NCBI GenBank assembly: GCA_964640185.1
Contig: CAZXGF010000010.1
Location: 64,162 to 128,161 of the forward strand
Direction of reading: 5' to 3'
DNA: 64,000 nucleotides
DNA from: an uncultured Verrucomicrobiota bacterium
GTDB lineage: Bacteria > Auribacterota > JABMQX01
Shown: piece after piece, positions 1 through 64,000 of the stretch
Position numbering within the stretch: position 1 is the stretch's first letter
Layout of the letters: each line of letters begins with the position of its first letter
The notes under the pieces: generated by a model
What the model saw: the letters and a program-made list of their open reading frames with translations, nothing else
Database searches by the model: none
What the model was told of the DNA's origin: nothing
Position numbers and translations under genes: made by a program

Positions 1-37
1 TCCTTGTAACCGGCGAAATGGTGATTGTCTTTCCCAT
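1..37 (-). CDS. mvhA: [NiFe]-hydrogenase large subunit, N-terminal 12 codons only (MvhA-like); the gene continues beyond the window start
   Basis: The reverse complement of nt 1-60 reads AAGGAGGAAAGAC-ATG GGA AAG ACA ATC ACC ATT TCG CCG GTT ACA AGG (MGKTITISPVTR). It is preceded by a Shine-Dalgarno sequence and lies 11 nt downstream of the mvhG stop (TAA, rc of 49-51). The N-terminus parallels the second large subunit in this window (MSKRLTIDPITRLEGHG). Confidence 0.55.
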   Translation of the reverse strand, partial: MGKTITISPVTR

Positions 38-48
38 GTCTTTCCTCC

Positions 49-999
49 TTATCTTGCGGGCCTCTTTGGGAGCGGACGCAGCCGCTTCTGGGCGCCGACG
101 TACCGGTTCAACAAAGCCCTCCTGTCCACGACGTCTCTGACGTTCAGCCCGATGGATGAAATCGCCCCCATCATGTCCACCAGGGGATTGGCGCCTTTTC
201 GGATCGGCCCGAAGCAGCCCCGGCAGGGCATACCGCCCTGGACACACCTGGGGACTTTCACCCCGCCGTCAATCGTCCGAGCGCATCCCGAACGAGTTAC
301 CGGGCCCAAGCACAGAAAACCCTGCTCCATGAAACAGCGCGTGTTATCCCACGGTTCCCCCTGCTTGAATTCCATCGGCTCGAGGCTTCTTTTGATCTGT
401 CCGCCGGCTGCCTTTTTCTCCCTCTTCAGCGGGCAATCGTCGCAGACGCTCCTCTCGGGAAGCTCGAACGGTTTTCCCTCCAACAGGCAGGTGAGCGCCT
501 CGGCGACGAGGTCTGGGTTGGTGGGGCATCCGGGGATGTAGACATCAACGTTGACCACTTCATCCACGGCATACACGCGGTCAAGAAGCGGCGGCAGATT
601 CTCCGACGGCGTATCCGCGGAGTCGGTGGTCTTGGAGCCTCTGTAAACTTTGTCGTAAAGCTCTTCGAGCGTCCACATGTTTGCCATGGCGGGAATGCCA
701 CCGAAACACGCGCATGAACCCAGGGCTATGAGGGTCTTAGTTTTTTTCCTCATCTCCTCTGTGATGTGCTTTTCCTCCTCGTTTCGGACGCCTCCGCTGA
801 TGAGGCCGATGTCCGCTTCCGGAATCTCCAACTCGGTGCCATCGCCCGTCTGTCCGAAATACTTGTGGTCCATCAGGACAGGCATGTGCACGAACTCAAG
901 CTCCGGCAGAAGGTCGAGGAGCTTGTCCCCGATGTCGAGGATCGTCACCTCGCACCCTCCACAGATGTTGAGCCATTCTTCGGCGACTTTCACTGGCAT
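49..999 (-). CDS. mvhG: [NiFe]-hydrogenase small subunit, group 3c MvhG-like (F420-non-reducing type)
   Basis: 316-aa ORF. It has the N-terminal CGGCE and proximal/medial/distal FeS Cys ligands (GSCACFGG, GCP, Cys-rich C-terminus). It is about 40% identical by eye to the second copy at 25376-26368, and sits directly upstream of the large-subunit start. Confidence 0.85.
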   Translation of the reverse strand: MPVKVAEEWLNICGGCEVTILDIGDKLLDLLPELEFVHMPVLMDHKYFGQTGDGTELEIPEADIGLISGGVRNEEEKHITEEMRKKTKTLIALGSCACFGGIPAMANMWTLEELYDKVYRGSKTTDSADTPSENLPPLLDRVYAVDEVVNVDVYIPGCPTNPDLVAEALTCLLEGKPFELPERSVCDDCPLKREKKAAGGQIKRSLEPMEFKQGEPWDNTRCFMEQGFLCLGPVTRSGCARTIDGGVKVPRCVQGGMPCRGCFGPIRKGANPLVDMMGAISSIGLNVRDVVDRRALLNRYVGAQKRLRPLPKRPAR

Positions 1000-1114
1000 T
1001 CTGCACCTCCTCAGGTTGTATGAACGATTTGAGGACAGGATTCGGAAAGCGTGTTCTGTCCTGTTGTCGTGTCAGAATAAATGAACCCAGCAGCGATCGA
1101 AAACCTCCTCCTGC

Positions 1115-1324
1115 TCAAGGCGGCGCCTCTCCCTCCAGAACGATTTCCTTCACCACCCGCCTTGTGTAAAGCAGGTACTTGCCTTCCTGCTCGAAGAGTT
1201 GAACCTGGAAATCATTTTCTTCGTACTCACTCTTCTTTTTCTTCGCCTCCTCCTCTGTCTCATAGATGGCGCCGTCCCACATATATTTGTCCTTGTCCAC
1301 GTACTTGGCCAGCTCAGCTTCCAT
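1115..1324 (-). CDS. small acidic hypothetical protein (69 aa, Glu/Lys-rich) between mvhD and mvhG
   Basis: The ORF fills the mvhD-mvhG gap exactly with tight spacing. It has no recognisable domain and its coding status is uncertain. Confidence 0.35.
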   Translation of the reverse strand: MEAELAKYVDKDKYMWDGAIYETEEEAKKKKSEYEENDFQVQLFEQEGKYLLYTRRVVKEIVLEGEAPP

Positions 1325-1336
1325 AGATTCTCCCCC

Positions 1337-1753
1337 TTATGCCCGATAGGGACTCGGGCCTACCGATTTGATTTGCTCGACCATTTCCGTAGCCACCTGG
1401 GCGAACCTTGGTCCCTCCGAGGCGGAGACCCATTCCAGCCTGAACCTCTCCGGCTCCAGCCCGAAATCTTCGAGCATTAGTTCGATGGCTTCCGCTCTCT
1501 TTTCCGCCTTGAGGTTGCCGTCAATGTAGTGGCAGTCTCCCGGATGGCAGCCGAGGACCAGAACGCCATCCGTGCCTTTGGTCAAGGCATTGATAATCAG
1601 GTTGGGGTGAACCATCCCCGAACACATCACCCTGATAATCCGAATGTTCGGCGGATACTGAAGCCTCGATGTCCCCGCCAGGTCCGCCCCAGCGTACGAA
1701 CACCAGTTACAGCAGAAAGCGATAATGATCGGTTCAAACTCGTCGTTTGCCAT
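1337..1753 (-). CDS. mvhD: methyl-viologen-reducing hydrogenase delta subunit (MvhD, [2Fe-2S])
   Basis: 138 aa with the conserved MvhD Cys pattern (FCCNWCSY...MCSG...GCHPGDCHY). It is about 50% identical to the second copy at 22433-22852. Confidence 0.85.
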   Translation of the reverse strand: MANDEFEPIIIAFCCNWCSYAGADLAGTSRLQYPPNIRIIRVMCSGMVHPNLIINALTKGTDGVLVLGCHPGDCHYIDGNLKAEKRAEAIELMLEDFGLEPERFRLEWVSASEGPRFAQVATEMVEQIKSVGPSPYRA

Positions 1754-1760
1754 AATCGGC

Positions 1761-4700
1761 TCACTCCATCAGCGCCGCCTCGGCCATGGCCCCGATTTGC
1801 TCCAGCTTGAAGTTCCGGACGAAGATGCCCTCCTTGGGGCATGTGGCCTGGCAGACTCCACATCCCTTACATGCCGAAGCATCTCGCTCGACCGTCTTCT
1901 TTATCGCGCCGTCGCGCATGTACTCGATCAGTGTCAGGGCATTGTAAGGGCATGGGTCAATGCAATATGCGCAGCCGTCGCAATTGGCGTCAACGACCTC
2001 GGATATGGTGCCCTCCAGCTCGATTTCATCTTTGGACAGGATGGTTGCTGCCCGGGCCGCAGCACCCTCGGCCTGGCAGATGCTCTCGCTCAGCTCCTTC
2101 GGCGAATGAGCGAGCCCGCACAGGAAAATCCCGTCAGTAGCGAAATCGAGCGGCCTCAGCTTCATGTGCGCCTCGAGGAAAAACTTGTCTCTATTCAGGG
2201 GCAACTTCAATATTTTTGCGATCTCTTCGGCGTCCTCCCGTGGAACGATTGCCGGCGCCAGAATCAGCAGGTCCGCGGCGAGCTCCAGATTGGCGTTCAG
2301 GATAGGGTCGAATACGCGAACGGTCAACCTGTCTTCGTCCCTGGAAACCTCCACGCCGGGGGCGTGGTCATCGGGGTGACGTATGAACTTGACGCCCGCT
2401 TCTCTCGCCTGGGTGTAATACATCTCTCGGAAGCCGTAAGTTCTCATGTCTCTGTGTAGGACGTAAACGTTGGCGGTCGGACGCTGCCGTTTCAGTTCCA
2501 GAGCGTTCTTGACCGCCTGCTGACAGCAGATTCGGCTGCAATAAGGGCGTTCTTCGTCCCGCGACCCCACACACTGAATCATCACGACCGTCCCCGCGTC
2601 CACTTCCCCGGAGGAGAGCTTCTCCTCCAGCTCCAACTGCGTGAGCACCCGGGGGTCCTCGCCGTGGAAATAGCCCGTTTCCGGCAGAGGACGCGCGCCA
2701 ATGGCGACGATAATAATTCCATGCTCCACTTGCTTTTCTTCGCCGTCTTGCTGAAAAGTCGTGGTGAAGCTGCCCACGGAACCTTCTATGGCGGTTATGT
2801 GTGATGACGTGAAGGAGTTGATGAGAGGGTGATTCGTTACTCTCTCGACCAGGTCAGCGAGGATTTGCCGGGGGTCTTCCCCTTCCGGCAGGTAGCGGAC
2901 TCTCCGGAAGTTTCCCCCGAGCTCCTCATCTTTTTCCAGTAGATGCACGTCGAATCCCTGCTCCGCGAGATTAAGCGCTGCGGTCATGCCGCTGATACCG
3001 CCGCCGATGACCAGAGCCGCCTGGTTGACCAGCACGGTAAGTTTCTGCAGCGGCTCGATGAGGGCGGCCTTCGCTACGGCCATTCTTACTAGCGCTTTTG
3101 CTTTCTTGGTGGCTTTCTCCGGCTCGTGCCTGTGCACCCAGGAGCACTGGTCGCGGATGTTGGCCATCTCGAAGAGGTATTCGTTCAGTCCAGCCTCGCG
3201 GATTGTGTTGCGGAACAAGGGCTCGTGCGTGCGAGGTGTGCAGGAGGCCACAAGGACGCGATTGAGGTGGTGTTCCTTGATCATCTCCTTGATTCTCTGC
3301 TGCGTATCGTTGGAGCAGGTATACAGGTTGTCCTCGGCGTGGACAACGTTCGGCAGTCCCTTTGCATACTCGACGACGCTCGGCACGTCAACCACGGCCG
3401 CAATGTTCGTCCCGCAATGGCACACGAAAATGCCGATGCGTGGTTCCTGGCCGCTGACGTCAATTTCCGGAGGGTACTCCTTTTTCACGATTAAGGAGCC
3501 CCTCGCCTCAGAGAGCAGGGCCATGGCGTGCGCCGCGGCGCCGCTGGCCTGGGCGACGGTTTCGGGAATGTCCTTCGGCTCCGTGAAGGGACCGGACACG
3601 AAAATGCCTTCACTGTCAACGCTTGTCGGGCAAGAGCGCGCCGTTTTGCAGAATCCGAACTCGTTCAACTCCAGCCCGAACTTCTTCGCAAGTTCCTCAG
3701 CCCCCTTGGGCGGCTTGACGCCGGTTGAGAGAACAACCATGTCGTATTCCTCGAGATGCGTCTTGCCTTCCTCGGTTACGTAGCGCACCTCGATGTTCTT
3801 CGTATCGGAAATCTCCCTCAGGGCTGACGGTCGGCACTTGATATACCTCACGCCCGCCTCCTGAGCCCGAGCGTAATAATCGTCGTAACCTTTCCCGAAA
3901 GCTCTTAGGTCAATATAGTAGATATCGCACGCCAGTCCGGGAGAATGCTCCATGGCGATGATCGCCTCCTTGGTGGCGTACATGCAGCAGATAGAAGAGC
4001 AGAAAGAGCATCCCTCATCAGCCTGCCGCGAACCGAAGCACTGTAGGAAGGCGACCCTCTTTGGCGGCTTGTGATCCGATGGACGAAGCATCTCGCCCAG
4101 ATAAGGCCCCGTCGCGCTCAGGAGGCGCTCGAACTCGAGGGCCGTAAGCACATTGGGGGAATAGGAGTAGCCGTATTCGGGCTTGAGGTCGGGATCGAAT
4201 CGTTCGTACCCTGGCGAGAGAATGACCGCTCCGACATCCACCTTCTCTTCCGTTTCCTTCTGTTCGTAGTTAATGGCACCGGCTTCACAGGACTCTTTGC
4301 ATATCTGACATACCTCTCCGCCTCGGAGCATGTGGGCGCAGTGTTCCCTATCAATCAGCGCGCGGTTCGGGACAGCCTGAGGATAGGGAATGTAAATGGC
4401 GGGCCGGGCGATCAACTCCTCGTTGTATTCGTCGAGAATGGGCCTGGGCTCTCTGGTGGCCACCTCCGAGAGGTTAATTCTCCCCGTAGGACAAATGAAG
4501 GCGCACGCTCCGCAGACCTGGCAGACATCCGTGGGCGCCCCGAAGGGAGGTTTGACCTCTCGTTTGGAGCCGCGGTTCACGAAGCTTACAGCAGCCGCGC
4601 CCATTCTCTCCTCACACATTCGCACGCAGCGGCCGCAAAGCATACAGTCCTCGTCCTTCTTCTTGAACCTCGTCTCTTTGACGCCGCATTCTTCGGCCAG

Positions 4701-5027
4701 CTTTTGTATTTCCTCGGCATCCGGGCATCTCGCGAGGAGAAGTTCAATCATTATTTTTCGCGCCCTGAGGACCCTGTCGGTATCGGTGCTGACGACCATG
4801 CCGTCTTTGGCAGGGTACGTGCACGATGCGCGGACTGCCGAACGATTCCCCTCTGAAATCTCCACCAGGCAGACCCTGCACGAGCCGTACGGCTTCAAAG
4901 CCTTGTGGTAGCAAAGAGTGGGTATTTTGATGCCAGCCTTTTGAGCAGCCTCGAGGATGGTGTTTCCCTCTTCCACTTCAATTTGTTGTCCGTCAATAGT
5001 CAGGCTTATCACGCCAATACCTTTCAA
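1761..5027 (-). CDS. hdrA: giant HdrA-like flavoprotein (1088 aa): N-terminal NuoG/FdhA-type 2Fe-2S plus 4Fe-4S domains, a partial HdrA-like unit, then a complete HdrA unit
   Basis: N-term CYHKALKPYGSCRVC (2Fe-2S) and several CxxCxxCxxxCP motifs. One HdrA core lacks its N-terminus (FLQCFGSRQADEGCSFCSSICCMYA...IYYIDLRAFGKGYDDY). A full HdrA follows: IGIFVCHCGTNIAAVVD, FAD motif VIGGGISGMTAALNLAEQG, VGSRDEERPYCSRICCQQA, and a C-terminal ferredoxin domain. Confidence 0.8.
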   Translation of the reverse strand: MKGIGVISLTIDGQQIEVEEGNTILEAAQKAGIKIPTLCYHKALKPYGSCRVCLVEISEGNRSAVRASCTYPAKDGMVVSTDTDRVLRARKIMIELLLARCPDAEEIQKLAEECGVKETRFKKKDEDCMLCGRCVRMCEERMGAAAVSFVNRGSKREVKPPFGAPTDVCQVCGACAFICPTGRINLSEVATREPRPILDEYNEELIARPAIYIPYPQAVPNRALIDREHCAHMLRGGEVCQICKESCEAGAINYEQKETEEKVDVGAVILSPGYERFDPDLKPEYGYSYSPNVLTALEFERLLSATGPYLGEMLRPSDHKPPKRVAFLQCFGSRQADEGCSFCSSICCMYATKEAIIAMEHSPGLACDIYYIDLRAFGKGYDDYYARAQEAGVRYIKCRPSALREISDTKNIEVRYVTEEGKTHLEEYDMVVLSTGVKPPKGAEELAKKFGLELNEFGFCKTARSCPTSVDSEGIFVSGPFTEPKDIPETVAQASGAAAHAMALLSEARGSLIVKKEYPPEIDVSGQEPRIGIFVCHCGTNIAAVVDVPSVVEYAKGLPNVVHAEDNLYTCSNDTQQRIKEMIKEHHLNRVLVASCTPRTHEPLFRNTIREAGLNEYLFEMANIRDQCSWVHRHEPEKATKKAKALVRMAVAKAALIEPLQKLTVLVNQAALVIGGGISGMTAALNLAEQGFDVHLLEKDEELGGNFRRVRYLPEGEDPRQILADLVERVTNHPLINSFTSSHITAIEGSVGSFTTTFQQDGEEKQVEHGIIIVAIGARPLPETGYFHGEDPRVLTQLELEEKLSSGEVDAGTVVMIQCVGSRDEERPYCSRICCQQAVKNALELKRQRPTANVYVLHRDMRTYGFREMYYTQAREAGVKFIRHPDDHAPGVEVSRDEDRLTVRVFDPILNANLELAADLLILAPAIVPREDAEEIAKILKLPLNRDKFFLEAHMKLRPLDFATDGIFLCGLAHSPKELSESICQAEGAAARAATILSKDEIELEGTISEVVDANCDGCAYCIDPCPYNALTLIEYMRDGAIKKTVERDASACKGCGVCQATCPKEGIFVRNFKLEQIGAMAEAALME

Positions 5028-5039
5028 CCTTGGACCTTC

Positions 5040-5615
5040 TTACTCCATCTCTTTACTCAAAGCGCCCCCGCCTTCAATTTCAGCCGTGTCCAGTAGATAT
5101 CTTTTTTCTCCCCTGCGGTACGCATACGTGAAGCGAATTCCGGGGTGGCCCGCAATTAGTGCCTCCAGCGTCTGGGCCATGTCCCCCAGCGGCTTGATGT
5201 CTATATGATTTGTCTTGAATGTAGCCCTCACTACCGTCCCCCGCCGGGCCTCGGACGTAATCTCGAAATCTCCTTCGCACTCTTTAGCCGCCTGGGAGAG
5301 AAGCGATAAACCGAGGCCCACTTTTCCTCCTTCTCTCGTGGTAAAGAAGGGGCCGGTGGCCTTCCTCACAGTCTGCTCATCCATCCCTTTTCCGTCATCT
5401 TCGATTTCGATAGTTAAAAGTTTCCTTTTCTCGTCATCCGTGACTCGAATGTCCACCTTGCTCGCCCCTGCGGCCACTGCATTTTCGGCTATGTCCAAAA
5501 CGTGCAAAGAAAGGTCTTCCACTATTCCTCGAAGAAAACTCCTCTTCCTTCTCGGCCCAGGAGGGCTTTTTTTATTTCCTGCGACTCCATTGCTTCGGCA
5601 AGAAAGCCGGTCCAC
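5040..5615 (-). CDS. GHKL-type ATPase domain protein (anti-sigma-factor/Ser-kinase-like)
   Basis: HATPase_c-like motifs (LHVLDIAENAV, IEIEDDGKGMD, GLGLSL). The annotated GTG start overlaps the PHP gene by about 90 nt, so the true start may be a downstream GTG. Confidence 0.6.
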   Translation of the reverse strand: MDRLSCRSNGVAGNKKSPPGPRRKRSFLRGIVEDLSLHVLDIAENAVAAGASKVDIRVTDDEKRKLLTIEIEDDGKGMDEQTVRKATGPFFTTREGGKVGLGLSLLSQAAKECEGDFEITSEARRGTVVRATFKTNHIDIKPLGDMAQTLEALIAGHPGIRFTYAYRRGEKRYLLDTAEIEGGGALSKEME

Positions 5616-6265
5616 CGCTTCCCAATATCTTCGGGGTAGTGAGCGTCCGAGAAAGTCACAAGGGGAAAAGCCTGCACCGCCGGGAATGCGGACCTGGCCT
5701 CGGCGAGTGTGCTCCTCGGAGAGACCTCCAGAGCGTCCAGCTCCAGACCTTCGGGGATGAACCCTAACTGCCCTATAATGCCGAAACTCTCGCGATCCAC
5801 ATGCGACGCGATGGCAATCCCGGAAAGCGAGTGAATCTCCTGGACAATGCTGTCGAGGGGCAAAGTAGTTGCACCTACCAAAAGTCTCTCGTTTATCTCC
5901 ACGACCTCATCGTTCTCGTTGACAACCACTTGCTCGCCGAAGGCCCTTTCATCATTCACGCCGGGGAGACTGTCATACACTCTTTCTTGCAGCTTCAATA
6001 GCTTTTCCTCCCGATCAAACAGCGCCAGCACATGTACCTCCTCTTCGGACGTTATTTCCATTCCTCCCAGCACTGCTATTCTGGTTTTTTCGGCGGCTTT
6101 CCTCACTGCCGCCGCGTTTTCCGCCGAGTTGTGGTCACATATCGCGATGACGTCCAACCCCCTTTTCTGGGCTTCTTCGATGATAACTCCGGGGACCATG
6201 GCCAAGCTTCCACACGGCGAAAGGCACGTGTGAATGTGCAAGTCCGCCCGGAACCCTCTCAGCAT
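5522..6265 (-). CDS. PHP (polymerase and histidinol phosphatase) domain protein
   Basis: N-terminal ADLHIHTCLSPCG and later CDHNS and DAHYPEDIG metal-binding His/Asp motifs typical of the PHP family. Confidence 0.75.
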   Translation of the reverse strand: MLRGFRADLHIHTCLSPCGSLAMVPGVIIEEAQKRGLDVIAICDHNSAENAAAVRKAAEKTRIAVLGGMEITSEEEVHVLALFDREEKLLKLQERVYDSLPGVNDERAFGEQVVVNENDEVVEINERLLVGATTLPLDSIVQEIHSLSGIAIASHVDRESFGIIGQLGFIPEGLELDALEVSPRSTLAEARSAFPAVQAFPLVTFSDAHYPEDIGKRWTGFLAEAMESQEIKKALLGREGRGVFFEE

Positions 6266-6609
6266 GAGGCCGTTCCGCGAAGTCCAAGCTGATACAGCCG
6301 GCCCACAACCTCGAAGGTTGGCAGGCTCGTCACCAGAATCGGTACTCCCTCTTTTTCAGCCCTGCTCAGGGTTTCTGAATCCGGCTCTCTTCCGTTGACG
6401 ATAACTACTCCCGCGAGCTCTTTGACAACCGCAACAGCTACGATATTCTGATGAAGTTGAACCGTCACCCAGAGACAGTCCTTACCCGCATGGGCCATCA
6501 CGTCGCTCAACAGGTCGCTGGCGTAACCGCCGCTCACCTCCCGGGAGAGGTTCCCGGCCGCCGATCTCACCTCCATTTTCAGCTCGCGGACTGCCTCCTC
6601 TAATTTCAT
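6259..6609 (-). CDS. DRTGG domain protein
   Basis: 116 aa with a DRTGG-like core (GGYASDLLSDVMAHAGKDCLWVTVQ...VVIVNGR...GVPILVTSLPTFEVVGRL). Confidence 0.65.
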   Translation of the reverse strand: MKLEEAVRELKMEVRSAAGNLSREVSGGYASDLLSDVMAHAGKDCLWVTVQLHQNIVAVAVVKELAGVVIVNGREPDSETLSRAEKEGVPILVTSLPTFEVVGRLYQLGLRGTASC

Positions 6610-6621
6610 CTGCGCCCTTTC

Positions 6622-7539
6622 CTAATCCGGGAAATGGAATGTGGCCTGCAGGTCTGTCCCTTTCCCGACCTTCGATTTCAATACCATCTCGTCCGCACTT
6701 TTCTGAATGTTGCAAAGTCCCATCCCTGCGCCGAAGCCCAGTTCCCGCACCCATTCCGGCGCCGTGGAAAAGCCCGGCTGCATCGCTTGTTCTATGTCCT
6801 CAATCCCGGGGCCCTTGTCTTTCGCCTGAATCTGGATGTATTCCGGGTAAATGTGGGAGACCATTTCCCCCTTTTCTGCGAACACCACGATGTTCATCTC
6901 TGCTTCGTACGTCGCAATGGCAACTCTGCGGACCACCTGCGGGGCAAACCCGAGCCGAGTGAGCGTTTTCTTCAGCGTACTCGCAGAAATCCCTGCCCGG
7001 TCGAAATCTCCTCCCAGCACGTTGTATCGCAGGGTTATGACTGTTTTATCAGCGAGGATGTCCTCGAAAATGTGGCTGGCCCGGTAGCGATGAATCTCTT
7101 CCTCCCGGTAGTCAATCTCTAATTTGTTCAACAGTCCTCTGATGATGTCCCCTTTGCTCAAAATGCCAGCCAACTGTCCGGTCTTGCGGTCAACCACCGG
7201 GAATCGCCCAAAGCCGTAGCGCTCGAATTTATTGATGGCATGAACCACCGGCTCGTCGGCATAGAGAACCTCCAGCTTCCTGGTCATCTTCTTTTCCACC
7301 GAGCAATCCATCTCCCCGCCAGCCAGGCACTTAATGAAATCTTCAATGCTGATAATTCCCACCAAGTTCTCGCCATCAACAACGGGAGTTCCGGAAATCT
7401 TGTTCACACGGAAGAGTTCTCTCAGCTCACCGACAGGGCAATCAGGCCGGGCTGTTATCACTTCCCTGGTCATCACTTCTCCCACTTTCAGCTCGTATGT
7501 CAGCTCCTGAACCCTGCCGATTCCCCGGTCCTTGCCCAT
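6622..7539 (-). CDS. CBS-pair + GHKL ATPase regulatory protein
   Basis: Two CBS-like segments (VITARPDCPV...GTPVVD and ...GRFPVVD...GILSKGDII) followed by a histidine-kinase-like ATPase domain (GPGIEDIEQA, GFGAGMGL). Confidence 0.7.
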   Translation of the reverse strand: MGKDRGIGRVQELTYELKVGEVMTREVITARPDCPVGELRELFRVNKISGTPVVDGENLVGIISIEDFIKCLAGGEMDCSVEKKMTRKLEVLYADEPVVHAINKFERYGFGRFPVVDRKTGQLAGILSKGDIIRGLLNKLEIDYREEEIHRYRASHIFEDILADKTVITLRYNVLGGDFDRAGISASTLKKTLTRLGFAPQVVRRVAIATYEAEMNIVVFAEKGEMVSHIYPEYIQIQAKDKGPGIEDIEQAMQPGFSTAPEWVRELGFGAGMGLCNIQKSADEMVLKSKVGKGTDLQATFHFPD

Positions 7540-7561
7540 TTCCGCCTCTTCATCAGGAACA

Positions 7562-7915
7562 TCAGTTCACTTCGGAACATCCCGGCAAACCGTTTTTGTA
7601 AAGCCGCCCGCACGTCTCGAACATGGGCAACTGGGTCAACAACAGAGGTATGCCCTTGTTCTCTGCCAACCGCACAGTCTCCTCACCGGGTCTTTTTCCT
7701 CGAACAAAGCAGATAGCTTTGATATCAACCATCTCAGCCGTGCGAATAACCTGGGGATTGGTTAGTCCCGTTATGAGGAGCGCCCCTTGCTTGACGAAGG
7801 CGAGCACGTCGCTCATCAGGTCCGCCCCGCAAGCCATGCCGACCTCTGTATCCAAACCATTGCCGCCGGAGATGACCTCCGCGTCCAGAATTCGCTCCAC
7901 TTCGTCGAGTTTCAT
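7562..7915 (-). CDS. DRTGG domain protein (second copy)
   Basis: The ORF track gives 7562..8089. I trimmed the start to the internal Met (MKLDEVERIL) because the upstream part overlaps the end of the NuoF-like gene. DRTGG-like core: GADLMSDVLAFVKQGALLITGLTNPQVIRTAEMVDI...GIPLLLTQLPMFETCGRL. Confidence 0.6.
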   Translation of the reverse strand: MKLDEVERILDAEVISGGNGLDTEVGMACGADLMSDVLAFVKQGALLITGLTNPQVIRTAEMVDIKAICFVRGKRPGEETVRLAENKGIPLLLTQLPMFETCGRLYKNGLPGCSEVN

Positions 7916-7925
7916 GAAAGACTCC

Positions 7926-9719
7926 TCACCTTCTGGTGACGGCGCCGAACTTGCAGACCTCGTAGCACAATCCGCACTTGATACATTTTGCCGGGTCAAT
8001 AGTCTGCGGCTCCTTCTTTTCGCCGCTGATGGCCTCCGAGGGGCATTTCTTGACGCAGAGCATGCATCCGGTGCACTTCTCGGGGTCAATTAGGTACTCG
8101 ATCAAGCCTTTGCAGACCCCCGCAGGGCACCTCTTTTCCTTTATGTGTGCCTCATACTCGCTTCTGAAGTATTTCAGCGTGCTCAGTACCGGATTGGGAA
8201 GAGTCTGACCCAGTCCGCACAGCGACGCATCCTTAATGGCATTGCCCAATTCCTCAAGGAGCTCGAGGTCTCCCTCTCTGCCTTCCCCCTCGCAGATGCG
8301 GGTCAGGATCTCCAGGAGAGCCTCCGAGCCCTCGCGGCAAGCTGTGCATTTCCCGCACGACTCGGCATTCGTGAACCGTATGAAATAGCGAGCAACGTCC
8401 ACCACACATGTTTCTTCGTCCATTACGATCATTCCCCCAGAGCCCATAATAGAGCCTGCTTCCGTCAGGCGCTCGTAATCCACAGGAAGGTCTATTAGCT
8501 CTGCCGGAATGCACCCGCCCGAGGGGCCGCCGGTCTGCACCGCTTTGAACTTTTTCCCGTTCGGGATACCGCCCCCGATATCGAAGACGATCTCCCTTAA
8601 GGGGATCCCCATCGGCACCTCAACCAGCCCCGTATTGTTAATCTTACCCACGAGAGAAAAAACCTTCGTCCCCTTACTTTTCTCCGTACCTATGCTCGAA
8701 AACCAGTCGGCTCCTCGCAAAATGATCGTCGGTACAGTTGCCCAGGTCTCCACATTGTTGATGTTCGTGGGCTTCCCCCATAACCCACATTCGACAGGGT
8801 AGGGAGGTCTTTGCCTCGGCTCCGGCGGTCGGCCCTCGATGGACGCCAGCAGCGCGGTCTCCTCCCCGCACACGAAGGCTCCTGCCCCCACGTGAACCTC
8901 GACGTCAAAACTAAAATCGGTGTCGAATATGTTTTTGCCCAGAAGTCCGTAATCTCTCGCCTGCTCGATGGCGATTTTGATCCTTTCAAGGGCCAGGGGA
9001 TATTCACTTCTGATGTAGATAAACCCTTCCTCGGCGCCGATGGCCCTGGCGCCAATCAGCATCCCCTCCAGGACCGACTGCGGGTCTGCCTCCGCTATGC
9101 TCCTGTCCATGAACGCCCCCGGGTCCCCCTCATCGCCGTTGCATACAACATACTTCGGTTGGCCCTGAGCCTTCCGGCATAGGTCCCACTTGAGCCCGGT
9201 GGGGAACCCTGCCCCTCCTCTGCCCCGCAGCCCGGAAGCTTTGATCGTCTCGACAATCTCCTCCGCGGTCATCTCACTCAGCGCTTTTGCCAGAGCTTTG
9301 TACCCGTCCCGGGCGATATACTCGTCTATCTTTTCGGGATCAATTAGACCCCTGTTTCTCAGGGCCACGAGTGTCTGGCGCGCGAAAAAGCCGATATCCA
9401 TCATCCTGGGAATCGGCTTGTCCTCTGGAGGCGGAGAGTACATCAAGCGCTCAACGGGACGCCCTTTCAAGAAATGCTCTTCTACGAGGTGCGGAATATC
9501 CTCCACGGTGAGCTGTTGGTAGAAGATTCCTTCCGGCATGACTGTCATGACAGGGCCCACCGCACAAAAGCCGTTGCACCCGGTCATGACCACTGCAATT
9601 TCGTCTTCAAGACCTTGTTTCGCCAGTTCTTTATCGAGCGCTTCCTTGACCTGGAACGACCTGTTCGAAACACAGGCCGTCCCCGCGCAAAGCATCAAGT
9701 GCGTTCTATATCTCTTCAA
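7926..9719 (-). CDS. NuoF/HndC/HydB-like NAD(P)H-binding FMN flavoprotein with an N-terminal thioredoxin-like 2Fe-2S domain and a C-terminal 2x[4Fe-4S] ferredoxin domain
   Basis: NAD(P)H site GLRGRGGAGFPTGLKW, FMN site YVVCNGDEGDPGAFMDR, 4Fe-4S site ESCGKCTACREG, and C-terminal CxxCxxCxxxCP x2 motifs. Confidence 0.85.
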   Translation of the reverse strand: MKRYRTHLMLCAGTACVSNRSFQVKEALDKELAKQGLEDEIAVVMTGCNGFCAVGPVMTVMPEGIFYQQLTVEDIPHLVEEHFLKGRPVERLMYSPPPEDKPIPRMMDIGFFARQTLVALRNRGLIDPEKIDEYIARDGYKALAKALSEMTAEEIVETIKASGLRGRGGAGFPTGLKWDLCRKAQGQPKYVVCNGDEGDPGAFMDRSIAEADPQSVLEGMLIGARAIGAEEGFIYIRSEYPLALERIKIAIEQARDYGLLGKNIFDTDFSFDVEVHVGAGAFVCGEETALLASIEGRPPEPRQRPPYPVECGLWGKPTNINNVETWATVPTIILRGADWFSSIGTEKSKGTKVFSLVGKINNTGLVEVPMGIPLREIVFDIGGGIPNGKKFKAVQTGGPSGGCIPAELIDLPVDYERLTEAGSIMGSGGMIVMDEETCVVDVARYFIRFTNAESCGKCTACREGSEALLEILTRICEGEGREGDLELLEELGNAIKDASLCGLGQTLPNPVLSTLKYFRSEYEAHIKEKRCPAGVCKGLIEYLIDPEKCTGCMLCVKKCPSEAISGEKKEPQTIDPAKCIKCGLCYEVCKFGAVTRR

Positions 9720-9746
9720 TCCCTTTTTCCGATTCCCTAATGGTTT

Positions 9747-10130
9747 CTAAGACTGCCGTTCACTTCCTCTGGCCAATGCGTACTCCGTCACGGCTTTTCC
9801 GCCCAAGACGTGCTCATCGAGAATCCTGCGGGTCTTGTCCGGAGTCAGGTCCACGTACTTGACAGGCGCCTCTCCCTTCAATTCGACTGTCGCCATGGGT
9901 TCGCGACTGCATAGCCCTGCACATCCGCTACTGGTCAAGATAACGTCCTTGATATCCTTATTCTCGAACTCGTCCAGAAGCGTGTTCATGATTTCTCTTG
10001 CTCCTGCGGCGATACCACAGGTCCCCATGTGGACGGTAATTTTGGCTCTCCCCGCCCCCTGCCGGAGTAGAGTAGCCCTCCTTACCTTTTCGGCAATCCT
10101 GTCGAGGTCTTCGATCTTTATCTTGGACAT
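9747..10130 (-). CDS. NuoE/HndA-like thioredoxin-fold [2Fe-2S] ferredoxin
   Basis: 127 aa with the Cys pattern HMGTCGIAAG ... SSGCAGLC typical of thioredoxin-like 2Fe-2S ferredoxins. Confidence 0.75.
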   Translation of the reverse strand: MSKIKIEDLDRIAEKVRRATLLRQGAGRAKITVHMGTCGIAAGAREIMNTLLDEFENKDIKDVILTSSGCAGLCSREPMATVELKGEAPVKYVDLTPDKTRRILDEHVLGGKAVTEYALARGSERQS

Positions 10131-10141
10131 CCCTTGTTCCC

Positions 10142-11101
10142 CTACCTGTACTTTTCAACGATCTTCAGCACTTCTGCTTGGGTCAGCTTGCCATAGAGGT
10201 CCTCTCCGATGGTCATAACCGGCGCCAGGCCGCAACACCCGATGCAGTTGACAGTTTCCAGGGTAAAAGCCATGTCCTCCGATGTCTCACCGGTTGCTAT
10301 GCCAAGTGCTCGCTCGAGCGTCTCAACAATGAGGGGAGCGCCTTTAACATGGCAGGTCGTCCCCATGCAAACGGTGACGATGTGTTTCCCTCTCGGCTTG
10401 AGGCTGAAGGAGGCGTAAAAAGTAGCTATCCGGTAAATCAGGCTTAGAGGGATATCAAGCTGGCGAGCTAAATAGCGCAAGACATCTTCGGGAAGATAGT
10501 TGTAGCTTGAGTTGATGCTCTGCAAGATGGACACTATTGGTCCCTTTTCGCCACGGTGTTCATGCAGAATCTCGTCCACCCTCACCCGGTCCTCCGCTGC
10601 GAGCTCAACCTTCTTTTTCTCCTCTGGCTTCAGCACATATATTTGGTTCCTTACAGGGCAGATGCCCATACACTCCCCGCAGCCGGTGCACTTGTCCTCC
10701 TCAACGAAGCGGGGACGCTTTTTGAGGGTTGCCTGAAAGCGTCCGGGACTTCCCTCAAGCCTCTCCACATGCGCCAGGGTAATCACCTCGATATCCTTAT
10801 GCCTCCCGATTTCCACGAGACGGGGGGCCATAGTGCACATTGCGCAGTCATTCGTCGGGAAGGTTTTGTCAAGCTGGGACATCACCCCCCCAATGCTGGG
10901 TTTGTTATCCACCAGATAAACCTTGAATCCTGATTCGGCGAGGTCGAGGGCGGCTTGCATACCACCGATCCCCCCGCCCACGACAAGAACGGCGCCAACT
11001 TTGCCGTTTCTTCGTTGACGGTTATCGCTCATTAAATGTTGGTCCTTTGCAAAACCTCTACCCGGCAATCGCCGGCGCCTATCTTCGCTCAGCCCTTTCA
11101 A
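10142..11101 (-). CDS. fusion protein: an HdrA-like N-terminal FAD-binding fragment joined to a NuoE-like [2Fe-2S] domain
   Basis: N-terminal half: VLVVGGGIGGMQAALDLAESG...DCAMCTMAPRL...CTGCGECMGICP (HdrA-type dinucleotide fold plus a 4Fe-4S site). C-terminal half: CMGTTCHVKG...VNCIGCCGLAPV (NuoE signature). The start overlaps the upstream gene stop in an ATGA arrangement. Confidence 0.7.
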   Translation of the reverse strand: MKGLSEDRRRRLPGRGFAKDQHLMSDNRQRRNGKVGAVLVVGGGIGGMQAALDLAESGFKVYLVDNKPSIGGVMSQLDKTFPTNDCAMCTMAPRLVEIGRHKDIEVITLAHVERLEGSPGRFQATLKKRPRFVEEDKCTGCGECMGICPVRNQIYVLKPEEKKKVELAAEDRVRVDEILHEHRGEKGPIVSILQSINSSYNYLPEDVLRYLARQLDIPLSLIYRIATFYASFSLKPRGKHIVTVCMGTTCHVKGAPLIVETLERALGIATGETSEDMAFTLETVNCIGCCGLAPVMTIGEDLYGKLTQAEVLKIVEKYR

Positions 11102-11556
11102 GCCTCAGGGCCGCCGCCAGGCAGGTGCATTTCTGTCAAAAAGCGATAGTACTCGCACTCCTCGCAAGGCCCGGGACACAGAAACAGGCTGGGATCGGCC
11201 TGATCCCTAAGAACGTAGCACTCTTTGGCCTTCGTTTTGAAAACCAGGCAGTCTTCGCACCGCCTCTCCTCCTTGCCGGGGTGAGTCTTGTTGCGGACGT
11301 GGAACTCCCAGCAGTACACAAAGTCCTTGACCGCAAGCTCTGGAAGACCCAATATCACCCTCGCCCTCTCGCCCATCGGAAGCCCTCGCCTCTCCATGAA
11401 CTCCACAATGTCCTGCGGGAGAATACGCCATTGACCCTGGGGAGTCAGCCTGTGGCCGGGCAGATGCCCCCTCTCAAGCCACCTCTTGACGGTGTCGTGC
11501 GAGCACTTGCAGATAGTCGCCACGTCCCCTGTAGTAAGAATGTCCTTGTACTTCAC
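11098..11556 (-). CDS. HTH (excisionase/MerR-like, HTH_17) DNA-binding protein with a C-terminal Cys-rich domain; putative operon regulator
   Basis: N-term TTGDVATICKCSHDTVKRWLERG. The C-terminus carries 8 Cys (CWEF...CEDC...C...CPGPCEECEY). It is the first gene of the minus-strand operon and is translationally coupled (ATGA) to the next gene. Confidence 0.6.
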   Translation of the reverse strand: MKYKDILTTGDVATICKCSHDTVKRWLERGHLPGHRLTPQGQWRILPQDIVEFMERRGLPMGERARVILGLPELAVKDFVYCWEFHVRNKTHPGKEERRCEDCLVFKTKAKECYVLRDQADPSLFLCPGPCEECEYYRFLTEMHLPGGGPEA

Positions 11557-11559
11557 GGT

Positions 11560-12300
11560 CAGCTATTCACCCGGAGGCTGTGACTGAATATATTTCGCAT
11601 ACATTGTCAGCGCTTATGGGCCAATCATACACCCCTTGCGTTATTAGCGTAGTTTTACACTCCCAAACCGGCCTGTCAAGAAAAACTTTTCCCCAAAGTC
11701 TAAATAAGGCAGACTCAGTCGCAGCCAAAACCGGCCCGAAAACGCCATGTGTCACATTTCCGAAGCATTGAAGATCAGAGATGCCTGAGACGCAGTATTC
11801 CGGGCGGCACGTCGGAAGAGCTCAAACTGCCTGGGCGAAACCTCACACCTTCACCCTGCATCCAAACCCAAAGGCAGCTCGCGCGGAACAATAAAGCTGC
11901 GATACAACCACGGCTTGATGGCGTCGGCCTTGAGGCAGCGCCAGACCGTGCTCCTACTGACGGAGGCCGTGATGTCACGCTGGACGGCAGGTGTTCCCTG
12001 GGGCAGCTCCCAGGCCACCGCCTTCACTTCCACCACGATGTGGGTGAAAAGAATCGCTGTCGCGGACACCGCTCCTCCTCGGCGGTGGGGATAACGGGCA
12101 AAAGACGCTTGTCTCGATTTGTAAGACGCAGAGTTTTCACAACACCTTCCCATATCAGGGATTGCGATGAGGTCGGCACGCATTCCGCCGTTTAGCTCGA
12201 CTTCCGCAGACGATGTCGCTCCCCTCAATCGCTAATCCCGGAGCGGGCGTCCCCAAGAAGGCCTGTCCGAAACGTCCCAACAGGAGCAGCAACTTGAGAA
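11560..12300 (-). pseudogene. IS630-family transposase N-terminal remnant (frameshifted and truncated)
   Basis: The minus-strand frames read PHRRGGAVSATAILFTHIVVEVKAVAWELPQG...DITASVSRSTVWRCLKADAIKPWLYRSFIVPRE. This resembles the conserved IS630 N-terminal region (...PRPGAPRKITDAQVEAVVVKTLE...ATHWSTRSMA..SQSAVSRIWRAFGLKPH...FKLSTDP). There is no intact ORF, and the remnant runs into the HTH regulator gene. Confidence 0.45.
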
Positions 12301-12307
12301 AGATGGG

Positions 12308-12598
12308 TTGCGTCCTGTTCTGACAGCGGCGAGAGAGGTACTGGCACAGGCGTCCAGAAGAGGCTTCTGCGAGCCTTGCAGGGAAAGCTGGGATATCCGC
12401 ATTTGTTCTCGTGGTTTCGGATGGACGCCCTCGGGACAGCGGAGACCAGAGCACCACATTCATCGGCCGCCGGTAATGGAGGACCGCCTGCCTCTGAGTT
12501 CGGGGGGTAAAGGCGCTGGACATGTAGTGCTTTTTGATACGCCACGTTCGGCTTCGAAACCGGCAGGTTCGGTTTTTCGCCACGTCATGCCCGCATGA
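12308..12598 (+). pseudogene. IS630-family transposase C-terminal fragment (opposite orientation)
   Basis: The plus-strand ORF ends ...HVVLFDTPRSASKPAGSVF, resembling the conserved IS630 C-terminal HFTPTSASWLNQVERWF block. The rest is degraded. Confidence 0.35.
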
Positions 12599-13058
12599 GG
12601 GTGTCCTCCCAGTCTCCCTGAGGGACGCGGTCGGTTCACCAGAAGGGTAACTGAAGTTGCGATGGACCTGCATAGCTTGCAGAAGCGTAGTTTTTCGCAG
12701 ATTTTTGTTGACAAGTAGGGAAGGAGAATGAGAAAGTACGCTAACAACGCGAATTTGTATGAAATGGGCATACGTGTACACAACACATATCCAATCTCGT
12801 GTTCCGAAAACGAAGCCGTCAAATCAAAGCAAATTCTGATGGAGCCTATGTTGCTCACAGTCGCACCTGCTTCCACGCGGGTGTCCGGGATAAGTCATCA
12901 CGCGGCCACAGGCGCGCCTCCAGGGAAGATTTGTGTCCCCCATCCCAGTTTGATGTGTGACATCCCGCAAAACGGGGGACGGATCCGTGGAGGGTCCACG
13001 GCGCTGCCCTAAGCAGGTTTTTTCAGTCAACCGGGATAGACACAGGGAGAAGGAGAAA

Positions 13059-14015
13059 ATGGCCAACATGAAGGCAGCAATAATAGGAGCCGGGAATGTC
13101 GGTGCGTCCACGGCGCTGAAACTCGCCGAGCTGAATATCGCTGATATCGTAATGACCGACCTCGTCGAGGGCATGCCTCAGGGGAAGGCGTTAGACATGA
13201 TGGAGTCGGCGCCGCTGTCGGGGATAGACGTCAGTATAACCGGCACGAACGATTACAAAGAGATTGCCGGCAGCGATATTGTGGTGATAACGGCTGGCGT
13301 CCCTCGCAAGCCGGGGATGTCGCGCGATGACCTGCTCAAGATAAACGCGCATATCATTGGTGAGGTGGTTGACGATGTGCTCCGGCACGCGCCGGATGCC
13401 ATTATAATAATGGTTACAAACCCGCTGGATGTGATGACCTACCTCGCCTACCAAAGAAGCGGCTTCGACAAGAGGCGCGTTCTGGGGATGGCTGGTGTGC
13501 TCGATTCGGTGAGGTTTCGCTGTTTCATAGCTATGGAACTTGGTGTGTCGGTGAAAGAGGTCTCAGCTATGGTTCTTGGAGGGCACGGAGATTCCATGGT
13601 CCCCCTACCAGATTACTCGACGGTTTCGGGGATTCCGATTGTGGAGCTTATCCCGAAGGAAGCCATTGACCGCATGATCTCCCGCACGCGGAAAGCCGGC
13701 GGTGAGATCGTAGCTTTGCTCAAGACAGGAAGCGCGTACTACGCCCCGGCGGCGGCCGTAGCCGCGATGGCGGAGAGCATTCTCCTGGATCAAAAGCAGC
13801 TCCTCCCATGCTGCACCAAGCTCGACGGAGAATACGGATTGTCCCACGTCTTCGTCGGCGTGCCGGTGATTTTGGGGAAGGAAGGGGTCGAGAAAGTTGT
13901 CGAGGTACCCCTTTCCCCGGAAGACTCTGAGAAGCTGAAGCAATCGGCCGAACACGTGAAGTCCACAATGGAGGATTTGCGTAAGCTTTCTGATACGGAC
14001 AGAGCCGAAGGCTGA
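13059..14015 (+). CDS. mdh: malate dehydrogenase (LDH-like family)
   Basis: Start trimmed to ATG at 13059, preceded by the GAGAAGGAGAAA RBS. It has the Rossmann motif AIIGAGNVGASTA, the catalytic region and substrate-binding ITAGVPRKPGMSRDDLL. Confidence 0.9.
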   Translation: MANMKAAIIGAGNVGASTALKLAELNIADIVMTDLVEGMPQGKALDMMESAPLSGIDVSITGTNDYKEIAGSDIVVITAGVPRKPGMSRDDLLKINAHIIGEVVDDVLRHAPDAIIIMVTNPLDVMTYLAYQRSGFDKRRVLGMAGVLDSVRFRCFIAMELGVSVKEVSAMVLGGHGDSMVPLPDYSTVSGIPIVELIPKEAIDRMISRTRKAGGEIVALLKTGSAYYAPAAAVAAMAESILLDQKQLLPCCTKLDGEYGLSHVFVGVPVILGKEGVEKVVEVPLSPEDSEKLKQSAEHVKSTMEDLRKLSDTDRAEG

Positions 14016-14076
14016 ATTGTTGGCTATGAGTTCTGAGGGATATCGCCATACGATGCCAATGTGAGGGAGTGCTCAG

Positions 14077-15246
14077 TTGAATATCTATGAGTACCAGGCG
14101 AAAGAAATACTGAGAAAGCATGGCGTTCAAGTTCCGAGAGGCAGAGTTGCCTCTGACTCCCTGGGGGCGGAACACGTTGCCAGAGAGATTGGCGGCGTCG
14201 CATGGGTAGTCAAAGCGCAGATCCTGGCTGGCGGACGGGGCAAAGCCGGTGGGGTAAGAATTGCGAGATCCTTCGATGAGGTTAAGGAGCACACCAAGAA
14301 GATTCTTGGCGCTCCTCTCAAGACGCATCAAACGGGCGGTTCGGCTAAGAAAGTGGACAAGGTATTGGTTGAGGAATGGTGCGAAATCGCCCACGAGCTG
14401 TATCTTGCCATTACTATCGATCGCCTCCAGTCAAGAATTGTTGTCGTAGCGAGTTCGGAAGGAGGCGTGGAAATTGAGGAGATTGCGAAGAATAACCCTT
14501 CCGCAATTTTTAGAGAATATATTGACTCCACTACAGGCATGATGCCTTTCCAGGCCAGAAGTCTCGCCTTCAGACTTGGCATCCGGGACAAGGATGTAGC
14601 ACGGCGCGCCGTAAAAGCCATGATGAGCATCCACGACCTCTTTGTTCAATACGACTGCGCTCTTGTTGAAATAAATCCTCTGGTCGTGACCAGACAGGCT
14701 GAGATTGTGGCTTTGGATGCCAAGCTCAGTTTTGACGATAGCGCACTTTCGCGCCACCCGGAAGTTGCTGAACTTAGGGATCTGAAAGGAGAGCTGCCAG
14801 CGGAGAGAATTGCACGTGAGAATAACTTGAACTACATAGCCTTAGACGGCAGCATTGGGTGCATGGTAAATGGCGCAGGCTTGGCTATGGCTACCATGGA
14901 TACCATAAAGGTCTATGGAGGGACACCTGCGAACTTCCTCGACGTTGGTGGGGGTGCTTCTGCGGAGATGATCTCTAAAGCTTTCAGCATCTTGATGAGC
15001 GACGAGAAGGTCAAAGTGATTCTCGTCAATATTTTCGGGGGTATCTTAAAATGTGACGTACTGGCTGAGGGAATTGTCACTGCCTGCCGGGAAGTAAAAC
15101 CGCGTGTCCCCATGATAGTCAGACTGGAAGGAACTAATGTCGAGCAAGGGCGGGCGATTCTGAACGCGTCCGCACTGAATATCAGCTCCGAACCGGATAT
15201 GAAGGCCGCGGCGCAAAGAGCAGTGGAGCTGGCCTATAGGAGTTGA
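14077..15246 (+). CDS. sucC: succinyl-CoA synthetase beta subunit
   Basis: MNIYEYQAKEILRKHGV... ATP-grasp N-terminus. Typical SucC length (389 aa). Confidence 0.9.
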   Translation: MNIYEYQAKEILRKHGVQVPRGRVASDSLGAEHVAREIGGVAWVVKAQILAGGRGKAGGVRIARSFDEVKEHTKKILGAPLKTHQTGGSAKKVDKVLVEEWCEIAHELYLAITIDRLQSRIVVVASSEGGVEIEEIAKNNPSAIFREYIDSTTGMMPFQARSLAFRLGIRDKDVARRAVKAMMSIHDLFVQYDCALVEINPLVVTRQAEIVALDAKLSFDDSALSRHPEVAELRDLKGELPAERIARENNLNYIALDGSIGCMVNGAGLAMATMDTIKVYGGTPANFLDVGGGASAEMISKAFSILMSDEKVKVILVNIFGGILKCDVLAEGIVTACREVKPRVPMIVRLEGTNVEQGRAILNASALNISSEPDMKAAAQRAVELAYRS

Positions 15247-15266
15247 CTATTAAGGAATAGCTACTC

Positions 15267-16154
15267 ATGTCCATACTTGTTGATGAGCGCACCCGAGTCA
15301 TTTGCCAGGGAATAACGGGCCATAGCGGCTCCTTTCACACGCGGCAATGCCTGGATTACGGAACAAAGGTTGTCGCTGGCGTGACACCCGGGAAAGGCGG
15401 AAGAAAGGTTGATGGTGTTCCTGTATTTGATACTGTTTTCGAAGCCAAGGAAGAAACGGGCGCGAACGCCTCCATGATCCTCGTACCGGCGCTGTTCGCT
15501 GCCGATGCAATCCTGGAAGCGGCGGCGGCGGCACTTGAGCTGGTAGTCTGCATCACCGAAGGAATCCCTACGCTGGACATGATCAGGGTCATGCAGGTTC
15601 TCCAAGGGACGAAGACCCGGTTGATTGGTCCTAACTGTCCGGGGATCATCAGCCCGGGCAAATGCAAGATCGGAATTATGGCGGGGCCCATTCATAAGCC
15701 CGGCCGCGTGGGGATCATTTCTCGCAGCGGAACCCTGACCTACGAGATCGCCTATCTACTTACGAGAAGGAACGTGGGGCAATCCACCTGTGTTGGCATA
15801 GGCGGAGACCAGATAACCGGGACAAGCTTCATCGATCTTCTGAAACTGTTTGAAGACGATCCCGAGACTGGCGCTCTGGTCATTATAGGAGAGATCGGCG
15901 GCACGATGGAGGAAAAGGCCGCTGCGTTCATAAAAAGCGATGTAACCAAACCGGTCGTGGGCTACATAGCTGGGGTAACCGCCCCGCCCGGAAAACGCAT
16001 GGGCCATGCTGGCGCCATCATTTCAGGAGGACACGGAGGAGCCAAAGAGAAGATAGAAGCCTTAGCTTCAGCCGGAGTCGCAATGGCAAAGACGCCTCCT
16101 GAGGTCCACGATTGGCTGGCATCCATCGCGCCGAACGTTGTAAGTGCTTCTTGA
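15267..16154 (+). CDS. sucD: succinyl-CoA synthetase alpha subunit
   Basis: [15 protein letters not shown] phosphohistidine-loop region, CoA-binding N-terminus, 295 aa. Confidence 0.9.
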
Positions 16155-16179
16155 AAACGCTAAGGATTAGTTTAAGAAA

Positions 16180-16590
16180 ATGGAAGTCTCCGTTAAAACG
16201 GTCCGCAGTCCATTCGTTAAGAAAGTGGCTGAAATAAGCGGCCAGAACCTTGGCGCTTGTTATCAATGCGGGAAATGTTCCGCAGGTTGCCCGTCCGCGG
16301 ACCGGATGGACAACGTACCAAGTCAGTTTATCAAACTGATTCAACTGGGAATGGAAGATGAAGTAAGGAAGTCGAATACGCCCTGGGTCTGCCTGACGTG
16401 CTTTGTTTGTACGGTCCGGTGTCCTAAGGGAATTGATATCGCCTCCATAATGGAAGCAGCGAGGCTGGTTCAGTCAAGGGATAGGGATAATGTGGACCAT
16501 TTTGAGGTTAGGTCTTTGGGTGCTACGTTAGACGAAAAGCTTCCCCCTATTGCGGTAGTAAGCTGTTTTAGGAAGCATACGGCAGGTTAG
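16180..16590 (+). CDS. hdrC: heterodisulfide reductase subunit C-like (2x[4Fe-4S])
   Basis: CYQCGKCSAGCP and CLTCFVCTVRCP motifs in a 136-aa protein, immediately upstream of the CCG-domain gene. Confidence 0.75.
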   Translation: MEVSVKTVRSPFVKKVAEISGQNLGACYQCGKCSAGCPSADRMDNVPSQFIKLIQLGMEDEVRKSNTPWVCLTCFVCTVRCPKGIDIASIMEAARLVQSRDRDNVDHFEVRSLGATLDEKLPPIAVVSCFRKHTAG

Positions 16591-16600
16591 CGAGTAAACG

Positions 16601-17506
16601 ATGAAGATATCATATTATCCTGGTTGTACACTTAAATCACACGCGAAGAACTTTGAGGATTCCGCCATCGCTTCCATGGCAGAATTAGGCATCGAGTTGG
16701 AAGAACTCCCCAGATGGAACTGCTGCGGGACAGTTTTCTCTTTAGCATCTGACGATTTAATGCGCCACCTCGCCCCTATCAGGATTCTTCTTCGCACCAG
16801 GGAACAAGGTAGCGATTCTCTCGTTACTCTTTGTGCTATGTGCTATCATACATTAAAGCTGAGCAACTTAAGGGTAAAGGAGAATCCTGATGAATTAGAA
16901 AAGTTAAATAACATGATGTATAAGGAGGAGATTACTTATGATGGAAAGGCCTCAGTATATCACCTCTTGACTCTCCTTAAAGAAGAGGTTGGGTTCCAAA
17001 CCGTAAGGGAACGAATAACGGTTGACCTGGGTGATCTAAAAGTTGCCCCGTATTATGGATGTCTCCTTTTACGTCCGCAGGAGGTGAGTATCGACCCCAA
17101 TATGGAGAGTCCCACCATTATGTCAGAGTTCATCGAGGCGCTGGGGGCAGTCCCAGTTGAGTTCCCGCATCAGACCGAATGTTGCGGGGCATATCTTACT
17201 GTTTGTGAAAGAGACCTCGTCGCGGAACGCTCTCATGAAATATTGGAATCGGCCAGGAGGGCGGGTGCTGACATCATTTTAACCTCCTGCCCGCTTTGTC
17301 AATTCAATCTTGATGACAGGCAAAAGGAAATAAAAAAGAAATATCCTGAGTTCGAAGAGATTCCAGTTTTGTACTTTACCCAGCTTTTGGCGTTGGCGAT
17401 GGGGCTTGATGAAGCAGCCTTGAGGTTTGATTTGAATTGGGTTGATCCCCTCACCATATTAGAAAATAAACATGTTTCAGCCGCTAAAGAGGCCGGTAGC
17501 AAGTGA
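16601..17506 (+). CDS. hdrB: heterodisulfide reductase subunit B-like (two CCG Cys-rich domains)
   Basis: YYPGCTL...NCCG and a second YYGCLLLRP...ECCG...CPLCQFNL block, as in HdrB/GlpC/SdhE-type CCG proteins. Confidence 0.8.
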   Translation: MKISYYPGCTLKSHAKNFEDSAIASMAELGIELEELPRWNCCGTVFSLASDDLMRHLAPIRILLRTREQGSDSLVTLCAMCYHTLKLSNLRVKENPDELEKLNNMMYKEEITYDGKASVYHLLTLLKEEVGFQTVRERITVDLGDLKVAPYYGCLLLRPQEVSIDPNMESPTIMSEFIEALGAVPVEFPHQTECCGAYLTVCERDLVAERSHEILESARRAGADIILTSCPLCQFNLDDRQKEIKKKYPEFEEIPVLYFTQLLALAMGLDEAALRFDLNWVDPLTILENKHVSAAKEAGSK

Positions 17507-17599
17507 ATATAGAGAACCGTGTAGGTGTTTTAGATGAATTGGTTTAGCGGCTAACCCCATGTTCACTTTGAGGGCAAAAGCTATCTTCTGAAATAGAGA

Positions 17600-17646
17600 A
17601 AAGTTGAAAAAGATAAACTATAATTAGTCGGTGCGGAGGGTGACTT
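17600..17646 (+). promoter_or_regulatory. AT-rich gap with a sigma70-like TATAAT box and a GGAGGG RBS upstream of korA (candidate internal promoter)
   Basis: It is the only AT-rich, about 140-nt non-coding gap inside the 13-30 kb gene train. TTGAAA lies 9 nt upstream of TATAAT, a suboptimal spacing. Confidence 0.2.
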
Positions 17647-18852
17647 GTGGAAGTCCGTAGTAGAGGTATAAGAAAATCAATTGTAAGTGAGCCGCACTAT
17701 AAAGATAACACATCTATTTTAACTGGTGAACATTTCTGGCAGGGTGATATCGCCATTGCCGAGGGAGCTATAGCCGCAGGTAGTAGATTTTTTGCTGGAT
17801 ACCCTATTACTCCAGCATCGGAGATTGCAGAAAGAATGTCATTAAGACTCCCGCCTATAGGGGGAGTATATATCCAGATGGAAGATGAGCTTGCATCCAT
17901 GGCTGCCATTTTGGGGGGCTCCTGGAGTGGAGTCAAATCCATGACGGCGACCAGTGGGCCCGGTGTCTCGCTAATGCTTGAGAATTTTGGCCTGGGAATC
18001 ATGACGGAGACGCCGTGCGTGATCGTGAACGTGCAGAGAGGTTCGCCGTCCACGGGCTTGCCCACATTTTTTGGTCAGGCGGATATGATGCAGGCGAGAT
18101 GGGGTACACATGGAGATTATGAGGTTATTGCCTTAGCGCCGGATTCGCCCCAGGAATGCTTCGACCTTACTATAAAAGCCTTCAATTTGTCCGAGAAATA
18201 TAGATTGCCTGTGTTCATTCTTGCTGATGGTCTTGTCGGTCATATGACGGAAAAAGTTGTCGTCCCTGAAGCTGAAGAGATTGAAGTGTTTGACCGCCGG
18301 AAAACACAGAAACCTCCCGGTCAATATCTGCCTTATGAAGCCGAAGACGATCTCGTCCCGCAAATGGCCAATTTCGGCGAAGGGTACAGACTCCATACAA
18401 CAGGTCTTACCCATGACGAAAGAGGGTATCCCGATATGACCATCGAGGCGCAGGATAAACTAATTCGACGTCTCGTAAATAAAATTCGCCACAATGCCGA
18501 TGACATTATCATGGTCGAGGAAAAAGACCTGGAGGGTGCTGAAGTCGTCGTTGTTTCTTACGGAGTTACCTCCCGCGTGGTACCGCCTGCTGTCGAGCGA
18601 GCAAAAGGCGAAGGGATAAAGGTAGGGCAGTTCAGATTATTGACAGTTTGGCCCTTTCCCGACAAAAGGATTGCCCAGATTGCAGAGAAAGTAAAGGCAT
18701 GGGTCGTACCTGAAATAAACTTGGGACAGATAGTAAGAGAGGTCGAAAGAGCGGTTGGTAGGGTCTCAAAAGTAATCCCCGTTTCTCATGCGGGCGGGGA
18801 TGTTCATGACCCTGACGATATCTATACGGTTATCAAAGAGGCGATTCAGTGA
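17647..18852 (+). CDS. korA: 2-oxoglutarate/2-oxoacid:ferredoxin oxidoreductase alpha subunit (four-subunit type)
   Basis: GTG start after a GGAGGG RBS. IAEGAIAAGSRFFAGYPITPASEI and the transketolase-like C-terminal domain are present. Confidence 0.8.
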   Translation: MEVRSRGIRKSIVSEPHYKDNTSILTGEHFWQGDIAIAEGAIAAGSRFFAGYPITPASEIAERMSLRLPPIGGVYIQMEDELASMAAILGGSWSGVKSMTATSGPGVSLMLENFGLGIMTETPCVIVNVQRGSPSTGLPTFFGQADMMQARWGTHGDYEVIALAPDSPQECFDLTIKAFNLSEKYRLPVFILADGLVGHMTEKVVVPEAEEIEVFDRRKTQKPPGQYLPYEAEDDLVPQMANFGEGYRLHTTGLTHDERGYPDMTIEAQDKLIRRLVNKIRHNADDIIMVEEKDLEGAEVVVVSYGVTSRVVPPAVERAKGEGIKVGQFRLLTVWPFPDKRIAQIAEKVKAWVVPEINLGQIVREVERAVGRVSKVIPVSHAGGDVHDPDDIYTVIKEAIQ

Positions 18853-19676
18853 ATCAGATGCCAGAACATCCTCTTGAGCGTTGTCTGAGGATGGACAGGA
18901 TGCCGCATATATGGTGCTCCGGATGCGGTATCGGAACCGCTGTAGCCTGCTTTCTGAAGGCGTTGGATGAGACAGGCATCGACCCTGATAAGGTAGTTGT
19001 GGTTTCAGGAATAGGCTGTACCGGCAGAGTGGCGGGATATGTGAAGTTCGATTCTTTCCATACCACACATGGCAGGGCCATTCCTTTTGCCACAGGGGTC
19101 AAATTGGCAAACCCTGACCTTACAGTCATCGTCTTCTCTGGCGATGGCGATTTGTTTGCCATCGGAGGTAACCATTTTATTCATGCAGCAAGGCGGAACG
19201 TTGACATAAAAGTATTTTGCATAAACAACTTTATATACGGTATGACAGGAGGGCAGGCGGCGCCTACCACGCCTTTGGGAGCGAGGACTTCCACCTCACC
19301 ATACGGGTGTTTTGAACCACCCTTCAATCTTCCCTACTTAGCAGAATCGTGCGGTGCAGTATATGTTGCAAGGTGGACACCCCTTCATATAAGAAGGCTG
19401 ACCCATGCAATGGCGGAGGCGATAAGTAAGCGAGGATTTTCATTCATCGAGATTGTCTCGCCTTGTCCCACCGTGTACTCCCGGTACAATCGCCTGGGGG
19501 ACGGCCTGGCTATGATTAAATACTACCGCGAAAACAGCCGCATAGAGAATTGGGCTAATACCAAGGATGTTCCCCTTTCAATGAACAAGGAGATAGTGGT
19601 CGGGAAGTTTGTGGATATTGACAAACCGACATTCCTCGATTATCAGGGGGCGCAAATTGAGCAGAACAAAGAATAG
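18849..19676 (+). CDS. korB: 2-oxoacid:ferredoxin oxidoreductase beta subunit (TPP-binding)
   Basis: CSGCGIGT, the GDG...N TPP motif (SGDGDLFAIGGNHF), and a 4-nt overlap with korA. Confidence 0.85.
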   Translation: MNQMPEHPLERCLRMDRMPHIWCSGCGIGTAVACFLKALDETGIDPDKVVVVSGIGCTGRVAGYVKFDSFHTTHGRAIPFATGVKLANPDLTVIVFSGDGDLFAIGGNHFIHAARRNVDIKVFCINNFIYGMTGGQAAPTTPLGARTSTSPYGCFEPPFNLPYLAESCGAVYVARWTPLHIRRLTHAMAEAISKRGFSFIEIVSPCPTVYSRYNRLGDGLAMIKYYRENSRIENWANTKDVPLSMNKEIVVGKFVDIDKPTFLDYQGAQIEQNKE

Positions 19677-20214
19677 ATACAATATAAAGATTTCTGGTTT
19701 TGGTGGCCAGGGCATTATATTGAGTGGCTATGTAATTGGGAAGGCCGCATCTCTATACGACCATAAAGATGCGGCATTTACCCAGAGTTATGGCCCTGAA
19801 GCAAGAGGTGGGGCTTGTAGCGCAACCGTGGTCATAGAAAACGGAAGAATCGGCTATCCGCTGGTGAGAATGGCTGATTTTCTTATCGTCTTATCGAAGG
19901 AAGGTTATGAAAAATACGCTGCCAAGGTAGCCCCCGATTCTTTGACCTTTGTTGATGGCGACCTTGTGAAAGAAGCGCATGTGGACAACAAGAAGGTATT
20001 CGGAATCCCCGCGACACGCTTCGCTGAATCTATGGGTAAAAAGATTGTTGCCAATGTCATCATGCTTGGATTCTTTTCCGGTATAACCAATATTATCTCC
20101 AAACAGGCTATGGTGCAGAGTATTAAAACTTCTGTGAAAAAGGCTTTCGTTGAGATTAATCTAAAAGCTTTCGAAAGAGGCTACGAATATGCCAGTGAAA
20201 TCAGCGGAGAGTAA
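19657..20214 (+). CDS. 2-oxoacid:ferredoxin oxidoreductase gamma subunit
   Basis: Start trimmed to a TTG preceded by a [25 protein letters not shown] signature. Confidence 0.75.
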
Positions 20215-20479
20215 ACTTAAGGAATACAAGCCCAGGGTATTTAAGGGAACCGTCTATATAATCAAGGAGCAGTGTAAGGGATGTGGATTCTGCATCGAGT
20301 ACTGCCCTAAACAGATACTCGAGCCTTCTGAAGAGTTCAATGAGAAAGGCTATCACTACCCGGTCGTCGTTGACGAAGAGGGATGTGTAAACTGTAAGGT
20401 CTGCGAAGACATCTGTCCGGACTTTGCGATCTTCTCTCTCCCCAAAGAAGAAAATGGCAAACACGGGGGTTGTGGTTGA
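20189..20479 (+). CDS. 2-oxoacid:ferredoxin oxidoreductase delta subunit (2x[4Fe-4S] ferredoxin)
   Basis: [12 protein letters not shown] and [12 protein letters not shown] motifs. It overlaps both the gamma-subunit stop and the hdrA start. Confidence 0.7.
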
Positions 20480-22455
20480 AAAAAATCGGCGTATTCATCT
20501 GCCATTGTGGCGGTAATATCTCCAACGTTGTTGACGTGGAGGCCGTAGCGGAGGCTGTAGGAAAGGTTCCGGAAGTTGCGTTTTCAACCACGTACGACTA
20601 TATGTGCTCGGCCCCGGGACAGGATTTGATAAAAGAAAAGGCATCCGAACATGGCCTGGATGCTTACATTGTCGCCGCATGTTCCCACAACCTCCACGAA
20701 TCAACTTTTCGTGGGTTGGCAAAAGAAATCGGCATCAATCCATACCAGGTGGAAATAGCAAACATTAGAGAACATGATTCATGGGTACATGACGACCCCC
20801 AGAAAGCCACGGAAAAGGCCATTCTCATTATCAAAAGCGTAGTAGAGAAGATAAGGTTGAATGAGGACCTTTGGCCCATCCAGGTGCCCGTCACTAAAAA
20901 GGTCCTCATTATTGGCGCGGGCATTGCTGGCATTCAAGCAGCTCTCGATATAGGTAATGCAGGATACAAAGTTACCCTGGTAGAGAGGCGGGCATCTATT
21001 GGAGGGCACATGGCCCAGCTCTCCAAAACGTTTCCCACTCTGGATTGTTCTCAATGTATCATGACTCCTCGGATGGTCGAGGTAGCGAACCATAAGAACA
21101 TAGAATTATTGACCTACAGCGAGGTCGAAGACGTTTCCGGTTACGTTGGCAATTTCCGGGTAAAAATAAAGAAGAAACCAACGTACGTTGACCCCGAGAA
21201 ATGCAACATGTGTAATAAGTGTGCCGAGGTATGTCCTGTAGAGGTAGATAGTGCGCATGATGAAGGTATTATAAAAAGGAAAGCTATTTACATACCATTT
21301 CCTCAGGCAATACCTGCCACCTATACATTAGATATAGATGCTTGTTTGGGGCTTCTGCCTATTGCCTGCGGTGAGTGTGTCAAGGTTTGTGAACCCAAAG
21401 CCATCGATTATGACATGCAGCCGCAATTTGTTGAAGATGAGTTCGGCGCAATCATAGTAGCCACGGGGTACGAACTGTATCCCATCTTGAATTTGCAGGA
21501 ATACGGAGCGGGGCGAATACCCGATGTTATTAACGGCATGCAGTTTGAGAGACTGGTCTATCTGAACGCAACAACGGGTTGTGGAGTAAGAAGACCGTCA
21601 GATGGGAGGGTTCCTAAAGATGTTGTGTTCGTTCAGTGTGCTGGATCTCGCGATCCTGAGATGCATAATGCATACTGTTCGAGGGTCTGTTGCATGTATA
21701 CATCCAAGCATGCGATGTTATATAGAAGCGCTGTCCCTGACGGTCAGGTTTACGTCTTTTACATTGATATACGTTCCAATGGCAAAGATTATGAGGAGTT
21801 CGTTCAAAGAGTTAGGGAAGATCAGGGTGTTACCTACTTAAGGGGAAAGGTGTCAAAGATTTTCCAGGAAGATGGCAAGGTTGTAGTTTGGGGAGCAGAT
21901 ACGTTGACGGGGAAGAAAGTAGACATTAAAACAGACCTTGTGGTTCTTGCTACAACTATGGTTCCTTCTCCAGGGATTAGAGAACTGGCAACAAAGCTGA
22001 AGTTGAATGTAGATGAATATGGATTCGCCCAGGAAGCCCATCCCAAGCTAAGGCCTGTGGAAAGCCTTTCGGCGGGGATATTCATGGCAGGCTGTGTTCA
22101 GAGCCCCCGGGATATACCAGATACTGTATCGCATTCTTCAGCCGCAGCAAGTAAGGTTATGGGTCTCATTGCGAGTGATATTCTGGAGAGAGACCCAATC
22201 ATTGCTAAAGTTGATGAAGACCTGTGTAGCGGATGCAAGACGTGCATTTCCGTCTGCGCGTATGACGCCAGGGAGTTTAACGCAGCGAAGAACGTTGTAG
22301 AAGTCAATGCAGCGAGATGTGAGGCATGTGGTTCCTGCGTTGTGGCTTGTCCAAGCGGCGCCACTCAGCAACTCAACTTTGCGGATTCGCAGATAACCGC
22401 CATGCTGAAGGCGATCTTGTCCGAGGACGAACATGAACGTCAAGCACGATTTTGA
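20470..22455 (+). CDS. hdrA: heterodisulfide reductase subunit A (FAD, electron-bifurcating flavoprotein)
   Basis: N-terminal [16 protein letters not shown] site [45 protein letters not shown], an inserted ferredoxin and a C-terminal CxxCxxCxxxCP pair. Canonical 661-aa length. Confidence 0.9.
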
Positions 22456-22852
22456 GCCGAAGATCGTGAGTTTTCTCTGCAAGTGGTGCAGCTCGGCTGC
22501 TGCAGACCTTGCGGGGGTCACGCGGCTGAAATATCAACCGAACGCCGTGACCATCCGGGTGATGTGTTCGTCGCGGGTGGACCCCGTTCACGTTCTCCAG
22601 GCGTTCCGACACGGCGCGGACGGCGTTTTCGTGGGAGGATGTCACCCCGGGGAGTGCCATTACCAGGTCGGAAATTATCAGACAAGAAGAAGGGTCATCC
22701 TGTTACATGAGCTGCTGAGCGGAATGGGAATTTCGCCGGCCAGGCTGAGACTGGAGTGGATTTCAGCCGCAGAAGGGGCCAAGTTTAGAAACACGATGAA
22801 CGACTTCATTGATTCGGTGAGAGCTCTTGGTCCCCTGGCGCTACAGCGTTAG
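22433..22852 (+). CDS. mvhD: MvhD (methyl-viologen-reducing hydrogenase delta subunit)
   Basis: VSFLCKWCSSAAADLAG...MCSS...GGCHPGECHY. It overlaps the hdrA 3' end by 23 nt. Confidence 0.85.
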   Translation: MNVKHDFEPKIVSFLCKWCSSAAADLAGVTRLKYQPNAVTIRVMCSSRVDPVHVLQAFRHGADGVFVGGCHPGECHYQVGNYQTRRRVILLHELLSGMGISPARLRLEWISAAEGAKFRNTMNDFIDSVRALGPLALQR

Positions 22853-22959
22853 CGCTGGATCCTTAAGGAGAAATGGCGAGAAAAGTTGAGGTCATACTTC
22901 CAAACTTTTGACCTTCGTGTTGGGTATTGCGATTGCCCGTGAGATGGTGAGGACCAAAC

Positions 22960-23670
22960 ATGGATACACAAGATATTGAGAAAGTAACTGTATACATTAT
23001 GGGAAAGGCGTACGCGGTGCCGGCTGACCAGACGATCATGGGAGCAATTGAGTACGCAGGATATCAATTGATCAGGGGAGTTGGTTGCCGGGAGGGTTTC
23101 TGCGGTTCATGCGCGACCATTTATCGTCTGCCTGGGGATTACAAATTTCACATGGCACCCGCTTGCTCGACTCTGGTTCAGGACCAAATGTACATAGCGG
23201 AAATTCCCTTTGTCCCGACCGATAAGCCTACGTACAACATAGATGAGTTAGAGCCGGACTACACGGCCTTTGAAAAGAAATTCCCGGAAGTATTTAGGTG
23301 CGTGGCTTGTAACAGTTGCACCAAGGCCTGTCCCCAGGACCTTCAGGTGATGGATTACATCCAAGCCATCATTAAAAATAACGTTTCTGAATGCGCTGAC
23401 CTTTCGTTCGACTGCGTTGCCTGCGGTTTGTGCGCGATCAGGTGCCCCGCGGAAATGGTGCAACACAACATCGGACTGTTGGCAAGAAGACTCTATGGAA
23501 AGTATTTGAATCCACGGGGACAAAACTTAAAAAATCGCGTAAGAGAGGTTGAACAGGGCAAATACAAAGAAGAGCTTCAGGAACTGAAGAGGATGGATCG
23601 GCCCAGTTTGATGAAAATGTATGATAGCCGTGATATTGAACCTCAATATAGAAAAATTGAAGCCGATTAA
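22960..23670 (+). CDS. SdhB/FrdB/TfrB-like iron-sulfur subunit (2Fe-2S plus two 4Fe-4S-type motifs), soluble type
   Basis: CREGFCGSC...C (plant-type 2Fe-2S spacing), then CVACNSCTKACP and CVACGLCAIRCP. There is no CCG domain and no membrane-anchor gene nearby. Confidence 0.75.
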   Translation: MDTQDIEKVTVYIMGKAYAVPADQTIMGAIEYAGYQLIRGVGCREGFCGSCATIYRLPGDYKFHMAPACSTLVQDQMYIAEIPFVPTDKPTYNIDELEPDYTAFEKKFPEVFRCVACNSCTKACPQDLQVMDYIQAIIKNNVSECADLSFDCVACGLCAIRCPAEMVQHNIGLLARRLYGKYLNPRGQNLKNRVREVEQGKYKEELQELKRMDRPSLMKMYDSRDIEPQYRKIEAD

Positions 23671-23685
23671 AGGAGAGACGAGGCT

Positions 23686-25353
23686 ATGTATCCGAAATAT
23701 ATGCAGGACTCCTTGCGGAAAGTGGAGAGAACGCGGCCCGCGAGGCTGAAACTCGCAAAATCCGGCAGGCCGATTTTCCCCATGATGTCTGCTGAAGAGA
23801 GGGAGCAGATTCTGAACGAGTTTCATCCTGATTACAGAGAAGGAAGCAAAAGGGCTGTTCGGGTGGGTCCCAATAAGGGAGAACTCTTAACCAGCCAGAT
23901 TGCAGATATTCTTGAGTCTCACTCAAGGATAGATGTGGATGATTTTGATCTGAAACAACCCGATTTTGCAGCGGACGTGTTGATTATTGGGGGAGGCGGG
24001 GCAGGCTGTGCAGCTGCCATAATGGCCCAAAAGGAAGGTCTGAAATCCATAATCGCTACTAAGCTCAGGCTTGGTGATGCCAACTCCATAATGTCCCAGG
24101 GAGGTGTCCAAGCAGCAGTTAACCCGCAGGATTCACCTGCCAGGCACTACCTTGACACTGTCGGCGGGGGCCACTTCGATAATAAACCCGAGCTCCTCGA
24201 GGCATTAGTCAACGATGGCCCGCTCGTAATAGATTGGCTTCAGGAAATGGGCGTGATCTTTGATAAAGACGACCGCGGCGAGCTTGAGACGTTGTCCTTC
24301 GGGGGGTACTCTCGAAAAAGAATGTTATCCTCCCGAGACTATACAGGCATGGCTATTATGAGGACTCTCATGGACGAGGTGAGGAATCACCCCGATGACA
24401 TTAAGACAGTGGAGTTCTGCCCCGTCATAGAACTCATCCTTGGCAGCAACGGTAGCGCTGCTGGGGCGGTGGCGTATGACCTGGAGACAGAGGAATACTT
24501 CACCATTGAAGCCGGGGCCGTTATCATTGCCACAGGGGGTTTCGGAAGACTTCACATTAACGGATTCGATACCACGAATCACTACGGAGCGACGTGCGAT
24601 GGGCCCGTTATAGCCTATAGGGCCGGCGCAAGGCTGCTTTACATGGACTCCGTCCAGTATCATCCGACAGGTGCGGCGCATCCTGAGCAGATAGCGGGAT
24701 TCCTTGTCACGGAAAAGGTGAGAGGCGCCGGCGGGCAACTGCTCAATAAGGAGGCGGAGATTTTCGTCTACCCCATGGAACCAAGGGACGTAGAGACATC
24801 AGTAATCATGAGGGAATGTGCGGAAAGAGAGATGGGTATCATCACCCATTATGGAAGGTGCGGGGTGTGGTTGGATACTCCGGTCGTGGATCAAATCCAG
24901 GGAGAGGGATTCATAGTCAAGAGCTACCCGGCGATGGTGAGGCAGTTTAAAAGGTTTGATATTGATATGACCAAAGAGCCACTATTTGTATTCCCCACGC
25001 TTCATTATCAGAATGGCGGCATCGAAATCAACGCAAGGTGCGAAACAAATATTCCCGGCCTATTTGTGGCGGGCGAAGCTTCGGGCGGGGTTCATGGAAG
25101 AAACAGACTGATGGGGAATTCCATACTGGATTACAACGTTTTTGGCAGGAGGGCGGGTACTTATGCCGCGCTGTATGCGAAGGAACATAAACCCGGTAAG
25201 TTATCGCTCGGGCATGTTCGGAACTATGAATCGGAAATGAAGGACGCAGGTATTGAGACCAGCAGGATTTCACCTATACTCCTTCCGCTTTATACGCCGG
25301 AGTCAGTAAAAGAGAGACAACTTACAGCTCATTACGAGGGAACGCTAAGGTAA
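23686..25353 (+). CDS. succinate dehydrogenase/fumarate reductase flavoprotein-family subunit (SdhA/FrdA/TfrA-like) with an about 90-aa N-terminal extension
   Basis: FAD site LIIGGGGAGCAAAIMA and the SdhA/FrdA active-site region HYQNGGIEINARCETNIPGLFVAGEASGGVHGRNRLMGNSILD. A 15-nt gap separates it from the FeS subunit. Confidence 0.8.
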   Translation: MYPKYMQDSLRKVERTRPARLKLAKSGRPIFPMMSAEEREQILNEFHPDYREGSKRAVRVGPNKGELLTSQIADILESHSRIDVDDFDLKQPDFAADVLIIGGGGAGCAAAIMAQKEGLKSIIATKLRLGDANSIMSQGGVQAAVNPQDSPARHYLDTVGGGHFDNKPELLEALVNDGPLVIDWLQEMGVIFDKDDRGELETLSFGGYSRKRMLSSRDYTGMAIMRTLMDEVRNHPDDIKTVEFCPVIELILGSNGSAAGAVAYDLETEEYFTIEAGAVIIATGGFGRLHINGFDTTNHYGATCDGPVIAYRAGARLLYMDSVQYHPTGAAHPEQIAGFLVTEKVRGAGGQLLNKEAEIFVYPMEPRDVETSVIMRECAEREMGIITHYGRCGVWLDTPVVDQIQGEGFIVKSYPAMVRQFKRFDIDMTKEPLFVFPTLHYQNGGIEINARCETNIPGLFVAGEASGGVHGRNRLMGNSILDYNVFGRRAGTYAALYAKEHKPGKLSLGHVRNYESEMKDAGIETSRISPILLPLYTPESVKERQLTAHYEGTLR

Positions 25354-25375
25354 CTTAAAAAAGTAGGTTGGAGCG

Positions 25376-26368
25376 ATGGGCAAGCCGAAATTTGCGTTCT
25401 ATTGGTGCGCCTCTTGTGGCGGTTGTGAAGAGGCAATAATTGATCTTGGAGAAGATTTACTCAAAGTGACCGCCGCTGTGGACATTGTCTTATGGCCGGT
25501 CGCCCTGGATTTCAAGCGGAAGGACGTCGAAGCATTCGAGGACGGAGAGATTGATGTCAGCTTCATTAACGGGGCTGTGCGGACGGAAGAACAGGAGGAG
25601 ATGGTCAATCTTCTCAGGCAAAAATCGCAGCTCGTGTTCGCGTTTGGCTCGTGCGCCCACATCGGTGGAATTCCCGGCCTTGCCAATCTCTGGAACAAAG
25701 AATCGATCTTTGAGCGCGTGTATAAAACCGTACCCACAGTCAACAATCCGGATAACGTCTATCCGAAAACGACAACGGACATCAATGGGAACGAACTCAC
25801 TCTACCGGAGTTTTATGATACAGTGCGCACTCTGGATCAGGTGATAGACGTTGACTACTACATTCCGGGCTGTGCCCCTCCACCTGATCTCATCATGAAT
25901 GCCTTCACCGCCATCTTAGAAGGGAAACTTCCTGCGAAGGGGAGTGTGCTGGCGCCTGAGAAAAGCCTTTGTGATACATGTCCCAGAGCGAAGAGCAAGC
26001 CGGAAAAGCTCGCCATCAAAGAGATACGGAGAGTCCACCAGGTTGCTCCCGACCCCGAGAAGTGTTTTTTGGAACAGGGCATTATATGTCTGGGCCCGGT
26101 AACGAGGTCGGGATGTGGAGAAAGGTGCATAAATGCAAACATGCCCTGCCGGGGTTGCTTCGGACCTACGAGGGAAGTGGCCGACCAAGGCGCTAAGATG
26201 CTGAGCGTGATTGCCGCCTGCTTTGGAATTGAGAATGAGGACAAGATCTCCGATGAAGAAGTAAAGGCGATCGTGAATCAGGTGGACGATCCGGTTGGCG
26301 TTTTCTACATGTACAGCCTTGCCGCCTCCGTTCTCCGAAGAAGGCAAATGGAGCAGATAAAAGAGTAA
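25376..26368 (+). CDS. mvhG: [NiFe]-hydrogenase small subunit, MvhG-like (second copy)
   Basis: YWCASCGGCEE, GSCAHIGG, and a C-terminal CxxC...CRGCFGP distal-cluster region. Confidence 0.85.
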   Translation: MGKPKFAFYWCASCGGCEEAIIDLGEDLLKVTAAVDIVLWPVALDFKRKDVEAFEDGEIDVSFINGAVRTEEQEEMVNLLRQKSQLVFAFGSCAHIGGIPGLANLWNKESIFERVYKTVPTVNNPDNVYPKTTTDINGNELTLPEFYDTVRTLDQVIDVDYYIPGCAPPPDLIMNAFTAILEGKLPAKGSVLAPEKSLCDTCPRAKSKPEKLAIKEIRRVHQVAPDPEKCFLEQGIICLGPVTRSGCGERCINANMPCRGCFGPTREVADQGAKMLSVIAACFGIENEDKISDEEVKAIVNQVDDPVGVFYMYSLAASVLRRRQMEQIKE

Positions 26369-27859
26369 TTGGCGGAAAAGGACGACGTTAGCATGTCTAA
26401 AAGATTGACAATAGACCCCATAACACGACTCGAAGGACACGGCAAAATCGAGATCTTTCTGGATAGTCGCGGCAACGTCAGTCACGCTTATTTCCAGGTT
26501 CCGGAACTTCGTGGATTCGAGAAGTTCTGCGAGGGACGGCTCGCCGAGGAAATGCCCCGGATCACTCCCAAGATATGCGGCGTGTGCCCCACAGCGCACC
26601 ACATGGCTTCCGGAAAAGCCCTGGACGATCTGTTCGAGGTCAACCCTCCACCGGCAGCAAAGAAGATTCGGGAGCTTGTCAATTCGGCGTTCATTGCGGA
26701 GGATCACGCGCTCCATTTCTTCTTTCTGGGGGGGCCCGACTTCATTGTGGGCCCTCGGGCACCGGCGAGCGAGAGAAACATATTGGGTGTGATTGAAAAA
26801 GTTGGGCTCGACGCCGGCAAGCAGGTCATACACATCCGCAAACGGCTGCGTGATTTGATTGCGAAACAGGGGGGGAGAGTCATTCATCCAGTCTGTAACC
26901 TGCCGGGTGGGGTTTCCAAGGGTGTCAGCAAGGAGGACAGGGAGGAGTACATTCAAACGGGAAAGGAAGCCGTAGAATTCGCGCGATTTGCGCTGAAGAC
27001 CTTTGAGGATATTGTCGTTCAGAACAAGGAATATCTCGATCTTATCACCGGCGATATCTACCGCCACAGGACCTACTACATGGGGCTTGTGGATGAAAAC
27101 AACAAGGTCAACTTCTACGACGGTGAAATCAGGGTAGTTGACCCGGATGGGAAAGAGTTCGCGAAATTCAGTCCGAGAGAGTACCTGGACAACATCGAGG
27201 AACATATAGAGCCGTGGAGCTATGTGAAGTTTCCGTATCTCAAACACGTAGGGTGGAAGGGTTTTGTTGATGGCAAAGATAGCGGGGTGTATCGGGTTGC
27301 CCCGTTGGCCAGACTCAACGCGTCGGATGGAATGGCCACTCCGCTTGCCCAGGAAGAGTGTGAGAAGATGTATAGCACATTGGGTGGCAAGCCATCTCAT
27401 AATACACTTGCCAATCATTGGGCAAGGCTTATAGAGCTTCTCTACGCCTCGGAACGGCTCCTTGAGCTTGCCCAGGACGAGGAAATACTCGATCCCCACG
27501 TTCTAAACATTCCTTCGGCCGTGCCCGAGGAAGGGATCGGAGTTGTGGAGGCGCCGAGAGGCACACTCTACCATCACTACAAGACAGATGAGAAAGGAAT
27601 CCTCACCCACGTAAATCTCATCGTTGCCACAGTAAACAACGCGGCTGCGATATCTATGTCTATCGAGAAAGCAGCGAGAAGCCTGATCAAGAAAGGTAAG
27701 GCGGACGACGCGTTACTCAACATGGTGGAGATGGCTTTCAGGGCTTATGACCCTTGTCTTGCCTGTGCAACACATGCTATAGCAGGGGGTCCAGCGTTAG
27801 AAATTACGCTGTATGACAGTAAGGGAGAGCCGATAGACTCAATGGTCAATTTCGAGTGA
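26369..27859 (+). CDS. mvhA: [NiFe]-hydrogenase large subunit, MvhA-like (group 3c)
   Basis: N-terminal RLEGHG (L1 motif with CGVC just after) and C-terminal DPCLACATHA (L2 Ni-Fe ligands). 496 aa. Confidence 0.9.
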   Translation: MAEKDDVSMSKRLTIDPITRLEGHGKIEIFLDSRGNVSHAYFQVPELRGFEKFCEGRLAEEMPRITPKICGVCPTAHHMASGKALDDLFEVNPPPAAKKIRELVNSAFIAEDHALHFFFLGGPDFIVGPRAPASERNILGVIEKVGLDAGKQVIHIRKRLRDLIAKQGGRVIHPVCNLPGGVSKGVSKEDREEYIQTGKEAVEFARFALKTFEDIVVQNKEYLDLITGDIYRHRTYYMGLVDENNKVNFYDGEIRVVDPDGKEFAKFSPREYLDNIEEHIEPWSYVKFPYLKHVGWKGFVDGKDSGVYRVAPLARLNASDGMATPLAQEECEKMYSTLGGKPSHNTLANHWARLIELLYASERLLELAQDEEILDPHVLNIPSAVPEEGIGVVEAPRGTLYHHYKTDEKGILTHVNLIVATVNNAAAISMSIEKAARSLIKKGKADDALLNMVEMAFRAYDPCLACATHAIAGGPALEITLYDSKGEPIDSMVNFE

Positions 27860-28335
27860 TTCTTGTGAAACAAAAGGGCCGCACAGTTGTCGTGGGGATT
27901 GGGAATCCGATTCGCGGAGACGATGGTGTCGCAATCCGCCTGGTGCGCAAATTGAGAGAAGTGCTGCCCCCAAGGTTTGAGGTGAAGGAATCGGCCACGG
28001 CGGGCTTGGAATTGATGGAGACCATCCTGGGCTATCGCAGGGCAATCCTCATAGATGCTATACGAACTCCCGAAGGTGTGCCAGGTGAAGTTTACCGTTT
28101 TGATTGGCAGGACTCGAAGGTCGCCCCCTATCTACCTTTCTCTCACACGATCAATCTGGGGCAGGTTGTGGAGATGGGAGGGATGTTGGGGGGGCAAGAG
28201 ATGCCTGCCGTGGAAGTTCTGGCAGTTGAGGCGAAAAGACTTGATGCCTTCTGCGAGGACTTAAGCCCGGAATTGGAAGAGAAGCTTGACGAGATTGCCG
28301 CGGAACTTAGAACCGCAATCCAAGAGATAGATTGA
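27856..28335 (+). CDS. hydrogenase maturation endopeptidase (HycI/HyaD/FrhD family)
   Basis: VVGIGNPIRGDDGVAIRLV...D/H metal-binding pattern, a 4-nt overlap with mvhA, 159 aa. Confidence 0.8.
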   Translation: MILVKQKGRTVVVGIGNPIRGDDGVAIRLVRKLREVLPPRFEVKESATAGLELMETILGYRRAILIDAIRTPEGVPGEVYRFDWQDSKVAPYLPFSHTINLGQVVEMGGMLGGQEMPAVEVLAVEAKRLDAFCEDLSPELEEKLDEIAAELRTAIQEID

Positions 28336-28338
28336 AAC

Positions 28339-29445
28339 ATGACGAAGAGGGTTTACGTTGCAGCTACGAGACAGAATGACGGAAAGACCGTAGTCTCGAT
28401 AGGGCTTTTGAGGGCTTTTCTAAAAAGATATAATAAGGTGGGTTATATCAAGCCAGTCGGCCAGCAGTTTCGTATCGTGGACGGCGAGCAAGTAGATAAA
28501 GATGCGATCTTGATGAAGTCGATCTATGGGCTTGAGGAGAATTTAAGAGACATGAGTCCCATCGCCGTGCCGAGGGGATTCACAGAGAACTACATTCTCC
28601 ATGGGAACGCGCAGGCGCTCCGAAGAAAAGTCCTCGAAGCCTATGACAGAATAGCTAAGGACAAAGAGATAGTTGTTGTCGAGGGCACAGGACACGCAGG
28701 AGTCGGCTCTACCTTCGATATGTCAAACGCGGACGTGGCCCATCTTCTCGGTGCGCAAGTGATTTTGGTGACCTGTGGTGGAATTGGACGGCCAATCGAC
28801 GAGATAATGCTGAACAAGCCAACCTTCGATACCCGGGCTGTGAAGATACTGGGAGTGATTATCAATAAAGTCCTTCGTAAGAAATACAACAAGATCGATA
28901 CTTTTGTCAGAAGAGGATTGGAGAAGAAAAACATCGAAGTCTTGGGTGTGGTTCCGTTCGATCAGGTTCTTTCCAGTCCAACAGTCTCCGATCTTCTTGA
29001 AGATATCGGAGGAACGCTGCTGTATGGAAAAGGGCACCTGGATAATTCCGTAACCAAAATTGTAGTGGGCGCCATGCCTCCTCACGAGGCGCTGAACTAT
29101 TTTGGGCCCGGCACGCTGCTCATTACGCCTGGTAATAGAGAAGACAACATGCTGGCGGCAATTGGGGGTTGCCTTGCCGCTATCACGAAGACGCAGTGTG
29201 TGTCAGGGATTGTGGCGACATGTGGGTTCATTCCTCATAAGAGCGTACTGAAACTCATGGAGCGGGTTCCGATCCCGTTGATAGCCATCAAAGACGATAC
29301 TTATACGGCCGCCTCCAAGATCAATAGTCTCATAACTAAGATAAGGCCGAACGACACAAAGAAGATCACCGCGACAGAGCGCTTGATACAGAAATACGTG
29401 GATATAGATAGACTACTCTCTCTAATCCAGAATAGTGCTAATTAG
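28339..29445 (+). CDS. stand-alone phosphotransacetylase-N-terminal-like protein (AAA_26/CobQ-type P-loop fold plus DRTGG domain)
   Basis: VYVAATRQNDGKTVVSIGLLRAF (degenerate P-loop) and a C-terminal DRTGG-like block GTLLITPGNREDNMLAAIGG...IPLIAIKDDTYTAASKI. It lacks the Pta catalytic domain. Confidence 0.6.
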   Translation: MTKRVYVAATRQNDGKTVVSIGLLRAFLKRYNKVGYIKPVGQQFRIVDGEQVDKDAILMKSIYGLEENLRDMSPIAVPRGFTENYILHGNAQALRRKVLEAYDRIAKDKEIVVVEGTGHAGVGSTFDMSNADVAHLLGAQVILVTCGGIGRPIDEIMLNKPTFDTRAVKILGVIINKVLRKKYNKIDTFVRRGLEKKNIEVLGVVPFDQVLSSPTVSDLLEDIGGTLLYGKGHLDNSVTKIVVGAMPPHEALNYFGPGTLLITPGNREDNMLAAIGGCLAAITKTQCVSGIVATCGFIPHKSVLKLMERVPIPLIAIKDDTYTAASKINSLITKIRPNDTKKITATERLIQKYVDIDRLLSLIQNSAN

Positions 29446-29560
29446 TCCTCCATGTATGAGAGTTTCAGGGGACTTAGCAAACATGGATTATGGTAGTAAC
29501 GAGCCTGACGGCTGAGCGCCGCAGCGGTTTTTCACGATAAGTGTAGGGAAGCGGAAGAGT

Positions 29561-30775
29561 ATGGCAAACCGCGACGACGGTTTGAGAAAGGAGGGTTTGG
29601 ATATGGCGCAACCAAAATTTGTGGGCAAAGTGGAGTGGCCCGTCACGGTGCAGCTCGGAAAAGGGCTTGAAGGGGCGATCACGGGAGAATCGGCGATCGG
29701 CTACGTGGACGGCCAGAAGGGGTGGTTGGTCTATCGCGGATACAACATTTTCGACCTGGCCGAGCATTCCAGCTATGAGGAGACAGCTTACCTCTTGCTC
29801 TTCGGGAAGCTCCCCAAACAAGAAGAGCTGGACAAATTCAAGCAGAAGCTGATGGGGTATCGTGCCGTTCCGGGGTCAGTGTTTGACACGCTGAAATCTC
29901 TCCCCAGAGAGACCCATCCCATGGCGGCGTTGAGGACAGGAGTTTCGGTCCTGGGATGCCTTGATCCGAACGCTGACAAATGCGCCATCGAGAGCGAGAC
30001 GGAGATTTCGATCAAGCTGATTTCTCAGACCGCGACGATAGCCGCTGCCGTGGCCAGAACTCGGAAAGGTCTGGAACCTGTTGACCCTGACCCCAGCCTC
30101 GATCACACCGCCAATTATCTTCTGATGACCACCGGGGAAAAGCCGGATGAGTTGATGGCCAAGGTAATGGACGTGGCACTCATTCTGCACGCCGACCACG
30201 GCATGAACGCCTCGACATTCACCACGATGGTCATCCACTCCTCCCTTTCCGACATGTACTCTGCGATTGTAGGAGGGATCTGCAGCTTGAAGGGGCCGCT
30301 CCATGGTGGAGCCAATGAACGGGCTCTGGCAGACCTGCTGAAGTTGAACGACGAGGAGGACGCCGCGAGGTACGTCAAAGAGTGCATCGCCCAGAAGAAG
30401 AAGATTATGGGCTTCGGGCACCGCGTCTATAAGGCTTACGATCCCAGGGCCAAAATCCTCGGCAAGTACTCGCAGGATGTAAGCGAAAAGAAGGGGATGG
30501 GGCGCCTTTATCGCATCGCCAAAAGGGTCGAGGATGAGGTCATTGCAGCTTACGGAGAAAAGGGCATATTCCCGAACGTGGATTTCTATTCGGGCACAAT
30601 CTACTACGCGTTCGGCATAGAGCCAGCGATGTTCACGCCGATTTTTGCGGTCAGCAGGGTTGCCGGATGGTGCGCCCGTGTGCTCGAGTACATGCCTGTG
30701 AACAGGATTTTCCGTCCGCGAGCGGAATATGTGGGAGCGCTGGAGACGGAATACGTGCCTATTGACCAAAGGTAA
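29561..30775 (+). CDS. gltA: citrate synthase
   Basis: GLEGAITGESAIGYVDGQKGWLVYRGYNIFDLA, the catalytic His/Asp regions (GFGHRVYKAYDPRA), 404 aa. Confidence 0.85.
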   Translation: MANRDDGLRKEGLDMAQPKFVGKVEWPVTVQLGKGLEGAITGESAIGYVDGQKGWLVYRGYNIFDLAEHSSYEETAYLLLFGKLPKQEELDKFKQKLMGYRAVPGSVFDTLKSLPRETHPMAALRTGVSVLGCLDPNADKCAIESETEISIKLISQTATIAAAVARTRKGLEPVDPDPSLDHTANYLLMTTGEKPDELMAKVMDVALILHADHGMNASTFTTMVIHSSLSDMYSAIVGGICSLKGPLHGGANERALADLLKLNDEEDAARYVKECIAQKKKIMGFGHRVYKAYDPRAKILGKYSQDVSEKKGMGRLYRIAKRVEDEVIAAYGEKGIFPNVDFYSGTIYYAFGIEPAMFTPIFAVSRVAGWCARVLEYMPVNRIFRPRAEYVGALETEYVPIDQR

Positions 30776-30979
30776 GGTTGGCGCTGGCGGGGGTTGATTT
30801 GCCCCGGCAGTCCAACTCGGCTGAAAATGGCGGCGGAGTGGCTTATTGCAGACGCCTTATTCTCAACTGCATTACCTGGGGAAACACGGGCGAAGAGCAA
30901 GTCTGCCAGTCAAGCTACTCTTCTACACCGCGATTTTGTAAGTTCTTGCGCAAAAGGCAGTTGTGTTTTTCGATTCTGC

Positions 30980-32830
30980 TCTTGGCACTACGTTTCGTTT
31001 TCTGTGCGGTTTTGCGATGCTCAGGGGATTTTTGCTTCGCAGAGCCGAACGATCGGTCCAAGGGCTACACCAACCGCCTGAATAGCTTTGCCGGCGTCGC
31101 CCAGTGTGCGGTTTCGGATCACGAAGGTCTTCCCGGTGTTTCGGACAGTGATCTCCTCGAGGTCGTGGAGGTCATTCCTCAGACGGTCCCAGTGCATAGT
31201 CCAACCCCGAGCTTGCATCTTCGCCTGTAGTTCCTTCAACAGCACGAGCGCGAGGAAACTACAGAAAACGTGGCCGCGAATGGTCTCGTCCACTTTGTGG
31301 TAAATCGGTCGCGTCCGCAAAACCCACTTGATGCTGCGAAAAACGGCTTCCACCATCCACAGCTCTTTGTATTTCAGGGCCACTTCCTCCGCCGTCATAT
31401 CGGTGTCGGTTTGCAGCACCCACTTGCCGTCCAAGCGCGCTTCACGGCGGACCTTCTGTTCGTCTATGACAAACCCCGTCTTTGGCGGGGAGGTTGTCTT
31501 GAGAAACTTGCGATAGCCTTTGTTTCCCACAAGCGACTTGTCACCCCGCTTGAGTTGGTCTCGCAACGCCGCGACGATGGCTTCCCGGTCGGCTCTATCT
31601 TTCTCCGCTTGCTCCTCGTTGTGGCAAACGATGTACCGGCGCCCATTGACGGAAACGTCTTTGACCTTCAAGGGCGATGGATCCTTTCTGTCCTTCCTCG
31701 CACCGTGAACCACTTGATAGCGATCCTGCCTTCGGCGGGACAGCACTTCCTCCCTCACCTCTTTCACAGCCCGCATCCTCGCTCCTAAGATGAACTTCGT
31801 GTCGCGGTGCGCCTGTTTTAGTTGCTCCATGACTTCTTTGCTGACCATCCGTCTGTCAGCTACCACCCGTATGGAGCCGATGTGAAAACGCTTCTTCAAG
31901 CGATCCACCACCGGGATAAGAGTCTTCACATCCGTGGTGTTGCCCGGCCATAACTCACAACACAGAGGGTGTCCGTTCTCCTCCAGCACGACTCCCACGA
32001 TCATCTGCTTGCGATCGGGGCGGTGATCCTTGCTATTGCCGTACTCTCCCAACGTCTCGCCTCCTTCACCCTCAAAGTAGATCGAAGTGGTGTCGAAAAA
32101 CACAATATCCAACCGACTGAACAGGTCTCGCCGTAAGTCAAACAACCACTCCTCAATCAGGTCCTTCGTGCAGCGTGGAGACAAGCCGCTCACTGCGCTC
32201 TGCTTTTCTTCGCCAAGCGGCTCGCCCAGCCAGGCCATCGCCCGGTACAGGTGGTGGAGACGCAGTTTCTTTGCCCCTTTGATCTTGTACTTCTGATGCC
32301 ACACCTCCGCCGCTCTATCACTCCCCGGAGCAAATAGACGGTGCAATACCGTCAAAAACACTGCTCGCTCCACGTCAAACTCGTACTTGCGCTCTGCAAG
32401 CAGGTGCTTTATCACCCTCGGCGCCCGCGATTCCCGCCACAGCCTCTCAAAAACCAGCGGCGGCCCGATGTGAATGGTGTCCGCCGGCGGAGTCTTCCCC
32501 CGTCTCGTGGCGTCAATCACAGCGATGCGCTGCGCAAACCTCGCGCACGACGCGATAAGCCCATCTATCTGCCCGGTCATCATCAACACGTCGCAACGAC
32601 CCAGCGTGGCAACGATCTCCTGCCGCACCTTCCCTCCCTTCCTGTAGTTGTGAGCTACCTGGAAGTATTCGTACTTGCCTGACTTCTTCACTCTCACAAA
32701 CATGCGCCTTCCCTCCTATCTCAGGACCAATGTTGGTCACTACACTACAACGGAAGCATAAAGAAGCGGCGCATGTAGGAAAAGAATCCGCAACCGGGCT
32801 GATTTCTCAGAATATGTGGCACTACGTTTT
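30980..32830. mobile_element. IS1634-family insertion sequence (approximate boundaries)
   Basis: A single 560-aa transposase ORF. The 13-mer TGGCACTACGTTT is present as a direct repeat on both flanks, at about 30983 and about 32817. A second related motif AAAAG(G/C)(C/G)(A/C)(G/T)TTGTGTTTT occurs outside each copy. The terminal inverted repeats are imperfect. Confidence 0.55.
31021..32703 (-). CDS. IS1634-family (IS4-related) DDE transposase
   Basis: The N-terminus MFVRVKKSGKYEYFQVAHNYRKGGKVRQEIVATLGR is characteristic of IS1634-type transposases, and the length (560 aa) is typical. Confidence 0.85.
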   Translation of the reverse strand: MFVRVKKSGKYEYFQVAHNYRKGGKVRQEIVATLGRCDVLMMTGQIDGLIASCARFAQRIAVIDATRRGKTPPADTIHIGPPLVFERLWRESRAPRVIKHLLAERKYEFDVERAVFLTVLHRLFAPGSDRAAEVWHQKYKIKGAKKLRLHHLYRAMAWLGEPLGEEKQSAVSGLSPRCTKDLIEEWLFDLRRDLFSRLDIVFFDTTSIYFEGEGGETLGEYGNSKDHRPDRKQMIVGVVLEENGHPLCCELWPGNTTDVKTLIPVVDRLKKRFHIGSIRVVADRRMVSKEVMEQLKQAHRDTKFILGARMRAVKEVREEVLSRRRQDRYQVVHGARKDRKDPSPLKVKDVSVNGRRYIVCHNEEQAEKDRADREAIVAALRDQLKRGDKSLVGNKGYRKFLKTTSPPKTGFVIDEQKVRREARLDGKWVLQTDTDMTAEEVALKYKELWMVEAVFRSIKWVLRTRPIYHKVDETIRGHVFCSFLALVLLKELQAKMQARGWTMHWDRLRNDLHDLEEITVRNTGKTFVIRNRTLGDAGKAIQAVGVALGPIVRLCEAKIP

Positions 32831-32994
32831 CAGCGAAAAGCGGCTTGTGTTTTCATAAGTCGTTGATTCCCAAGACGCCAATTCTTCACCACCCGTCGCA
32901 ACTGTAGAAGATGGGCTTGGGCGCATCCGCGATCCTAAAGCGCTTTCCAACCGTCGCACTCCCGGATGAAATCAGTTGTCAAAACTCCGACATG

Positions 32995-34557
32995 TTACGT
33001 CCCCTCCGGCCCCCGAATGTGCCCCTTACCGACTCCCTTGACCGAACAGCCGAGCCGCAGGTATTTCGTGATTTTCTCCTCCGTCAAGAAATCGGAGCAA
33101 TCCACAATGAGAGGCGTTTTGCCGGCGGCACGGACAACATCCTGGGGGTCCAAAGCAAGATACGCCCTATGTCCCACGGCGAAGACCACCGCATCCGCCC
33201 CTTTCAGGCATTGGGCGAGGTCCTTGTTCGCGAATGCCTCTTCCAGTTCCGGCCACGTTTCCACGAGCGGATCGTGGACGGTCACTTCGGCGCCTGCATC
33301 GCGTAACTTTTTCCATAGGGTCGCCGAAGGCGAATGTCGGGTGTCGCCGACATCTTCCAGATAGGAGGCGCCGAGGAGGACAACAGTTTTCCCGCCCAGG
33401 TCACCACACACAGCTTCCTGAATAATCTCAAATGTGTGGAGCGGCATCAGATCGTTGATGTCCACAGACCGCACGGCGTATTCGAGTTGAACGTCAGTTC
33501 CAAGCAGCTCCGCCGCTGCCCAGTTGGCCAGCACAGGGTCCTTCGTCAGGCAGTACCCGCCGACCCCAAGACTGGGCCGACACATATTGTCGTGCGTTCC
33601 TTTTCTCACGCGGATAGACCTGATAACCTCGAACAGATTGACGCCGCTTTTTTCGGCGAGCCGTGCCCACTCGAGCGTCAGAGCAATGTTAACCGCGCGG
33701 TAGGTATTCTCAAAGACCTTGGCAATTTCTGACGCGGTCGTACTCCTCAGGCGATACAGTGGAAAATGGGCAACGTCAAGAACGTTGGAGAGGAATACGC
33801 GAGCCAATTCCGTACTCACGTCATCAACGCCTGCGTAAGTGCGCCAGAAGTTTCGGATGGAGCTGACGTACCGTCTGCCGGGCATGACCCGCTCGTAAGA
33901 GTGAGCGACTCTGGGGGGATTTTCCGCCGTGTTGATACCGCGTTTCTCGAATTCCTCCTCCAGAATCGGCTTGATGACCTTCTCGCACGTCCCCGGCGGC
34001 ACCGTTGTCTCCACCAATACCAAAGCTTCGGGTTTGATATGCCGCCCGAGGGTCCGCATTCCTTCACTGAAAGCTGAGAGGTCGCAGTATCCCTCCGCGG
34101 CTCTGCCCAATGTCGGCTTGGTAGCGTCGAGCTGGATGTCCACCACCACGATGTCGGCGAGCTTATAGGCGTGATCGTGCCATGTGGCGCGGAGCGTCTT
34201 CTTTTCCAGGACGCACCGGCGGAATATCTCAGGGATCTCGGGGTCATCAGCCTTTACGGGCGGCTTCCCGCTGTTGATGACAGGCACTTTCCAGAAGGAC
34301 CGGCGCGAGGGCCTCAGATGCCCGTGCACAAAATAGAACGGTTCGCCCTTGCCGTTCTCGGCGTCGGCGACGATGGCGCCCATTACCGCTCCGACGAACC
34401 CCATTCCCTGCACAACAACGATGCCACGGCCGAGCTTTTGCTGCTCGTCAGTGATTCTGTCCAAAGCCTCCTTCTCCTTCTCGCTTTCGTCCGGTCCGCG
34501 AAGCTGATATTCCTTCCCGTGGGGGGCAAGAGAAATGGCTGGTGTCATCGGCTTCAT
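32995..34557 (-). CDS. nucleotide-sugar dehydrogenase (UDP-glucose/GDP-mannose/UDP-ManNAc 6-dehydrogenase family)
   Basis: N-terminal Rossmann fold GMGFVGAVMGAIVA, a central dimerisation region and a C-terminal UDP-binding domain. 520 aa with N-terminal and internal extensions. Confidence 0.8.
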   Translation of the reverse strand: MKPMTPAISLAPHGKEYQLRGPDESEKEKEALDRITDEQQKLGRGIVVVQGMGFVGAVMGAIVADAENGKGEPFYFVHGHLRPSRRSFWKVPVINSGKPPVKADDPEIPEIFRRCVLEKKTLRATWHDHAYKLADIVVVDIQLDATKPTLGRAAEGYCDLSAFSEGMRTLGRHIKPEALVLVETTVPPGTCEKVIKPILEEEFEKRGINTAENPPRVAHSYERVMPGRRYVSSIRNFWRTYAGVDDVSTELARVFLSNVLDVAHFPLYRLRSTTASEIAKVFENTYRAVNIALTLEWARLAEKSGVNLFEVIRSIRVRKGTHDNMCRPSLGVGGYCLTKDPVLANWAAAELLGTDVQLEYAVRSVDINDLMPLHTFEIIQEAVCGDLGGKTVVLLGASYLEDVGDTRHSPSATLWKKLRDAGAEVTVHDPLVETWPELEEAFANKDLAQCLKGADAVVFAVGHRAYLALDPQDVVRAAGKTPLIVDCSDFLTEEKITKYLRLGCSVKGVGKGHIRGPEGT

Positions 34558-34810
34558 TCCTTTCTATATCCTGCTGCTCTCCTGTAGCTTCTCAATTATT
34601 CGCTTTCTTTTCTTCTTCTTTTTACCCGAAACGGGAGGCTTGTTAAAGCGCTAATGTTGCCTTGCCTCTTCGCCACCGAGGATGGAGGCTTGACATCTTC
34701 CTTGCTGGCAGCGACAATTGCGTGTGTGTGGTGGCCCGGACAGAGCGTTTGCCGCGCGTGTCGCTCGATTCCCGATAAAGCAGCGTAATTCAACTGTGGA
34801 GGAGGGAAGC

Positions 34811-35518
34811 ATGAGAGGAATCGGAGGAACTATGCAAGCCTTTGTTTTGGCGATAATCGTTCTGGCGGTTTTTTCGGTCTCGACGTTTTCGGCCGCATCC
34901 GAGAAGGCGAGCGTGCCCGCGTCTATTCAACAAGCCAAGACCCCTGCCCAGCGAGAAGCCTTTCGCGAGAAGCTCCTGAGAGAACTGGAGCAATTCGCAA
35001 AAACGTATCCCATGTGGAACGTGTCGCCGAGCGACGGACAATTCCTCCGTATCCTTGTCGAGTCCTGTAAGGTCAAACGAGGAGTGGAAATCGGCTCCTC
35101 CGACGGCTATTCGGGCATCTGGATCGGGATGGGCCTCGAGCAAACCGGCGGCAAGCTCATCACGCTCGAAATTGACCACGACCGCGCGCAGATGTGCAAG
35201 GAAAACATCAAAAAAGCCGGCCTCGAAAAGGTGGTCACGGGCATGGAGGGCGATGCTCTCAAGCTCATCCCCACGCTGAAAGGACCTTTCGACTTCGTGT
35301 TCATTGACGCGTGGAAGCCCGATTACAAAAAATACCTCGACATGGTAATGCCCAAAATGCCGGTCGGCGGAGTCATCGCCGCCCATAACGCAATCAAGAT
35401 GGCCACCTCCATGAGCGATTACATTGACGCGGTGAAAACCGATCCTCGCTTCGACACCGTTTTTCTCAGCACAACAATGCGGGACGGTTTCGCCATCACA
35501 TACAAGAAGGCGGAGTAA
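34811..35518 (+). CDS. class I SAM-dependent O-methyltransferase (caffeoyl-CoA OMT family 3) with an N-terminal signal/TM segment
   Basis: Start trimmed to ATG at 34811 after a GGAGGAGGGAAG RBS. VEIGSSDGYSGIWIG...ITLEIDHDRAQMCKEN...FDFVFIDAWKPDY is typical of OMT family 3. The N-terminus AFVLAIIVLAVFSVSTFSAA is hydrophobic. Confidence 0.7.
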   Translation: MRGIGGTMQAFVLAIIVLAVFSVSTFSAASEKASVPASIQQAKTPAQREAFREKLLRELEQFAKTYPMWNVSPSDGQFLRILVESCKVKRGVEIGSSDGYSGIWIGMGLEQTGGKLITLEIDHDRAQMCKENIKKAGLEKVVTGMEGDALKLIPTLKGPFDFVFIDAWKPDYKKYLDMVMPKMPVGGVIAAHNAIKMATSMSDYIDAVKTDPRFDTVFLSTTMRDGFAITYKKAE

Positions 35519-35538
35519 TTGCCGCCCGGGTTACGGAA

Positions 35539-36588
35539 ATGAGATTCTTTTTCCTACTATCGCTGCTTCTGGCGGTCGCATTCATTCCATCAAGTCGCGT
35601 GCGCGCCGCCGAGGCGCTGTACGAAAATCAAAGCCGCTACCACTTGATCCGGGTCATTCAGTCCGGCAGTTTACGCACGCTGACTTTTCGACGGAAGGGA
35701 TACGACCGGAATCAGTCGAGAATGGATATGGCCGACCCCCTGCGCCCTTGCCTCCCCTACTACCGCTTGATGTTCGCCGGTTATCTTTTTGTCCCGAAGC
35801 CGAAGCGCATCCTCGTTGTGGGGTTAGGCGGAGGTATTGTATCTCGCCTTTCGGCTCACTATTTCCCGGAGACACATGTTGACTCCGTTGAGCTCGACCC
35901 CGCAGTGCTGGAAGTCGCAAAGAAGTTCTTCGGGTTTCAGGAGGGGCCGAGACAGCGCGTCTTCGCTCGAGATGCGCGCGTCCAGATTAAGGTCTTTCGC
36001 AGCCAGGGTGTCGTGTACGACATCATCATGCTCGATGCATTCAGCGGCGGATATATCCCCGAGCACCTCATCACAAAGGAGTTTTACCAGGAGTGTCGCG
36101 ACATCCTCTCTCCGGAGGGCGCCATCGTCGTCAATCTCAGGCTTGATTGGGTCATCTACCAGTATCAGAGGCGAACACTCACCGCCGTTCTCGCCGAGCA
36201 ATACCCTTTCGGCGGCGCCTCCGGCAGCGAGATCGTCGTTGCCCTTCCATCCAAAAGAAAGCTCACAAAGGATAACCTTCTTGCCTCAGCCAGAAATCTC
36301 CAGCAAGAGCGGAAGTTCTCCTTCAACCTTCCTGACGTCGCCTCCCAGTTCGATATGGGGCCCGGTTTTCCCCGCCAAGGGCTGATTTTCACCGACGGCC
36401 ACGTCCCCGCAAACATCCTCAAGCAGCAACTTGAAGGCCACTTCGCCCACTATAAGCCACCGGTGCCCGCCTTCGACAGCATTGCCGCCTGGCTGAAAAG
36501 CCACAGGCTTCCGGTCATCTTCCTGGCCCTCGTCTTCATTGTGGTCGCTTACACTTTGCACAGGAGGAAAAGAGGCTTGGCGTCGTGA
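35539..36588 (+). CDS. spermidine-synthase-like (PABS-fold) methyltransferase-family protein with an N-terminal signal peptide and a C-terminal TM helix
   Basis: VVGLGGGIVSRLSAHYFPETHVDSVELDP...IIMLDAFSGGYIPEHL resembles the spermidine synthase fold. It has an N-terminal signal-like segment and a C-terminal hydrophobic helix. Confidence 0.55.
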   Translation: MRFFFLLSLLLAVAFIPSSRVRAAEALYENQSRYHLIRVIQSGSLRTLTFRRKGYDRNQSRMDMADPLRPCLPYYRLMFAGYLFVPKPKRILVVGLGGGIVSRLSAHYFPETHVDSVELDPAVLEVAKKFFGFQEGPRQRVFARDARVQIKVFRSQGVVYDIIMLDAFSGGYIPEHLITKEFYQECRDILSPEGAIVVNLRLDWVIYQYQRRTLTAVLAEQYPFGGASGSEIVVALPSKRKLTKDNLLASARNLQQERKFSFNLPDVASQFDMGPGFPRQGLIFTDGHVPANILKQQLEGHFAHYKPPVPAFDSIAAWLKSHRLPVIFLALVFIVVAYTLHRRKRGLAS

Positions 36589-36735
36589 CGTCGTGGCGAG
36601 AGAAACCGGAGAGAGGAAATCTCTCGCAAAGGCGCGAAGGCGCAAAGAAACGGGCGAAATACGAACGCCAATTGACTGGGGCGTTTCTCCGGCAGTGAAA
36701 GGTCCCTCCGGTGATTGTGCCGCAGGGAAAAGCAT

Positions 36736-37473
36736 TCAGTCTTCAACGACCGAAACAAACCTTTTCTCCAGCTCCGCCAGCGGCATCTCCGCCAGCGAGG
36801 AAAGGAGAACGTCCGCATCCCGCAAATCGGTTTGAGCGGTAATCGAGTTGGGCACCGCGACGCAGAAAATCGCTGCGGCTTCGGCTGACTGCACTCCTTT
36901 CGCGGAATCCTCGAAGGCGATGCAACTTTCGGCGGGGAGGTTGAGCATCTCCAACGCTGTCAGATAGAGTTCGGGATGCGGCTTAATCTGCGATACATCC
37001 GAACCGGTCGCCAGCGCGTCGAAGAAGCCCTCTATCTGAAACCGCGTGAGGTTGGAGACAACCCATTCCCGTGGCGAGCTCGAACATATCGCCAGCTTCA
37101 ATTTCCGCCTTCGGGCTTGATGGAGGTACTGCAAAACCCCGGGTCTGAGCGGTTCATCCCTCATTCTCTCGTCGAAAATCTCCTGCTTGCGACTCCGCAC
37201 TTTCTCCCTATCAACGGGCTTTTTCGCTCTCTGCTCCAAAAACTCCAGCGGGTCGAAGGCGCCTGTCGGCAGGCCGATGATCTGCTGCCAGAATGAGAAC
37301 TCAAGCTCGACCCCGTGCGATTCGATCACTTCCTTCCAGGCGTGGTATCGCGCGGTTTCCGTGTCGAGGATGAGACCGTCGAAATCGAATATCAGGCCTT
37401 CAAGCGATCGTTTCAAGAATCTTTCCTTTCTCTGTCGGGCAAAAGCTGCGTCCTCAAGCTTCGAGAACGTCAT
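36736..37473 (-). CDS. HAD-superfamily hydrolase (subfamily IA; beta-phosphoglucomutase/phosphatase-like)
   Basis: Start trimmed to MTFSKLED after an AGAGAGG RBS. It has the DFDGLILDTE motif I and K...D/ExxD later motifs. Confidence 0.7.
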   Translation of the reverse strand: MTFSKLEDAAFARQRKERFLKRSLEGLIFDFDGLILDTETARYHAWKEVIESHGVELEFSFWQQIIGLPTGAFDPLEFLEQRAKKPVDREKVRSRKQEIFDERMRDEPLRPGVLQYLHQARRRKLKLAICSSSPREWVVSNLTRFQIEGFFDALATGSDVSQIKPHPELYLTALEMLNLPAESCIAFEDSAKGVQSAEAAAIFCVAVPNSITAQTDLRDADVLLSSLAEMPLAELEKRFVSVVED

Positions 37474-38678
37474 CCGCTGCACCTCTCTTTCAGCTTGTCT
37501 GCTACAGCAGCTCCGAGCAAAAAGCATTCGGCGAGAGCATCATCGTCCGGGATATATCTCGTCTTGACGCCTTCCCCCACAAGCTCGACGTTCATGTCAG
37601 CGAGAACGTCTCTGACCTGCTTGACCGCCTCGCCACTCCAACCATATGAGCCGAAGGCGGCGCCGACCAAGTTACGCGGCTTCAAGCCCTTCAGGTACGT
37701 GAGAAGATCGGCAACGGTGGGGAACATATTGTTGTTCAATGTGGGGGAACCAACGAGTAGGGCACCGGCATCGAGTATCTCAGTGGCGACATCGCTGCGG
37801 TGGCACGAGCTGAGCGGCATCACTTTGGCGCTCACGTCGTGCGAAGCCAAACCCTCGCATATCGCGCGTGCCATCATGGCGGTGCTTTGCCACATGGTGT
37901 CGTACACGATGATTGCTTTCTTGAGACGTTCCTGGGCGGCCCACTTGGAATAGTGCTGGAGTATCCTCTCAATGCCCTTTCGCCAAATGGGGCCGTGGTC
38001 AGGCAACAACATCCTGAACGTAAGATCGAGCTTGCCGACCCTCTCCAGTAGCCTGGTGACAAACGGAGAGAACGGCAGCAAAATGTTCGCAAAGTACTTC
38101 GCTGCCTCGTCCTCCAGGATTGCCTCGTCAATCTCATCGTCGAACCGCTCGCTGGAGGCGAGGTGCATGCCGAAGGCATCCTGGGAAAACAGCACCTCCT
38201 CCTCCGCCAGATACGTGAACATGCTGTCCGGCCAATGAAGCATACGCGTCTCGATAAACGACAGGTTCAGGTTCCCGAGACTGAGGCTCTCGCCGTCCTT
38301 TACAGGCACGATTTCCCGGTCCATGTGGAAATGCTCCGACAGAGCCTTGACCCCATTCTCGGAGGCGAACACCTTCTCGGGTTTCACCACGTCCATCACA
38401 TCCGGCAAACATCCGGAATGGTCCATCTCCGAATGGTTTGAGATGATGTAATCAATACTATGTGGGTTAATGACAGAGGCTATCCGGGAGAGCAACTCGT
38501 TTTTGAAAGGCGCCTTGACGGTGTCTATCAAGGTGACTTTGTCGGCGAGAATCAGGTAGGCGTTATACGTTGTGCCGCGGGTGGTCGCATAACCATGAAA
38601 ATTGCGGATGGCCCAGTCCACGGCCCCAACCCAATAGACATGATCGCTCACTCGAGTCGCCTTCAACGGTTCGTTCAT
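37470..38678 (-). CDS. flavodiiron protein (FprA/rubredoxin:oxygen oxidoreductase type; metallo-beta-lactamase plus flavodoxin domains)
   Basis: The HxExDH diiron motif (SNHSEMDHSG) lies in a beta-lactamase-like N-domain, and the C-terminal flavodoxin-like domain has LVGSPTLNNNMFP. 402 aa. Confidence 0.85.
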   Translation of the reverse strand: MNEPLKATRVSDHVYWVGAVDWAIRNFHGYATTRGTTYNAYLILADKVTLIDTVKAPFKNELLSRIASVINPHSIDYIISNHSEMDHSGCLPDVMDVVKPEKVFASENGVKALSEHFHMDREIVPVKDGESLSLGNLNLSFIETRMLHWPDSMFTYLAEEEVLFSQDAFGMHLASSERFDDEIDEAILEDEAAKYFANILLPFSPFVTRLLERVGKLDLTFRMLLPDHGPIWRKGIERILQHYSKWAAQERLKKAIIVYDTMWQSTAMMARAICEGLASHDVSAKVMPLSSCHRSDVATEILDAGALLVGSPTLNNNMFPTVADLLTYLKGLKPRNLVGAAFGSYGWSGEAVKQVRDVLADMNVELVGEGVKTRYIPDDDALAECFLLGAAVADKLKERCSG

Positions 38679-38734
38679 GAAGCCTCCTGCTGAATTCGCA
38701 ACGATTACGGTTAGAGTCTTTCGCCCGGCCCCGG

Positions 38735-39772
38735 TCAGTGATATACGCTGAGGACAATTTTTCCAAATTGGTCACCCTCTTCCATTCGCGCCATAGCTTC
38801 CTTACAGCGATCGAGAGGTTCAACGGAGTCTATGACCGGCTTGAGGCGAGCGATTCTAATCGCTCGAAGCATCTGGCGGAAGTCCTCGTGAGACCCCATG
38901 GTCGATGCCAGGATGGCCAACTGGTTCCAGTACAGTTTTTGCAGATTGGTCTGGGCACTTGCACCGGATGTGACACCGCACAGCACGATTCTCCCTCCCC
39001 GGCGAACAGCCGAGAAATCAATCCGCCACGTTGCAGCCCCAACCGTGTCAAACGCGACGTCAACACCACGGCCGGACGTAACCTCCCTGACGTGCGCAGC
39101 CACGTCCCGCGTCGTGTTATAGTTGATTGTGTGATCGGCTCCAAGCTCTTTTGCGCGAGCCAGTTTCTCATCGGATGAAGAAGTCACGATCACCTCGGCA
39201 CTAACAAGCTTGGCAAGCTGAAGCGCTGCCAGTGCCACGCCTCCGCCAATCCCGTGGATCAAGATACTCTCGCCTGGCCGAAGTTTTGCTCGAGTCATCA
39301 GCATCCTCCAGGCGGTAACGTAGGCCAACGGGAGCGCCGCAGCTTCTCGAAAGTTGAGATGGGACGGTTTAGGATGAAGATTGGCGGCTGGCACGGCAAC
39401 CCGTTCGGCGAACGTGCCTGGCCGCGTCATACCCACAATGCCAAACGTCAGGCACTCGCTTTGCTCGCCGCGATTGCAGAACTCGCAAAATCCACAACTG
39501 AGTCCAGGATTCAAAAGCACCTCATCGCCCACCCTCACACCTTCAACACCCGGGCCGAGTTCCGCAACAACCCCTGCGGCATCAGACCCCAGTATGTGCG
39601 GCATCTCGATAGAGAGGCCCGGACGTCCCCCACGCACCCATATGTCAAGGTGATTAAGGGCGGCGGCGCGAACTTCCAGAATCACTTCGTTGTGGGCCGC
39701 CCTTGGTCTAGTGATTTTCTCAACTCGGACACAATCCAGTCCGCCATGCTCTTGGATAGTGACTGCTTTCAT
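38735..39772 (-). CDS. zinc-type medium-chain dehydrogenase/reductase (alcohol dehydrogenase / quinone oxidoreductase family)
   Basis: GroES-like N-domain, Zn-ligand region and a Rossmann GIGGGVALAALQLAK motif. Confidence 0.8.
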   Translation of the reverse strand: MKAVTIQEHGGLDCVRVEKITRPRAAHNEVILEVRAAALNHLDIWVRGGRPGLSIEMPHILGSDAAGVVAELGPGVEGVRVGDEVLLNPGLSCGFCEFCNRGEQSECLTFGIVGMTRPGTFAERVAVPAANLHPKPSHLNFREAAALPLAYVTAWRMLMTRAKLRPGESILIHGIGGGVALAALQLAKLVSAEVIVTSSSDEKLARAKELGADHTINYNTTRDVAAHVREVTSGRGVDVAFDTVGAATWRIDFSAVRRGGRIVLCGVTSGASAQTNLQKLYWNQLAILASTMGSHEDFRQMLRAIRIARLKPVIDSVEPLDRCKEAMARMEEGDQFGKIVLSVYH

Positions 39773-39863
39773 TCGCTACCTCCGGGGTGGAACAAGCTTC
39801 CTCATGGGCAACTGGCGGGCCTTGATTTGTCGGCTTCTCCCGTGCAGCAGGAGGGCCAACTGC

Positions 39864-40496
39864 TCAAAACGTTTTCGCCTTTTCGCGAGCCGTGCCCATG
39901 GCGTCAATCAGCCTCTGCTTGGCGAGATCGGGACCGCCCTGGAGCGTCGGCTCAACTACGATGTGGCCGATCTCAGTAAAGCCGATGAAACGAAGAATGC
40001 TCTCCAGATACGGCCGCTGGAAATCGAATGCGGCTGAGTCCGCGCCTGCCCGGTATTCCCCGCCCCGCGCAAGGATCAACATAGCCGATCGGCCGGTTAC
40101 CAGTCCTGTGTAACCCTTCTCGGGCGAATAAGCGAACGTATAGCCCGGCTGAACTATCACGTCAAAATACTGCTTCAGACGATAGGGGATGCCGAAGTTC
40201 CACATGGGCGATGAGATCACCAACTTATCTGGTCTCTTGAACCGCTCGACCTCAGCCTCCACCGCTTTCCAGGCGTCCGCTTCCTTGTTGGTGTGGGACT
40301 CTCCATGCAGGATGCGATATTTTGCCCTTGCCGTCAGCCCAAGAAACTCTGGAATCTTGTCCTGCGCCACGTTGATTACATCAACGGTTTCGCCAGGGTG
40401 CGCCTCCAGATAGCTTTCCAGGAAAGCCTCCGCCGCTCGAAGCGAGTAAGACAGCTCCGGCGTGGCTGTTGCCCGAATGTGAAGTACAGTGGCCAT
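39864..40496 (-). CDS. azoR: FMN-dependent NADH-azoreductase (AzoR/AcpD family)
   Basis: MATVLHIRATATPELSYS... and the flavodoxin-like fold motifs of the azoreductase family. 210 aa. Confidence 0.75.
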   Translation of the reverse strand: MATVLHIRATATPELSYSLRAAEAFLESYLEAHPGETVDVINVAQDKIPEFLGLTARAKYRILHGESHTNKEADAWKAVEAEVERFKRPDKLVISSPMWNFGIPYRLKQYFDVIVQPGYTFAYSPEKGYTGLVTGRSAMLILARGGEYRAGADSAAFDFQRPYLESILRFIGFTEIGHIVVEPTLQGGPDLAKQRLIDAMGTAREKAKTF

Positions 40497-40632
40497 TTCA
40501 TATACCTCCTTTCAGACCCACATCATCGAACACTTGGACATGGAAATGAACCTCATGCGCTGGCTGACCATGCCCTCAAACAAGTCCTCGACAGGAAAGC
40601 AGTGAGCTCCTGCTCTAATTCTCGCCCGGAGC

Positions 40633-41442
40633 CTAACCCAACGCTACATCGAGCACCATCATCACGGCAAAGCCTGCGATAAACCCAAGAGTAGCCAGGT
40701 CTGCGTTGCCGCTACGGTGGGATTCCGGCACGACTTCCTCCACGACGACAAAGATCATTGCGCCGGCTGCAAAAGCCAGGGCGTACGGGAGAATCGGCTG
40801 TGCGATAATGACGGCAGCCGCGCCGATAACACCGGCAATCGGTTCGACGAACCCGGACAACTGCCCGTACCAGAAACTCTTCAAGCGAGACATGCCCTCT
40901 CGACGAAGAGGGAGCGCTACCGCAACTCCTTCCGGGAAATTCTGTAGCCCGATTCCGATAGCGAGCGCGACCGCTGCCCCGAAAGTGGCGCCGGGGAAGC
41001 CAACGGCCACTGCGCCAAACGCAACACCAACGGCGAGTCCCTCCGGGATGTTGTGCAATGTTATCGCAAGAACAAGCAATATGCTGCGCCGCCAGGATGT
41101 CTTGATCCCCTCGGCTTCCTCCATGGGAAAACCGAGATGGAGATGGGGAAGAATCATATCAATACCACGCAAGAAAACAGCACCCATCAGGAACCCAATC
41201 ATGGCTGGGAACCAGACGGGAACGCTCCTGCCTTCTGACATCTCAATCGCAGGAGCGAGAAGCGACCAATAGCTGGCGGCCACCATCACTCCACCGGCAA
41301 AACCGAGCATTCCGTCAAGAACCTTTTGGTTCATTTTTTTGAGGAAGAACACCCCGGATGCTCCAAGGGCGGTTACGCCCCAGGTAAAACATGTCGCCAC
41401 AAGAGCTTGCAATACCGGATGAAGCTTCTGCAGAAAACTCAT
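40633..41442 (-). CDS. zupT: ZIP-family divalent metal transporter (ZupT-like)
   Basis: Multiple TM helices with the [10 protein letters not shown] and FPEGVAVA metal-binding signatures. Confidence 0.8.
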
Positions 41443-41870
41443 TCTATGACCTGTGGTTCCTTGTGACGGTGAATGAGCGAATACCGATGTCCTTATTCGA
41501 TTCCTCTGCGCCTTTGCGTCTGTGCCCTGAAAATAAGGGCTATGGGGCGGATTGGCGCTCGATATTGAAACAAATTGGACCGGTGCAGCCCTGAGCCGTT
41601 GCAGAATCGCAACAAACGCCTTGGGACCAACCAGAAAAACATTTTCATGTTCTCCCGGTGAACGAAGTTCATGATAGACTGCGTTTTACATTCTTAAATT
41701 GTTTCAATCCCGCCGACGGCGGGACAGAGACGCAGAGTGCTAAGGGGTCTCCCCTTGCTGCCGATGAGCCATCCGAGGCATGGGTGCGGACGTGCCACGG
41801 GCGTCCCGCCCGTGATGCACCATGGGCAAGATGCCCATGCCACGTTTGCCAGTTCGAGCAATCTTCTCTT

Positions 41871-42749
41871 TCATGCAAACTCTTCCATAATCTTGGCGAG
41901 CGCCGCCTTGTCGAGTTGCCGTCCCACTAACGACGCATCACTTAGGACGGAGAATTGTTCCTCGAACGCGGGCCTGTCATTGCGGTAAATCATGCCGATA
42001 GGAATACGGTCCTCCCATTCACGAGCTACCTTCATGGCGGACTCCCAATCGGTCGGGTCATGTTCGTCCGGCAAAACGTAACATCGCTGCTTATACCAGG
42101 CGAAGGTGTTGACTTTGTTGAATGACGGACAGGGCTGAAGGATGTCAACCAGCGAGAGGCCTCGATGAGCGATTCCCTGCTGAATCATGTCAGCCAGATG
42201 GTCTATCTTCCCAGAGAAGCTCCGCGCGACAAATCCTGCGTGCATGGCCACGGCTACGGCAATGGGGTTAAACGGCTCGGCAAGCACGCCCCCCGGTTGG
42301 GCTTTGGTGACAAACCCCGTATCGGAGGTGGGACTTGCCTGCCCCTTGGTCAGACCGTACACCTGATTGTTGTGAACTAACAAAGTCACGTCAACGTTAC
42401 GGCGGATAGCCGCGAGGAAATGGTTTCCGCCCTCGCCATAGTTACATCCGTCGCCGCTCTCGACGATCACGGTCAGCTCCGGGTTAGCGAGCTTGGCGCC
42501 GGTCGCCACGGGCAGAGACCGTCCGTGGAGGCCGTTGAAAACGTTGGCATTCAAATAGTGCGGCGCCTTCGCCGCCTGCCCGATGCCGGATACGAAAAGC
42601 ACCTGATGGGGAATAAGGCCACTGGCTACGAGTGCTTGCTTGACAGCATTCAGAATGGCGAAGTTCCCGCACCCCGGGCACCAGGCTGTCTCATATTTTC
42701 CGTAATCGTCAAGCGTTACCATTGTCCTCCTCGGTTTAGCTTTGGTCAT
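41871..42749 (-). CDS. 2-oxoacid:ferredoxin oxidoreductase beta subunit (two-subunit type, TPP-binding)
   Basis: WCPGCGNFAIL and the TPP motif SGDGCNYGEGGNHF. 4-nt overlap with the alpha gene. Confidence 0.8.
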   Translation of the reverse strand: MTKAKPRRTMVTLDDYGKYETAWCPGCGNFAILNAVKQALVASGLIPHQVLFVSGIGQAAKAPHYLNANVFNGLHGRSLPVATGAKLANPELTVIVESGDGCNYGEGGNHFLAAIRRNVDVTLLVHNNQVYGLTKGQASPTSDTGFVTKAQPGGVLAEPFNPIAVAVAMHAGFVARSFSGKIDHLADMIQQGIAHRGLSLVDILQPCPSFNKVNTFAWYKQRCYVLPDEHDPTDWESAMKVAREWEDRIPIGMIYRNDRPAFEEQFSVLSDASLVGRQLDKAALAKIMEEFA

Positions 42750-44428
42750 CGGTTCAGTTCACGCAGGATGAACTCCGGCGTAATCGGCAATCCGTCGTAT
42801 CGAAGCACCAGCTTCTCGATGAGGAATCCGGTCTCGCGGTAAATCAACCGTGCGAATTGCCCGGTCGCGTTTCCTTCCACACACACCACCTCTCCAGCTT
42901 CCCGAAGAAGCCCCACGAACTGTTCCGGCGCAAGCGGCCATACTTGTGAGAAGTGGAGCGTCGCGACGCGACGGCCCTCCGACGTTAGTTGCGATGCTGC
43001 CTCGTACACCGCTCCCCTGCTCGATCCCCACGACACTAACAGAAGGTCCGGGTTACTGTCTCCGCTGGACTCCGGAGGGATGACCTGTTCGAGGATTCCT
43101 TTCTGCTTTCTCAATCGCTTTTCGACCATCTGACGCCGGACTAAAAGGTCTTCCGTGAGATGTCCGTCTTCCGTATGCTCATCGCTGTCAGTGACAACGA
43201 GGTGCTGGCTCATTCCCGGAAGCAGACGAGGCGAGACACCGCTCTCCGTGAAGGCGTGCCGGCGGTATGGTTCTGAAATGCCCTCTAACTCTGCACCGGC
43301 GCCAAGGGTATAAAGGTGCTCTACCTCAAACGGCGCCACGGCACGCGAAGAATCCGCAAGAAATTGATCCGTCAACACAAACACCGGCCCCTGATAGGAC
43401 TCCGCAAGATCAAATGCACTCCGAGTAAGGTGGAAGCATTCCTCTACCGTGCCGGGCGCCAGGATGGCCCGCGGAAACTCGCCGTGTCCGGCATGGACGA
43501 CGAACTCCAGATCTCCTTGCTCCGTCCGGGTGGGAAGTCCGGTTGCCGGGCCCGGCCTCTGCGCCACTACGACGACCAACGGCGTTTCCGTCATTGCTGC
43601 CAAACTCACGCCCTCCACCATCAGGGCAAATCCGCCGCCGGAGGTGGATACCATGCTGGGCGAACCGGCAAACGAAGCCCCTATGGACATGTTAATCGCG
43701 GCGATCTCATCCTCTGCCTGTTCGACGATCAATCCCATCTCGTTTGCCCGACTCGCCAGGTTCAGCGCAATTGAAGTTGACGGAGTCATGGGATAGAACG
43801 AGTAAAATCTTAGCCCCGCCGATAGGGCGCCCAGCGCAATTGCTTCGTTTCCGTTCATCAGTAAGCGTTTCGGCGGATTCTCGACAGGTCTCAGCTTTTC
43901 AATCAGTGATCGCTGACCCTCGCACCATTGAAAGGACTTCGTCAACGCCTCCTGATTTTGCTCTGCGATCTTCAAGTCCCTCTTTCCAAAGAACTCATCC
44001 ATTGTGCGGGCAACCAGCTCCTCGTCGAGACCCAGCAAAAAGCTCACGACTCCGAGAGCCACAATGTTTGCGAACCGACGCCCCGACAGTTCCTTGAACG
44101 GAATTCTCAAACACAAGTCCCCGGAGACGTCGAAAGCCACATCAACGGCTATAAGACCTCCAGGGGTGAGCTGTCCTCGATGCAAACTCACCGATTCCGC
44201 ATTGAGCGCGACCAAAAGGTCAACCGACTCCTGCGGGGCGACGATCTCGTCAGGGCTGACGCGCACGGCGAAGGTGTTGTGGCCGCCGCGAATCCGGGAT
44301 TGATAGTCCTGAGTGACCACCACAAAATAACCGGTTCGTACGAGGCTTTTCGCGAGCAAATGTCCCACGGTCACCAGTCCCTGCCCCGCCTCCCCTGCTA
44401 TCAGGATGTTGAATGCATTCGGTTTCAT
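42746..44428 (-). CDS. 2-oxoacid:ferredoxin oxidoreductase alpha subunit (fused gamma + alpha domains, two-subunit type)
   Basis: N-terminal gamma-like ILIAGEAGQGLVTVG followed by alpha-domain GNEAIALGALSAGLRFYSFYPMTPST. 560 aa. Confidence 0.8.
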   Translation of the reverse strand: MKPNAFNILIAGEAGQGLVTVGHLLAKSLVRTGYFVVVTQDYQSRIRGGHNTFAVRVSPDEIVAPQESVDLLVALNAESVSLHRGQLTPGGLIAVDVAFDVSGDLCLRIPFKELSGRRFANIVALGVVSFLLGLDEELVARTMDEFFGKRDLKIAEQNQEALTKSFQWCEGQRSLIEKLRPVENPPKRLLMNGNEAIALGALSAGLRFYSFYPMTPSTSIALNLASRANEMGLIVEQAEDEIAAINMSIGASFAGSPSMVSTSGGGFALMVEGVSLAAMTETPLVVVVAQRPGPATGLPTRTEQGDLEFVVHAGHGEFPRAILAPGTVEECFHLTRSAFDLAESYQGPVFVLTDQFLADSSRAVAPFEVEHLYTLGAGAELEGISEPYRRHAFTESGVSPRLLPGMSQHLVVTDSDEHTEDGHLTEDLLVRRQMVEKRLRKQKGILEQVIPPESSGDSNPDLLLVSWGSSRGAVYEAASQLTSEGRRVATLHFSQVWPLAPEQFVGLLREAGEVVCVEGNATGQFARLIYRETGFLIEKLVLRYDGLPITPEFILRELNR

Positions 44429-44522
44429 GACGTTCTCCGCATCGGCTCATGCCTTGCCTGTAAGCCCAGGCGCCACCAGTGCGCTGGAATGAGGCCCATC
44501 TCCACAGACGCCGCTTCAAATA

Positions 44523-45248
44523 TCACCCGCGAATCCGTCTCGCCCGGTCGAACCTGCGGGCGACTTCCTCCCAGTGAATGACGTTCATAATCGCGCTAAC
44601 GTAATCCGCGCGGCGATTCTGGTACTTGAGGTAATAGGCGTGCTCCCATACGTCAATCACAAGTAGCGGCACGGCGCCACACACAACCTGATTCTCATGC
44701 TTTTCGATCTGAAGCACTAACAGCCGCCGCCCCAAAGGCTCGTACGCCAATACGCCCCATCCGCTGCCCGCAACCTTGTTGGCCGCCGCGCTCAGCTGGG
44801 ACACTAGCGCCTCAACCTTCCCGAATTGCGCTTTTAGGGCGGCCAGCAAGGCGCCCCTCGGTTTAGTCGGTTTGGGGTGGAGGTTCGCGAAATAGAGCGT
44901 GTGCAACACGTGTCCGGAGCCATGAAAGGCCAACGCCCGCAACAGAGCCTGCACGGCGCTGAAATCCCCCTTCTTTTGTGCATCTTCCAGTTTTGCCAGC
45001 GTGGCGTTGAGGCCTCGCACGTAGCCCGCGTGGTGTTTATCGTGGTGGATGGTCAGCGTGCGGGCGTCAAGATACGGTTCGAGGGCATCAACCGCGTATG
45101 GCAAATCGGGCAGGGTATATGGCTCAACGCTGCCTGCACGCCGGTTGGCGGTGGCTGCTGAGTCCTTCACTGGCAAACCGACGGCAGCGGCCCCGGCCGC
45201 TGACGCCCCCACCAATCTTATCCATTCTCGCCGAGAAAGTATATCCAC
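44523..45248 (-). CDS. Fe/Mn superoxide dismutase with a twin-arginine (Tat) signal peptide
   Basis: SRREWIRLVGASAAGAAA Tat-like leader. SOD metal ligands (HHDKHHAGY..., D..WEHAYY). Confidence 0.85.
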   Translation of the reverse strand: MDILSRREWIRLVGASAAGAAAVGLPVKDSAATANRRAGSVEPYTLPDLPYAVDALEPYLDARTLTIHHDKHHAGYVRGLNATLAKLEDAQKKGDFSAVQALLRALAFHGSGHVLHTLYFANLHPKPTKPRGALLAALKAQFGKVEALVSQLSAAANKVAGSGWGVLAYEPLGRRLLVLQIEKHENQVVCGAVPLLVIDVWEHAYYLKYQNRRADYVSAIMNVIHWEEVARRFDRARRIRG

Positions 45249-45308
45249 AGTCCTATCCCCCTCCTATGTGATAACCGGTTCAGCTCAACGTTCACAGAAG
45301 CCATTGCT

Positions 45309-45815
45309 TCAGTTCAAGGATGCCAGTGTCTTGCTCAGGGTGGTGATATGGCTCATCTCCTCCTTGATGATGCGGGCGATATTCTCCCCGCCGAGCCTTT
45401 CGGGGACCATCTCCTTGATCCCCAGGTAGAAGACGATGGAATCTTTTTCAAGACCGATGGCGGTTTTGAGGACGTCCTGAATCGTCTCCTCCCCCGTCAG
45501 AAGCTCGGTCGGATCCGCACGCACATCGAAGACATACCCGTCCGCCATGGCATTCAGGTACATCCCCGCCTCGCTTTCGGGGTCGAAAACCGTTGACGTG
45601 CGTTCTTCGGCAGACAATTCCGCCCTCATAGAAGCGAAAGTTCTTTCGTGGTCGTCTTCCATTGCGGCGAGGTCGAGGAGAAGCTGACGGGTTCCCGGGT
45701 CTTCGCTTCCTTCGGCCACCTTGCGGTAGAATCTGGCGCCGTTCCTCTCTATCTGTTCTGCCATCTCGAAGACTTCATCAGCATTGAAATGGATACTCAT
45801 GTTTCGTCTCCTCAA
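45309..45815 (-). CDS. ferritin-like diiron-domain protein (rubrerythrin/erythrin-like, no rubredoxin domain)
   Basis: Paired ExxH-type motifs (LAAMEDDHERTF, IKEEMSHITTL) in a four-helix-bundle-sized protein (168 aa). Confidence 0.55.
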   Translation of the reverse strand: MRRRNMSIHFNADEVFEMAEQIERNGARFYRKVAEGSEDPGTRQLLLDLAAMEDDHERTFASMRAELSAEERTSTVFDPESEAGMYLNAMADGYVFDVRADPTELLTGEETIQDVLKTAIGLEKDSIVFYLGIKEMVPERLGGENIARIIKEEMSHITTLSKTLASLN

Positions 45816-46327
45816 AGTGAAAATGTTCGCTTGCCCAGCTCTTTGTCCACTACCATCAGCTCTTCGCCGGAATCACCGGCGTTCTCCAAGATCCGCACGT
45901 TGCTCGATGCCGATTCTTCCTCCTCCACCTGCTCCTTCACGAACCACTGGAGGAGTACACTGGCCGGCTCATCGTTTTGCGCTTGGGCAATCTTGACGAG
46001 GTCATTTATTGTGCCGGTGATGAACTGCTCGTGCTTGTAGGCGTCCTGAAAAGCCTCCAGGGGCGACGACCACTCCGTCTTCAGTTGAGTGAGATTCTGG
46101 AGCAGCACCCTTCCGTCGCGGTCCTTGATGTGGTCGAAAAACTTCATCGCGTGCACCATCTCCTCCCGGGTTTGCGCACGCATCCACTGCGCCATCCCGT
46201 CCAGGCCTTGCGAATGAAGATACGCCGCCATGGACAGGTAGATGTAAGCAGACTCCAGCTCATTCCTGATCTGGTCGTTGAAAGCCTTCTGCATTTTCTC
46301 GCTGATCATGGCCATCATCCTTTCCAT
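45812..46327 (-). CDS. ftn: non-heme ferritin
   Basis: [18 protein letters not shown]...[14 protein letters not shown] ferroxidase-centre residues. 171 aa. Confidence 0.8.
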
Positions 46328-46689
46328 AAACCGTGTACGTTGCAGTATTCTCGTGCGGTGACTTCCTCGGCCGCGATGTCAAAAGTAGCTTCCGGCGCCT
46401 CTCCCGGCTTGAGGAATTGCCGATAGGCTTTCCCGTCGGCGACTATCTCGATCCACTCGATGTAATGCTTCTCCTCCATCGGATGCGGAACGCTGCCGAC
46501 GCTCACCTTGACGCCGCCCTCGCTCTTTTCGACCACCGGCACGTGCTTCTCCTGAGCCGCGTCCACCGTGTTCTCGAGATAAAGCTTCATCGGCTGCCCA
46601 CAGCACACAAGCTGGCCAACGCCCTCGTGGAGCACTTCCACGATGTTGCCGCAAATCTCACACTTGTAAATCTGCAATCTCTTGGTCAT
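46315..46689 (-). CDS. dfx: desulfoferrodoxin (2Fe superoxide reductase; N-terminal desulforedoxin domain plus SOR domain)
   Basis: Start trimmed to [17 protein letters not shown]. CxxC...CC and HVPV...HxxxH...C...H SOR ligands (EKHVPVVEK...[13 protein letters not shown]...CNVHGLW). Confidence 0.85.
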
Positions 46690-46703
46690 TTTCGCCCCTC
46701 CTC

Positions 46704-47342
46704 TCATAGTTTCTTGTGGCAGAACCACCAATCAAAACAGTCGGATTGTTTAGCTCTCTCCTCCGCCGTTTTCTCATCCGATGGCGGCGGGATTATCACC
46801 TCATCTCCGACGAGTTCGTTGTTCGGCCAGTTTGCTGGGATCGCCACTTTGTTCTCGTCGGCGACCTGGAACCCCTTAACCATCCTCAGGATTTCGTCCA
46901 TATTTCTCCCGAGCTCTTGCGGATAATAGAGGATGGCTCTGATGATGCCATTGGGGTCAACGACAAAAACCGCCCGAACGGTGTTCGTCCCCTTCCCGGG
47001 ATGGATCAGTCCCAGTAAAGTGGCAACCCGCCCCGTGTCGTCGGCGATGACAGGAAACTGGACCTCGACATTCAGATTCTCCTTGATCCACTGCACCCAT
47101 TTGATGTGTGAAAACACCTGGTCAATGCTCAACCCGATGAGCTCGGCGTTCAACTTCCTGAATTCCTCATATCTCTTTTGGAATGCCACAAACTCAGTTG
47201 TGCATACCGGCGTGAAGTCCGCTGGATGGCTGAAGAAAACAAACCACTTGCCCGCGTACGTGTCCGGCAGCTTGAGCTTACCGTGGGTTGTTTGAACCTC
47301 TATCTCCGGAAACTCTTCTCCGATAAGCGGCAACTTTTCCAT
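46704..47342 (-). CDS. peroxiredoxin (1-Cys Prx6-like / AhpC-TSA family)
   Basis: Start trimmed to the ATG after a [26 protein letters not shown] peroxidatic-Cys motif. Confidence 0.85.
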
Positions 47343-47401
47343 AACTATCCCCCTTTCCAAGTGTGGTTGAAGTTGTTAGGTTCGCAAAGGAGTTGTCTTA
47401 T

Positions 47402-48301
47402 TCATTCCTTCTTCTGTGCTTCTATCCCCTCGAGCTTGAATCTCAGCCAGTCGGCCATCTCTTGGATGTTCTTGCTGAGATACCAGCGGCCATTGGCGAA
47501 GGCACCGTAGTCAGCCCCCATCATTGCGGAGGCGAAGCGTGTCGAGTTGGCGAAAAAGAGCCACTCCTCTACCCACTTCTTCTCAATCGCTTCGTTGAAA
47601 ATGCTGTCGTTCTCAGCGAGCCCTCGCGCCGCGCCTTTTTCCCAGGCTGTCATCAATATCCTGGTCGCCGTCCGCGTCATTTCGTTGGTCGTTCTGATCG
47701 TGTTTTGGAAGCGCGCGAACTGCCCGTCCACCCAACCCTGCCCGTGGCAGGCGAGGCAGATATTCTGCATTGCTTTACGCCTCTTCTCCTGCTCTTTCCC
47801 GTCAATGAGGAACTTGGCGGCAGGCTCACCTGTCAGCTCAGTCGGCAGCGGCAGACCCGCCCGGTTCTTGATGATGCTGGTATCTGCCGATTTCGGATGG
47901 GGGTGGGCATAGATAAGCCCGAAAATCCTCCACGGGAGCCGATCATTCATCCGATGCGTCCTCTCGGCAACCGCCTCACCATCATCGTTGACAATCAAGC
48001 TGACATGGCATGTCGCGCACGTTGGCGCCGTGAAATCTCTTCCAACAACCCACGGGACCGCATCGAAGTTCCACCTATCGCCCACCGAGGAAAAAATGTT
48101 CCCGTGCTTGCTGACCATATAGACCTTGTACGCCGGAACGTCCGGCCCCTCGTGACATGCGGAACAGGTGTAAGGCTTTCTCGCCATCTCGACCGAGAAC
48201 CGGTGCCTCGTATGGCAGGCGGTGCATGAGCCCACGCTTCCATCGGGATTCAACCGACCAACTCCCTGATTCGGCCACCCGGAAAGAACCGGGAACTCCA
48301 T
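47402..48301 (-). CDS. multiheme cytochrome c, C-terminal tetraheme half (probably the downstream part of a frameshift-split octaheme cytochrome)
   Basis: Four CxxCH motifs (CTACH, CSACH, CATCH, CLACH). There is no signal peptide. The N-terminus overlaps, in another frame, the end of the upstream cytochrome ORF. Confidence 0.55.
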   Translation of the reverse strand: MEFPVLSGWPNQGVGRLNPDGSVGSCTACHTRHRFSVEMARKPYTCSACHEGPDVPAYKVYMVSKHGNIFSSVGDRWNFDAVPWVVGRDFTAPTCATCHVSLIVNDDGEAVAERTHRMNDRLPWRIFGLIYAHPHPKSADTSIIKNRAGLPLPTELTGEPAAKFLIDGKEQEKRRKAMQNICLACHGQGWVDGQFARFQNTIRTTNEMTRTATRILMTAWEKGAARGLAENDSIFNEAIEKKWVEEWLFFANSTRFASAMMGADYGAFANGRWYLSKNIQEMADWLRFKLEGIEAQKKE

Positions 48302-48915
48302 CTCCCCCAGAACCGTCTCCCTTGTCTCAAAACCTCTTCCTCGACCGCCGTGCCATGGCAGTAGAAGCAGGAATCAGCTTCGGTCTCGGCATCCGGGGGC
48401 GAAAGGCTCGTCGTCATGTTCTCGAAGGACTGAACGCCGGTCGCCGAATTCACCAGGGAGTGATAGACCGGATTGTTCTTGAGATTCCCGTAGGCGTGGG
48501 ACATCAGATTTTGGCCGTACTCCTTCACCTCGACAGCATGGCACGTCGCGCAATCATTCGGCGTAACGACCACATGCACTTTGTAATCGGCGTGCTCAAA
48601 CGTGTCTTTGTGCTTTTCCGGATTCAGGTTGTGGCACTCCGCACAGCCGACCGCGACGTTTGCGAGATTTTCCGGCACTTTCGCGACCGAGATTCTTCTT
48701 TCAAGGTCATCTTTCTTCAGGGCCTCGGCCGGAGTTACGCGGGCGTGAAGGCCTTTTCTCCAATCCGCTACGATCCCCGGGTTCAACGTCGCGTGACAGG
48801 CAAGGCACGTTTCGCTGTCTTCGCTTAACGCGGCGTTCTCCGCGGGAAACGACGTTGCCGCCACACACAGCAATGCAAGAACGAGAGCTGCTGAAAAGCT
48901 AAAGACGCTGCTCAT
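48250..48915 (-). CDS. multiheme cytochrome c, N-terminal tetraheme half with a Sec signal peptide
   Basis: Signal peptide MSSVFSFSAALVLALLCVAATSFPA. Four CxxCH motifs (CLACH, CAECH, CATCH, CFYCH). Confidence 0.6.
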   Translation of the reverse strand: MSSVFSFSAALVLALLCVAATSFPAENAALSEDSETCLACHATLNPGIVADWRKGLHARVTPAEALKKDDLERRISVAKVPENLANVAVGCAECHNLNPEKHKDTFEHADYKVHVVVTPNDCATCHAVEVKEYGQNLMSHAYGNLKNNPVYHSLVNSATGVQSFENMTTSLSPPDAETEADSCFYCHGTAVEEEVLRQGRRFWGRWSSRFFPGGRIRELVG

Positions 48916-48974
48916 AAATCTCCCTTATTCTGCGGTCGGCCCGCACGGGATGCGGCGGAGTTGCGAACTTAACC

Positions 48975-49493
48975 TCATACCAGCTTCTTCACCGCGCTCA
49001 AAGCCGCTTCGTAGTCAGGCTCGTTTGTCAACTCCTCGACAACCTGCACGTATCGAACCGTGCCCTGGCGGTCCACCACGAAAACGGCCCGCGCCAACAG
49101 ACGCAGCTCTTTGATCAGCACCCCGTACGACGTGCCGAAGAAAGTGTCACGGTGGTCCGAAAGCGTTTGAACCCGCTCCACACCTGCCGCACCACACCAC
49201 CGTTTCTGCCCGAAAGGCAGGTCCATACTTATGGTGAGTATTATGACTTCCGGGCCCAGCCCCGCAGCTTGCTCGTTGAACTTTCGCGTCTGCAGATCGC
49301 ACACCTGCGTGTCCAGAGAGGGCACAGATGCGACAATGCAGACTTTCCCGCGGAATGACGAAAATCTTACCGGCGACAGATTGTTGTCCAGCACAACGAA
49401 GTCCGGCGCCGCGTCCCCCACCTTGATCTCGTTCCCCACAAGAGTTAGCGGGCTGCCCTTCATCGTTATGATTCCGATGCGTTCTCTCATCAC
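48975..49493 (-). CDS. tpx: thiol peroxidase (Tpx, atypical 2-Cys peroxiredoxin)
   Basis: SVPSLDTQVCDLQTRKFN peroxidatic Cys and resolving Cys (KRWCGA). 172 aa. Confidence 0.85.
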   Translation of the reverse strand: MMRERIGIITMKGSPLTLVGNEIKVGDAAPDFVVLDNNLSPVRFSSFRGKVCIVASVPSLDTQVCDLQTRKFNEQAAGLGPEVIILTISMDLPFGQKRWCGAAGVERVQTLSDHRDTFFGTSYGVLIKELRLLARAVFVVDRQGTVRYVQVVEELTNEPDYEAALSAVKKLV

Positions 49494-49559
49494 GCTTTCC
49501 CTTTCAATACGGCATCCGACCTGGAGATCGCCGGTGCTTCCGCAACGGGCCGGGTCTTC

Positions 49560-50093
49560 CTACTCCGCTTCCGTCCGCGCTGCTATAAGCTCGTCGAGGA
49601 CGTCGGTGTACGCCTTCTTCAGGCTACGGCCCACTATTGTCTTCGCAAGCTTGCCGGCTTTGAAGATTTTCACGTCCGGAATCGCCATGACACCATGTTT
49701 CTGCGCCAGGCTGGTGAACTTAGTCACGTCCACGGATACAACCGTTGCCCGCCCTGCATACTCCGTTGCAATCTCGTGAATGGTCGGCTTCAGCCTTCTG
49801 CATGGCGGGCACCCATCCGAGTAGAAGTCCACAAGCACCACATCGTTGCTCCTCAGCACCTCCTTTAGCTCCGCCGCTGCTTTCAGTCCGATTAGATGTT
49901 TCGAGGGATTCGCAACTTTCTGTTGCCCCCCGAACGTGGATGCGAGCAGCACCCCTATCAAAGCCCCAAAGATGGCCCCGCCTATGGGGCTGCCGGTCAG
50001 GGGACACGTGCCGCTTGCGCACTTTCCGAAATGCCCGATCACGCCCCCAATTACCCCGCCAATAACCGCACCGACTATGAGCTTATGTACCAT
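49560..50093 (-). CDS. thioredoxin-domain protein with a non-canonical CPPC active site and an N-terminal Gly-rich hydrophobic segment
   Basis: VVLVDFYSDGCPPCRRLKP...AIPDVKIF is a thioredoxin fold with a cis-Pro region. The N-terminal about 55 aa is GxxxG-rich (VGAVIGGVIGGVIGHFGKCASGTCPLTGSPIGGAIFGALIGVLLA). Confidence 0.65.
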   Translation of the reverse strand: MVHKLIVGAVIGGVIGGVIGHFGKCASGTCPLTGSPIGGAIFGALIGVLLASTFGGQQKVANPSKHLIGLKAAAELKEVLRSNDVVLVDFYSDGCPPCRRLKPTIHEIATEYAGRATVVSVDVTKFTSLAQKHGVMAIPDVKIFKAGKLAKTIVGRSLKKAYTDVLDELIAARTEAE

Positions 50094-50138
50094 CGCTTAG
50101 CTCTCTTGTTTTTATTTTCGAGGAGTGCTCTCCAACAC

Positions 50139-50705
50139 TCACCAGTTTTCGGCCAGCACTTCGAAATGCCCCTGGGGATGTGCGCAGGCGGGACATTTCT
50201 CCGGAGCCTCCGTGCCCACATGGAGATACCCGCAGTTTCTGCACCGCCACACAACAACCTTTTCCTTCTTGAACACTGTCCCCGCCTCGACGTTCGCCAG
50301 CAGCCTCAGGTAACGTTTCTCATGCTGCTTTTCAGCAACCGCGATGGCTTCGAAAATCGCCGCGATTTCCTCGAAGCCCTCTTCTCTGGCGATGTTGGCA
50401 AACGACGGGTACATCCTCTCCCACTCGTAGTGCTCTCCGGCGGCAGCCGCTCTGAGGTTCTCCGCCGTCGTCCCTATCACCCCGGCAGGGAATGCCGCCT
50501 GAATCTCCACCTCTCCCCCTTCAAGCAGCTTGAAGAGGCGTTGGGCGTGCTCTTTTTCCTGATTAGCTGTCTCCTCGAAGATGCTGGAGATCTGGATGAA
50601 CCCGTCCTTCCGGGCCCCGCTGGCGAAGTAGGTGTACCGATTCCTCGCCTGTGATTCCCCGGCGAACGCCGTCAAGATGTTCCTTTCGGTCCTCGATCCT
50701 TTCAA
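50139..50705 (-). CDS. rbr: rubrerythrin (diiron four-helix bundle plus C-terminal rubredoxin-like domain)
   Basis: Start trimmed to a TTG preceded by a GGAGGG RBS (LKGSRTERNIL...). ExxH motifs (EKEHAQRL, EKQHEKRY) and C-terminal CRNCGY...CPAC. Confidence 0.85.
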   Translation of the reverse strand: MKGSRTERNILTAFAGESQARNRYTYFASGARKDGFIQISSIFEETANQEKEHAQRLFKLLEGGEVEIQAAFPAGVIGTTAENLRAAAAGEHYEWERMYPSFANIAREEGFEEIAAIFEAIAVAEKQHEKRYLRLLANVEAGTVFKKEKVVVWRCRNCGYLHVGTEAPEKCPACAHPQGHFEVLAENW

Positions 50706-50996
50706 TTCGATAATCCCTCCTCTCTTTTCGCAGCCTTCCTTTGCGCCTTTGCGAAAGGTCTGCTTCTTTTCTGATTCTCTCGCCAAGACGCTAAAGCCCC
50801 AAGGATCCTCCTTCTCCAGTAACAACTGTTGTCCGCATGAGCGTTGCGAATAAGTCCCGATTCGCTTGCGAGACACACCACGACGCGCGGGACGTCGGCC
50901 CAAAGTGGAAAACGGGATACTTCTTCGGTTCTCCAAACGTCAGCCCTGCGGCCCGTCTTTGCCCGCCGTTCGTGGGAACTCTTTCTTCCGTAAGTG

Positions 50997-51311
50997 TTAT
51001 GATTTGCCCTTATTGAGTTCCTCGGCGATTTCGTCAACCTCGGCGGCGCCATCCGCCAGGTGTCCCGCCTCATCCGGCAGCAGTATATTGAGCACCCGCT
51101 GGAATTCTCCGGCATGCACGCGCTCCTCGTTGGCTATATCTTGAAGCACCGCCTTTGCCAGTTCGTTGTCTGTGGCATCGGCGAGCGCCTCGTAGAGGTG
51201 GACCGCTTCCTCCTCGGCTGCCAGAGCCATGCGTATTCCTCGGCTCAACTCCCGCTCGCTCAACTTACCTTCCGGAATCACTCCGCTAAACGGATTGATG
51301 AACTCCGCCAT
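50997..51311 (-). CDS. small ferritin-like / rubrerythrin-like diiron-domain protein (104 aa)
   Basis: EEEAVHLYE and EERVHAGEF ExxH-type motifs. EncFtn/erythrin-like size. Confidence 0.5.
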   Translation of the reverse strand: MAEFINPFSGVIPEGKLSERELSRGIRMALAAEEEAVHLYEALADATDNELAKAVLQDIANEERVHAGEFQRVLNILLPDEAGHLADGAAEVDEIAEELNKGKS

Positions 51312-51554
51312 TTCTGCACCTCCTTTTCAAAAAGCCGGTTCTCCCTCAACTTCTTCGTTTGCCCTCGTTGCAATTTCCCAAACGCGCGCTCCAGCCCTAA
51401 AGTTCCCTGCACACCGTGGTGGCAATCGCGTACCGGCGGCATGTCGCCGCGGGAGCGTGCCTTGGATGACCATGCCTGCAGGCGACGCCGCGCCCAACTT
51501 GTCCGTCTCGCCCGCGCTGTTACGCTGCCACGGCAGCGGCTCGTCGGAGGCCTT

Positions 51555-51959
51555 CTATCGCGCGTTGTTCTCGCCCCGGGAGCTTGTCCCCCGCTCCTTG
51601 CACTCAGGACACAGCCCTACAAATCCTACGCAGTGCCCGGTTATTTCGTATTCGCTCGCTCCGCGAGCAGCTTCTTCAAGCCCGGACATCGCTTCTATCG
51701 GCACATCGTCAACCCGGCCGCAGCTTGCGCAGCGTACGTGATAGTGATTTCTTGCGTTTCCGTCGAAGCGCCTTTGCGTGCCCGCAAGCTGGAGTTTTTG
51801 TATGACACCTCGCTCGCTGAGAATCTCGAGGTTGCGGTAAACTGTGCCCAGACTGATTCTCGGCAGTCGCTTGCGAACCATCTCGTAAAGAGCAGAGGCA
51901 GTCGGGTGTGAAGTAACTTTCCCCAGTTCCTCCAGGATGACCCGGCGCTGGCGGGTCAT
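51555..51959 (-). CDS. perR: Fur-family transcriptional regulator, PerR-like
   Basis: Start trimmed to MTRQRRVILEEL after an AGAGG RBS. It has a winged-helix N-domain, HYHVRCASCGR and CPEC structural-Zn Cys pairs, and sits next to the oxidative-stress genes. Confidence 0.75.
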   Translation of the reverse strand: MTRQRRVILEELGKVTSHPTASALYEMVRKRLPRISLGTVYRNLEILSERGVIQKLQLAGTQRRFDGNARNHYHVRCASCGRVDDVPIEAMSGLEEAARGASEYEITGHCVGFVGLCPECKERGTSSRGENNAR

Positions 51960-52618
51960 CGTGAAGCCTCTTTGTGATGGAGAGTCTGCCGCCTTTTTCA
52001 TAATAATAATCATTCTCAATTGTCGGTCGGCGAGCACACTCTGTCAAGCACTTTTGTGAATCGGATGTGGCCGCGTTTCCGTAGCTTGCCATGACACCCC
52101 GTTTTGAACCTCTCTCGCCGCACGTTGACGCCGCGCATCTGTCCAGTGTGTCGCTCTCTCGTATAACGGAAAAGGCCGCGGCTTCCTTTTCGCCTGCGCT
52201 CAGCCGGCGCCGGCTTTAGTGGGTGGTATCGGATACGGGATTCTTCTTCTGAGAGCCGGCTTAAGCCGGGCTTCTCGACCAGCGGCTTCATCCGAATTCT
52301 GCCATGCAAACACGGCCGCACACTGTGAATCTTCCCTCGGTGAAAGTAACAATCGAGGACCCGTAACGGTTCCCGTTACACCTCATTCCTCCTTGACGCC
52401 CGGCGGGTCATGCCGATGTTTTAACAGGAGTTTGCCAAAAAACGGCGAGTGTGACGTTGTAACCTGTTGGTAGCGAGGTAGAAATCGAAGATGGCAAGTG
52501 TGAAGGCCTGTTTTTGTGAAAAAAATGGGGGAACTTTTTCAACAAAAAGAAGGGGCCGCCGGACTCGAGGGGCGGACTCGGGCTCGGACCTCAGCCGCTG
52601 AAGGAATGTCGCTGTGAG

Positions 52619-54028
52619 TCAGCCTCCGTGATGATACGTCTGCCAGCCAAGATAAGTCGTGAAGGCCTCATACAGAGCTCTCGAGACGCGGGAGTAGGCC
52701 ATGGTCACGTGGTGCTCGAATCCTTCGCGGCATATGAACGCCAGGAGGCCCTGAAGATTATGGATGTGCGCCACGCCAGACCCGCCGAAGGTGCCCGCGG
52801 TCTCATCGGTAATCTCCCCTTCGGCGAGATATACGCGGATGTTTCCGGCAGAATCGTCCGTGGAAACCCGGCAGAAGGTCACCGGTCCGGGCTTGAGCGT
52901 GCCAGCGCACGCCCCCATGGCCTTGTCTTCTCCGACGGTGTCCTTGAGGATTTCGTGGCTGCCCATCCGGAAATCCTTGAACATGTCTTTGGGGAGATTG
53001 CTGCAATGGAACACAACACACTTGTCCGGGTCGCCACCGTAGTTGTTGTTCCAATCGAGGATAGCGCTGGGAGCTCGGCTCGCCAACGTCAGGGCGTACA
53101 TCGCCACGGCCCCGGTAACATCCACCTCGCACGCGCTGGGCATGAGGGCATTGCTCATCATGCTCATCACGGCGCACGGCGTTATGCCGAAATATTGCTC
53201 GATTGCGGTCCAGCACTGGATTGCGCTCGCGACGAGGTTTTTCTCCGCCATCCATCTTTCGAGCACGACGGCAAACCTGGCCATCTTCCCGAGGGCGCTT
53301 TGCGGAATCGCATCCGCCCCGCAATACTCTTCAATGGCTGCAATTTTCTCCTTGACCTCCGGGATGTCGTCAGCGAGCTCCTCGGCTTTTCCGAAAACGT
53401 CCGAGAGGTCAATTGGCTCGACGGAAATCCCCGAGCGCTCGAGGATTTTCTCGCTGAAGCGGACCGTGTTGAAAGCCGCAGGTCTCGCCCCGACGGCCCC
53501 GATCCTTGCCCCGCGCAGTCCCTTCACGACGCGGCAAACTGCCGCAAACCGGTCAAGCTCACCCCGGAATTCTACGCCTCCCACGGGCATCGTGTGGCGA
53601 CTGGTCAAGCTGAAGGGAATTCCGTACTGCTTGAGGTTGTTGCAGACGGAAATCTTGCCGCAAAAGCTGTCTCGCCTGTCGCTGACGGACATCTTCCCCA
53701 GCTCGTCCGGGAAAGCGTGCACCAGCACCGGCGCCGCAAGCCCGGACATCCTCAGCGTATCGGCGACTGCCCGCTCGTCACCGAAATTCGGAAGCGTCAC
53801 GATAATGCCATCAATGTCATCCGCCCTCGAGCGGAACAGGTCCGCACATTTCCTTGCGTCCGTCAGGGTCTCCACAGAACCCAGCTTCGTCTCCTCGGGC
53901 GACAGGCAAAGCCCTTCGCAGCCCGCCTCCTCCAGAGCCGCCAGAATCTCTGTCCGCCCTTCGGCAACGAGATGGTCCGGGAAAAAACCTCTGTTGCCAA
54001 CGATCACGCCAAAAATACTCTTCTTCAT
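52619..54028 (-). CDS. sugar isomerase, L-fucose/L-arabinose isomerase-like family (tentative)
   Basis: 469 aa, N-term KKSIFGVIVGNRGFFPDHLV. The domain organisation is reminiscent of FucI-like isomerases, and the assignment is by family resemblance only. Confidence 0.45.
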   Translation of the reverse strand: MKKSIFGVIVGNRGFFPDHLVAEGRTEILAALEEAGCEGLCLSPEETKLGSVETLTDARKCADLFRSRADDIDGIIVTLPNFGDERAVADTLRMSGLAAPVLVHAFPDELGKMSVSDRRDSFCGKISVCNNLKQYGIPFSLTSRHTMPVGGVEFRGELDRFAAVCRVVKGLRGARIGAVGARPAAFNTVRFSEKILERSGISVEPIDLSDVFGKAEELADDIPEVKEKIAAIEEYCGADAIPQSALGKMARFAVVLERWMAEKNLVASAIQCWTAIEQYFGITPCAVMSMMSNALMPSACEVDVTGAVAMYALTLASRAPSAILDWNNNYGGDPDKCVVFHCSNLPKDMFKDFRMGSHEILKDTVGEDKAMGACAGTLKPGPVTFCRVSTDDSAGNIRVYLAEGEITDETAGTFGGSGVAHIHNLQGLLAFICREGFEHHVTMAYSRVSRALYEAFTTYLGWQTYHHGG

Positions 54029-54259
54029 GTTATCTCTCCTTTATGGCCGAGTTTTATTTTGTCTCTCTTTCCGCCTCGTTTGGGAAAGCGAATCATGTTC
54101 GCCGCCAAACGAGAACAACGAAATCTTACCAGACTTGCGATTTCAATCAAAGGCCTGCGATGGGGTGCGACCGCATTCGAGTGGGGTCTGCGATACTGTT
54201 TTGCGCCTCTCAGGGCGACGCGCTTCGCCCAGGCCGAATGGCTGCCGGCCATGCGAAGC

Positions 54260-57200
54260 TCAGGGCAACGCCGGCGTTACGAGGCGATAGAAACGGGCGC
54301 CGACGCGGCTGGCGTCCGGGTCATGGACTTCGATTACGCCGCCGTCGGTTTGAGCGGGAACATCGCGTAGCTTCAACCACGTGCCGCTGGTAAACGTGTC
54401 GCGGTAGAGGATGGTGTAGGACTCTCCAGCGACGGCGGTGAAACGCACGACAACTGACGCGCTGCCGCTGCTGATAGAATCCATTTTCAAGAAGCTGGTC
54501 GCGTCGTGCGGATGTGTGCCGCAGAGGTATTCCTGTAAATTAGTGAACCCGTCGCCATCCGGGTCGCCTGAGGGGCCGTCGTTGCCGGTTGCGGTATTGG
54601 GGTCGAGGCCGTTGGCTGACTCCCATTCGTCGGGCAAACCGTCGCCATCAGTATCGAGAGCATTTTCGTCGTCGTCCTGTCCGGGCGAGCCACCGATGTC
54701 TGCGCTCGGGCACCAACCGGCTTTGCTCCCCCAAGTGTCCAATGCGGCGTTCTCATTCCGGATGACCAGTGAAAAGCCATCGCCGTCGGTGACGGGGTAC
54801 CAGTCGTCGTCGTAATCAAAGTCGAGAATGATTTCGCCAGCCGCGTCCTCGAGGCGAAGGTTCTCCCCACCATTATCGAGATCGCCGGTGTATTCTCCAG
54901 CGATGTTGCCGAGGGCGCCGTAACGGACGTTAACCGCAGCCTGACTTTTTACGACGAGCGCCAGCTCGCCCGGGGCGAGGGTGGTGAGCTCGCTGCCAGC
55001 GAAGGAAAAAGCGATTCCGTTCGTGAACCGCACACCGGTCAGGTCGAGAAGCGTGGTTGCAATATTTTTCAGCTCGATGAACTCGAAATCGTTCTCAACG
55101 AAGCGGGGGTTGGCGAGCAGTTCCTCGGCGGAGGGATCGAGCGGATGATAGTTGATCTCGGTGATGACCAGATTTCCGGCCCTGGCAACCGGATGGATGG
55201 AGAACCAAGCTCTGGTCTGGCCGGACCAATCGCTCATGGTGTTAACGCTGTAGTTCGGGTTCAGATTTGAGTTTGTCTTCCGGGCGCGCGCGACGACCTC
55301 GGTGGTATCCGTAATCGCAATCGGCCCATTGTACACCCTCGCGTCCTTGGGCACGCCTCCGCCGGGCAGGCGGGGATCGGAGCCATCGAGCGTGTAATAG
55401 ATGCGCGCCTTGGCCGGGGCCGTCATGGTGAGCGTGAAGCCGGGGGTGATCTGCCCGCCAGTGCTGCTGAAGACCGGCGGGGCCACAAGCTGGCTGTCCA
55501 TCCATGCGAGTCGGGTCGCGAGCCAATCTTTCAAGTGGTCAACCTCGCCCTGAAATGTTCCGCCGTACTGTGCGCGGGGCCTCTGGCTCCACCTCTGCAA
55601 ATCGCGGACCTGAGCCTCCTGAATCTCGTCAGCCATCGAGTCAATGATGGAGTGGATGTTGCTTGCGCTGAACTGATTTTTCCTGAGTTCCTGCCAGCGG
55701 TCTATGTATCTCTGAAAAAAGTCGGGGTCCTGGAACATTCGGCCCCACCAGGGATAATTGAAAAAGTCGGTTCCGCCCTGCCAACCCGTCGGGTCGGCGT
55801 CGCGGCCATCGGTGGAGCCCATCGTGCGGTCGAAGTCCCAGATGGGCCCGAAGGTGAGTTTCCCCTCTCTCGGCTTGTACATGTAAGTGCTCAATCGAAA
55901 AGCGTCCGGGTTTTTGGTGAGTATATTCAGTAAATGGTGGTCAACCGCGGCATCCACGTCAATGAATTGGGCGTAACCGAGGTCCGGGTCGGTGAAGTTC
56001 GTTCCATTCAGCGCAATCGCGAAGCTGTTCATGAAATCGCTGATATACTGCTTCTGGGCGTCTCGATCCGGACGTTCTATATCCACTTCTTTCGGGTAAA
56101 CGTAGCACAGCGACTGCCCTGCGGCGTAGAAGCCGCTGTCGCCCGGATCGAGTCGGTCAATCTTCAGCATGTATCCGCCGGTGACCCCCGGTTCGCGGTC
56201 GTGTTCGGGAAACAGCCTCTTGACATTGACTCGGTCTTCGTCCCGACTGATTTTCTCGATGAAGGCATAGACGCCCCAGTAGTCCGCCTGCGATAAGGCG
56301 CCGCCCCCCGTATTGAGGAATACCTCGACGAACCGCGATCGCGTGGCATAGCGCCCGACCTGATTGCTCAGCTCGTAAATGAAGGGGTTTCGCATCAGCG
56401 CCAGGTCGAAGTTGTACGGCCCCCACAAGACCCAATCGGATTCCCCGGGCATTCCCAGAGGCGAAATGTTCTTCTCTTCGTTCACCTCATTCCACGCTTC
56501 AAGGGCGAGCGAAGGCTTTGGTCGTCCTGCCGTGCTGGAGCCGCGAATCTTGATTCCAGCGCGTGTGGCCAGGTCAGGAAGCTTCGTCAAAGAACTCCTG
56601 CCTTTACCTTGCTCGAAGACCGCCATAAGGACCGGCTGAAATGAGTTTTGAGACATCCATCCGGCGCCGAAATTCTCGAGGACCACCAGCGGCAGGTTGG
56701 AAGTAAAATCCATCACGGTAGGGCCCAGAGCGACGTACGTCTCGCTGACGGTGGGGCCCTCGCCGAAGCCCGCCTCGAACACTTTGGCCCGCAACTGCCT
56801 CGTCCCCGAAACGCTGAGCGGCCCGGTGTAAACGGGCGACGATTGATTGGGTACGCTCCCGTCCCGGGTGTAACGAATCACGGCGTCATCGGTGGCATCG
56901 TCCGGCAGCTCCAATTCCACGGAAAGCGATTTGACAAAGGTGCAACTGGGAATGGAGAAACGCGCCTTGCCGGCCATGCCGGGGAACGCGGGCCCGTTCG
57001 GCATCCCCGGCGTCGGCGATTGCAAGTAGCCAACCATTTCCGTACCGGACTTGTCACCTAAGCCGTACGAGACATCGGGGCGCTGGTCGGGATATTTCGG
57101 AAAGAACTCCGAAACCGGATGCTTGTCGGGGCTCAAGAGAGCCAGATACTCCCCACTGCCGCCCAATTTGAAGTTCGTGTGAAGCGGGGCGCCGAGCATC

Positions 57201-57664
57201 GCGCGGTCTTTCCCGGAAGCGAACACTATCATGTAGCGCTGGGAGGACAAAGTCACTCCGGGGAAACGCCATTGGTGAGCGGCGTCGGTCAGATACCAGC
57301 CGTCGAGGTTCACGGCCGACTTGGAGGGATTATGAATCTCGATCCAGTCCGAGCGGTCATCGTCGTCGTCAATCAGCGTTTTCGTGTTGATAGCCATGAA
57401 CTCCGTGAGCTGCAAAGTGCCCGCAGCGGCGGCGGGGAAGAAAATGACGACACAGACGAGGAAAACCAGAAGGATGATCGCCCGTGAGCGCGGGATGCGG
57501 AGGTTGATGAAGTTTTGGTTCCTCTGCGACCGGGGGAATGGTTCAGCAAGCAAGCTGAGCGCTTTGCTTTTCGAGCATTTGGGCATCACAAACCCGCAAC
57601 CACGGAGGGCCAACTCCTGAACAACACCGAGATGCCGTCTGTAATCAATGCTGCAAGGCTTCAA
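54260..57664 (-). CDS. giant secreted protein (1134 aa) with two lamin-tail (LTD) domains, a CotH-like central region and thrombospondin-type-3/Ca-binding Asp-rich repeats
   Basis: N-terminal TM/signal (IILLVFLVCVVIFFPAAAAG). LTD-like LTEFMAINTK...WIEIHNP and LVITEINYHPLDP...FEFIELKNI. DPDGDGLPDEWE...DPDGDGFTNLQE repeats. Confidence 0.6.
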   Translation of the reverse strand: MKPCSIDYRRHLGVVQELALRGCGFVMPKCSKSKALSLLAEPFPRSQRNQNFINLRIPRSRAIILLVFLVCVVIFFPAAAAGTLQLTEFMAINTKTLIDDDDDRSDWIEIHNPSKSAVNLDGWYLTDAAHQWRFPGVTLSSQRYMIVFASGKDRAMLGAPLHTNFKLGGSGEYLALLSPDKHPVSEFFPKYPDQRPDVSYGLGDKSGTEMVGYLQSPTPGMPNGPAFPGMAGKARFSIPSCTFVKSLSVELELPDDATDDAVIRYTRDGSVPNQSSPVYTGPLSVSGTRQLRAKVFEAGFGEGPTVSETYVALGPTVMDFTSNLPLVVLENFGAGWMSQNSFQPVLMAVFEQGKGRSSLTKLPDLATRAGIKIRGSSTAGRPKPSLALEAWNEVNEEKNISPLGMPGESDWVLWGPYNFDLALMRNPFIYELSNQVGRYATRSRFVEVFLNTGGGALSQADYWGVYAFIEKISRDEDRVNVKRLFPEHDREPGVTGGYMLKIDRLDPGDSGFYAAGQSLCYVYPKEVDIERPDRDAQKQYISDFMNSFAIALNGTNFTDPDLGYAQFIDVDAAVDHHLLNILTKNPDAFRLSTYMYKPREGKLTFGPIWDFDRTMGSTDGRDADPTGWQGGTDFFNYPWWGRMFQDPDFFQRYIDRWQELRKNQFSASNIHSIIDSMADEIQEAQVRDLQRWSQRPRAQYGGTFQGEVDHLKDWLATRLAWMDSQLVAPPVFSSTGGQITPGFTLTMTAPAKARIYYTLDGSDPRLPGGGVPKDARVYNGPIAITDTTEVVARARKTNSNLNPNYSVNTMSDWSGQTRAWFSIHPVARAGNLVITEINYHPLDPSAEELLANPRFVENDFEFIELKNIATTLLDLTGVRFTNGIAFSFAGSELTTLAPGELALVVKSQAAVNVRYGALGNIAGEYTGDLDNGGENLRLEDAAGEIILDFDYDDDWYPVTDGDGFSLVIRNENAALDTWGSKAGWCPSADIGGSPGQDDDENALDTDGDGLPDEWESANGLDPNTATGNDGPSGDPDGDGFTNLQEYLCGTHPHDATSFLKMDSISSGSASVVVRFTAVAGESYTILYRDTFTSGTWLKLRDVPAQTDGGVIEVHDPDASRVGARFYRLVTPALP

Positions 57665-58164
57665 TGAAAATCACCTGCCCGGCCTGAGAGACTGTCGGAT
57701 TCGGCTCGAACAAACACTCGCAAGCGGTCAAGGTTTTCTCTGCTCGGGCGAGCTCGATTCTTACCGAGGTTTTGACCACGCGTAAACCTATTCCCTTCGA
57801 ACCGAAGCACTCGTATGAGCATATCATTATGCCGCGGCCCGGTCAATAGTGGCGCCGCCTCGGGAATAGGTGGACTCGTCCCTCGGGATTTCCCAAAACC
57901 ACAGACCCCCGCGCACACCTCCTTTCGCGAATGACGCCTTTGCGAATCGCGAGGAAGCAGCGAGGGAGCCGAGCGACATAATCGGTCGGTCTCTCGGAGC
58001 TCGCCTCGGTCGAGGTCCTCCGGCGGTGGGCGTACAACCCCAGGCCCTGCGGAACGGTTGGGTTGCCGTTCTCGCATTCCTGCGGAGGCCGCCGTCGCGA
58101 CAAGGCGATGCAATGCCGCCAGTGCGCGATGCCAAAATGGGGTCGCTGTGGTTACCGCGCCTGA

Positions 58165-59517
58165 TTACAGATGGTATGGGTGGCGCTGTGGCCTACTCAT
58201 CAAGCGCCGGGCCTCTGCGTCGCCGACGATCTCCTTCTTAGCTTGGTCCCAACGGAGCTTGCGGCCAAGGATGAAGGAAAGGTTGCCGAGAACGCACAGA
58301 TTGGCTACACCGACTGCCGCATCAATGTTCATGACGGTCTTGGCGCCGGTCTTGATGCCCTTAAACCAGTCCTCCATGTGCCCCGGGCTTTTGTAAACAT
58401 CCTTTGCGCCGGCGGGCGGCGCCCATTCGCGGACTTTTCTCTCAGCCCACGTGCCGCCATCGCCGCCCCAATGGGTGAACGTGCCCTTGGTGCCGTGATA
58501 GACCGCGCCGTAGCCGGGACGGACGATTCTGGCCTCGCCCTTCTTCCTCTCCTCGGCAGGAGGAGCGTTGCCGGTATGCTGGTCCCAGATGAGAACCCAG
58601 TCGGGGTTCTTGAAGGTGTAAGTGACGTGCATGGTGACGGCGGCGTCCCACAAGCCCTTGGTCGGCGAAGTGCCCGTCGCCTCAATGGTGACGGGGCCGG
58701 TTCCGTCGGCGCCCATCCACCACATGGCGCAGCTCATCACGTGGGCGCCGCGGTCGCGAATCTGCCCGCCGCCGGACTCCAATACCCAGCGAAATGTGCC
58801 GGGGAGATACTTTCTATTGTATGGTCGCCAGCGCAGCGGTCCCAACCACATGTCCCAGTCCAGCTCGGGTGGCGGATCACTGTCCGGGACCGGGTTATTG
58901 TCCGCAGGACTGTTGTAGTGAAAACACCATACCTTACTGATGTGGCCGATGTTGCCGTTGACCAGGTACCGGTGCAAGAGATAAGCCTCCGGCTGCGACC
59001 GTCCCTGCGAGCCGACCTGGATGGCCACCTTGTTCTTCCTTCCGGCTGCGGCCATCGCCTGTCCCTCCTCGATAGTGCAGCACGCCGGCTTTTCCACGTA
59101 GATGTGCTTGCCGCATTCGGCGGCGTGGACCGTCTGAACGGCGTGCCAGTGGTCGGGCGTAGCAATCACCACCGCGTCAATGTCCTTGCGCTGGAGAACG
59201 TAGCGGTAGTCGCGGTAGGGCGTGACGGTTTTCTTTGACCATTTCGCCTGGTACGTCGCCGCGCGGGCGAGCCTTTTCTCGTCCACATCGCAGACTGCTG
59301 CACAGTCAGCCTGGTCGCCAATTTTGGACCTCATCATTCCGTTCATGAGGCCCGTGCCTCTCCCGCCCGAACCGATCAGGGCAACTGCCACTCGGTCGTT
59401 TGCCCCCGGTCTGCCCGGGGCAGCCAGCACCCCTGACGGAATGATGTACGGAGCGCTTATCGCCGCGCCCACACTCGCCAAAAACTGGCGTCGGTTCATT
59501 TTGCTTTGCTTGCTCAT
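58165..59517 (-). CDS. Gfo/Idh/MocA-family NAD(P)-dependent oxidoreductase with a Tat signal
   Basis: MNRRQFLASVGAAISAPYI Tat leader. Rossmann fold VALIGSGGRG, EKP motif (IYVEKPAC). Confidence 0.85.
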   Translation of the reverse strand: MSKQSKMNRRQFLASVGAAISAPYIIPSGVLAAPGRPGANDRVAVALIGSGGRGTGLMNGMMRSKIGDQADCAAVCDVDEKRLARAATYQAKWSKKTVTPYRDYRYVLQRKDIDAVVIATPDHWHAVQTVHAAECGKHIYVEKPACCTIEEGQAMAAAGRKNKVAIQVGSQGRSQPEAYLLHRYLVNGNIGHISKVWCFHYNSPADNNPVPDSDPPPELDWDMWLGPLRWRPYNRKYLPGTFRWVLESGGGQIRDRGAHVMSCAMWWMGADGTGPVTIEATGTSPTKGLWDAAVTMHVTYTFKNPDWVLIWDQHTGNAPPAEERKKGEARIVRPGYGAVYHGTKGTFTHWGGDGGTWAERKVREWAPPAGAKDVYKSPGHMEDWFKGIKTGAKTVMNIDAAVGVANLCVLGNLSFILGRKLRWDQAKKEIVGDAEARRLMSRPQRHPYHL

Positions 59518-59571
59518 CGTATTTCCACCTCTCTGTCTGGAGTCAGATTGAGTAATTTCTTATTCGGAGCG

Positions 59572-60213
59572 TCACCCCGCGGGTTTCAGGCTCGTCTTGC
59601 GCGTCGGTACAAGCTTCTGGCACGGAAGCCCCGGAACCTCCACGCCGCGTGCTCGCAGCGATTGGGCGATGTTGATCTTGAACTCCTGTGGCACGGCCTT
59701 CAGTGCCCTTTTGAGGGCTGCAAGAGACCTTTTGCCCGGCAGTCGCTGGAGAACCATCCGCGCATCCTCCCGCAACTCCTTATTCGATAACAATGCCGCC
59801 ACGGGACCGACGCACCTGCCGCCGCCGATCTCCGACAACATCCACACCACTTCCCGCCGGACCGCCGCCGGCTGATTCTCGCCTAACAGCCCGAGCAGTT
59901 CGGGAACGACCGGCCTTTTCTCCCGGGCGGCTCCGGGACGACCGACGTAACGGACGATTTTCCACAAGCCACGCCTCGCGGCCCGGGCGACCTCGAAGTC
60001 CTCGTCGCTCATCACCGCTGCCAGGGGCTTGACCGCCGGCGCCCCGATTTTTCCGGCACTGAGCAAGGCCTTGGCTCGGACCTTGTCGTCCTTGTCCCGG
60101 ACCTTGGCAATCAGGTCGGCGACCGCGTCAACTCCCGCCGCCTCAGACTCGGCCGCAAGAGCCGCAACTGCCGAGATGGCGACCGCCGCCTTTTTCACTC
60201 TCTTTTCAGACAT
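59572..60213 (-). CDS. HEAT-repeat protein
   Basis: Start trimmed to MSEKRVKK. Repeated ...VR..A..ALG.IG helical repeats (DDKVRAKALLSAGKIG, DFEVARAARRGLWKI, AVRREVVWMLSEIG). Confidence 0.6.
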   Translation of the reverse strand: MSEKRVKKAAVAISAVAALAAESEAAGVDAVADLIAKVRDKDDKVRAKALLSAGKIGAPAVKPLAAVMSDEDFEVARAARRGLWKIVRYVGRPGAAREKRPVVPELLGLLGENQPAAVRREVVWMLSEIGGGRCVGPVAALLSNKELREDARMVLQRLPGKRSLAALKRALKAVPQEFKINIAQSLRARGVEVPGLPCQKLVPTRKTSLKPAG

Positions 60214-60423
60214 ATTCAAACCCTCCTTGATTGAATCCCACTTCTGCCACAATACACTACCCTGCCGCTACCAAAGGCGCGCAAAAAACTCCAGCTATGG
60301 GCTAAAAGAATATATACCACAACTATGCTCCCCGAATGCAAGGTTAAAAAAGCGCGCTTGCCGGCAGCCATGAAGCGTTGCGGGGTTTGCTATTTTATCG
60401 GCGGTGGCTCGCCGGCCGCCTGC

Positions 60424-61773
60424 TCACAGGTGGTATGGATGGCGCTGTGGCCGACTCATTAGGCGCCGGGCCTCTGCGTCACCGACGATCTCCCCTTTAG
60501 CCTGATCCCAACGGAGCTTGCGGCCGAGGATAAAAGAGAGGTTGCCCAGGACGCACAGGTTGGCCACTCCGACCCCGGCCTCGATGTTCATGATGGTCTT
60601 GGCGCCGGTCTTGATACCCTTGAACCAGTCTTCCATGTGGCCGGGGCTCTTATAGACATCTTTTGCTCCGGCAGGCGGCGCCCATTCGCGGGCTTTTCTC
60701 TCGGCCCAGACCTCGCCGCATCCCCAGTGAGTGAACGTCCCCGTGGTACCGTGATAGACCGCCCCGTAGCCGGGACGGAGGATCCTGGCCTCGCCTTTCT
60801 TTCTCTCCTCCGGCGGGGGGGCGTTGCCGGTGTGCTGATCCCAGATCAGAACCCAATCGGGGCTCTTGAACGTGTAGGTCACGTGCATGGTGACGGCGGC
60901 ATCCCACAGGCCCTTGGTCGGCGAAGTACCCCTGGCCTCTACGGTAACCGGCCCGGCGCCGTCGGCGCCCATCCACCACATGGTGAGGCTCATGTCGTGG
61001 GCGCCGCGGTCGCGAATCTGCCCGCCGCCGGACTCCATTACCCAACGAAACGTGCCGGGGAGATACCTCCTATTGTATGGACGCCAGCGCAACGGGCCCA
61101 GCCACATGTCCCAATCAAGCTCAGGCGGGGGATCGCTGTCGGGGACCGGGTTGTTGTCCACAGGGCTGTTATAGTGAAAACACCATACCTTGGAGATGTG
61201 GCCGATGTTCCCGTTGACCAGGTACCGGTGCGCCAGATAACCTTCCGGGTGCGATCGTCCTTGGGAGCCGACCTGGACGGCCACTTTGTTCTGTTCCGCC
61301 GCCCTGACCATCGCCTTGCCTTCCCCGATGGTGCAGCAAGCCGGCTTTTCCACGTAGATGTGCTTGCCGCATTCGGCGGCGTGGACCATCTGGACCGCAT
61401 GCCAGTGATCGGGAGTGGCAATCACCACCGCGTCAATGTCCTTGCGCTCCAGAATATAGCGGTAGTCGCGATAGGGCGTGACGCGTCTTTTCGCCCACCT
61501 CGCCTCCCACTTCGCTGCATCGGCGAGTCTTTTCTCGTCAACATCGCAGACGGCTGCGCACTGAGCCTGGTCGGCAATTTTTGACGTCCTTATCCAGTTC
61601 ATCAGGCTTCTGCCCCGCCCGCCCGCGCCGATCAGGGCAACTGCCACTCGGTCGTTTGCCCCCGGTTCGCCCGAGGCAGCCAACACGCCTGACGGAATGA
61701 TATACGGAGCGCTTATCGCCGCGCCCATAGTCGCCAGAAACTGGCGTCGGTTCATTTTGTTTTGCTTGCTCAT
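60424..61773 (-). CDS. Gfo/Idh/MocA-family oxidoreductase with a Tat signal (tandem paralog, about 88% identical by eye to 58165-59517)
   Basis: Near-identical N-terminus MSKQNKMNRRQFLATMGAAISAPYIIPSGVLAA and conserved core. Confidence 0.85.
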   Translation of the reverse strand: MSKQNKMNRRQFLATMGAAISAPYIIPSGVLAASGEPGANDRVAVALIGAGGRGRSLMNWIRTSKIADQAQCAAVCDVDEKRLADAAKWEARWAKRRVTPYRDYRYILERKDIDAVVIATPDHWHAVQMVHAAECGKHIYVEKPACCTIGEGKAMVRAAEQNKVAVQVGSQGRSHPEGYLAHRYLVNGNIGHISKVWCFHYNSPVDNNPVPDSDPPPELDWDMWLGPLRWRPYNRRYLPGTFRWVMESGGGQIRDRGAHDMSLTMWWMGADGAGPVTVEARGTSPTKGLWDAAVTMHVTYTFKSPDWVLIWDQHTGNAPPPEERKKGEARILRPGYGAVYHGTTGTFTHWGCGEVWAERKAREWAPPAGAKDVYKSPGHMEDWFKGIKTGAKTIMNIEAGVGVANLCVLGNLSFILGRKLRWDQAKGEIVGDAEARRLMSRPQRHPYHL

Positions 61774-61880
61774 CGTATTTCCACCTCTCTGTCTGGGCTC
61801 AGATTGAGTAATCTCTTATCCGGAGAGTCACCCCACGAGTTTTCCACTCTCTTTTCAGACATATTCAAACCCTCCTTATT
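61774..61880 (-). repeat. remnant of the duplicated Gfo-HEAT unit: only the 5' end of a second HEAT gene and its upstream leader remain
   Basis: ...ccactctcttttcagacatattcaaaccctcctt here matches ...cactctcttttcagacatattcaaaccctcctt at the start of the intact HEAT gene (about 60205-60250). The downstream leader motifs cccgaa(a)atgcaagg(c/t)taaaag are also shared. Confidence 0.5.
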
Positions 61881-62360
61881 GGATCCGGGTTTTTTCGCAG
61901 TGGCTCCGTTTAGCAACCATGAAAACTGACCGGAGACTCATAGGAACTCCTTATTACTAAGGATAACAAAATCATAGCCCGAAAATGCAAGGCTAAAAGT
62001 CCTCGGGCTGGAGTGTTTCACTTACGGGCGGCTGAGGCTGCAACAGCGCAGCGCGCATACGACGCCGAGGCGCCATTGTACCGCTCTCGCCCCCGCTGAG
62101 GGCGAGACGCCCTCAGGACTGCCGTCCCGCCATGGCGGGGTGTCCTTCTCACCTTATTCTTTGCGCCTTTGCGCCTTTGCGTTAATCTGCTGTTCCCTTC
62201 TTGCCTCCTCCGCCTCGGCCGGCTGTCCGCCCGAGACTGAGCGATTACCTCGTCTCGGCACAATGCTCTGTCGTCTGTTTTACGTGGGAGCTACGGCCGT
62301 TGGCAGATGGCCGGCATGAGCGGGAAAGGGAAGTCCAATCGGACGCAGGCAGCAGGATCA

Positions 62361-62855
62361 TCAAAGCCCTGTGAAGGTGTAACTTCCCAGGTTGTACAGC
62401 CTTCTTTTCTTCTCTTCGCTGATGTGGGCGGCGACTATTTCGCCGACGAAGATTGTGTGGTCGCCCGTCTCGATTTCGCCCACGACCCTGCACTCGAAGT
62501 TCGCAACGCAGCCTTCAATCAGCGGCGGGCGAACTTTTTTCGCCGGGACGGCCACCAAGCCCGTCTCCTTGAACTTATCCACGTCGCGTCCACTGTGAGT
62601 TCCGCAATAGAGGACCTCCTTACCCATCTCCTCGCTCGGGAAAGCCACGACGAATTCGCGCGATTCCGAGATGAGTTTGTGGCTGTGTCGCGTTTTGCCG
62701 ACGGAAATTGCCATCATCGGTGGGTCAAAGGAAGTGGGCATGCACCAGCCGAGGGAGATGATATTCGCCTTGCCCTCGGAATCAATCGAGACAGCCCAGG
62801 AAACTTGCTCCGGATACTTCCGTTTCCACGCTTCTTCGACCGAGACCTCTTTCAT
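62361..62855 (-). CDS. flavin reductase-like FMN-binding split-barrel protein
   Basis: 164 aa with the flavin_reduct-family pattern (ISLGWCMP...VAFPSEEM...GDHTIFVGEIV). Confidence 0.75.
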   Translation of the reverse strand: MKEVSVEEAWKRKYPEQVSWAVSIDSEGKANIISLGWCMPTSFDPPMMAISVGKTRHSHKLISESREFVVAFPSEEMGKEVLYCGTHSGRDVDKFKETGLVAVPAKKVRPPLIEGCVANFECRVVGEIETGDHTIFVGEIVAAHISEEKKRRLYNLGSYTFTGL

Positions 62856-62981
62856 TATATCCCGCTCTTTCCCAGGTAACGATGCAGACGAGCTGCTGCC
62901 TGTCGTGGAGATCGCGTTTTCAACAGCGAAGTCGGCTCTTCCTTCGTGTGGATTCTATTGCGCGCGAATCGAGGCAGGCTC

Positions 62982-64000
62982 TCACACAATCGCTTTTTCC
63001 GTTTCGGGGTCGAAGAAACGAGCCTTGTCCATGTTGAACACCATATCTATGTTCTGGCGAATGGCGTTTTTGGGGTGCGATTTGACGCGGGCGATGTAAG
63101 AATTGATTCCGGTGTTGAGGTAAAGGTAAACCTCCGAGCCCATCGGCTCAACCACCTCGATGAGAGATGTAACTTCCCTCCCTTCCGTCGGGCCCACGGC
63201 ATTGGCTTTTGTCCAGACATCCTCCGGCCTTATCCCGAAAAGGATTTTCTTGTCTGTGTAAAGAGAAACCTTCTGCTTGTGCTCGTCGCTCACGCGAACC
63301 TTGAATCGCCCTTCGTCGAAGTAAAGGGCGGCGTCCTGCGACTTGATGGTTCCGTTGAAGAAATTCATGGGAGGGCTGCCGATGAAGCCAGCGACGAAGA
63401 CAGTAGCAGGGTAATCGTAGAGGTTGATCGGGTTGTCAATCTGCTGCACGATGCCGTCCTTGAGGATTACGATCCGGTCACCCATGGTCATAGCTTCCAC
63501 CTGGTCGTGGGTGACGTAGATCATGGTGGTCTGGAGGCTCTGGTGCAGCTTGCTCAGCTCCGTGCGCATCTGGACCCTCAGTTTCGCGTCGAGGTTGCTC
63601 AAAGGCTCGTCGAAAAGGAAGACCTTCGGTTTCCGGACGATGGCTCGCCCCACCGCCACGCGTTGCCTCTCCCCGCCGGAGAGAGCCTTCGGTTTTCGAT
63701 CCAGAAGATGCCGGATGCTCAGGATGTCCGCGGCTTCTTTGACTCGTTGGTCAATCTCAGCCTTCGGCAAGCGGCGAAGCTTCAGCCCGAAAGCCATGTT
63801 TTTGTAAACGGTCATATGGGGATAGAGGGCGTAATTCTGGAAAACCATGGCAATGTCGCGGTTCTTCGGCGGGATGTCGTTGACCAGCTTATCGTCAATG
63901 TAGATTTCCCCCTTGGTGGCCTCCTCCAATCCTGCGATTAGCCGAAGGGTCGTTGATTTGCCGCAGCCCGAAGGACCGACCAGCACCAGAAACTCCTTAT
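62982..64000 (-). CDS. ABC transporter ATP-binding subunit (MalK/UgpC-like sugar importer ATPase); the N-terminus lies beyond the window end
   Basis: Walker [11 protein letters not shown]-loop, [14 protein letters not shown] signature, Walker [11 protein letters not shown] and the C-terminal MalK-type TOBE regulatory domain. Confidence 0.85.

Follow-up and report, generated by a model that had tools for sequence, protein, structure and literature searches.

The first 11.5 kb of the 64,000-nucleotide stretch of DNA analyzed here (the window) raise the question of what kind of enzyme joins a [NiFe] hydrogenase, an HdrA-like flavoprotein and a NuoE/NuoF-type module in one locus. We confirmed the gene order read in the first-pass annotation along the minus strand from position 11556 to 36, with all 13 complete genes on that strand and with domains as named (Pfam; Table 1). 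The junctions are as tight as described there, 11 of 13 being at most 27 nt long or overlapping (65, 11, 27, 10, 22, 12, -7, 14, 12, 7, 12, 115 and 12 nt in operon order). Several ATGA or overlap junctions had also been reported; 4-nt overlaps do occur, but in the extension of the operon, while within the window the sole clear overlap is one of 7 nt between the genes for DRTGG protein 2 and the PHP protein. Tight spacing and synteny support the predicted co-transcription. The candidate promoter would precede the start of the HTH gene by about 95 nt; a consensus promoter scan did not report it and found sites no more often than chance, and terminator-like signals were likewise not above chance in a scan. 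The two closest relatives, L091 and L093, have a homolog of the HTH regulator (63% identity) in the equivalent position.

Table 1. Features of the operon within and at the edge of its first 11.5 kb (window coordinates)
Feature	Coordinates	Strand	Basis
Candidate sigma-70-like promoter (putative)	11652..11679	-	TTGACA, 16-nt spacer, TAAAAC; read from sequence
HTH_17 (excisionase/MerR-like) putative operon regulator, Cys-rich C-terminal half	11098..11556	-	Pfam HTH_17, 47.9 bits
HdrA' fragment::BfuC (NuoE/HydC) fusion	10142..11101	-	Pfam 2Fe-2S_thioredx, 162 bits, residues 175-319
Small thioredoxin-like [2Fe-2S] ferredoxin, HydD-like	9747..10130	-	Pfam PF01257, 26.6 bits
BfuB/HydB-type NuoF homolog	7926..9719	-	Pfam Complex1_51K, NADH_4Fe-4S, Fer4
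DRTGG-domain protein 1, 117 aa	7562..7915	-	Pfam DRTGG
CBS pair + GHKL (HATPase_c_2, SpoIIAB/RsbW-like)	6622..7539	-	Pfam CBS, 98 bits, and HATPase_c_2; NCBIfam spIIAB, 49 bits
DRTGG-domain protein 2, 116 aa	6259..6609	-	Pfam DRTGG
PHP-family metal-dependent phosphoesterase	5522..6265	-	Pfam PHP and PHP_C
Stand-alone GHKL ATPase domain protein, 155 aa	5040..5507	-	Pfam HATPase_c, 61.9 bits
BfuA-N::split tandem HdrA, 1088 aa	1761..5027	-	PDB-chain matches
MvhD [2Fe-2S] adaptor	1337..1753	-	Pfam FlpD, 190 bits
Conserved 69-aa protein (orf69)	1115..1324	-	Homolog set
MvhG-type [NiFe]-hydrogenase small subunit, 316 aa	49..999	-	Full-length match to MvhG 5odc_E
MvhA, first 12 codons	1..36	-	Sequence MGKTITISPVTR

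The genes listed stand, but the operon continues well past the window, which holds its upstream 11.5 kb and only 12 codons of mvhA. We read the extension and the full mvhA from metagenome contigs that match the window exactly over 8769 bases. On these, the operon runs for at least another 10 kb and comprises at least 21 genes in about 22 kb. Its downstream part encodes hycI, followed by HdrC-like and FrhB-like proteins, as well as a second, unsplit tandem HdrA (HdrA2, 1002 aa) with its own MvhD2. No HdrB/CCG gene was found among the 21 operon genes read. Therefore, the acceptor is not a methanogen-type heterodisulfide, and the enzyme is not a heterodisulfide reductase.

The flavoprotein described as a giant HdrA is indeed HdrA-like, but it is not simply an enlarged HdrA; instead it combines a BfuA N-terminus with a split tandem HdrA. 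In the 1088-aa protein, a short NuoG/BfuA domain occupies residues 1-190 and carries one [2Fe-2S] motif and two of the CxxCxxCxxxC type (residues 7-187 match BfuA 9mqx_A, 158 bits). The first HdrA unit (residues 194-452) has the TrxR-like FAD domain with the inserted ferredoxin domain and lacks the N-terminal Rossmann piece, and the second (residues 527-1088) has N-terminal cluster, FAD and C-terminal ferredoxin domains without the inserted one. Against HdrA 5odc_A the protein accordingly aligns in three pieces (527-758 to 2-234, 194-452 to 257-510 and 900-1080 to 468-644). The piece missing from unit 1 is exactly the one fused to NuoE: residues 37-153 of the HdrA' fusion match HdrA 142-258 (PDB 8rvv/5odc), complementary to the HdrA 257-510 of unit 1. 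This fragment comprises the N-terminal Rossmann piece for FAD binding, including GGGIGG, and also a conserved CxxC motif (TFPTNDCAMC) and one CxxCxxCxxxCP. Fragment and 1088-aa protein are colinear with the unsplit HdrA2 of the same operon, with 58% identity between fusion residues 37-151 and HdrA2 residues 4-118, and 48% identity over 939 residues for the 1088-aa protein. The FAD-binding motif is retained in both HdrA units, as is the lysine close to FAD in CCMYAxK/CCQQAVK (K353, K840; invariant in alignment A1), so that by sequence either FAD could be the bifurcating one.

The two reciprocal fusions (NuoG-N::HdrA and HdrA fragment::NuoE) indicate that the Bfu and HdrA modules form a single complex, however the genes are transcribed. 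The link between the NuoEF-like genes and HdrA, which the first-pass annotation had tied to joint transcription, thus stands independently of it.

The NuoE/NuoF-type NAD(H) module itself is present as claimed, and with the sequence marks of a bifurcating HydB. BfuB consists of N-terminal [2Fe-2S], FMN/NAD(H), NuoF [4Fe-4S] and C-terminal 2x[4Fe-4S] ferredoxin domains, the first and last of which are the criterion that separates bifurcating from non-bifurcating NuoF homologs (Schut et al., PMC9304861). Its residues 3-595 align without gaps to residues 3-595 of HydB of the structurally characterized, bifurcating NiFe-HydABCSL of A. mobile (Acetomicrobium; 7t2r_B, 888 bits), with the Cys motifs aligned. 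Modules of this type were said to accompany normally [FeFe] hydrogenases or formate dehydrogenases; this needs qualifying, since [NiFe] cases are known in the A. mobile enzyme (PDB 7t2r) and in Hox. Residues 174-319 of the HdrA'::BfuC fusion match HydC, and its likely start is the ATG at 11032, giving 296 aa as called on JGI contigs. The small [2Fe-2S] ferredoxin lies between bfuC and bfuB, also in related loci (55-82% identity).

Full MvhA has 480 aa (read from L001/L082) with the motifs RIEGH, CGVC and DPCLSCATH. It scores 488 bits against VhuA and at most 171 bits against other classes, and 410-430 bits against the Mvh-type large subunits 5odc_F, 9sw2_F and 9sfi_g. The assignment to group 3, on which the earlier reading had been made to depend, therefore held, and by sequence the hydrogenase is Mvh/Vhu-like, of the group 3c type. 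Residues 3-289 of MvhG match MvhG 5odc_E (213 bits), whereas matches to A. mobile HydS and HoxY are limited to the N-terminal half; members of its 90% cluster are named F420-non-reducing or methyl viologen-reducing hydrogenase (JGI, NCBI). MvhD matches the MvhD chains of 8rvu, 9sw2 and 5odc (167-181 bits). For the second locus at 20.4-27.9 kb, an identity of 40-50% had been given, which is correct for MvhD (46.5%; MvhA 46%) but too high for MvhG (37%). The 69-aa protein has 70 homologs with 11 invariant residues, so orf69 is a real gene; MvhG/A accompanies it in 16 of the 17 loci that hold it. Its AlphaFold2 model (pLDDT 84) has a beta-beta-alpha-beta-beta fold, with no significant match in the PDB.

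The operon is conserved across many uncultured anaerobes. Its full order, including cassette, MvhD, orf69 and MvhGA, was found in 11 loci of other organisms from several phyla, among them MAGs labelled Phycisphaerae, Pirellulales and Thermoanaerobaculia, which argues against chance co-location. The HdrA fragment lies upstream in 40 of the 48 loci that encode the NuoG-N-fused protein (fused to NuoE in 30, a separate adjacent match in 10); five of the remaining eight are too short upstream to tell, and three without the fragment are variant or non-giant BfuA forms. NuoF adjoins the NuoG-N-fused protein in all 22 genome loci. The fusion core also occurs without hydrogenase and without cassette. 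Three loci (L123, L153, L162) combine the Bfu-HdrA-MvhD cluster with HdrC-like, FrhB-like and HdrA2 genes in the absence of a hydrogenase, and L005 carries a 4-kb insert between orf69 and mvhG; the hydrogenase is thus an optional module. In many relatives a QmoC-like membrane protein replaces the HdrC-like/FrhB-like proteins. The locus is therefore a member of a widespread modular family, with hydrogenase and cassette optional, and not peculiar to one genome.

Among known systems, the nearest is the BamGHI-BamF-BamE electron module of class II benzoyl-CoA reductase (BCRII), in which Bfu-module/HdrA coupling is established (PMC9304861; bioRxiv 10.64898/2026.04.10.717634); the tandem HdrA found here is BamE-like. 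There, a module of HydBC type works in series with an MvhD-like adaptor and a fused dimer of HdrA, and bifurcation takes place only in the HdrA unit that bears CxxC and lysine (bioRxiv 10.64898/2026.04.10.717634). We consider it somewhat probable that one long operon here encodes a soluble multi-module redox complex of [NiFe] hydrogenase, BamE-like tandem HdrA and HydBC/Bfu module. The earlier interpretation was right in joining an Mvh-type hydrogenase, an HdrA-like flavoprotein and an NAD(H) module, although several of its points needed correction; with a bifurcating-HydB-like module, it is reasonable to read the locus as a complex that links H2, NAD(H) and ferredoxin, while "trifurcating" was not supported by any test run. 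The operon probably links H2 to NAD(H) and ferredoxin by way of two serial electron-splitting sites, an arrangement demonstrated so far only in benzoyl-CoA reductase. We found no literature description of an Mvh-linked version, although such clusters may already appear in Appel et al. 2021.

We infer the following mechanism, based on the structure of the Mvh-Hdr complex and on the cryo-EM preprint on BCRII. The Bfu part (BfuB, BfuC and the small [2Fe-2S] ferredoxin) would bind NAD(H) and ferredoxin, with BfuBC reversibly confurcating or bifurcating between NADH plus reduced ferredoxin and mid-potential electrons. The hydrogenase part (MvhA, MvhG, the adaptor MvhD and the 69-aa protein) would trade electrons of similar potential with H2. 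Both would feed or drain an iron-sulfur wire that reaches, by way of MvhD, the bifurcating FAD of the CxxC-bearing split HdrA unit, where electron pairs would be divided between a low-potential branch, via the inserted ferredoxin domain to ferredoxin, and a higher-potential branch. The latter is probably taken here by the HdrC-like and FrhB-like products of the genes that follow hycI, and in many relatives the QmoC-like membrane protein would take their place.

Coupling could instead take place at the FMN/iron-sulfur site of BfuB only, as in a plain H2:NAD+/ferredoxin bifurcating hydrogenase like NiFe-HydABCSL, with HdrA and MvhD acting only to wire MvhG to BfuA and to hold them together, and with no fourth substrate. 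The gapless BfuB match is to the HydB of an enzyme that catalyzes exactly this reaction, the operon has no HdrB, and in thermodynamic terms H2, NAD+ and ferredoxin already make a complete set for bifurcation (Schut et al., PMC9304861). However, the flavin motifs and lysines retained in both HdrA units, the CxxC of the fragment, the consistently co-encoded HdrC-like/FrhB-like or QmoC-like partners and the wide occurrence of the core without any hydrogenase make a pure wire role for about 900 flavoprotein residues doubtful, and we regard this explanation as unlikely. Very improbable is the canonical MvhADG-HdrABC hydrogen:heterodisulfide oxidoreductase, the usual label in MAG surveys and the one given to such loci in Cloacimonadota (PMC12590816). 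Homologs of MvhA, MvhG, MvhD and HdrA are all encoded, but the lack of an HdrB (CCG-domain) gene already contradicts it, the tandem HdrA is split and carries a BfuA fusion, and a complete HydBC-type module is built in.

The hydrogenase-free clusters of L123, L153 and L162 and the many core-only loci would also fit two enzymes side by side: an H2-independent Bfu-HdrA-MvhD NADH/ferredoxin oxidoreductase, and a separate Mvh hydrogenase (orf69, MvhG, MvhA, HycI) with the downstream HdrC-like, FrhB-like, HdrA2 and MvhD2 proteins. The hydrogenase could then dock on the HdrA2-MvhD2 pair, a second tandem HdrA with its own adaptor, and both the longest spacer (115 nt) and the L005 insert fall immediately before mvhG. 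Yet this spacer contains neither a terminator nor unusual structure (z = 0.39), the mvh genes come after MvhD and orf69, directly behind the fused HdrA, in the 11 loci with both Bfu and Mvh, and in solved Mvh-Hdr complexes (5odc) MvhD is the adaptor through which MvhG docks to HdrA. We therefore judge such a division quite improbable, and retain the single multi-module complex as our preferred reading.

Between bfuB and the fused HdrA gene lies the DRTGG/CBS-GHKL/DRTGG/PHP/GHKL cassette, which the first-pass annotation had linked to Thermotoga/Thermoanaerobacter-type [FeFe]-hydrogenase operons. We could not reproduce this association: none of the 83 closest cassette loci sampled has an [FeFe] H-cluster motif beside it, the neighbours being Bfu/HdrA, HdrCBA or group-3b-like [NiFe] genes. 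None of the curated families names the cassette. The ATP-binding motifs of the CBS-GHKL protein are intact (EAEMN, DxGPG and GFGAGMG, invariant in alignment A2), and it has thousands of homologs at 55-88% identity. The PHP protein has an HxH motif at translation residues 10-12, and the stand-alone GHKL protein, called with its 155 aa on the identical contigs, has no DHp/His phosphotransfer domain. Sensing of adenine nucleotides or energy state is the most likely role of the cassette, which would tune the complex through ATP-dependent binding or phosphorylation/dephosphorylation. DRTGG protein 2 is conserved in position and DRTGG protein 1 at 50-75% identity in related loci; for the latter, a 175-aa ORF starting with TTG was rejected and the 117-aa gene called on the identical contigs was taken.

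The ORF listing and Pfam scans bear out the gene order of the first-pass annotation with small corrections: 13 complete genes lie on the minus strand between positions 11556 and 49, followed by the start of a 14th. From 5' to 3', these encode an HTH_17 regulator with a Cys-rich tail, an HdrA fragment (HdrA') fused to NuoE, a thioredoxin-like [2Fe-2S] ferredoxin, a NuoF-like flavoprotein, a five-gene sensory cassette (DRTGG, CBS pair plus GHKL, DRTGG, PHP, GHKL), a 1088-aa HdrA-like protein, MvhD, a 69-aa ORF (orf69), MvhG and the first 12 codons of a [NiFe] large subunit (MGKTITISPVTR). The large subunit, MvhA, had been counted as part of the locus; its start is present, but apart from these codons it lies outside the window. 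The spacers, computed with gene starts as called on identical public contigs, measure in order 65, 11, 27, 10, 22, 12, -7, 14, 12, 7, 12, 115 and 12 nt. Of the several ATGA or overlap junctions described previously, the window contains one overlap.

The operon could be followed beyond the window on public metagenome contigs. Contig L001 is identical to window 1-8769 across all 8769 bases, and the 152-kb JGI contig L082 carries the same genes as the window operon. On L082, nine further genes were read downstream of mvhG, most of them joined by 4-nt overlaps (see table). The eight that follow mvhA are a second HdrA-centred, NAD(P)H-linked module.

A promoter and terminator scan of positions 1-13000 returned counts at or below shuffle expectation and therefore has no bearing for or against an operon. 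The 115-nt spacer between orf69 and mvhG showed no structured element when folded (z = 0.39), and neither Rfam families nor tRNAs were detected anywhere in the window. The stretch between the HTH gene and a divergent malate dehydrogenase gene contains no ORF with a Pfam match and no Rfam family, and its only repeats are a chance-level 12-mer pair. A transposase remnant is unsupported there, since the ORFs are without Pfam match. A TTGACA-16-TAAAAC motif is located within the same stretch.

Positions of the operon genes, of their continuation on public contigs and of neighbouring or comparable features
Feature	Position	Length	Remark
HdrA'::NuoE fusion	window 10142-11101 (-)		
HdrA-like protein	window 1761-5027 (-)	1088 aa	BfuA-type domain plus split tandem HdrA
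orf69	window 1115-1324 (-)	69 aa	between mvhD and mvhG
MvhA	L001 8733-10175	480 aa	directly after mvhG
HycI-type maturation protease	first of eight genes in L082 12488-20951		after mvhA
HdrC-like 2x[4Fe-4S] protein	L082, extension	166 aa	after HycI; soluble, without membrane domain
FrhB-like protein	L082, extension	378 aa	FrhB model 195 bits
Second tandem HdrA (HdrA2)	L082, extension	1002 aa	unsplit
Second MvhD (MvhD2)	L082, extension		after HdrA2
Iron-sulfur protein	L082, extension	334 aa	
ShyB/AsrA-like protein	L082, extension		
NAD_binding_1/DHODB-type flavoprotein	L082, extension		start read; last of the nine
QmoC-like protein of a related locus	L006 1735-2901		directly upstream of hdrA'::nuoE
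Long NuoF form of a related locus	L006 4188-7238	~1016 aa	
Insert between orf69 and mvhG	L005 13938-17947	~4 kb	MAG labelled Thermoanaerobaculia
Stretch between HTH and malate dehydrogenase genes	window 11557-12956	1.4 kb	
TTGACA-16-TAAAAC motif	window 11679-11652 (-)		
Neighbouring gene set with second Hdr/Mvh locus	window 12957-29445 (+)		
HdrB-like CCG protein	window 16601-17506 (+)		
2-oxoacid:ferredoxin oxidoreductase subunits	window 17647-20214 (+)		

The HydABC-type bifurcating (Bfu) module and the HdrA module of this operon are covalently interlocked. Residues 194-452 of the 1088-aa protein match HdrA 257-510, i.e. the thioredoxin-reductase-like FAD domain with its inserted ferredoxin domain, and residues 527-758 and 900-1080 match HdrA 2-234 and 468-644. 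The second HdrA unit has the N-terminal cluster domain and the C-terminal ferredoxin domain and is without the inserted ferredoxin domain, and the first unit is without the N-terminal FAD-binding Rossmann piece. Exactly this missing piece (HdrA 142-258, with GGGIGG and the CxxC of TFPTNDCAMC) makes up residues 37-153 of the NuoE fusion, and the alignment ranges of the two proteins are complementary. Residues 4-118 of HdrA2 match the fragment (58% identity), and its residues 92-1001 correspond to 156-1083 of the 1088-aa protein (48% identity); by alignment, the split of the first FAD domain is confirmed by this unsplit HdrA of the same operon.

The two units differ in their predicted cofactor sites. 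GGGIGG is found on the fragment and GGGISG in unit 2, and the 1088-aa protein contains both CCMYATK (347) and CCQQAVK (834), whose lysines K353 and K840 are invariant across 15 homologs. The CCMYAxK lysine, kept in both units, corresponds to Lys409 of the solved HdrA by residue count. The CxxC (DCAMC) is present only on the NuoE-fused fragment, and the inserted ferredoxin domain only in unit 1. In BamE of class II benzoyl-CoA reductase (BCRII, Bam), two HdrA units are fused, and bifurcation is confined to the one that has both CxxC and lysine (bioRxiv 10.64898/2026.04.10.717634); the predicted asymmetry in CxxC and inserted domain matches that reported for BamE.

The NuoF-like protein aligns without gaps over residues 3-595 to residues 3-595 of HydB from the electron-bifurcating NiFe-HydABCSL (7t2r_B, 888 bits). 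Among the Cys motifs that align are those of the N-terminal [2Fe-2S] domain and of the C-terminal two-cluster (2x[4Fe-4S]) ferredoxin domain. These extra clusters separate bifurcating BfuB from ordinary, non-bifurcating NuoF homologs (Schut et al., PMC9304861), and the alignment together with the Pfam domains identifies them in the protein studied here. BfuC is present as a fusion domain (PF01257, 162 bits; 132-165 bits to HydC chains), and residues 7-187 of the 1088-aa protein form a BfuA-type input domain that resembles the short BfuA of the Wor-Bfu complex (9mqx_A, 158 bits). The conserved BfuBC core and BfuA-type input domain are those of the Bfu family, in which enzymes with a short BfuA, Bam-Bfu among them, constitute Type 2 (Schut et al. 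2022, PMC9304861). In contrast to the family, BfuA and BfuC are here fused to parts of HdrA, and the main text and one supplementary file of Schut et al. 2022 contain no Hdr-Mvh-linked Bfu member that we could find. In several close relatives (L006, L002, L005, L091-L093, L096, L104), NuoF is about 1016 aa long and a GltD/NfnB-like Fer4_20 + Pyr_redox_2 domain replaces the C-terminal 2x[4Fe-4S] ferredoxin domain, which suggests an NADPH-linked variant of the same complex.

MvhA contains the motifs RIEGH, CGVC and DPCLSCATH and scores 488 bits with the NCBIfam model VhuA (below the equivalog cutoff of 800), compared to at most 171 bits with models for 3b, Frh and group 1; scores to Mvh-type PDB chains are 410-430 bits. 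MvhG (316 aa) aligns over residues 3-289 to 5odc_E, while HoxY and HydS of Acetomicrobium mobile cover its N-terminal half alone, and MvhD is typical (167-181 bits to MvhD chains). These motifs, scores and alignments place the hydrogenase in the Mvh/Vhu (group 3c) class, and the large subunit, mostly read beyond the window, agrees with the group 3 assignment of the first-pass annotation. The first Ni-Fe motif of MvhA, near residue 60, reads TSICGVC, with Ser replacing the Arg that related large subunits have in RxCGxC; this form is common to L002, L004, L006, L021, L091 and L093, and other relatives have RICGVC. The substitution may be the signature of a separate clade.

An HdrB/CCG domain is absent by Pfam from all 21 operon genes read, and the sole CCG protein in the window is part of another cluster. 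The missing HdrB implies that there is no heterodisulfide site, and the label of a canonical heterodisulfide reductase fails accordingly. The methanogen MvhAGD-HdrABC complex (5ODC, 9SW2) shares full-length matches to MvhA (410-421 bits), MvhG (187-213 bits) and MvhD (167-169 bits) with the operon, and its HdrA shares domains, cluster motifs and the FAD-proximal lysine. However, the complex of hydrogenotrophic methanogens has an HdrB and is without the NAD(H)/ferredoxin Bfu module added here, and its 650-aa HdrA is a homodimer subunit, whereas the HdrA described here is tandem, split and fused to BfuA.

The small ORF orf69 is a real conserved protein. Residues K13, W16, D17, G18, F39, R55, R56, V57, V58, E60 and G65 are invariant, and in related loci the ORF almost exclusively adjoins mvh genes. 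A confident model (pLDDT 84) predicts a beta-beta-alpha-beta-beta fold, for which a Foldseek search against PDB gave no match with E < 0.001 (best: a SPOR-like small domain, E = 0.7).

The closest named likeness is the electron-input module of the Geobacter metallireducens enzyme Bam(BC)2DEFGHI (BamGHI + BamF + BamE). Both comprise a HydBC-type NuoE/NuoF pair, a short NuoG-like subunit, an MvhD-like adaptor and a fused HdrA dimer of about 1000 aa; in Bam, a single FAD unit (CxxC + lysine) bifurcates and two bifurcation modules act in series. The operon differs in several respects: tandem HdrA and NuoG-like domain form one protein, NuoE carries the N-terminal piece of the split first FAD domain, an Mvh [NiFe] hydrogenase takes the place of tungsten BamBC as catalytic partner, a BamD/HdrBC-like CCG protein is missing and a sensory cassette is embedded. 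Pfam found no AOR-family (BamB-type tungsten) domain in any operon gene read, which rules out a class II benzoyl-CoA reductase; the resemblance is to the electron module of Bam only. We conclude that the locus probably encodes a Bam-type two-module bifurcation unit, rebuilt by reciprocal fusions and combined with a group-3c-type hydrogenase and an embedded sensory cassette.

Parts of this arrangement have been described before. Bfu members with a [NiFe] hydrogenase (A. mobile) and with HdrA (Bam-Bfu) are known (PMC9304861; PMC8880783; bioRxiv 10.64898/2026.04.10.717634), tandem HdrA fusions were noted in archaea (PMC11237513) and hybrid [FeFe]/[NiFe] complexes with NuoEFG-like subunits in Thermoplasmatota (PMC11216029). 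QmoABC of sulfate reducers likewise pairs HdrA-like flavoproteins with an HdrC-like iron-sulfur partner, but is without hydrogenase or Bfu module, and the window operon has only a soluble HdrC-like protein. A full-text literature search returned no account of an Mvh hydrogenase combined with a Bfu-fused split tandem HdrA, although an earlier listing may exist, and none of the cassette.

Relatives of the 1088-aa protein are widespread. In a protein search limited to 8000 candidates, the best 120 90%-identity clusters listed were mostly 1077-1098 aa long and at least 61% identical, with source labels including Planctomycetota/Phycisphaerae, Aminicenantes, Latescibacterota and Actinobacteria. Family members were found in MAGs with the labels Planctomycetota, Acidobacteriota, Aminicenantes, Cloacimonadota and Desulfobacterota, and a Cloacimonadota MAG (L011) carries the Bfu-fused form. 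The NuoG-N-fused form was present in 22 of the 80 loci taken from species-representative genomes, and NuoF adjoins it in all 22. When both locus sets were combined (48 loci with the NuoG-N-fused protein), the HdrA fragment was found upstream as a NuoE fusion in 30 and as a separate adjacent hit in 10; five had too little upstream DNA to judge, and the remaining three, variant or non-giant BfuA forms, were without it. The complete order from NuoE fusion, ferredoxin, NuoF and cassette to fused HdrA, MvhD, orf69, MvhG and MvhA recurs in 11 loci, including MAGs labelled Phycisphaerae, Pirellulales and Thermoanaerobaculia. Given the fusions and this recurrent synteny, we exclude that a NuoEF operon and an Hdr-Mvh operon merely lie together by chance.

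The system is modular: an Mvh hydrogenase, a membrane anchor of the QmoC type or an FrhB-like partner can be attached to it. Its core (HdrA fragment, NuoE, NuoF, fused HdrA, MvhD) also occurs without cassette or hydrogenase, for example in MAGs labelled Altiarchaeales (L010) and uncultured archaeon (L018). In many relatives, a full-length QmoC-like membrane protein is probably encoded directly upstream, which hints at a quinone-linked version of the complex. In L006, to which alone the QmoC model was applied (NF038018, 193 bits), this protein combines an HdrC-like N-terminus with a multi-helix membrane domain; HdrC-like matches in the corresponding place of L002-L005, L026 and L095 point to the same gene in these loci. 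The window has the HTH regulator at this position.

The cassette could be a regulatory unit for such complexes. Its CBS-GHKL protein is conserved like catalytic subunits, with thousands of homologs at 55-88% identity and invariant ATP-binding motifs. The first-pass annotation had linked the cassette to the [FeFe]-hydrogenase operons of Thermotoga and Thermoanaerobacter. This link was not borne out: a six-frame scan for H-cluster motifs (TSCCP; ExMxCxxGCxxG), run without a positive control, gave zero matches in the 83 closest cassette loci (three genomic and 80 metagenomic, seeded on CBS-GHKL; homologs at least 53% identical). The partner in the majority of loci long enough to judge is NuoE/ferredoxin/NuoF with fused HdrA; others are HdrCBA (L088), an 820-aa NuoG-N::HdrA-like protein alone (L087) and, for the DRTGG + CBS-GHKL pair, group-3b-like [NiFe] hydrogenases. 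Where at least four cassette genes are present (49 cassette-seeded loci), NuoF was detected in 30 and fused HdrA in 25, the rest being mostly short contigs. Judging from these contexts, the cassette accompanies cytoplasmic redox complexes of the Bfu/Hdr/[NiFe] kind.

The DRTGG + CBS-GHKL pair, often with a second DRTGG, adjoins [NiFe] hydrogenases 25-29% identical to MvhG/MvhA in L089, L115, L118, L120, L126, L135, L138 and L149, and is therefore not specific to the Mvh-linked system; the L089 enzyme has Fer4_22 and NAD_binding_1 partners and is group 3b-like. With NCBIfam, the cassette proteins matched only generic domain models, the second DRTGG protein and orf69 matched nothing, and no curated family covers the cassette. 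The domain set (CBS, DRTGG, SpoIIAB-like GHKL, second GHKL, PHP) suggests that the cassette may combine nucleotide sensing with ATP-dependent switching.

By analogy to the solved Mvh-Hdr complex and to BCRII, BfuBC would interconvert NADH and reduced ferredoxin with mid-potential electrons, and Mvh would interconvert H2 with electrons of similar potential. Iron-sulfur clusters and MvhD would connect both of them to the FAD in the split HdrA unit, where bifurcation would send electrons to a low-potential exit, the inserted ferredoxin domain, and to a higher-potential one. The latter would presumably be formed by the HdrC-like and FrhB-like proteins in this operon and by proteins of the QmoC type in relatives. 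We infer which way electrons flow, what the fourth substrate is and what the cassette does.

As the main alternative, the enzyme would be a plain H2:NAD+/ferredoxin hydrogenase, with HdrA as a mere wire. The A. mobile enzyme (NiFe-Bfu, 7T2R), which is without HdrA or MvhD, likewise links a [NiFe] hydrogenase to a Bfu core, with gapless BfuB and a BfuC match of 151 bits. Its small subunit has 179 aa and its BfuA is a 692-aa NuoG-like protein, compared to a 190-residue domain fused to HdrA here; the MvhG-type subunit and this short, HdrA-fused BfuA rule out an A. mobile-type NiFe-HydABCSL. Against the wire reading speak the lysine kept in both HdrA units and the CxxC on the fragment. A second rival assigns the hydrogenase to the downstream HdrA2-MvhD2 set. 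The insert in L005 indicates that the hydrogenase genes are separable from the Bfu-HdrA part; three loci (L123, L153, L162) carry the cassette and the HdrC-like/FrhB-like/HdrA2 genes without hydrogenase. MvhD and the Mvh genes directly follow the Bfu-HdrA genes.

Set against these rivals, our full reading is tentative and, as a whole, rather unlikely to hold in every part: the operon would represent an unrecognised, widespread class of hydrogenase supercomplex with two hard-wired bifurcation sites and an adenylate switch. The mechanistically different Bfu FMN/iron-sulfur site and HdrA FAD would be joined by reciprocal domain swaps (BfuA onto HdrA, the HdrA FAD-domain piece onto the mobile BfuC), allowing one machine to couple H2, NAD(H), ferredoxin and an exchangeable fourth acceptor, FrhB-linked here and QmoC/quinone-linked in relatives. 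The embedded adenylate-sensing kinase/phosphoesterase cassette would switch the whole complex, which would occur in many uncultured bacterial phyla, with its core also in archaea. The NAD(P)H-, ferredoxin- and H2-linked, self-regulated complex proposed in the first pass is partly supported.

Serial coupling of HydBC-type and HdrA-type bifurcation has been demonstrated once, in benzoyl-CoA reductase (bioRxiv 10.64898/2026.04.10.717634); the locus suggests that the two-module unit is a common building block. A Cloacimonadota MAG survey labels [NiFe]/Hdr loci simply MvhADG-HdrABC (PMC12590816), and from this label metabolic models assign a heterodisulfide-linked, H2-oxidising role, which is unlikely given the missing HdrB and the built-in NADH/ferredoxin module. 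Since the locus is widespread and currently mis-annotated, it merits biochemical follow-up. The split FAD domain tethered to mobile BfuC provides a handle on joint gating of two bifurcation sites, and the conserved CBS/DRTGG/GHKL/PHP cassette points to possible post-translational control of cytoplasmic redox complexes.

The window contains a second Hdr/Mvh locus (20.4-28.3 kb), to which about 40-50% identity had been estimated; this holds for MvhD (46.5%) and not for MvhG (37%; MvhA 46%). The surrounding plus-strand gene set starts with malate dehydrogenase, sucC and sucD, followed by the HdrB-like CCG protein and the 2-oxoacid:ferredoxin oxidoreductase subunits. Next come HdrA (661 aa), MvhD, an iron-sulfur protein (236 aa), a fumarate-reductase-type flavoprotein (555 aa), MvhG, MvhA, HycI and, at the end, an AAA_26+DRTGG protein. 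The arrangement resembles a fumarate-reductase-like module that is coupled to HdrA/Mvh and set among genes of the reductive TCA type. GC content is 0.46-0.53 from 16 to 30 kb and 0.55-0.58 on both flanks.

What the first reader, a model, noticed from the sequence alone, without database searches (positions are those of the whole stretch)
1761..5027. 1088-aa HdrA-like giant with NuoG-type N-terminal FeS domains and an internal partial HdrA duplication
Domain order read from the sequence: [2Fe-2S, NuoG/FdhA-N-like] - [His/Cys cluster CPDAEE...CMLCGRCVRMC] - [2x 4Fe-4S] - [HdrA core lacking its N-terminus, with a CCMY-type Cys-rich segment] - [complete HdrA with FAD motif, a CCQQ Cys segment and a C-terminal 2x4Fe-4S ferredoxin]. 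A tandem flavin-site arrangement is reminiscent of large HdrA-like (HdrL/HdrA2-type) proteins. Combined with the NuoG-like entry domain it suggests an extended electron wire from NuoF to the bifurcating flavin.
Basis: seen in the sequence. Interest (0 to 1): 0.55.

Follow-up and report, generated by a model that had tools for sequence, protein, structure and literature searches.

The report
Hydrogenase scaffold fusing NuoG and HdrA
This is a real, widely conserved 1,088-residue iron-sulfur flavoprotein that joins a NuoG-like electron-entry domain to a double HdrA unit whose missing front piece is encoded upstream, fused to NuoE. With the neighbouring NuoF-like and Mvh [NiFe]-hydrogenase genes it probably forms an uncharacterised enzyme linking H2 to NADH and ferredoxin.

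Summary
The ORF (1761..5027, minus strand) is real. More than 120 full-length relatives exist in many uncultured phyla, and every cysteine motif is conserved, so it is not a frameshift artefact.

- The N-terminus is a short Bfu-type BfuA domain (one [2Fe-2S], two [4Fe-4S]). There is no His/Cys cluster.
- The "HdrA core lacking its N-terminus" is not a partial duplicate. Its FAD-binding start, CxxC pair and first ferredoxin half-motif sit on the upstream gene 10142..11032, fused to NuoE/HydC.
- The C-terminal "complete HdrA" lacks the inserted ferredoxin domain and the CxxC.

Together the two pieces equal an intact ~1000-aa fused HdrA dimer of the BamE type. That gene appears to have been split inside its ferredoxin domain by a hydC-hydD-hydB-regulators-hydA' cassette. 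The flavin-site lysine is invariant in the split unit (82/82 loci) and variable in the second, so the split unit is the likely catalytic flavin.

The operon continues with mvhD, mvhG, mvhA and hycI. The most likely function is the central scaffold of an NAD(H)- and ferredoxin-coupled Mvh-type [NiFe]-hydrogenase that carries both a HydBC/Bfu core and an HdrA module. I rate it a new variant of known kinds. I found no description of it.

The parts
1761..5027 (-). Giant ORF (1088 aa from TTG 5027; probable true start GTG 5012). It is a BfuA-like domain fused to a fused-HdrA-dimer body that lacks the first ~120 residues of unit 1.
4467..5012 (-). BfuA/NuoG-N-like domain, aa 6-187. [2Fe-2S] ligands C39/C50/C53/C69. 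Two [4Fe-4S] from C128/131/134/138 and C169/172/175/179. The His-ligated cluster of HydA/NuoG is absent.
   Evidence: Pfam Fer2_4 and Fer4_Nqo3. Near-gapless alignment to 9mqx_A (E 2.6e-46) and deletion relative to 8a6t_A and 7t2r_A. Cys invariant.
4242..4448 (-). aa 194-262: the inter-motif segment and second Cys motif (C230, C240, C243, C247) of the HdrA 'inserted ferredoxin' domain. It is an orphan half-domain within this polypeptide.
   Evidence: Aligns to 5odc_A 257-~320. AF2 pLDDT is below 50 for 192-252. Cys invariant in 31/31 class I loci.
3492..4241 (-). aa 263-512: C-terminal two-thirds of TrxR-like flavin module 1. [4Fe-4S] ligands C330/C343/C347/C348. Lys353 is the equivalent of HdrA Lys409.
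   Evidence: Lys353 and the Cys are invariant in 82/82 loci.
3048..3449 (-). aa 527-660: HdrA N-terminal-type domain of unit 2. [4Fe-4S] ligands C536/C538/C571/C596.
   Evidence: Aligns to 5odc_A 2-135. The four Cys are invariant; C628 is variable.
2013..3047 (-). aa 661-1005: TrxR-like flavin module 2. It has GGGISG (G675/G677/G680, E698) and [4Fe-4S] ligands C819/C830/C834/C835. Lys840 is present here but variable in the family. There is no inserted ferredoxin domain and no CxxC.
1764..2012 (-). aa 1006-1088: C-terminal 2x[4Fe-4S] ferredoxin domain (C1016/1019/1022/1026 and C1053/1056/1059/1063).
   Evidence: Pfam Fer4_7 1015-1065. Aligns to 5odc_A ~570-644. Cys invariant.
10628..11032 (-). 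HdrA N-fragment ('HdrAN', first ~135 aa of the 296-aa gene product). It carries the GGGIGG FAD-binding start of flavin module 1, LDKTFPTNDC-AM-C (the Cys197-type CxxC), and the first ferredoxin motif C-TG-C-GE-C-MGI-CP.
   Evidence: NCBIfam HdrA2 positions 138-256. PDB HdrA 142-258. 58% identity to residues 4-118 of the same genome's intact fused HdrA. Motifs invariant in 27 loci.
10142..10585 (-). NuoE/HydC/BfuC domain ([2Fe-2S] thioredoxin-like) fused to HdrAN in the same ORF.
   Evidence: Pfam 2Fe-2S_thioredx 7.8e-48. 8a6t_C E 2.4e-47. At least 120 fusion proteins of 272-326 aa.
9747..10130 (-). Small thioredoxin-like [2Fe-2S] protein (127 aa), HydD-like.
   Evidence: Conserved in the Mvh-linked (class Ia) loci.
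7926..9719 (-). NuoF/HydB/BfuB homologue (597 aa). It has an N-terminal [2Fe-2S] domain, an FMN/NADH domain, the NuoF [4Fe-4S], and a C-terminal 2x[4Fe-4S].
   Evidence: Colinear over 3-595 with the NiFe-HydABCSL subunit B 7t2r_B, E 3.5e-266. Pfam.
5040..7915 (-). Five putative regulatory genes embedded in the operon: DRTGG (7562..7915), CBS+HATPase (6622..7539), DRTGG (6259..6609), PHP (5522..6265), HATPase (5040..5507).
   Evidence: Pfam. Gene calls in L001. Conserved in L003-L008, L013 and L031.
1337..1753 (-). MvhD ([2Fe-2S] adaptor), 7 nt downstream of the giant.
   Evidence: Pfam FlpD 1.6e-56. Follows the giant in nearly all related loci.
49..999 (-). MvhG-like [NiFe]-hydrogenase small subunit.
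   Evidence: Pfam Oxidored_q6; NCBIfam VhuG 1.5e-69.
1..37 (-). First 12 codons of MvhA ([NiFe] large subunit, 480 aa). The rest, followed by the HycI protease gene, lies beyond the window edge and is seen in L001.
   Evidence: PDB hits are Mvh/Vhu large subunits and 7t2r_D at about 1e-122 to 1e-125.

Best explanation
What it is: the 1088-aa protein is the central electron-transfer scaffold of a multi-subunit cytoplasmic [NiFe]-hydrogenase.

Build: a short Bfu-type BfuA (NuoG-N-like) domain is fused to the body of a 'fused HdrA dimer' of the BamE type. The first ~120 residues of HdrA unit 1 are encoded upstream, fused to the N-terminus of NuoE/HydC (BfuC). They comprise the FAD-binding beta-alpha-beta, the CxxC pair and the first half of the inserted ferredoxin domain.

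Assembly (inferred from homology): the two polypeptides rebuild flavin site 1 and a 2x[4Fe-4S] ferredoxin domain whose clusters take ligands from both chains. This clamps the HydBC/BfuBC NAD(H)/ferredoxin module onto the HdrA body. MvhD then docks the Mvh hydrogenase (MvhG, MvhA).

Predicted cofactors of giant plus HdrAN: one [2Fe-2S], nine [4Fe-4S] and two FAD.

Most likely reaction (inferred): reversible 2 H2 + NAD+ + 2 Fd(ox) = NADH + 2 Fd(red) + 3 H+, as in HydABC and NiFe-HydABCSL. Electrons would run MvhA - MvhG - MvhD - FAD1/HdrA clusters - BfuA clusters - BfuB FMN.

Where the energy is coupled: I judge it somewhat more likely that coupling happens at the intact BfuBC core, with the HdrA flavin acting as a gated 1e/2e relay and as the docking platform for MvhD. 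The alternative is that both modules bifurcate.

Origin: the gene arrangement looks like a hydC-hydD-hydB-regulators-hydA(N-term) cassette inserted into a fused hdrA gene, right after its first ferredoxin motif.
For: Shown:
- Domain parse by Pfam, NCBIfam, PDB phmmer and Foldseek.
- Contiguous HdrA2-profile coordinates across the two genes: 138-256 and 254-562.
- The same genome's intact 1002-aa fused HdrA aligns residues 4-118 to HdrAN (58%) and 92-1001 to giant 156-1083 (48%).
- In 29 related loci both pieces are one ORF.
- In 19 other loci with a full-length giant, and in the window's own contig L001, HdrAN is fused to NuoE. In 8 Desulfobacterales loci it is a stand-alone ORF ending at the same point.
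- There are at least 120 fusion proteins in public data.
- NuoF lies directly upstream of every full-length giant. It is colinear with a biochemically proven bifurcating BfuB (7t2r_B, E 3.5e-266), with all Cys motifs aligned.
- mvhD-mvhG-mvhA-hycI follow in the window's own contig and, apart from one locus (L009) where mvhG-mvhA-hycI lie upstream, in 7 further loci from distinct phyla.
- HdrL-type relatives carry a GltD-like NAD(P)H module at the very same insertion point and are also followed by mvhDGA.
- Lys353 is invariant in 82/82 loci; Lys840 is variable.
- AF2 gives very low confidence only to the orphan half-ferredoxin segment and the C-terminal ferredoxin domain.

Literature:
- BamE is a fused HdrA dimer with seven [4Fe-4S] clusters. 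Its bifurcating FAD, with Lys280 and the Cys59-Cys62 pair, is in TrxR1. A non-bifurcating FAD is in TrxR2. It is coupled to BfuABC-like BamGHI via MvhD-like BamF (bioRxiv 10.64898/2026.04.10.717634).
- Fused HdrAs show complementary Cys197 / N-domain loss (PMC9012536).
- Bfu family definition (PMC9304861).
Against: - There is no biochemical or expression data for any member.
- Assembly in trans is inferred from homology, not modelled.
- The pairing of the four Cys motifs is ambiguous. The last BfuA motif (C169...) sits exactly where HdrA's first ferredoxin motif would be.
- The strict conservation of Lys353 and of CxxC/CxxU argues that FAD1 does real redox chemistry, which a mere conduit would not need.
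- In HdrABC and BCRII the TrxR1 cluster hands the high-potential electron to HdrC or BamD. No such subunit is encoded in this operon, so one branch has no obvious acceptor.
- About ten loci with a full-length giant and enough flank carry no hydrogenase but FlxABC-like, FrhB-like or fumarate-reductase-like genes. The core is therefore a general hub and the H2 link is specific to one subgroup.
- Promoter and terminator scans are at chance level, so operon unity rests on short gaps and synteny only.
Confidence: 0.6

Rival explanations
1. Double-bifurcation machine. Both the BfuBC FMN/FeS core and HdrA FAD1 bifurcate or confurcate in series, as proposed for class II benzoyl-CoA reductase. This would let the complex reach a potential beyond ferredoxin or serve a fourth, unidentified substrate in addition to H2, NAD(H) and ferredoxin.
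For: - Both modules keep all hallmark residues. BfuB has its full cluster set. Lys353 and CxxC/CxxU are invariant.
- BCRII shows that such coupling exists.
- The same core is combined with other partner modules in other lineages.
Against: - No gene for a high-potential output (HdrBC or BamD type) or a very-low-potential acceptor lies in the operon or within 10 kb in the Mvh-linked loci.
- The H2/NAD/Fd couple needs only one bifurcation.
Confidence: 0.25
2. The gene holds an internal partial HdrA duplication, the C-terminal 'complete' HdrA carries the bifurcating flavin, and the truncated copy is a degenerate or structural remnant.
For: - The GxGxxG motif is found only in unit 2 of this polypeptide.
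- Unit 2 has the N-terminal domain and the C-terminal ferredoxin domain.
Against: - The missing part of unit 1 is encoded upstream and is strictly conserved.
- The flavin-site Lys is invariant in unit 1 and replaceable in unit 2.
- The CxxC/Sec pair belongs to unit 1.
- In BamE the equivalent second FAD is non-bifurcating.
Confidence: 0.07
3. The giant/NuoEF/MvhD core is an NADH- and ferredoxin-linked reductase of a thiol/disulfide or DsrC-like acceptor, working with HdrBC encoded elsewhere (for example hdrC/hdrB at 16180..17506 in this window). The adjacent Mvh hydrogenase would be only an alternative electron donor.
For: - HdrC- and HdrB-like genes exist 5 kb from the operon.
- In HdrABC the TrxR-domain cluster normally feeds HdrC.
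- Flx-Hdr and HdrABC/HdrL systems are thought to reduce DsrC.
Against: - That hdrCB pair sits in its own cluster with its own canonical hdrA (661 aa) and mvhD.
- The tblastn survey used only this operon's own proteins as queries, so it could not detect hdrBC; no hdrBC-like gene is called within 10 kb of the giant on the window's own contig, and none appeared among the downstream genes scanned in four related loci.
Confidence: 0.07
4. Assembly or sequencing artefact: two genes joined by a frameshift.
For: None found.
Against: - The identical protein occurs on 7 contigs.
- More than 120 full-length homologues of the same length exist, and 31 genome loci from many phyla.
Confidence: 0.01

Closest known systems
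BamE with BamF/G/H/I of class II benzoyl-CoA reductase (Geobacter metallireducens BCRII; bioRxiv 10.64898/2026.04.10.717634)
   Same: - Fused HdrA dimer in the same unit order: TrxR1 with CxxC and Lys, inserted ferredoxin, then N-domain, TrxR2 and C-terminal ferredoxin, with seven [4Fe-4S] and two FAD.
- It is coupled to a HydABC-like BfuABC module (BamGHI) through an MvhD-type adaptor (BamF).
- The second-site Lys is replaceable (Gln768 in BamE).
   Different: - Here BfuA is covalently fused to the HdrA body, and unit 1 is split, with its N-part on BfuC.
- There is no BamD (HdrBC-like) and no BamBC tungsten module. The partner is an Mvh [NiFe]-hydrogenase.
- Lys840 is retained in this protein.
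HdrL (HdrA/glutamate-synthase-type fusion; Strittmatter 2009, PMC2702500) and HdrL-MvhDGA loci such as Solibacteraceae SbA4 (L019)
   Same: - A large fused-HdrA body, 55-60% identical over residues 240-1086.
- Followed by mvhD (and mvhG, mvhA).
- A pyridine-nucleotide entry module is placed inside the inserted ferredoxin domain.
   Different: - HdrL carries a GltD/NfnB-like Fer4_20 + Pyr_redox_2 module in one polypeptide.
- The window protein has none. It uses a separate NuoF/NuoE (BfuBC) module, with gene fission at that site.
NiFe-HydABCSL (Acetomicrobium mobile; PDB 7T2R) and FeFe-HydABC, the Bfu family
   Same: - The BfuB homologue is colinear with 7t2r_B (E 3.5e-266).
- BfuC, a BfuA N-terminal domain and a group 3 [NiFe] large subunit are all present (7t2r_D, E 2.6e-123).
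- The expected overall H2/NAD/Fd chemistry is the same.
   Different: - In HydABCSL the hydrogenase subunits dock directly on a long BfuA that has the His-ligated A3 cluster.
- Here BfuA is the short A3-less type, and MvhD plus a fused HdrA dimer with two FAD lie between the hydrogenase and BfuA.
MvhAGD-HdrABC of methanogens (PDB 5ODC)
   Same: - MvhA, MvhG and MvhD homologues are present.
- The HdrA domains, cluster ligands and Lys409 equivalent are conserved.
   Different: - There is no HdrB or HdrC.
- HdrA is a covalent pseudo-heterodimer, split and fused to Bfu parts.
- NCBIfam HdrA and HdrA2 scores are below their cut-offs.
WOR5-BfuABC BfuA (PDB 9MQX_A)
   Same: Best solved-structure match for aa 7-187 (E 2.6e-46, colinear), with the same cluster complement.
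   Different: A stand-alone 247-aa subunit that feeds a tungsten oxidoreductase nanowire. It is not fused to HdrA.
Fused or tandem HdrA of ANME archaea and of Moorella MetFV-HdrABC-MvhD (Chadwick 2022, PMC9012536)
   Same: Pseudo-heterodimer logic: one unit keeps the Cys197-type cysteine and the other keeps the N-terminal cluster domain.
   Different: - The unit order described for ANME HdrA3/4 is the reverse.
- None is described as split by, or fused to, NuoE/NuoG-type domains.

Membership tests
Bfu family (BfuABC; Schut 2022), BfuA Type 2 | An adjacent BfuB with the full cluster set: N-terminal [2Fe-2S] domain, NuoF [4Fe-4S], extra [2Fe-2S], and C-terminal 2x[4Fe-4S]. Non-bifurcating homologues lack these. 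| tested here: met
   The 597-aa NuoF-like protein is colinear over 3-595 with 7t2r_B, with all Cys motifs aligned. Pfam finds 2Fe-2S_thioredx, Complex1_51K, NADH_4Fe-4S and two Fer4.
Bfu family (BfuABC; Schut 2022), BfuA Type 2 | BfuC: a NuoE-like [2Fe-2S] subunit. | tested here: met
   aa 174-319 of the 319-aa ORF match HydC 8a6t_C, E 2.4e-47. Here it carries an N-terminal HdrA fragment.
Bfu family (BfuABC; Schut 2022), BfuA Type 2 | BfuA N-terminal domain with A1 [2Fe-2S] and two [4Fe-4S], lacking the His-ligated A3 cluster. Extra subunits deliver the third substrate's electrons. | tested here: met
   Near-gapless match to 9mqx_A; the His-cluster segment is deleted relative to 8a6t_A and 7t2r_A.
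Bfu family (BfuABC; Schut 2022), BfuA Type 2 | Tightly coupled NAD(H)/ferredoxin bifurcating activity. | not testable with these tools
   Requires enzyme assays.
HdrA (heterodisulfide reductase subunit A) | TrxR-like FAD domain with a [4Fe-4S] on C-x12-C-x3-CC and a Lys at flavin N5 (Lys409 in 5ODC). | tested here: met
   Present twice: C330/343/347/348 with K353, and C819/830/834/835 with K840.
HdrA (heterodisulfide reductase subunit A) | Single polypeptide in the order N-domain, TrxR with inserted ferredoxin, C-terminal ferredoxin; scores above the equivalog cut-off. | tested here: not met
   NCBIfam HdrA2 scores 822.9 against a cut-off of 1100; HdrA scores 631.7 against 1400. The domains are permuted and shared between two units and two genes.
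HdrA (heterodisulfide reductase subunit A) | Partner HdrB (CCG domains) and HdrC in the complex or operon. | tested here: not met
   No CCG-domain gene lies in the operon or within 10 kb downstream. An hdrCB pair at 16180..17506 belongs to another cluster with its own hdrA.
Fused HdrA dimer (BamE-type, ~1000 aa) | Two TrxR units in the order TrxR1(N) - inserted ferredoxin - TrxR1(C) - N-domain - TrxR2 - C-terminal ferredoxin. CxxC and the invariant Lys are in unit 1. | tested here: met
   HdrAN plus giant 156-1083 is colinear with intact 1002-1022-aa homologues. For the motifs. The caveat is that unit 1 is split over two polypeptides.
Fused HdrA dimer (BamE-type, ~1000 aa) | Direct sequence or structure similarity to BamE itself. 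| not tested
   The BamE sequence and model (PDB 29QY) were not available. The correspondence rests on the residue numbers and description in the preprint.
HdrL | A GltD/NfnB-like NAD(P)H-binding module (Fer4_20 + Pyr_redox_2) within the HdrA polypeptide. | tested here: not met
   No such domain in the giant. It is present in the related L019 protein.
Mvh-type (group 3c-like) [NiFe]-hydrogenase complex | MvhA large subunit, MvhG small subunit and the MvhD adaptor next to an HdrA. | tested here: met
   FlpD 1.6e-56 and VhuG 1.5e-69. The MvhA and HycI genes are in L001. PDB matches to Mvh/Vhu large subunits. A formal HydDB group assignment was not made.
NuoG / complex I 75-kDa subunit | His-ligated N5 cluster and a C-terminal molybdopterin-like domain. 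| tested here: not met
   Only residues 6-119 match NuoG/NDUFS1 chains. The His cluster is absent.

The most novel reading that the evidence does not exclude
A widespread, unrecognised class of cytoplasmic [NiFe]-hydrogenase in mostly uncultured phyla (Phycisphaerae/Planctomycetota, Aminicenantes, Acidobacteriota, Latescibacterota, Cloacimonadota and others) hard-wires two different electron-bifurcation devices in series: a HydBC/Bfu FMN-FeS core and an HdrA-type FAD. The wiring comes from a gene fission and fusion that splits the bifurcating flavin domain and its ferredoxin domain between two polypeptides, giving inter-subunit [4Fe-4S] clusters. Both sites would be catalytically used. This would make it the second known enzyme, after BCRII, to couple two bifurcation modules, and a modular hub re-used with Flx-, FrhB- and fumarate-reductase-like partners.
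Probability: 0.25. Interest if true: 0.8.

Novelty: new variant of a known kind. Interest (0 to 1): 0.6.

Why it matters
- **Mis-annotation.** Metagenomic surveys routinely label these genes 'HdrA' or 'MvhADG/HdrABC (group 3c)' and infer heterodisulfide-linked H2 metabolism in bacteria that have no heterodisulfide (for example). The anatomy here argues instead for an NAD(H)/ferredoxin-coupled hydrogenase. That changes how H2 production and consumption are assigned in fermentative and subsurface lineages.
- **Mechanism.** It offers a natural, simpler system (H2, NAD, Fd) for asking how a HydBC/Bfu core and an HdrA flavin communicate. The 2026 BCRII preprint states that two flavin-based electron bifurcation (FBEB) modules in one complex had not been reported before.
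- **Evolution.** It is a clean example of a functional gene fission inside a flavin and ferredoxin domain. A parallel solution, the HdrL GltD insertion, sits at the same site.

Tried and rejected
- **Literature.** Nine full-text searches on combinations of HdrA, NuoE/F/G, MvhD/ADG, Bfu, HydBC, HdrL, Aminicenantes and '-like' terms, with follow-up reads, found no description of this architecture. The Bfu classification paper lists only Bam-Bfu as HdrA-containing, and its held supplement has no Hdr or Mvh entry. Pereira 2011 and Appel 2021, the reviews most likely to mention it, are not held, so prior mention cannot be excluded.
- **Structure.** A single-chain AF2 model of the giant (pLDDT 74) confirmed the folds through Foldseek but cannot show assembly in trans. 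I considered modelling a chimera (HdrAN 1-128 + giant 183-1088, built).
- **Operon signals.** The promoter and terminator scan of 1..12500 was at shuffle level, so it carries no information on operon structure.
- **A failed first attempt.** My first ORF-based test of 'same ORF' membership was unreliable because of overlapping frames and in-frame TGA codons. I replaced it with HSP-frame logic and an alignment.
- **Readings rejected.** A His-ligated N5-type cluster; frameshift fusion; HdrL membership.

Full report
**1. The observation**

The minus strand of 1761..5027 carries an uninterrupted 1088-codon ORF. The identical protein is found on 7 contigs from independent assemblies. A search of 5.8 billion proteins returned more than 120 clusters of 1077-1098 aa covering 99-100% of it at 61-83% identity. 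Where a source names them, they come from Phycisphaerae/Planctomycetota, Aminicenantes, Latescibacterota, Actinobacteria ('Ca. Hydromicrobium') and others. They are annotated only as 'FAD-dependent oxidoreductase' or 'heterodisulfide reductase subunit A'.

A scan of one genome per species found 31 loci with a full-length match. These also include Acidobacteriota, Spirochaetes, Cloacimonadota, Fibrobacterota, Desulfobacterales and two archaeal MAGs. All cysteine motifs are invariant in alignments of 20 and 119 sequences. The gene is therefore real, and the frameshift alternative is excluded.

The annotated TTG start is probably six codons too early. Homologues begin at the position of V6. A GTG at 5012 is preceded by AAAGGT at a suitable distance.

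**2. Domain parse**

Pfam, NCBIfam, PDB sequence search and Foldseek on an AF2 model (pLDDT 74) agree.

- *aa 7-187.* This is a NuoG/HydA-N-type domain. Its best solved match is the 247-aa BfuA subunit of the tungsten aldehyde oxidoreductase WOR5-BfuABC (9mqx_A, E 2.6e-46), and the alignment is colinear with almost no gaps.
- *No His/Cys cluster.* Alignments to HydA of T. kivui and to the A subunit of NiFe-HydABCSL show that the H-x3-C-x2-C-x5-C segment binding the His-ligated cluster is deleted. 'CMLCGRCVRMC' is the first motif of a 2x[4Fe-4S] domain (C128/131/134/138 and C169/172/175/179) that follows the [2Fe-2S] site (C39/50/53/69). In the terms of Schut et al. 2022 this is a Type 2 BfuA.
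- *aa 194-~510.* This matches HdrA (5odc_A) residues 257-510. It covers the second half of the 'inserted ferredoxin' domain (C230, C240, C243, C247) and the TrxR-like core, with the [4Fe-4S] site C330/C343/C347/C348 and Lys353. Counting along the alignment, these correspond to C386/C399/C403/C404 and Lys409 of 5ODC.
- *aa 527-758.* This matches HdrA 2-234: the N-terminal cluster domain and the GGGISG start of a second TrxR module.
- *aa 900-1080.* This matches HdrA 468-644, including the C-terminal 2x[4Fe-4S] domain.
- *Unit 2.* It has its own C819/C830/C834/C835 site and Lys840. It has no inserted ferredoxin domain and no CxxC pair.

**3. The missing piece is upstream**

The ORF at 10142..11101 (296 aa from the start used by the public gene call, 10142..11032) is a fusion. 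Its first ~135 residues match HdrA residues 142-258 and its last ~150 are NuoE/HydC.

In the NCBIfam HdrA2 profile the fragment covers positions 138-256 and the giant's first HdrA stretch covers 254-562. The two genes meet at one point of the HdrA sequence.

The fragment supplies exactly what unit 1 of the giant lacks:
- the GGGIGG dinucleotide-binding start;
- the LDKTFPTNDC-x2-C pair;
- the first ferredoxin motif, C-x2-C-x2-C-x3-CP.

The same genome encodes, 8 kb further on (outside the window, L001 18692-21700), an intact 1002-aa fused HdrA. Its residues 4-118 align with the fragment (58% identity). Its residues 92-1001 align in a single HSP with giant residues 156-1083 (48%). Three other intact ~1010-1020-aa proteins behave the same way.

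Across 82 related loci three architectures appear:
- *Class I.* A full-length giant with NuoF immediately upstream and the HdrA fragment in front of NuoE.
- *Class II.* The fragment and body in one ~950-1170-aa ORF.
- *Class III.* The fragment, then a ~500-aa GltD/NfnB-like module (Fer4_20 + Pyr_redox_2), then the body. This is the HdrL type of Strittmatter et al. 2009.

In 19 class I loci, and in the window's own contig L001, the fragment is fused to NuoE. In 8 Desulfobacterales loci it is a stand-alone ORF that stops just after the ferredoxin motif, and the second Cys of CxxC is an in-frame TGA, presumably selenocysteine. The fusion protein itself has at least 120 database clusters of 272-326 aa.

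The simplest history is this. A fused hdrA gene was interrupted right after its first ferredoxin motif by a hydC-(hydD)-hydB-...-hydA' cassette. The cassette's last ferredoxin motif (C169...C179-P) now occupies the sequence position of the displaced HdrA motif. That coincidence also explains why HdrA alignments run on through it (second and third hits).

**4. Which flavin matters**

Lys353 (unit 1) is invariant in 82/82 loci. Lys840 (unit 2) is K in 61 loci and D, E, N, Q, R, A or L in 21. The CxxC/CxxU pair exists only in unit 1.

This mirrors the cryo-EM description of BamE in class II benzoyl-CoA reductase. BamE is a fused HdrA dimer with seven [4Fe-4S] clusters. The N-terminal TrxR1 holds the bifurcating FAD (Lys280, Cys59-Cys62). 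TrxR2 holds a non-bifurcating FAD (Gln768). It also fits the Cys197 / N-domain complementarity noted for fused HdrAs by Chadwick et al. 2022.

So the 'truncated' unit is the probable catalytic one. It is built from two polypeptides, and the two cubanes of its ferredoxin domain would each take ligands from both chains. That last point is an inference from the canonical 2x[4Fe-4S] fold. AF2 gives pLDDT below 50 to the orphan half-domain 192-252, as expected if its partner is missing.

Predicted cofactors of giant plus fragment: one [2Fe-2S], nine [4Fe-4S] and two FAD.

**5. Context**

On the same strand, separated by short gaps (7-27 nt; 115 nt before mvhG) or a 7-nt overlap, lie:
- an HTH regulator;
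- HdrAN::NuoE;
- a small thioredoxin-like [2Fe-2S] protein;
- a 597-aa NuoF homologue;
- five putative regulators (DRTGG, CBS-HATPase, DRTGG, PHP, HATPase);
- the giant;
- MvhD;
- a 69-aa ORF;
- MvhG;
- MvhA and the HycI protease (the last two seen on the longer public contig L001).

The NuoF homologue is colinear over residues 3-595 with subunit B of the biochemically proven bifurcating NiFe-HydABCSL (7t2r_B, E 3.5e-266), with all cluster motifs aligned. It meets the definition of a bifurcating BfuB rather than a plain NuoF. MvhA matches the Mvh/Vhu large subunits and 7t2r_D about equally well.

Mvh genes accompany the giant in 8 distinct class I loci from several phyla, and in 9 HdrL-type loci.

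In about ten other class I loci with enough flank, MvhD is followed by something else:
- FlxC/B/A-like genes (Fer4, Fer4_22, FAD/NAD PyrK-like) in Desulfobacterales and Spirochaetales;
- an FrhB-like protein plus a second fused HdrA in an archaeon;
- an FeS protein plus a fumarate-reductase-type flavoprotein in L040.

The BfuBC-giant-MvhD set is thus a hub used with different partner modules.

**6. Mechanism**

*Shown:* the architecture, its conservation and its gene partners.

*Inferred:* in this lineage the complex is a cytoplasmic hydrogenase that equilibrates H2 with NAD(H) and ferredoxin, as HydABC and NiFe-HydABCSL do. MvhD and the fused HdrA dimer sit between the hydrogenase and the BfuA wire.

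I lean (about 0.6 for the overall function) to the view that the intact BfuBC core does the energy coupling. On that view FAD1 acts as a gated one-/two-electron relay and as the only known docking platform for Mvh-type hydrogenases. My reasons are that the operon encodes no HdrBC/BamD-type high-potential outlet, and that the three-substrate reaction needs one bifurcation only.

The strict conservation of Lys353 and CxxC/Sec keeps the alternative alive at about 0.25. In that case both modules bifurcate in series, as proposed for BCRII.

A role with HdrBC encoded elsewhere is less likely. The hdrCB pair at 16180..17506 belongs to a separate cluster with its own hdrA and mvhD.

**7. Known or new**

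Every part belongs to a known kind: the Bfu family, fused HdrA dimers, HdrL, and Mvh. The following were not found described in nine full-text searches and the papers read:
- the combination BfuA::fused-HdrA;
- HdrAN::BfuC;
- the split flavin and ferredoxin domain;
- the link to an Mvh hydrogenase.

Metagenome papers file such genes under MvhADG/HdrABC. I therefore rate it a new variant of known kinds, of real interest to bioenergetics specialists, but resting entirely on sequence inference.

Noticed in passing
window 12957..25353 (+ strand): A second, separate Hdr-related cluster: malate dehydrogenase-like, SucC, SucD, HdrC-like (16180..16590), HdrB-like with CCG domains (16601..17506), three 2-oxoacid:ferredoxin oxidoreductase subunits (17647..20214), a canonical 661-aa HdrA (20470..22455), a second MvhD (22433..22852), an FeS protein (22960..23670) and a 555-aa fumarate-reductase-type flavoprotein (23686..25353). 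The stretch 16-22 kb has GC 0.46-0.49 against ~0.56 elsewhere, which hints at foreign origin. It looks like an HdrABC-MvhD-linked fumarate or TCA-cycle redox module.
   Followed up: partly
L040 15023..17382; compare window 22960..25353: The same FeS + FAD_binding_2 flavoprotein gene pair that follows the canonical HdrA-MvhD in the window lies about 1.5 kb downstream of the giant-MvhD pair in MAG BHB10-38_Bin_124, after a spurious-looking antisense ORF. The BfuBC-giant hub can apparently be coupled to this putative fumarate-reductase-like module too.
   Followed up: partly
L016, L026, L028, L029, L032, L033, L050, L064 (e.g. L050 7124..7500): In Desulfobacterales relatives the HdrA N-fragment is a stand-alone ~125-aa ORF. 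An in-frame TGA replaces the second Cys of the NDC-x2-C pair (C-A-M-U), so it is probably a selenoprotein that ORF callers truncate.
   Followed up: partly
window 5040..7915 (-): Five putative signalling genes (DRTGG, CBS+HATPase, DRTGG, PHP, HATPase) sit inside the operon between the NuoF-like gene and the giant. They are conserved at that place in eight related loci (L003-L008, L013, L031). From my own knowledge, similar sets accompany hydABC operons in Thermotogae and Firmicutes. Their role is unknown.
   Followed up: no
window 1115..1324 (-): A 69-aa acidic/lysine-rich ORF between mvhD and mvhG (MEAELAKYVDKDKYMWDG...) with no Pfam match. The public annotation calls it as a gene.
   Followed up: no
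L001 17084..23267 (beyond the window's left edge): Directly after hycI the contig carries another cluster: a Fer4 protein, an FrhB/FdhB-like protein (378 aa), an intact fused HdrA dimer (1002 aa), a second-type MvhD (159 aa) and two more FeS proteins. This is a Flx/Frh-like HdrA system next to the hydrogenase operon.
   Followed up: partly
window 47402..48915 (-): Two adjacent ORFs (299 and 221 aa) contain CxxCH motifs (…SCTACHTRH…, …TCLACHATLN…), suggesting c-type cytochromes. Upstream neighbours at 45309..47360 were not analysed.
   Followed up: no
window 11098..11556 (-): An HTH_17 (MerR/excisionase-type) protein with a Cys-rich C-terminal half (…CEDC…CPGPCEECEYY…) is the first gene of the operon. 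It may be a redox- or metal-sensing regulator of the hydrogenase genes.
   Followed up: no

Follow-up and report, generated by a model that had tools for sequence, protein, structure and literature searches.

The type of gene cluster analyzed here, and the idea that it bifurcates electrons, have been in print since 2019. In the proposal of Rubin-Blum 2019, NADH is the donor and its electrons are bifurcated directly to fumarate reductase and OGOR; a 2026 survey advances the same hypothesis, again with NADH. A bifurcating fumarate reductase was also put forward for the “succinate operon” of Pseudoclostridium thermosuccinogenes (Koendjbiharie and van Kranenburg 2019 preprint/PMC7282089), and the Mvh version was described in Ca. 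Celaenobacter (Cloacimonadota) and interpreted as an H2-driven rTCA (Williams et al. 2021). In Endoriftia, the cluster is co-expressed as an operon with the exception of tfrAB (Mitchell 2024); that tfrAB departs from the expression pattern of the rest is an observation that we count against the mechanism proposed below. The architecture, which an earlier note on this DNA had taken to be undescribed, is therefore already found in Rubin-Blum 2019, Koendjbiharie 2020, Williams 2021, Mitchell 2024, and the 2026 survey, and the present locus is a further member of a known, hypothetical kind.

The locus lies in a window of 64,000 nucleotides (the whole stretch of DNA that was analyzed) and consists of 18 genes, all on the + strand, between positions 13059 and 30775 (Table 1). 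Pfam and NCBIfam profile searches returned, for all 18, the families that the earlier note had named. Cofactor motifs are intact throughout, and no transmembrane segment is predicted in any of the 18 proteins, in agreement with the claim that a membrane anchor is absent. The overlaps or gaps of 0-25 nt described for the cluster hold for most junctions (-26 to +25 nt), but gaps of 61 nt between mdh and sucC and of 107 nt between mvhD and the Fe-S gene (“sdhB”) had been overlooked; ptaN and the citrate synthase gene are 115 nt apart. The AT-rich gap before korA was correctly described. No promoter, terminator, or structure signal in it reached significance, and a promoter/terminator scan of the cluster stayed at chance level. 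In codon composition, a low-GC3 block begins with sucC and ends with the Pta-N-like gene, and mdh (GC3 0.68) is host-like.

Table 1. Features of the cluster; positions count from the first nucleotide of the window.
Feature	Position	Strand	Characteristics
mdh, NAD-dependent malate dehydrogenase	13059..14015	+	318 aa from ATG at 13059; TIGR01763, 462 bits (cutoff 352)
sucC, succinyl-CoA synthetase beta	14077..15246	+	PRK00696, 532 bits, above cutoff
sucD, succinyl-CoA synthetase alpha	15267..16154	+	TIGR01019, about 445-448 bits, above cutoff
hdrC-like, 2x[4Fe-4S], 136 aa	16180..16590	+	Fer4_17/Fer4_8; two CxxCxxCxxxC motifs
hdrB-like, two CCG domains, 301 aa	16601..17506	+	PF02754 matched twice
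AT-rich intergenic gap hdrB-korA	17507..17646		140 nt, GC 0.39
korA, 2-oxoacid:ferredoxin oxidoreductase alpha	17647..18852	+	PRK08659, 572 bits, above cutoff
korB, TPP-binding beta subunit	18849..19676	+	TPP_enzyme_C; best match OGOR beta PRK09628, 251 bits, below cutoff
korG, gamma subunit	19657..20214	+	PF01558; PRK08537, 193 bits
korD, delta subunit, 2x[4Fe-4S]	20189..20479	+	Best match OGOR_delta, 79 bits, below cutoff; two CxxCxxCxxxC motifs
hdrA, FAD/Fe-S subunit, 661 aa, putative bifurcation site	20470..22455	+	
mvhD, [2Fe-2S] adaptor hydrogenase-HdrA	22433..22852	+	PF02662, E = 3e-51; five Cys
Fe-S subunit of fumarate reductase-like pair, 236 aa	22960..23670	+	[2Fe-2S] + 2x[4Fe-4S]
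TfrA-like flavoprotein, putative fumarate reductase catalytic subunit, 555 aa	23686..25353	+	FAD_binding_2, E = 1.7e-75
mvhG, [NiFe]-hydrogenase small subunit, cytoplasmic	25376..26368	+	Best match VhuG, 225 bits, below cutoff
mvhA, [NiFe]-hydrogenase large subunit	26369..27859	+	Best match VhuA, 404 bits, below cutoff
Hydrogenase maturation endopeptidase	27856..28335	+	TIGR00072, 94 bits, above cutoff
Pta-N-terminal-like protein	28339..29445	+	AAA_26 + DRTGG, without acetyltransferase domain
Citrate synthase	29561..30775	+	TIGR01800, 477 bits, above cutoff

HdrA scores 771 bits on the HdrA2 model and matches methanogen HdrA closely (8rvu_a, 674 bits over the full length; 5odc_A, 647 bits), with GxGxxG at residue 149 and 28 Cys that include both ferredoxin-domain motifs. 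The best NCBIfam match of the HdrC-like protein is HdrC (TIGR03290, 72 bits), while the HdrB-like protein scores 190 bits on HdrB (TIGR03288) and 149 bits on SdhE, each below cutoff. The latter protein can be aligned end to end with methanogen HdrB (9sfi_C) and keeps all 10 Cys of its two CCG motifs. Retention of every ligand of the disulfide-reducing site would be superfluous if HdrB did nothing but conduct electrons, and a thiol/disulfide substrate would fit it; this counts against the mechanism proposed below. On the hydrogenase side, MvhA carries CGVC and DPCLACATH motifs and a 27-aa C-terminal tail for proteolytic maturation, and the N-terminus of MvhG has no twin-arginine motif and hence no Tat signal.

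The best NCBIfam match of the flavoprotein is TfrA, at 345 bits below the cutoff of 718, with NadB models at 230-262 bits; Succ_DH_flav_C is absent from it, and it bears a conserved 96-aa N-terminal extension. Residues H326, T342/E343, R346, H440, and R472/R474 align to the catalytic residues of SdhA/FrdA and are invariant in the family alignment (A1). Asn133, likewise invariant across the family, stands where the covalent-FAD His would be. This complete fumarate-site set without the covalent-FAD His fits a fumarate-reducing enzyme. The partner gene adjoins the flavoprotein gene in 75 of 80 loci, and its product belongs to a family of 192-264 aa with 12 invariant Cys (alignment A2). The SdhB part of the earlier label “SdhB-like FeS protein” is weakly supported: the protein reaches 31 bits on SdhB models with cutoffs of 88-228, and the family profile matches solved SdhB chains at E ~2e-3. 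We therefore prefer to call it a [2Fe-2S] + 2x[4Fe-4S] subunit with a weak similarity to SdhB; that it is not demonstrably SdhB-like counts against the proposal. A CCG domain is absent from this subunit and from its whole family, so that, unlike TfrB, it cannot oxidize thiols on its own; this excludes the canonical thiol:fumarate reductase mechanism in cis and favors direct delivery from Hdr.

Among the other enzymes, KorA scores 396 bits on the 2-oxoglutarate-specific model (cutoff 579), and the Kor subunits in general fall under the 2-oxoglutarate-specific cutoffs, a further point that we set against the proposal. The KorG gene call of 185 aa was taken from JGI contigs. sucD also adjoins the module in an Omnitrophota locus (L004), where a Pta-N-like gene, 72% identical, occupies the same place; its product possibly has a regulatory role. 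Outside the window, mdh seldom accompanies the module (1 of 80 loci). Citrate synthase is found in none of the 80 related loci nor in L004, and its codon composition (GC3 0.70) is host-like, unlike that of the cluster. It is therefore probably a neighbor outside the conserved module, which leaves the suggestion that it hints at a reversed oxidative TCA cycle unsupported. A fumarase gene is missing from the window, which likewise weighs against the proposal.

Relatives of the flavoprotein occur in at least 599 species genomes. For linkage, we counted the 34 species loci with at least 8 kb on both sides, of which 30 have hdr/mvhD genes, 23 have both hdrA and mvhD, and 21 have korAB; the donor module in this set is Flx in 17 and MvhGA in 4. 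The synteny search recovered the order of the window (hdrCB-kor-hdrA-mvhD-sdhBA-mvhGA) in an Omnitrophota chromosome and in the “Planctomycetia” MAG L007. The module co-occurs in many phyla, but its order is otherwise permuted between them, for example, sdhBA-hdrCB-kor-hdrA-mvhD-flx and mvhGA-hdrCB-hdrA-mvhD-sdhBA, and several phyla have kor placed between hdrCB and hdrA. Since permuted orders and interchangeable donor modules (NADH-type Flx or MvhGA) point to selection for a functional link, these results support a functional connection among hdr/mvh, kor, and the flavoprotein/Fe-S pair. Members of the flavoprotein family are common among Cloacimonadota and Aminicenantes, and Cloacimonadota loci L050 and L065 combine it with Mvh/Hdr neighbors. 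Several loci (L059-type, L076, and L077) have the flavoprotein pair without hdrA, an observation that counts against the proposal.

Judging from the encoded proteins, we consider it somewhat probable that the cluster specifies a soluble system for H2-driven bifurcation, in which fumarate reduction is coupled to the supply of low-potential ferredoxin for 2-oxoglutarate synthesis by Kor. The pathway served would be a cytoplasmic reductive dicarboxylate branch (oxaloacetate -> malate -> fumarate -> succinate -> succinyl-CoA -> 2-oxoglutarate). We infer a complex that works in the reductive direction, with fumarate and 2-oxoglutarate as its substrates. H2 would be oxidized by the Mvh-type [NiFe] hydrogenase MvhAG, and the electrons would pass via MvhD to the FAD of HdrA, where each pair would be bifurcated. 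The high-potential electron would travel through HdrC, and probably the two Fe-S clusters of HdrB, to the [2Fe-2S]/2x[4Fe-4S] subunit and then to the non-covalent FAD of the TfrA-like flavoprotein, reducing fumarate to succinate. The low-potential electron would exit via the HdrA ferredoxin domains, either to ferredoxin or straight to KorD, and would power the reductive carboxylation of succinyl-CoA by KorABGD. Since each fumarate reduced would supply two low-potential electrons to carboxylate its own succinyl-CoA, the two halves would be matched 1:1. Using textbook potentials (H2, -414 mV; fumarate, +30 mV; ferredoxin, -500 mV), the step from H2 to fumarate yields about -86 kJ per pair and that from H2 to ferredoxin costs about +17 kJ, so that the sum is strongly exergonic.

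The complete CCG motifs of HdrB and its full-length alignment with the methanogen protein also accommodate a thiol/disulfide shuttle, in which Mvh-HdrABC would bifurcate to ferredoxin and to a disulfide at HdrB, and the resulting thiol would reduce fumarate. The disulfide would be that of a thiol pair of low molecular weight or of a protein resembling DsrC/TusA, making this a bacterial counterpart of methanogen Hdr + Tfr. The option is listed by Rubin-Blum 2019 and Mitchell 2024, and TusA and DsrE-like genes lie beside the flavoprotein gene in one locus of the Aminicenantes type (L006). We nevertheless regard it as unlikely, given that the Fe-S partner is without a CCG domain family-wide, that the single HdrB of the cluster leaves no separate thiol-oxidizing site, and that no thiol-carrier gene was found in the window cluster. 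In addition, CoM and CoB are not known from bacteria like this one. Alternatively, Hdr may do no more than conduct electrons from the hydrogenase to the fumarate reductase, giving a non-bifurcating H2:fumarate oxidoreductase for redox balancing or succinate fermentation; the ferredoxin for Kor would then come from elsewhere, and the position of kor would reflect pathway co-regulation only. The drop from H2 to fumarate is large enough without coupling, and 8 of the 12 MvhGA-bearing loci, with Mvh, Hdr, and/or the flavoprotein pair (L032, L055, L075, L080, L085, L050, L051, and L061), have no kor in the sequence spanned, several of them on short contigs. Against this reading, which we find quite improbable, stand the full-length HdrA with its 674-bit match to the bifurcating methanogen enzyme and both ferredoxin domains kept, the fact that several phyla have kor inserted between hdrCB and hdrA, and the loss of ~86 kJ per pair, which would be unlikely in energy-limited anaerobes.

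Operated in reverse, the system would confurcate electrons from succinate and Kor-derived reduced ferredoxin to H2 in syntrophic propionate or amino-acid degradation. Succinate oxidation is the energetic bottleneck of the syntrophic propionate pathway, and the flavoprotein family is frequent in Cloacimonadota, which published work has considered as syntrophic propionate oxidizers, and in Aminicenantes. We give this very little credence, as the mean donor potential would, by our own arithmetic, be barely enough even at very low H2. Moreover, enzymes of this family with non-covalent FAD reduce fumarate and oxidize succinate very poorly, and the flavoprotein has the invariant Asn in place of the covalent-FAD His. 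Equally far-fetched, in our view, is that the flavoprotein is another FAD_binding_2 enzyme, e.g., L-aspartate oxidase, or that its location among TCA genes is incidental. Its NadB scores fall only a little short of those on the TfrA and SdhA models, it misses every family cutoff, and the C-terminal domain of SdhA/NadB is absent. However, TfrA is the best match, the Fe-S subunit is paired with it in nearly all loci, and, to our knowledge, NadB never needs such a partner. The flavoprotein gene is also linked to sucCD, mdh, and kor here, to a malic enzyme gene in L077, and to fumarase in Ca. Celaenobacter and P. thermosuccinogenes.

In methanogens, Tfr works alongside Mvh-Hdr and Kor in the reductive branch to 2-oxoglutarate, the same physiological context as that proposed for H2-driven bifurcation to fumarate and ferredoxin here. 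All six subunit types of MvhADG-HdrABC from hydrogenotrophic methanogens (5ODC, 8RVU, and 9SFI) are present in the window: HdrA aligns over the full length, HdrB and HdrC have lost none of their cluster ligands, and MvhD is accompanied by an MvhAG that is cytoplasmic and group-3c-like. Unlike the methanogen complex, the window subunits all score below the NCBIfam equivalog cutoffs, the host is a bacterium without known CoM-S-S-CoB, the flavoprotein/Fe-S pair lies between mvhD and mvhG, and kor lies between hdrB and hdrA. The thiol:fumarate reductase TfrAB of Methanothermobacter (Heim et al. 1998, as cited in later work) is soluble like the window pair, and TfrA names the family that best matches the flavoprotein, but the score does not reach half of the cutoff, and the match leaves out the C-terminal third of the TfrA model. 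The window B subunit has no CCG half, and the separate HdrB covers TfrB 262-485 (53 bits); since the CCG half is supplied by HdrB rather than by the B subunit, thiol dependence of the window enzyme is unlikely. In Type E succinate:quinone reductase and methylmenaquinol:fumarate reductase, a CCG protein (SdhE) likewise partners an SdhAB-type pair, and the Fe-S subunit of the window has a second [4Fe-4S] motif at the site of [3Fe-4S] in classical SdhB. Those enzymes, however, are membrane-associated and quinone-linked, whereas the window proteins have no membrane segment and partner HdrA, MvhD, and a hydrogenase.

The five-subunit NADH-fumarate reductase of Hydrogenobacter thermophilus is, in the account of Miura et al. 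2008 given in PMC13147460, the only biochemically characterized soluble multi-subunit one in rTCA; its donor is NADH, bifurcation has not been reported for it, and its genes are scattered. P. thermosuccinogenes, a cultured succinate producer, encodes its fumarate reductase with Flx-Hdr and a proposed ferredoxin coupling (PMC7282089), a likeness by description rather than sequence, and differs in its NADH donor, its lack of kor, and its use in fermentation rather than 2-oxoglutarate synthesis. The Ca. Celaenobacter cluster (TFR-OGOR-fumarase-SCS-Mvh-Hdr) resembles that of the window in joining an H2-type donor (group 3c Mvh) to Hdr, TFR, OGOR, and succinyl-CoA synthetase; its authors assumed a heterodisulfide intermediate (Williams et al. 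2021). It belongs to another phylum and includes the fumarase that the window cluster lacks, and the window cluster, unlike it, is flanked by mdh, the Pta-N-like gene, and citrate synthase. The Hdr-Flx/TfrAB/KorABCD rTCA clusters of tubeworm symbionts, Thioflavicoccus mobilis, and Bipolaricaulia (Rubin-Blum 2019; Mitchell 2024; bioRxiv 2023.11.26.568696) have the NADH-type FlxABC donor instead of MvhGA, begin with sdhBA, and also bear aclAB, acn, idh, pntAB, and rnf. They nevertheless share with the window the protein families, the tubeworm-symbiont TfrA included, the placement of kor between hdrCB and hdrA, and the same bifurcation hypothesis, and the Escarpia symbiont proteins (L056) are 63% (flavoprotein, “TfrA”), 61-62% (KorA/KorB), and 54% (HdrA) identical to those of the window.

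The cluster comprises 18 genes on the plus strand, and an ORF listing together with profile searches bore out the gene list and coordinates that an earlier note had drawn from the sequence. Curated NCBIfam cutoffs are passed by Mdh, SucC, SucD, KorA, the hydrogenase maturation protease, and citrate synthase. The Hdr and Mvh proteins, KorB, KorG, KorD, and the flavoprotein give strong NCBIfam matches that all fall below the equivalog cutoffs. Therefore, we treat them as relatives of the named methanogen enzymes and not as equivalog-level members. Gaps between the genes had been put at 0-25 nt, which holds for most if overlaps are included (-26 to +25 nt), but not for mdh-sucC (61 nt) or mvhD-Fe-S gene (107 nt, missed at that time); the Pta-N-like gene-citrate synthase gap is 115 nt, and the hdrB-korA gap is 140 nt with a GC of 0.39, as given before. 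Co-transcription of the cluster is plausible from this arrangement. A consensus promoter and terminator scan of the cluster returned the same counts as shuffled controls and consequently says nothing on transcription units. Three intergenic gaps were folded and contained no RNA structure beyond that of shuffles, and Rfam gave no matches in the window.

Features of the cluster and of neighboring regions in the window
Feature	Position (nt)	Strand	Remarks
Hydrogenase-type cluster	49-11101	minus	divergently oriented
VhuG-like small subunit	49-999	minus	large subunit presumably beyond window edge
1088-aa protein		minus	within 49-11101; HoxU/NuoG-like N-terminus, then HdrA residues 228-553, 5-235, 324-652 (rearranged/duplicated)
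DRTGG protein	7562-8089		in upstream hydrogenase cluster
NuoF-like protein	7926-9719	minus
NuoE-like protein	10142-11101	minus	N-terminus matches FAD-binding start of HdrA
mdh	13059-14015	plus	first gene of cluster
sucC-to-Pta-N-like block	14077-29445	plus
sucC, sucD		plus	directly after mdh
HdrC-like protein, 136 aa		plus	followed by HdrB-like protein, 301 aa, two CCG domains
korA, korB, korG, korD		plus	between hdrB and hdrA
HdrA, 661 aa		plus	followed by mvhD
Fe-S protein, 236 aa	22960-23670	plus	followed by flavoprotein
FAD_binding_2 flavoprotein, 555 aa	23686-25353	plus
Flavoprotein N-terminal extension	23686-23970	plus	residues 1-96
Flavoprotein C-terminal tail	25204-25353	plus	residues 507-555
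mvhG, mvhA, hydrogenase maturation protease		plus	3' of flavoprotein gene
Pta-N-like protein	28339-29445	plus	AAA_26 + DRTGG, no acetyltransferase domain; between protease and citrate synthase
Citrate synthase	ends 30775	plus	last gene of cluster
DDE_Tnp_1 transposase (IS), 560 aa	31021-32703	minus	directly downstream of citrate synthase
Two-subunit 2-oxoacid:ferredoxin oxidoreductase	41871-44428	minus	fused gamma-alpha, 560 aa; beta, 292 aa
Oxygen-related genes	37470-38678, 44523-45248, 47402-48301, 50139-50936		flavodiiron-type protein, Fe/Mn superoxide dismutase, multihaem cytochrome, rubrerythrin

The subunits that would oxidize H2 and split its electrons carry the expected cofactor sites. 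The hydrogenase proteins match VhuA, VhuG, and VhuD best and contain the NiFe ligand motifs; MvhA has CGVC, DPCLACATH, and a 27-residue tail that fits the protease encoded beside it. HdrA can be aligned over its whole length with methanogen HdrA of known structure (8rvu_a, 674 bits; 5odc_A, 647 bits), scores 771 against a cutoff of 1100 on the NCBIfam equivalog model, and possesses a GxGxxG FAD motif and 28 cysteines, including inserted and C-terminal ferredoxin motifs. HdrB, too, can be aligned over its whole length with HdrB of known structure; on NCBIfam it scores below the equivalog cutoff, and both of its CCG motifs are complete (C9/C41C42/C78xxC81 and C154/C194C195/C230xxC233). HdrC, also below its cutoff, has two CxxCxxCxxxC motifs for two [4Fe-4S] clusters. 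MvhG has no Tat signal, and none of the 18 proteins contains a hydrophobic stretch of the membrane-helix type, in agreement with the earlier proposal that the system is soluble.

Residues 92-506 of the flavoprotein align with structures of SdhA/FrdA and NadB. The substrate-site set is present (H326, T342/E343, R346, H440, and R472/R474), with the motifs QYHPTG, LVTEKVRGAGG, PTLHYQNGG, and HGRNRLMGNS corresponding to H242, T254/E255, R286, H354, and R399 of E. coli SdhA, and these residues do not vary among 12 aligned members of the family. The histidine that binds FAD covalently (His45 of SdhA) is replaced by Asn133, which is invariant in the same alignment. According to established knowledge of the family, this replacement points to fumarate reduction and not to succinate oxidation. 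Of the curated models, that of methanogen TfrA matches best (PRK06263; 345 bits vs a cutoff of 718, model positions 6-412 of 546); TIGR01812 scores 276 vs 567, and Succ_DH_flav_C (PF02910) finds no match in the protein. In place of the C-terminal domain usual in SdhA/FrdA/NadB, the protein has a conserved 96-residue N-terminal extension, to which no family matches, and a short C-terminal tail; these could be the docking surface for Hdr. An AF2 model built from the 12-sequence alignment was too poor to use (mean pLDDT, 52). Assignment as an aspartate oxidase was rejected, given the obligate Fe-S partner and the TCA context.

The Fe-S subunit has 12 invariant cysteines, making up one [2Fe-2S] and two [4Fe-4S] motifs. 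Its resemblance to SdhB is weak (31 bits on TIGR00384 vs a cutoff of 88), and the family profile reaches solved SdhB at an E value of about 2e-3. The AF2 model is of moderate quality (pLDDT, 69.5; pTM, 0.41), and with it a Foldseek search of the PDB returned only [2Fe-2S] domains of the NuoG/HydA type at a TM of about 0.23, and no SdhB. In TfrB, an HdrB-like CCG half, where the thiol is oxidized, is joined to an N-terminal half that resembles SdhB. The subunit scores 29 bits on the TfrB model, Pfam finds no CCG domain in its 236 residues, and its homologues, among the matches listed, measure 192-264 aa. It is the A subunit alone that justifies "TfrAB", the name under which this family has been published, and the survey around the window shows that "thiol:fumarate reductase" misfits the B subunit.

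Kor is encoded as four separate subunits, with TPP binding and a delta subunit for two [4Fe-4S] clusters, and KorA passes the cutoff for a 2-oxoacid:acceptor oxidoreductase. The best specific models are those of OGOR, all below cutoff (alpha, 396/579; beta, 251/364; delta, 79/125), and a preference for 2-oxoglutarate is suggested by a single circumstance, the adjacency of sucCD. The window also encodes a second, two-subunit 2-oxoacid:ferredoxin oxidoreductase.

The flavoprotein belongs to a tightly conserved 555-aa family, with metagenome matches of 67-87% identity from Omnitrophota, Aminicenantes, and others. For the cluster genes, the nearest relatives lie on an Omnitrophota chromosome (78% for the flavoprotein). 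A scan at one genome per species, in which the window's own genome is not among the representatives, found relatives in at least 599 species. The best 80 of these include Aminicenantes, Cloacimonadota, Gallionella/Nitrosomonadales, Alphaproteobacteria, Sumerlaeota/BRC1, Neomarinimicrobiota, Armatimonadota, a "Planctomycetia" MAG, and the Escarpia laminata endosymbiont (63% identical). The proteins of the window and three Flx-like proteins from one of the loci, L006, served as tblastn queries against these 80 loci. The Fe-S gene adjoins the flavoprotein gene in 75/80. Linkage was assessed in the 34 loci that extend at least 8 kb on both sides: 30 contain at least one hdr or mvhD gene, 23 both hdrA and mvhD, 21 korAB, 17 an Flx-type (NADH) module, and 4 mvhGA.

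Gene order varies considerably among these loci. The window, Omnitrophota CP070807.1, and the "Planctomycetia" locus share hdrCB-kor-hdrA-mvhD-FeS-Fp-mvhGA (FeS and Fp being the Fe-S and flavoprotein genes); two loci (L039 and L057) have kor-hdrCB-hdrA-mvhD-FeS-Fp-mvhGA; two others (L055 and L080) have mvhGA-hdrCB-hdrA-mvhD-FeS-Fp; proteobacteria, including the Escarpia symbiont (L056), have FeS-Fp-hdrCB-kor-hdrA-mvhD-flx; and most Aminicenantes have hdrCB-kor-hdrA-mvhD-flx-FeS-Fp. Linkage that outlasts such rearrangement is under selection. HdrABC-MvhD and the flavoprotein pair make up the constant core, to which Kor is usually added, and the donor module, Flx or MvhGA, is exchangeable. Chance juxtaposition was rejected because linkage is kept across phyla despite permuted order. 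Altogether, the cluster is real and well above chance, and comparative genomics strongly supports its functional coupling.

Some loci depart from this pattern. In six proteobacterial MAGs (L059, L060, L063, L069, L070, and L072), several of them labeled Alphaproteobacteria or Rhodomicrobiaceae, the flavoprotein pair is followed only by an hdrC-like gene, and no hdrA, hdrB, or kor was found within 10 kb. A 259-aa ORF after hdrC in L059, an alphaproteobacterial locus, was considered as HdrB and rejected as not homologous. In L077, the pair lies beside malic enzyme and mobile elements.

The outer genes of the cluster are less constant. Among the 80 best loci, drawn from at least 599 species, citrate synthase and the Pta-N-like gene occur in 0/80 and mdh in 1/80. 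GC3 is 0.45-0.61 from sucC to the Pta-N-like gene, except for mvhD (0.67), and 0.58-0.77 in mdh, citrate synthase, and all flanking genes. The nearest named homologous locus, from Omnitrophota, has 41% GC, and a DDE_Tnp_1 transposase accompanies the cluster here and in all three JGI contigs that bear it. The low-GC3 block, the low-GC relative, and the insertion sequence fit, and suggest, horizontal acquisition of the sucC-to-Pta-N-like block from a lower-GC donor. Citrate synthase, which had been taken to hint at a reversed oxidative TCA cycle, lends that reading no support, being compositionally native and not conserved with the module; its homologues are 79-88% identical, with the nearest named ones in Zixibacteria (73-74%). 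Fumarase, ACL, aconitase, and IDH were not found among the window genes scanned.

The Pta-N-like gene has a counterpart at the same position in the Omnitrophota locus L004 (72% identity), and another DRTGG protein is encoded in the upstream hydrogenase-type cluster; such proteins may be regulators tied to hydrogenase modules. That upstream cluster, with interspersed HATPase, PHP, CBS, and DRTGG proteins, looks like an NAD(H)-linked, HdrA-containing [NiFe] hydrogenase. Judging by the oxygen-related genes of the window, the host probably meets oxygen despite its oxygen-sensitive Kor, Hdr, and Mvh enzymes.

On the best-supported reading, MvhAG would oxidize H2 and MvhD would feed the flavin of HdrA, where the electron pair would be split. 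One electron would pass down via HdrC, and probably HdrB, to the Fe-S subunit and onward through the FAD of the flavoprotein to fumarate. The other would pass up via the ferredoxin domains of HdrA to ferredoxin or KorD and would drive the carboxylation of succinyl-CoA. The genes are observed, and we infer the electron flow throughout this seven-step path. Textbook potentials are -414 mV for H2, about +30 mV for fumarate/succinate, and about -500 mV for ferredoxin. From these, the downhill half provides about -86 kJ per pair and the uphill half requires about +17 kJ; by this arithmetic, bifurcation should still be favorable at low H2. Since one fumarate reduced would give exactly two low-potential electrons for the succinyl-CoA derived from it, the scheme offers a reason for kor being embedded in the cluster.

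Chief among the rivals is a thiol/disulfide shuttle, in which HdrB would reduce a disulfide and the resulting thiol would be re-oxidized. CoM-S-S-CoB is the high-potential substrate of MvhADG-HdrABC, and the host here is bacterial. HdrB keeps the complete disulfide-reducing ligand set, which speaks for such a shuttle, but the lack of any second CCG protein to re-oxidize the thiol speaks against it. In L006, an Aminicenantes-type locus labeled Clostridiales, TusA and DsrE-like genes lie directly downstream of the flavoprotein gene on the opposite strand (11786-12518), and their products are possible sulfur or disulfide carriers for this purpose. Further rivals are a non-bifurcating H2:fumarate reductase, a flavoprotein acting on a non-fumarate substrate, and operation in reverse, as confurcation for succinate oxidation, a direction opposed by the non-covalent FAD site. 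Bifurcation to fumarate and ferredoxin is plausible and in line with published proposals. We consider it unlikely that Mvh, Hdr, Kor, and the fumarate reductase pair assemble into a single soluble megacomplex that channels both bifurcated electrons into two steps of one pathway, fumarate -> succinate and succinyl-CoA -> 2-oxoglutarate. Neither ferredoxin nor a thiol would then have to diffuse, and HdrB would use its non-cubane clusters as a relay to the Fe-S subunit. Such a complex would bring together two interfaces, HdrC-HdrB from heterodisulfide reductases and SdhB-CCG from type E succinate dehydrogenases.

The architecture had been thought undescribed, but both it and the hypothesis are already published. 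Clusters with korABCD and tfrAB interspersed with flxABCD-hdrABC were reported in tubeworm symbionts and Thioflavicoccus mobilis, with horizontal transfer inferred for the gammaproteobacterial ones (Rubin-Blum et al. 2019). Operon-like co-expression was found in Endoriftia, with KorABCD between HdrA and HdrBC and with tfrAB deviating (Mitchell et al. 2024), and a 2026 survey repeats the proposal of a simultaneous reduction of fumarate and ferredoxin with electrons from NADH. In Ca. Celaenobacter, TFR, OGOR, fumarase, succinyl-CoA synthetase, group 3c Mvh, and Hdr lie in one cluster, a hydrogenase version read as H2-driven rTCA (Williams et al. 2021). A bifurcating Flx-Hdr-linked fumarate reductase was proposed for the cultured succinate producer P. 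thermosuccinogenes (Koendjbiharie and van Kranenburg), and Bipolaricaulia are a further published case. Biochemical or structural proof of the bifurcating system was not found in the literature.

The contribution of the window is therefore limited to another uncultivated lineage with the H2-driven version of a known, biochemically unproven system; the question is good and directly testable but was not opened here. If the mechanism is true, fumarate would join the heterodisulfide, crotonyl-CoA, and the like as a high-potential acceptor in flavin-based electron bifurcation. The low-potential ferredoxin that the reductive TCA branch needs would then be generated within that branch, from H2 or NADH, lowering the energy cost of 2-oxoglutarate synthesis and rTCA carbon fixation. 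Given a family in at least 599 species of many phyla, among them tubeworm symbionts, Aminicenantes, Cloacimonadota, and Gallionella relatives, carbon-cycle models could be widely affected.

Compared with MvhADG-HdrABC, the window likewise encodes cytoplasmic MvhAG and MvhD (group 3c by best matches and motifs alone), an HdrA with the FAD site and N-terminal, inserted, and C-terminal Fe-S domains, an HdrB with non-cubane [4Fe-4S] motifs, and an HdrC with two [4Fe-4S] clusters. The flavoprotein shares its substrate-site residues with SdhA/FrdA but lacks the covalent-FAD histidine and C-terminal domain. Relative to thiol:fumarate reductase, it does not reach the equivalog level of TfrA, and the Fe-S subunit lacks the CCG half that defines TfrB. 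The Kor proteins have the subunit make-up of four-subunit KorABGD, and the two Kor-type sets of the window parallel the dimeric and four-subunit OGOR that occur together in tubeworm symbionts. Like the published Hdr-(Flx or Mvh)/TfrAB/KorABCD rTCA clusters, the window links an orthologous pair to hdrABC-mvhD, kor, and a donor module, and the Escarpia symbiont, with the 63% identical flavoprotein, itself has the published architecture. In methanogens, Tfr, Mvh-Hdr, and Kor serve the reductive branch to 2-oxoglutarate, a circuit that the proposed path would mirror without the CoM/CoB shuttle.
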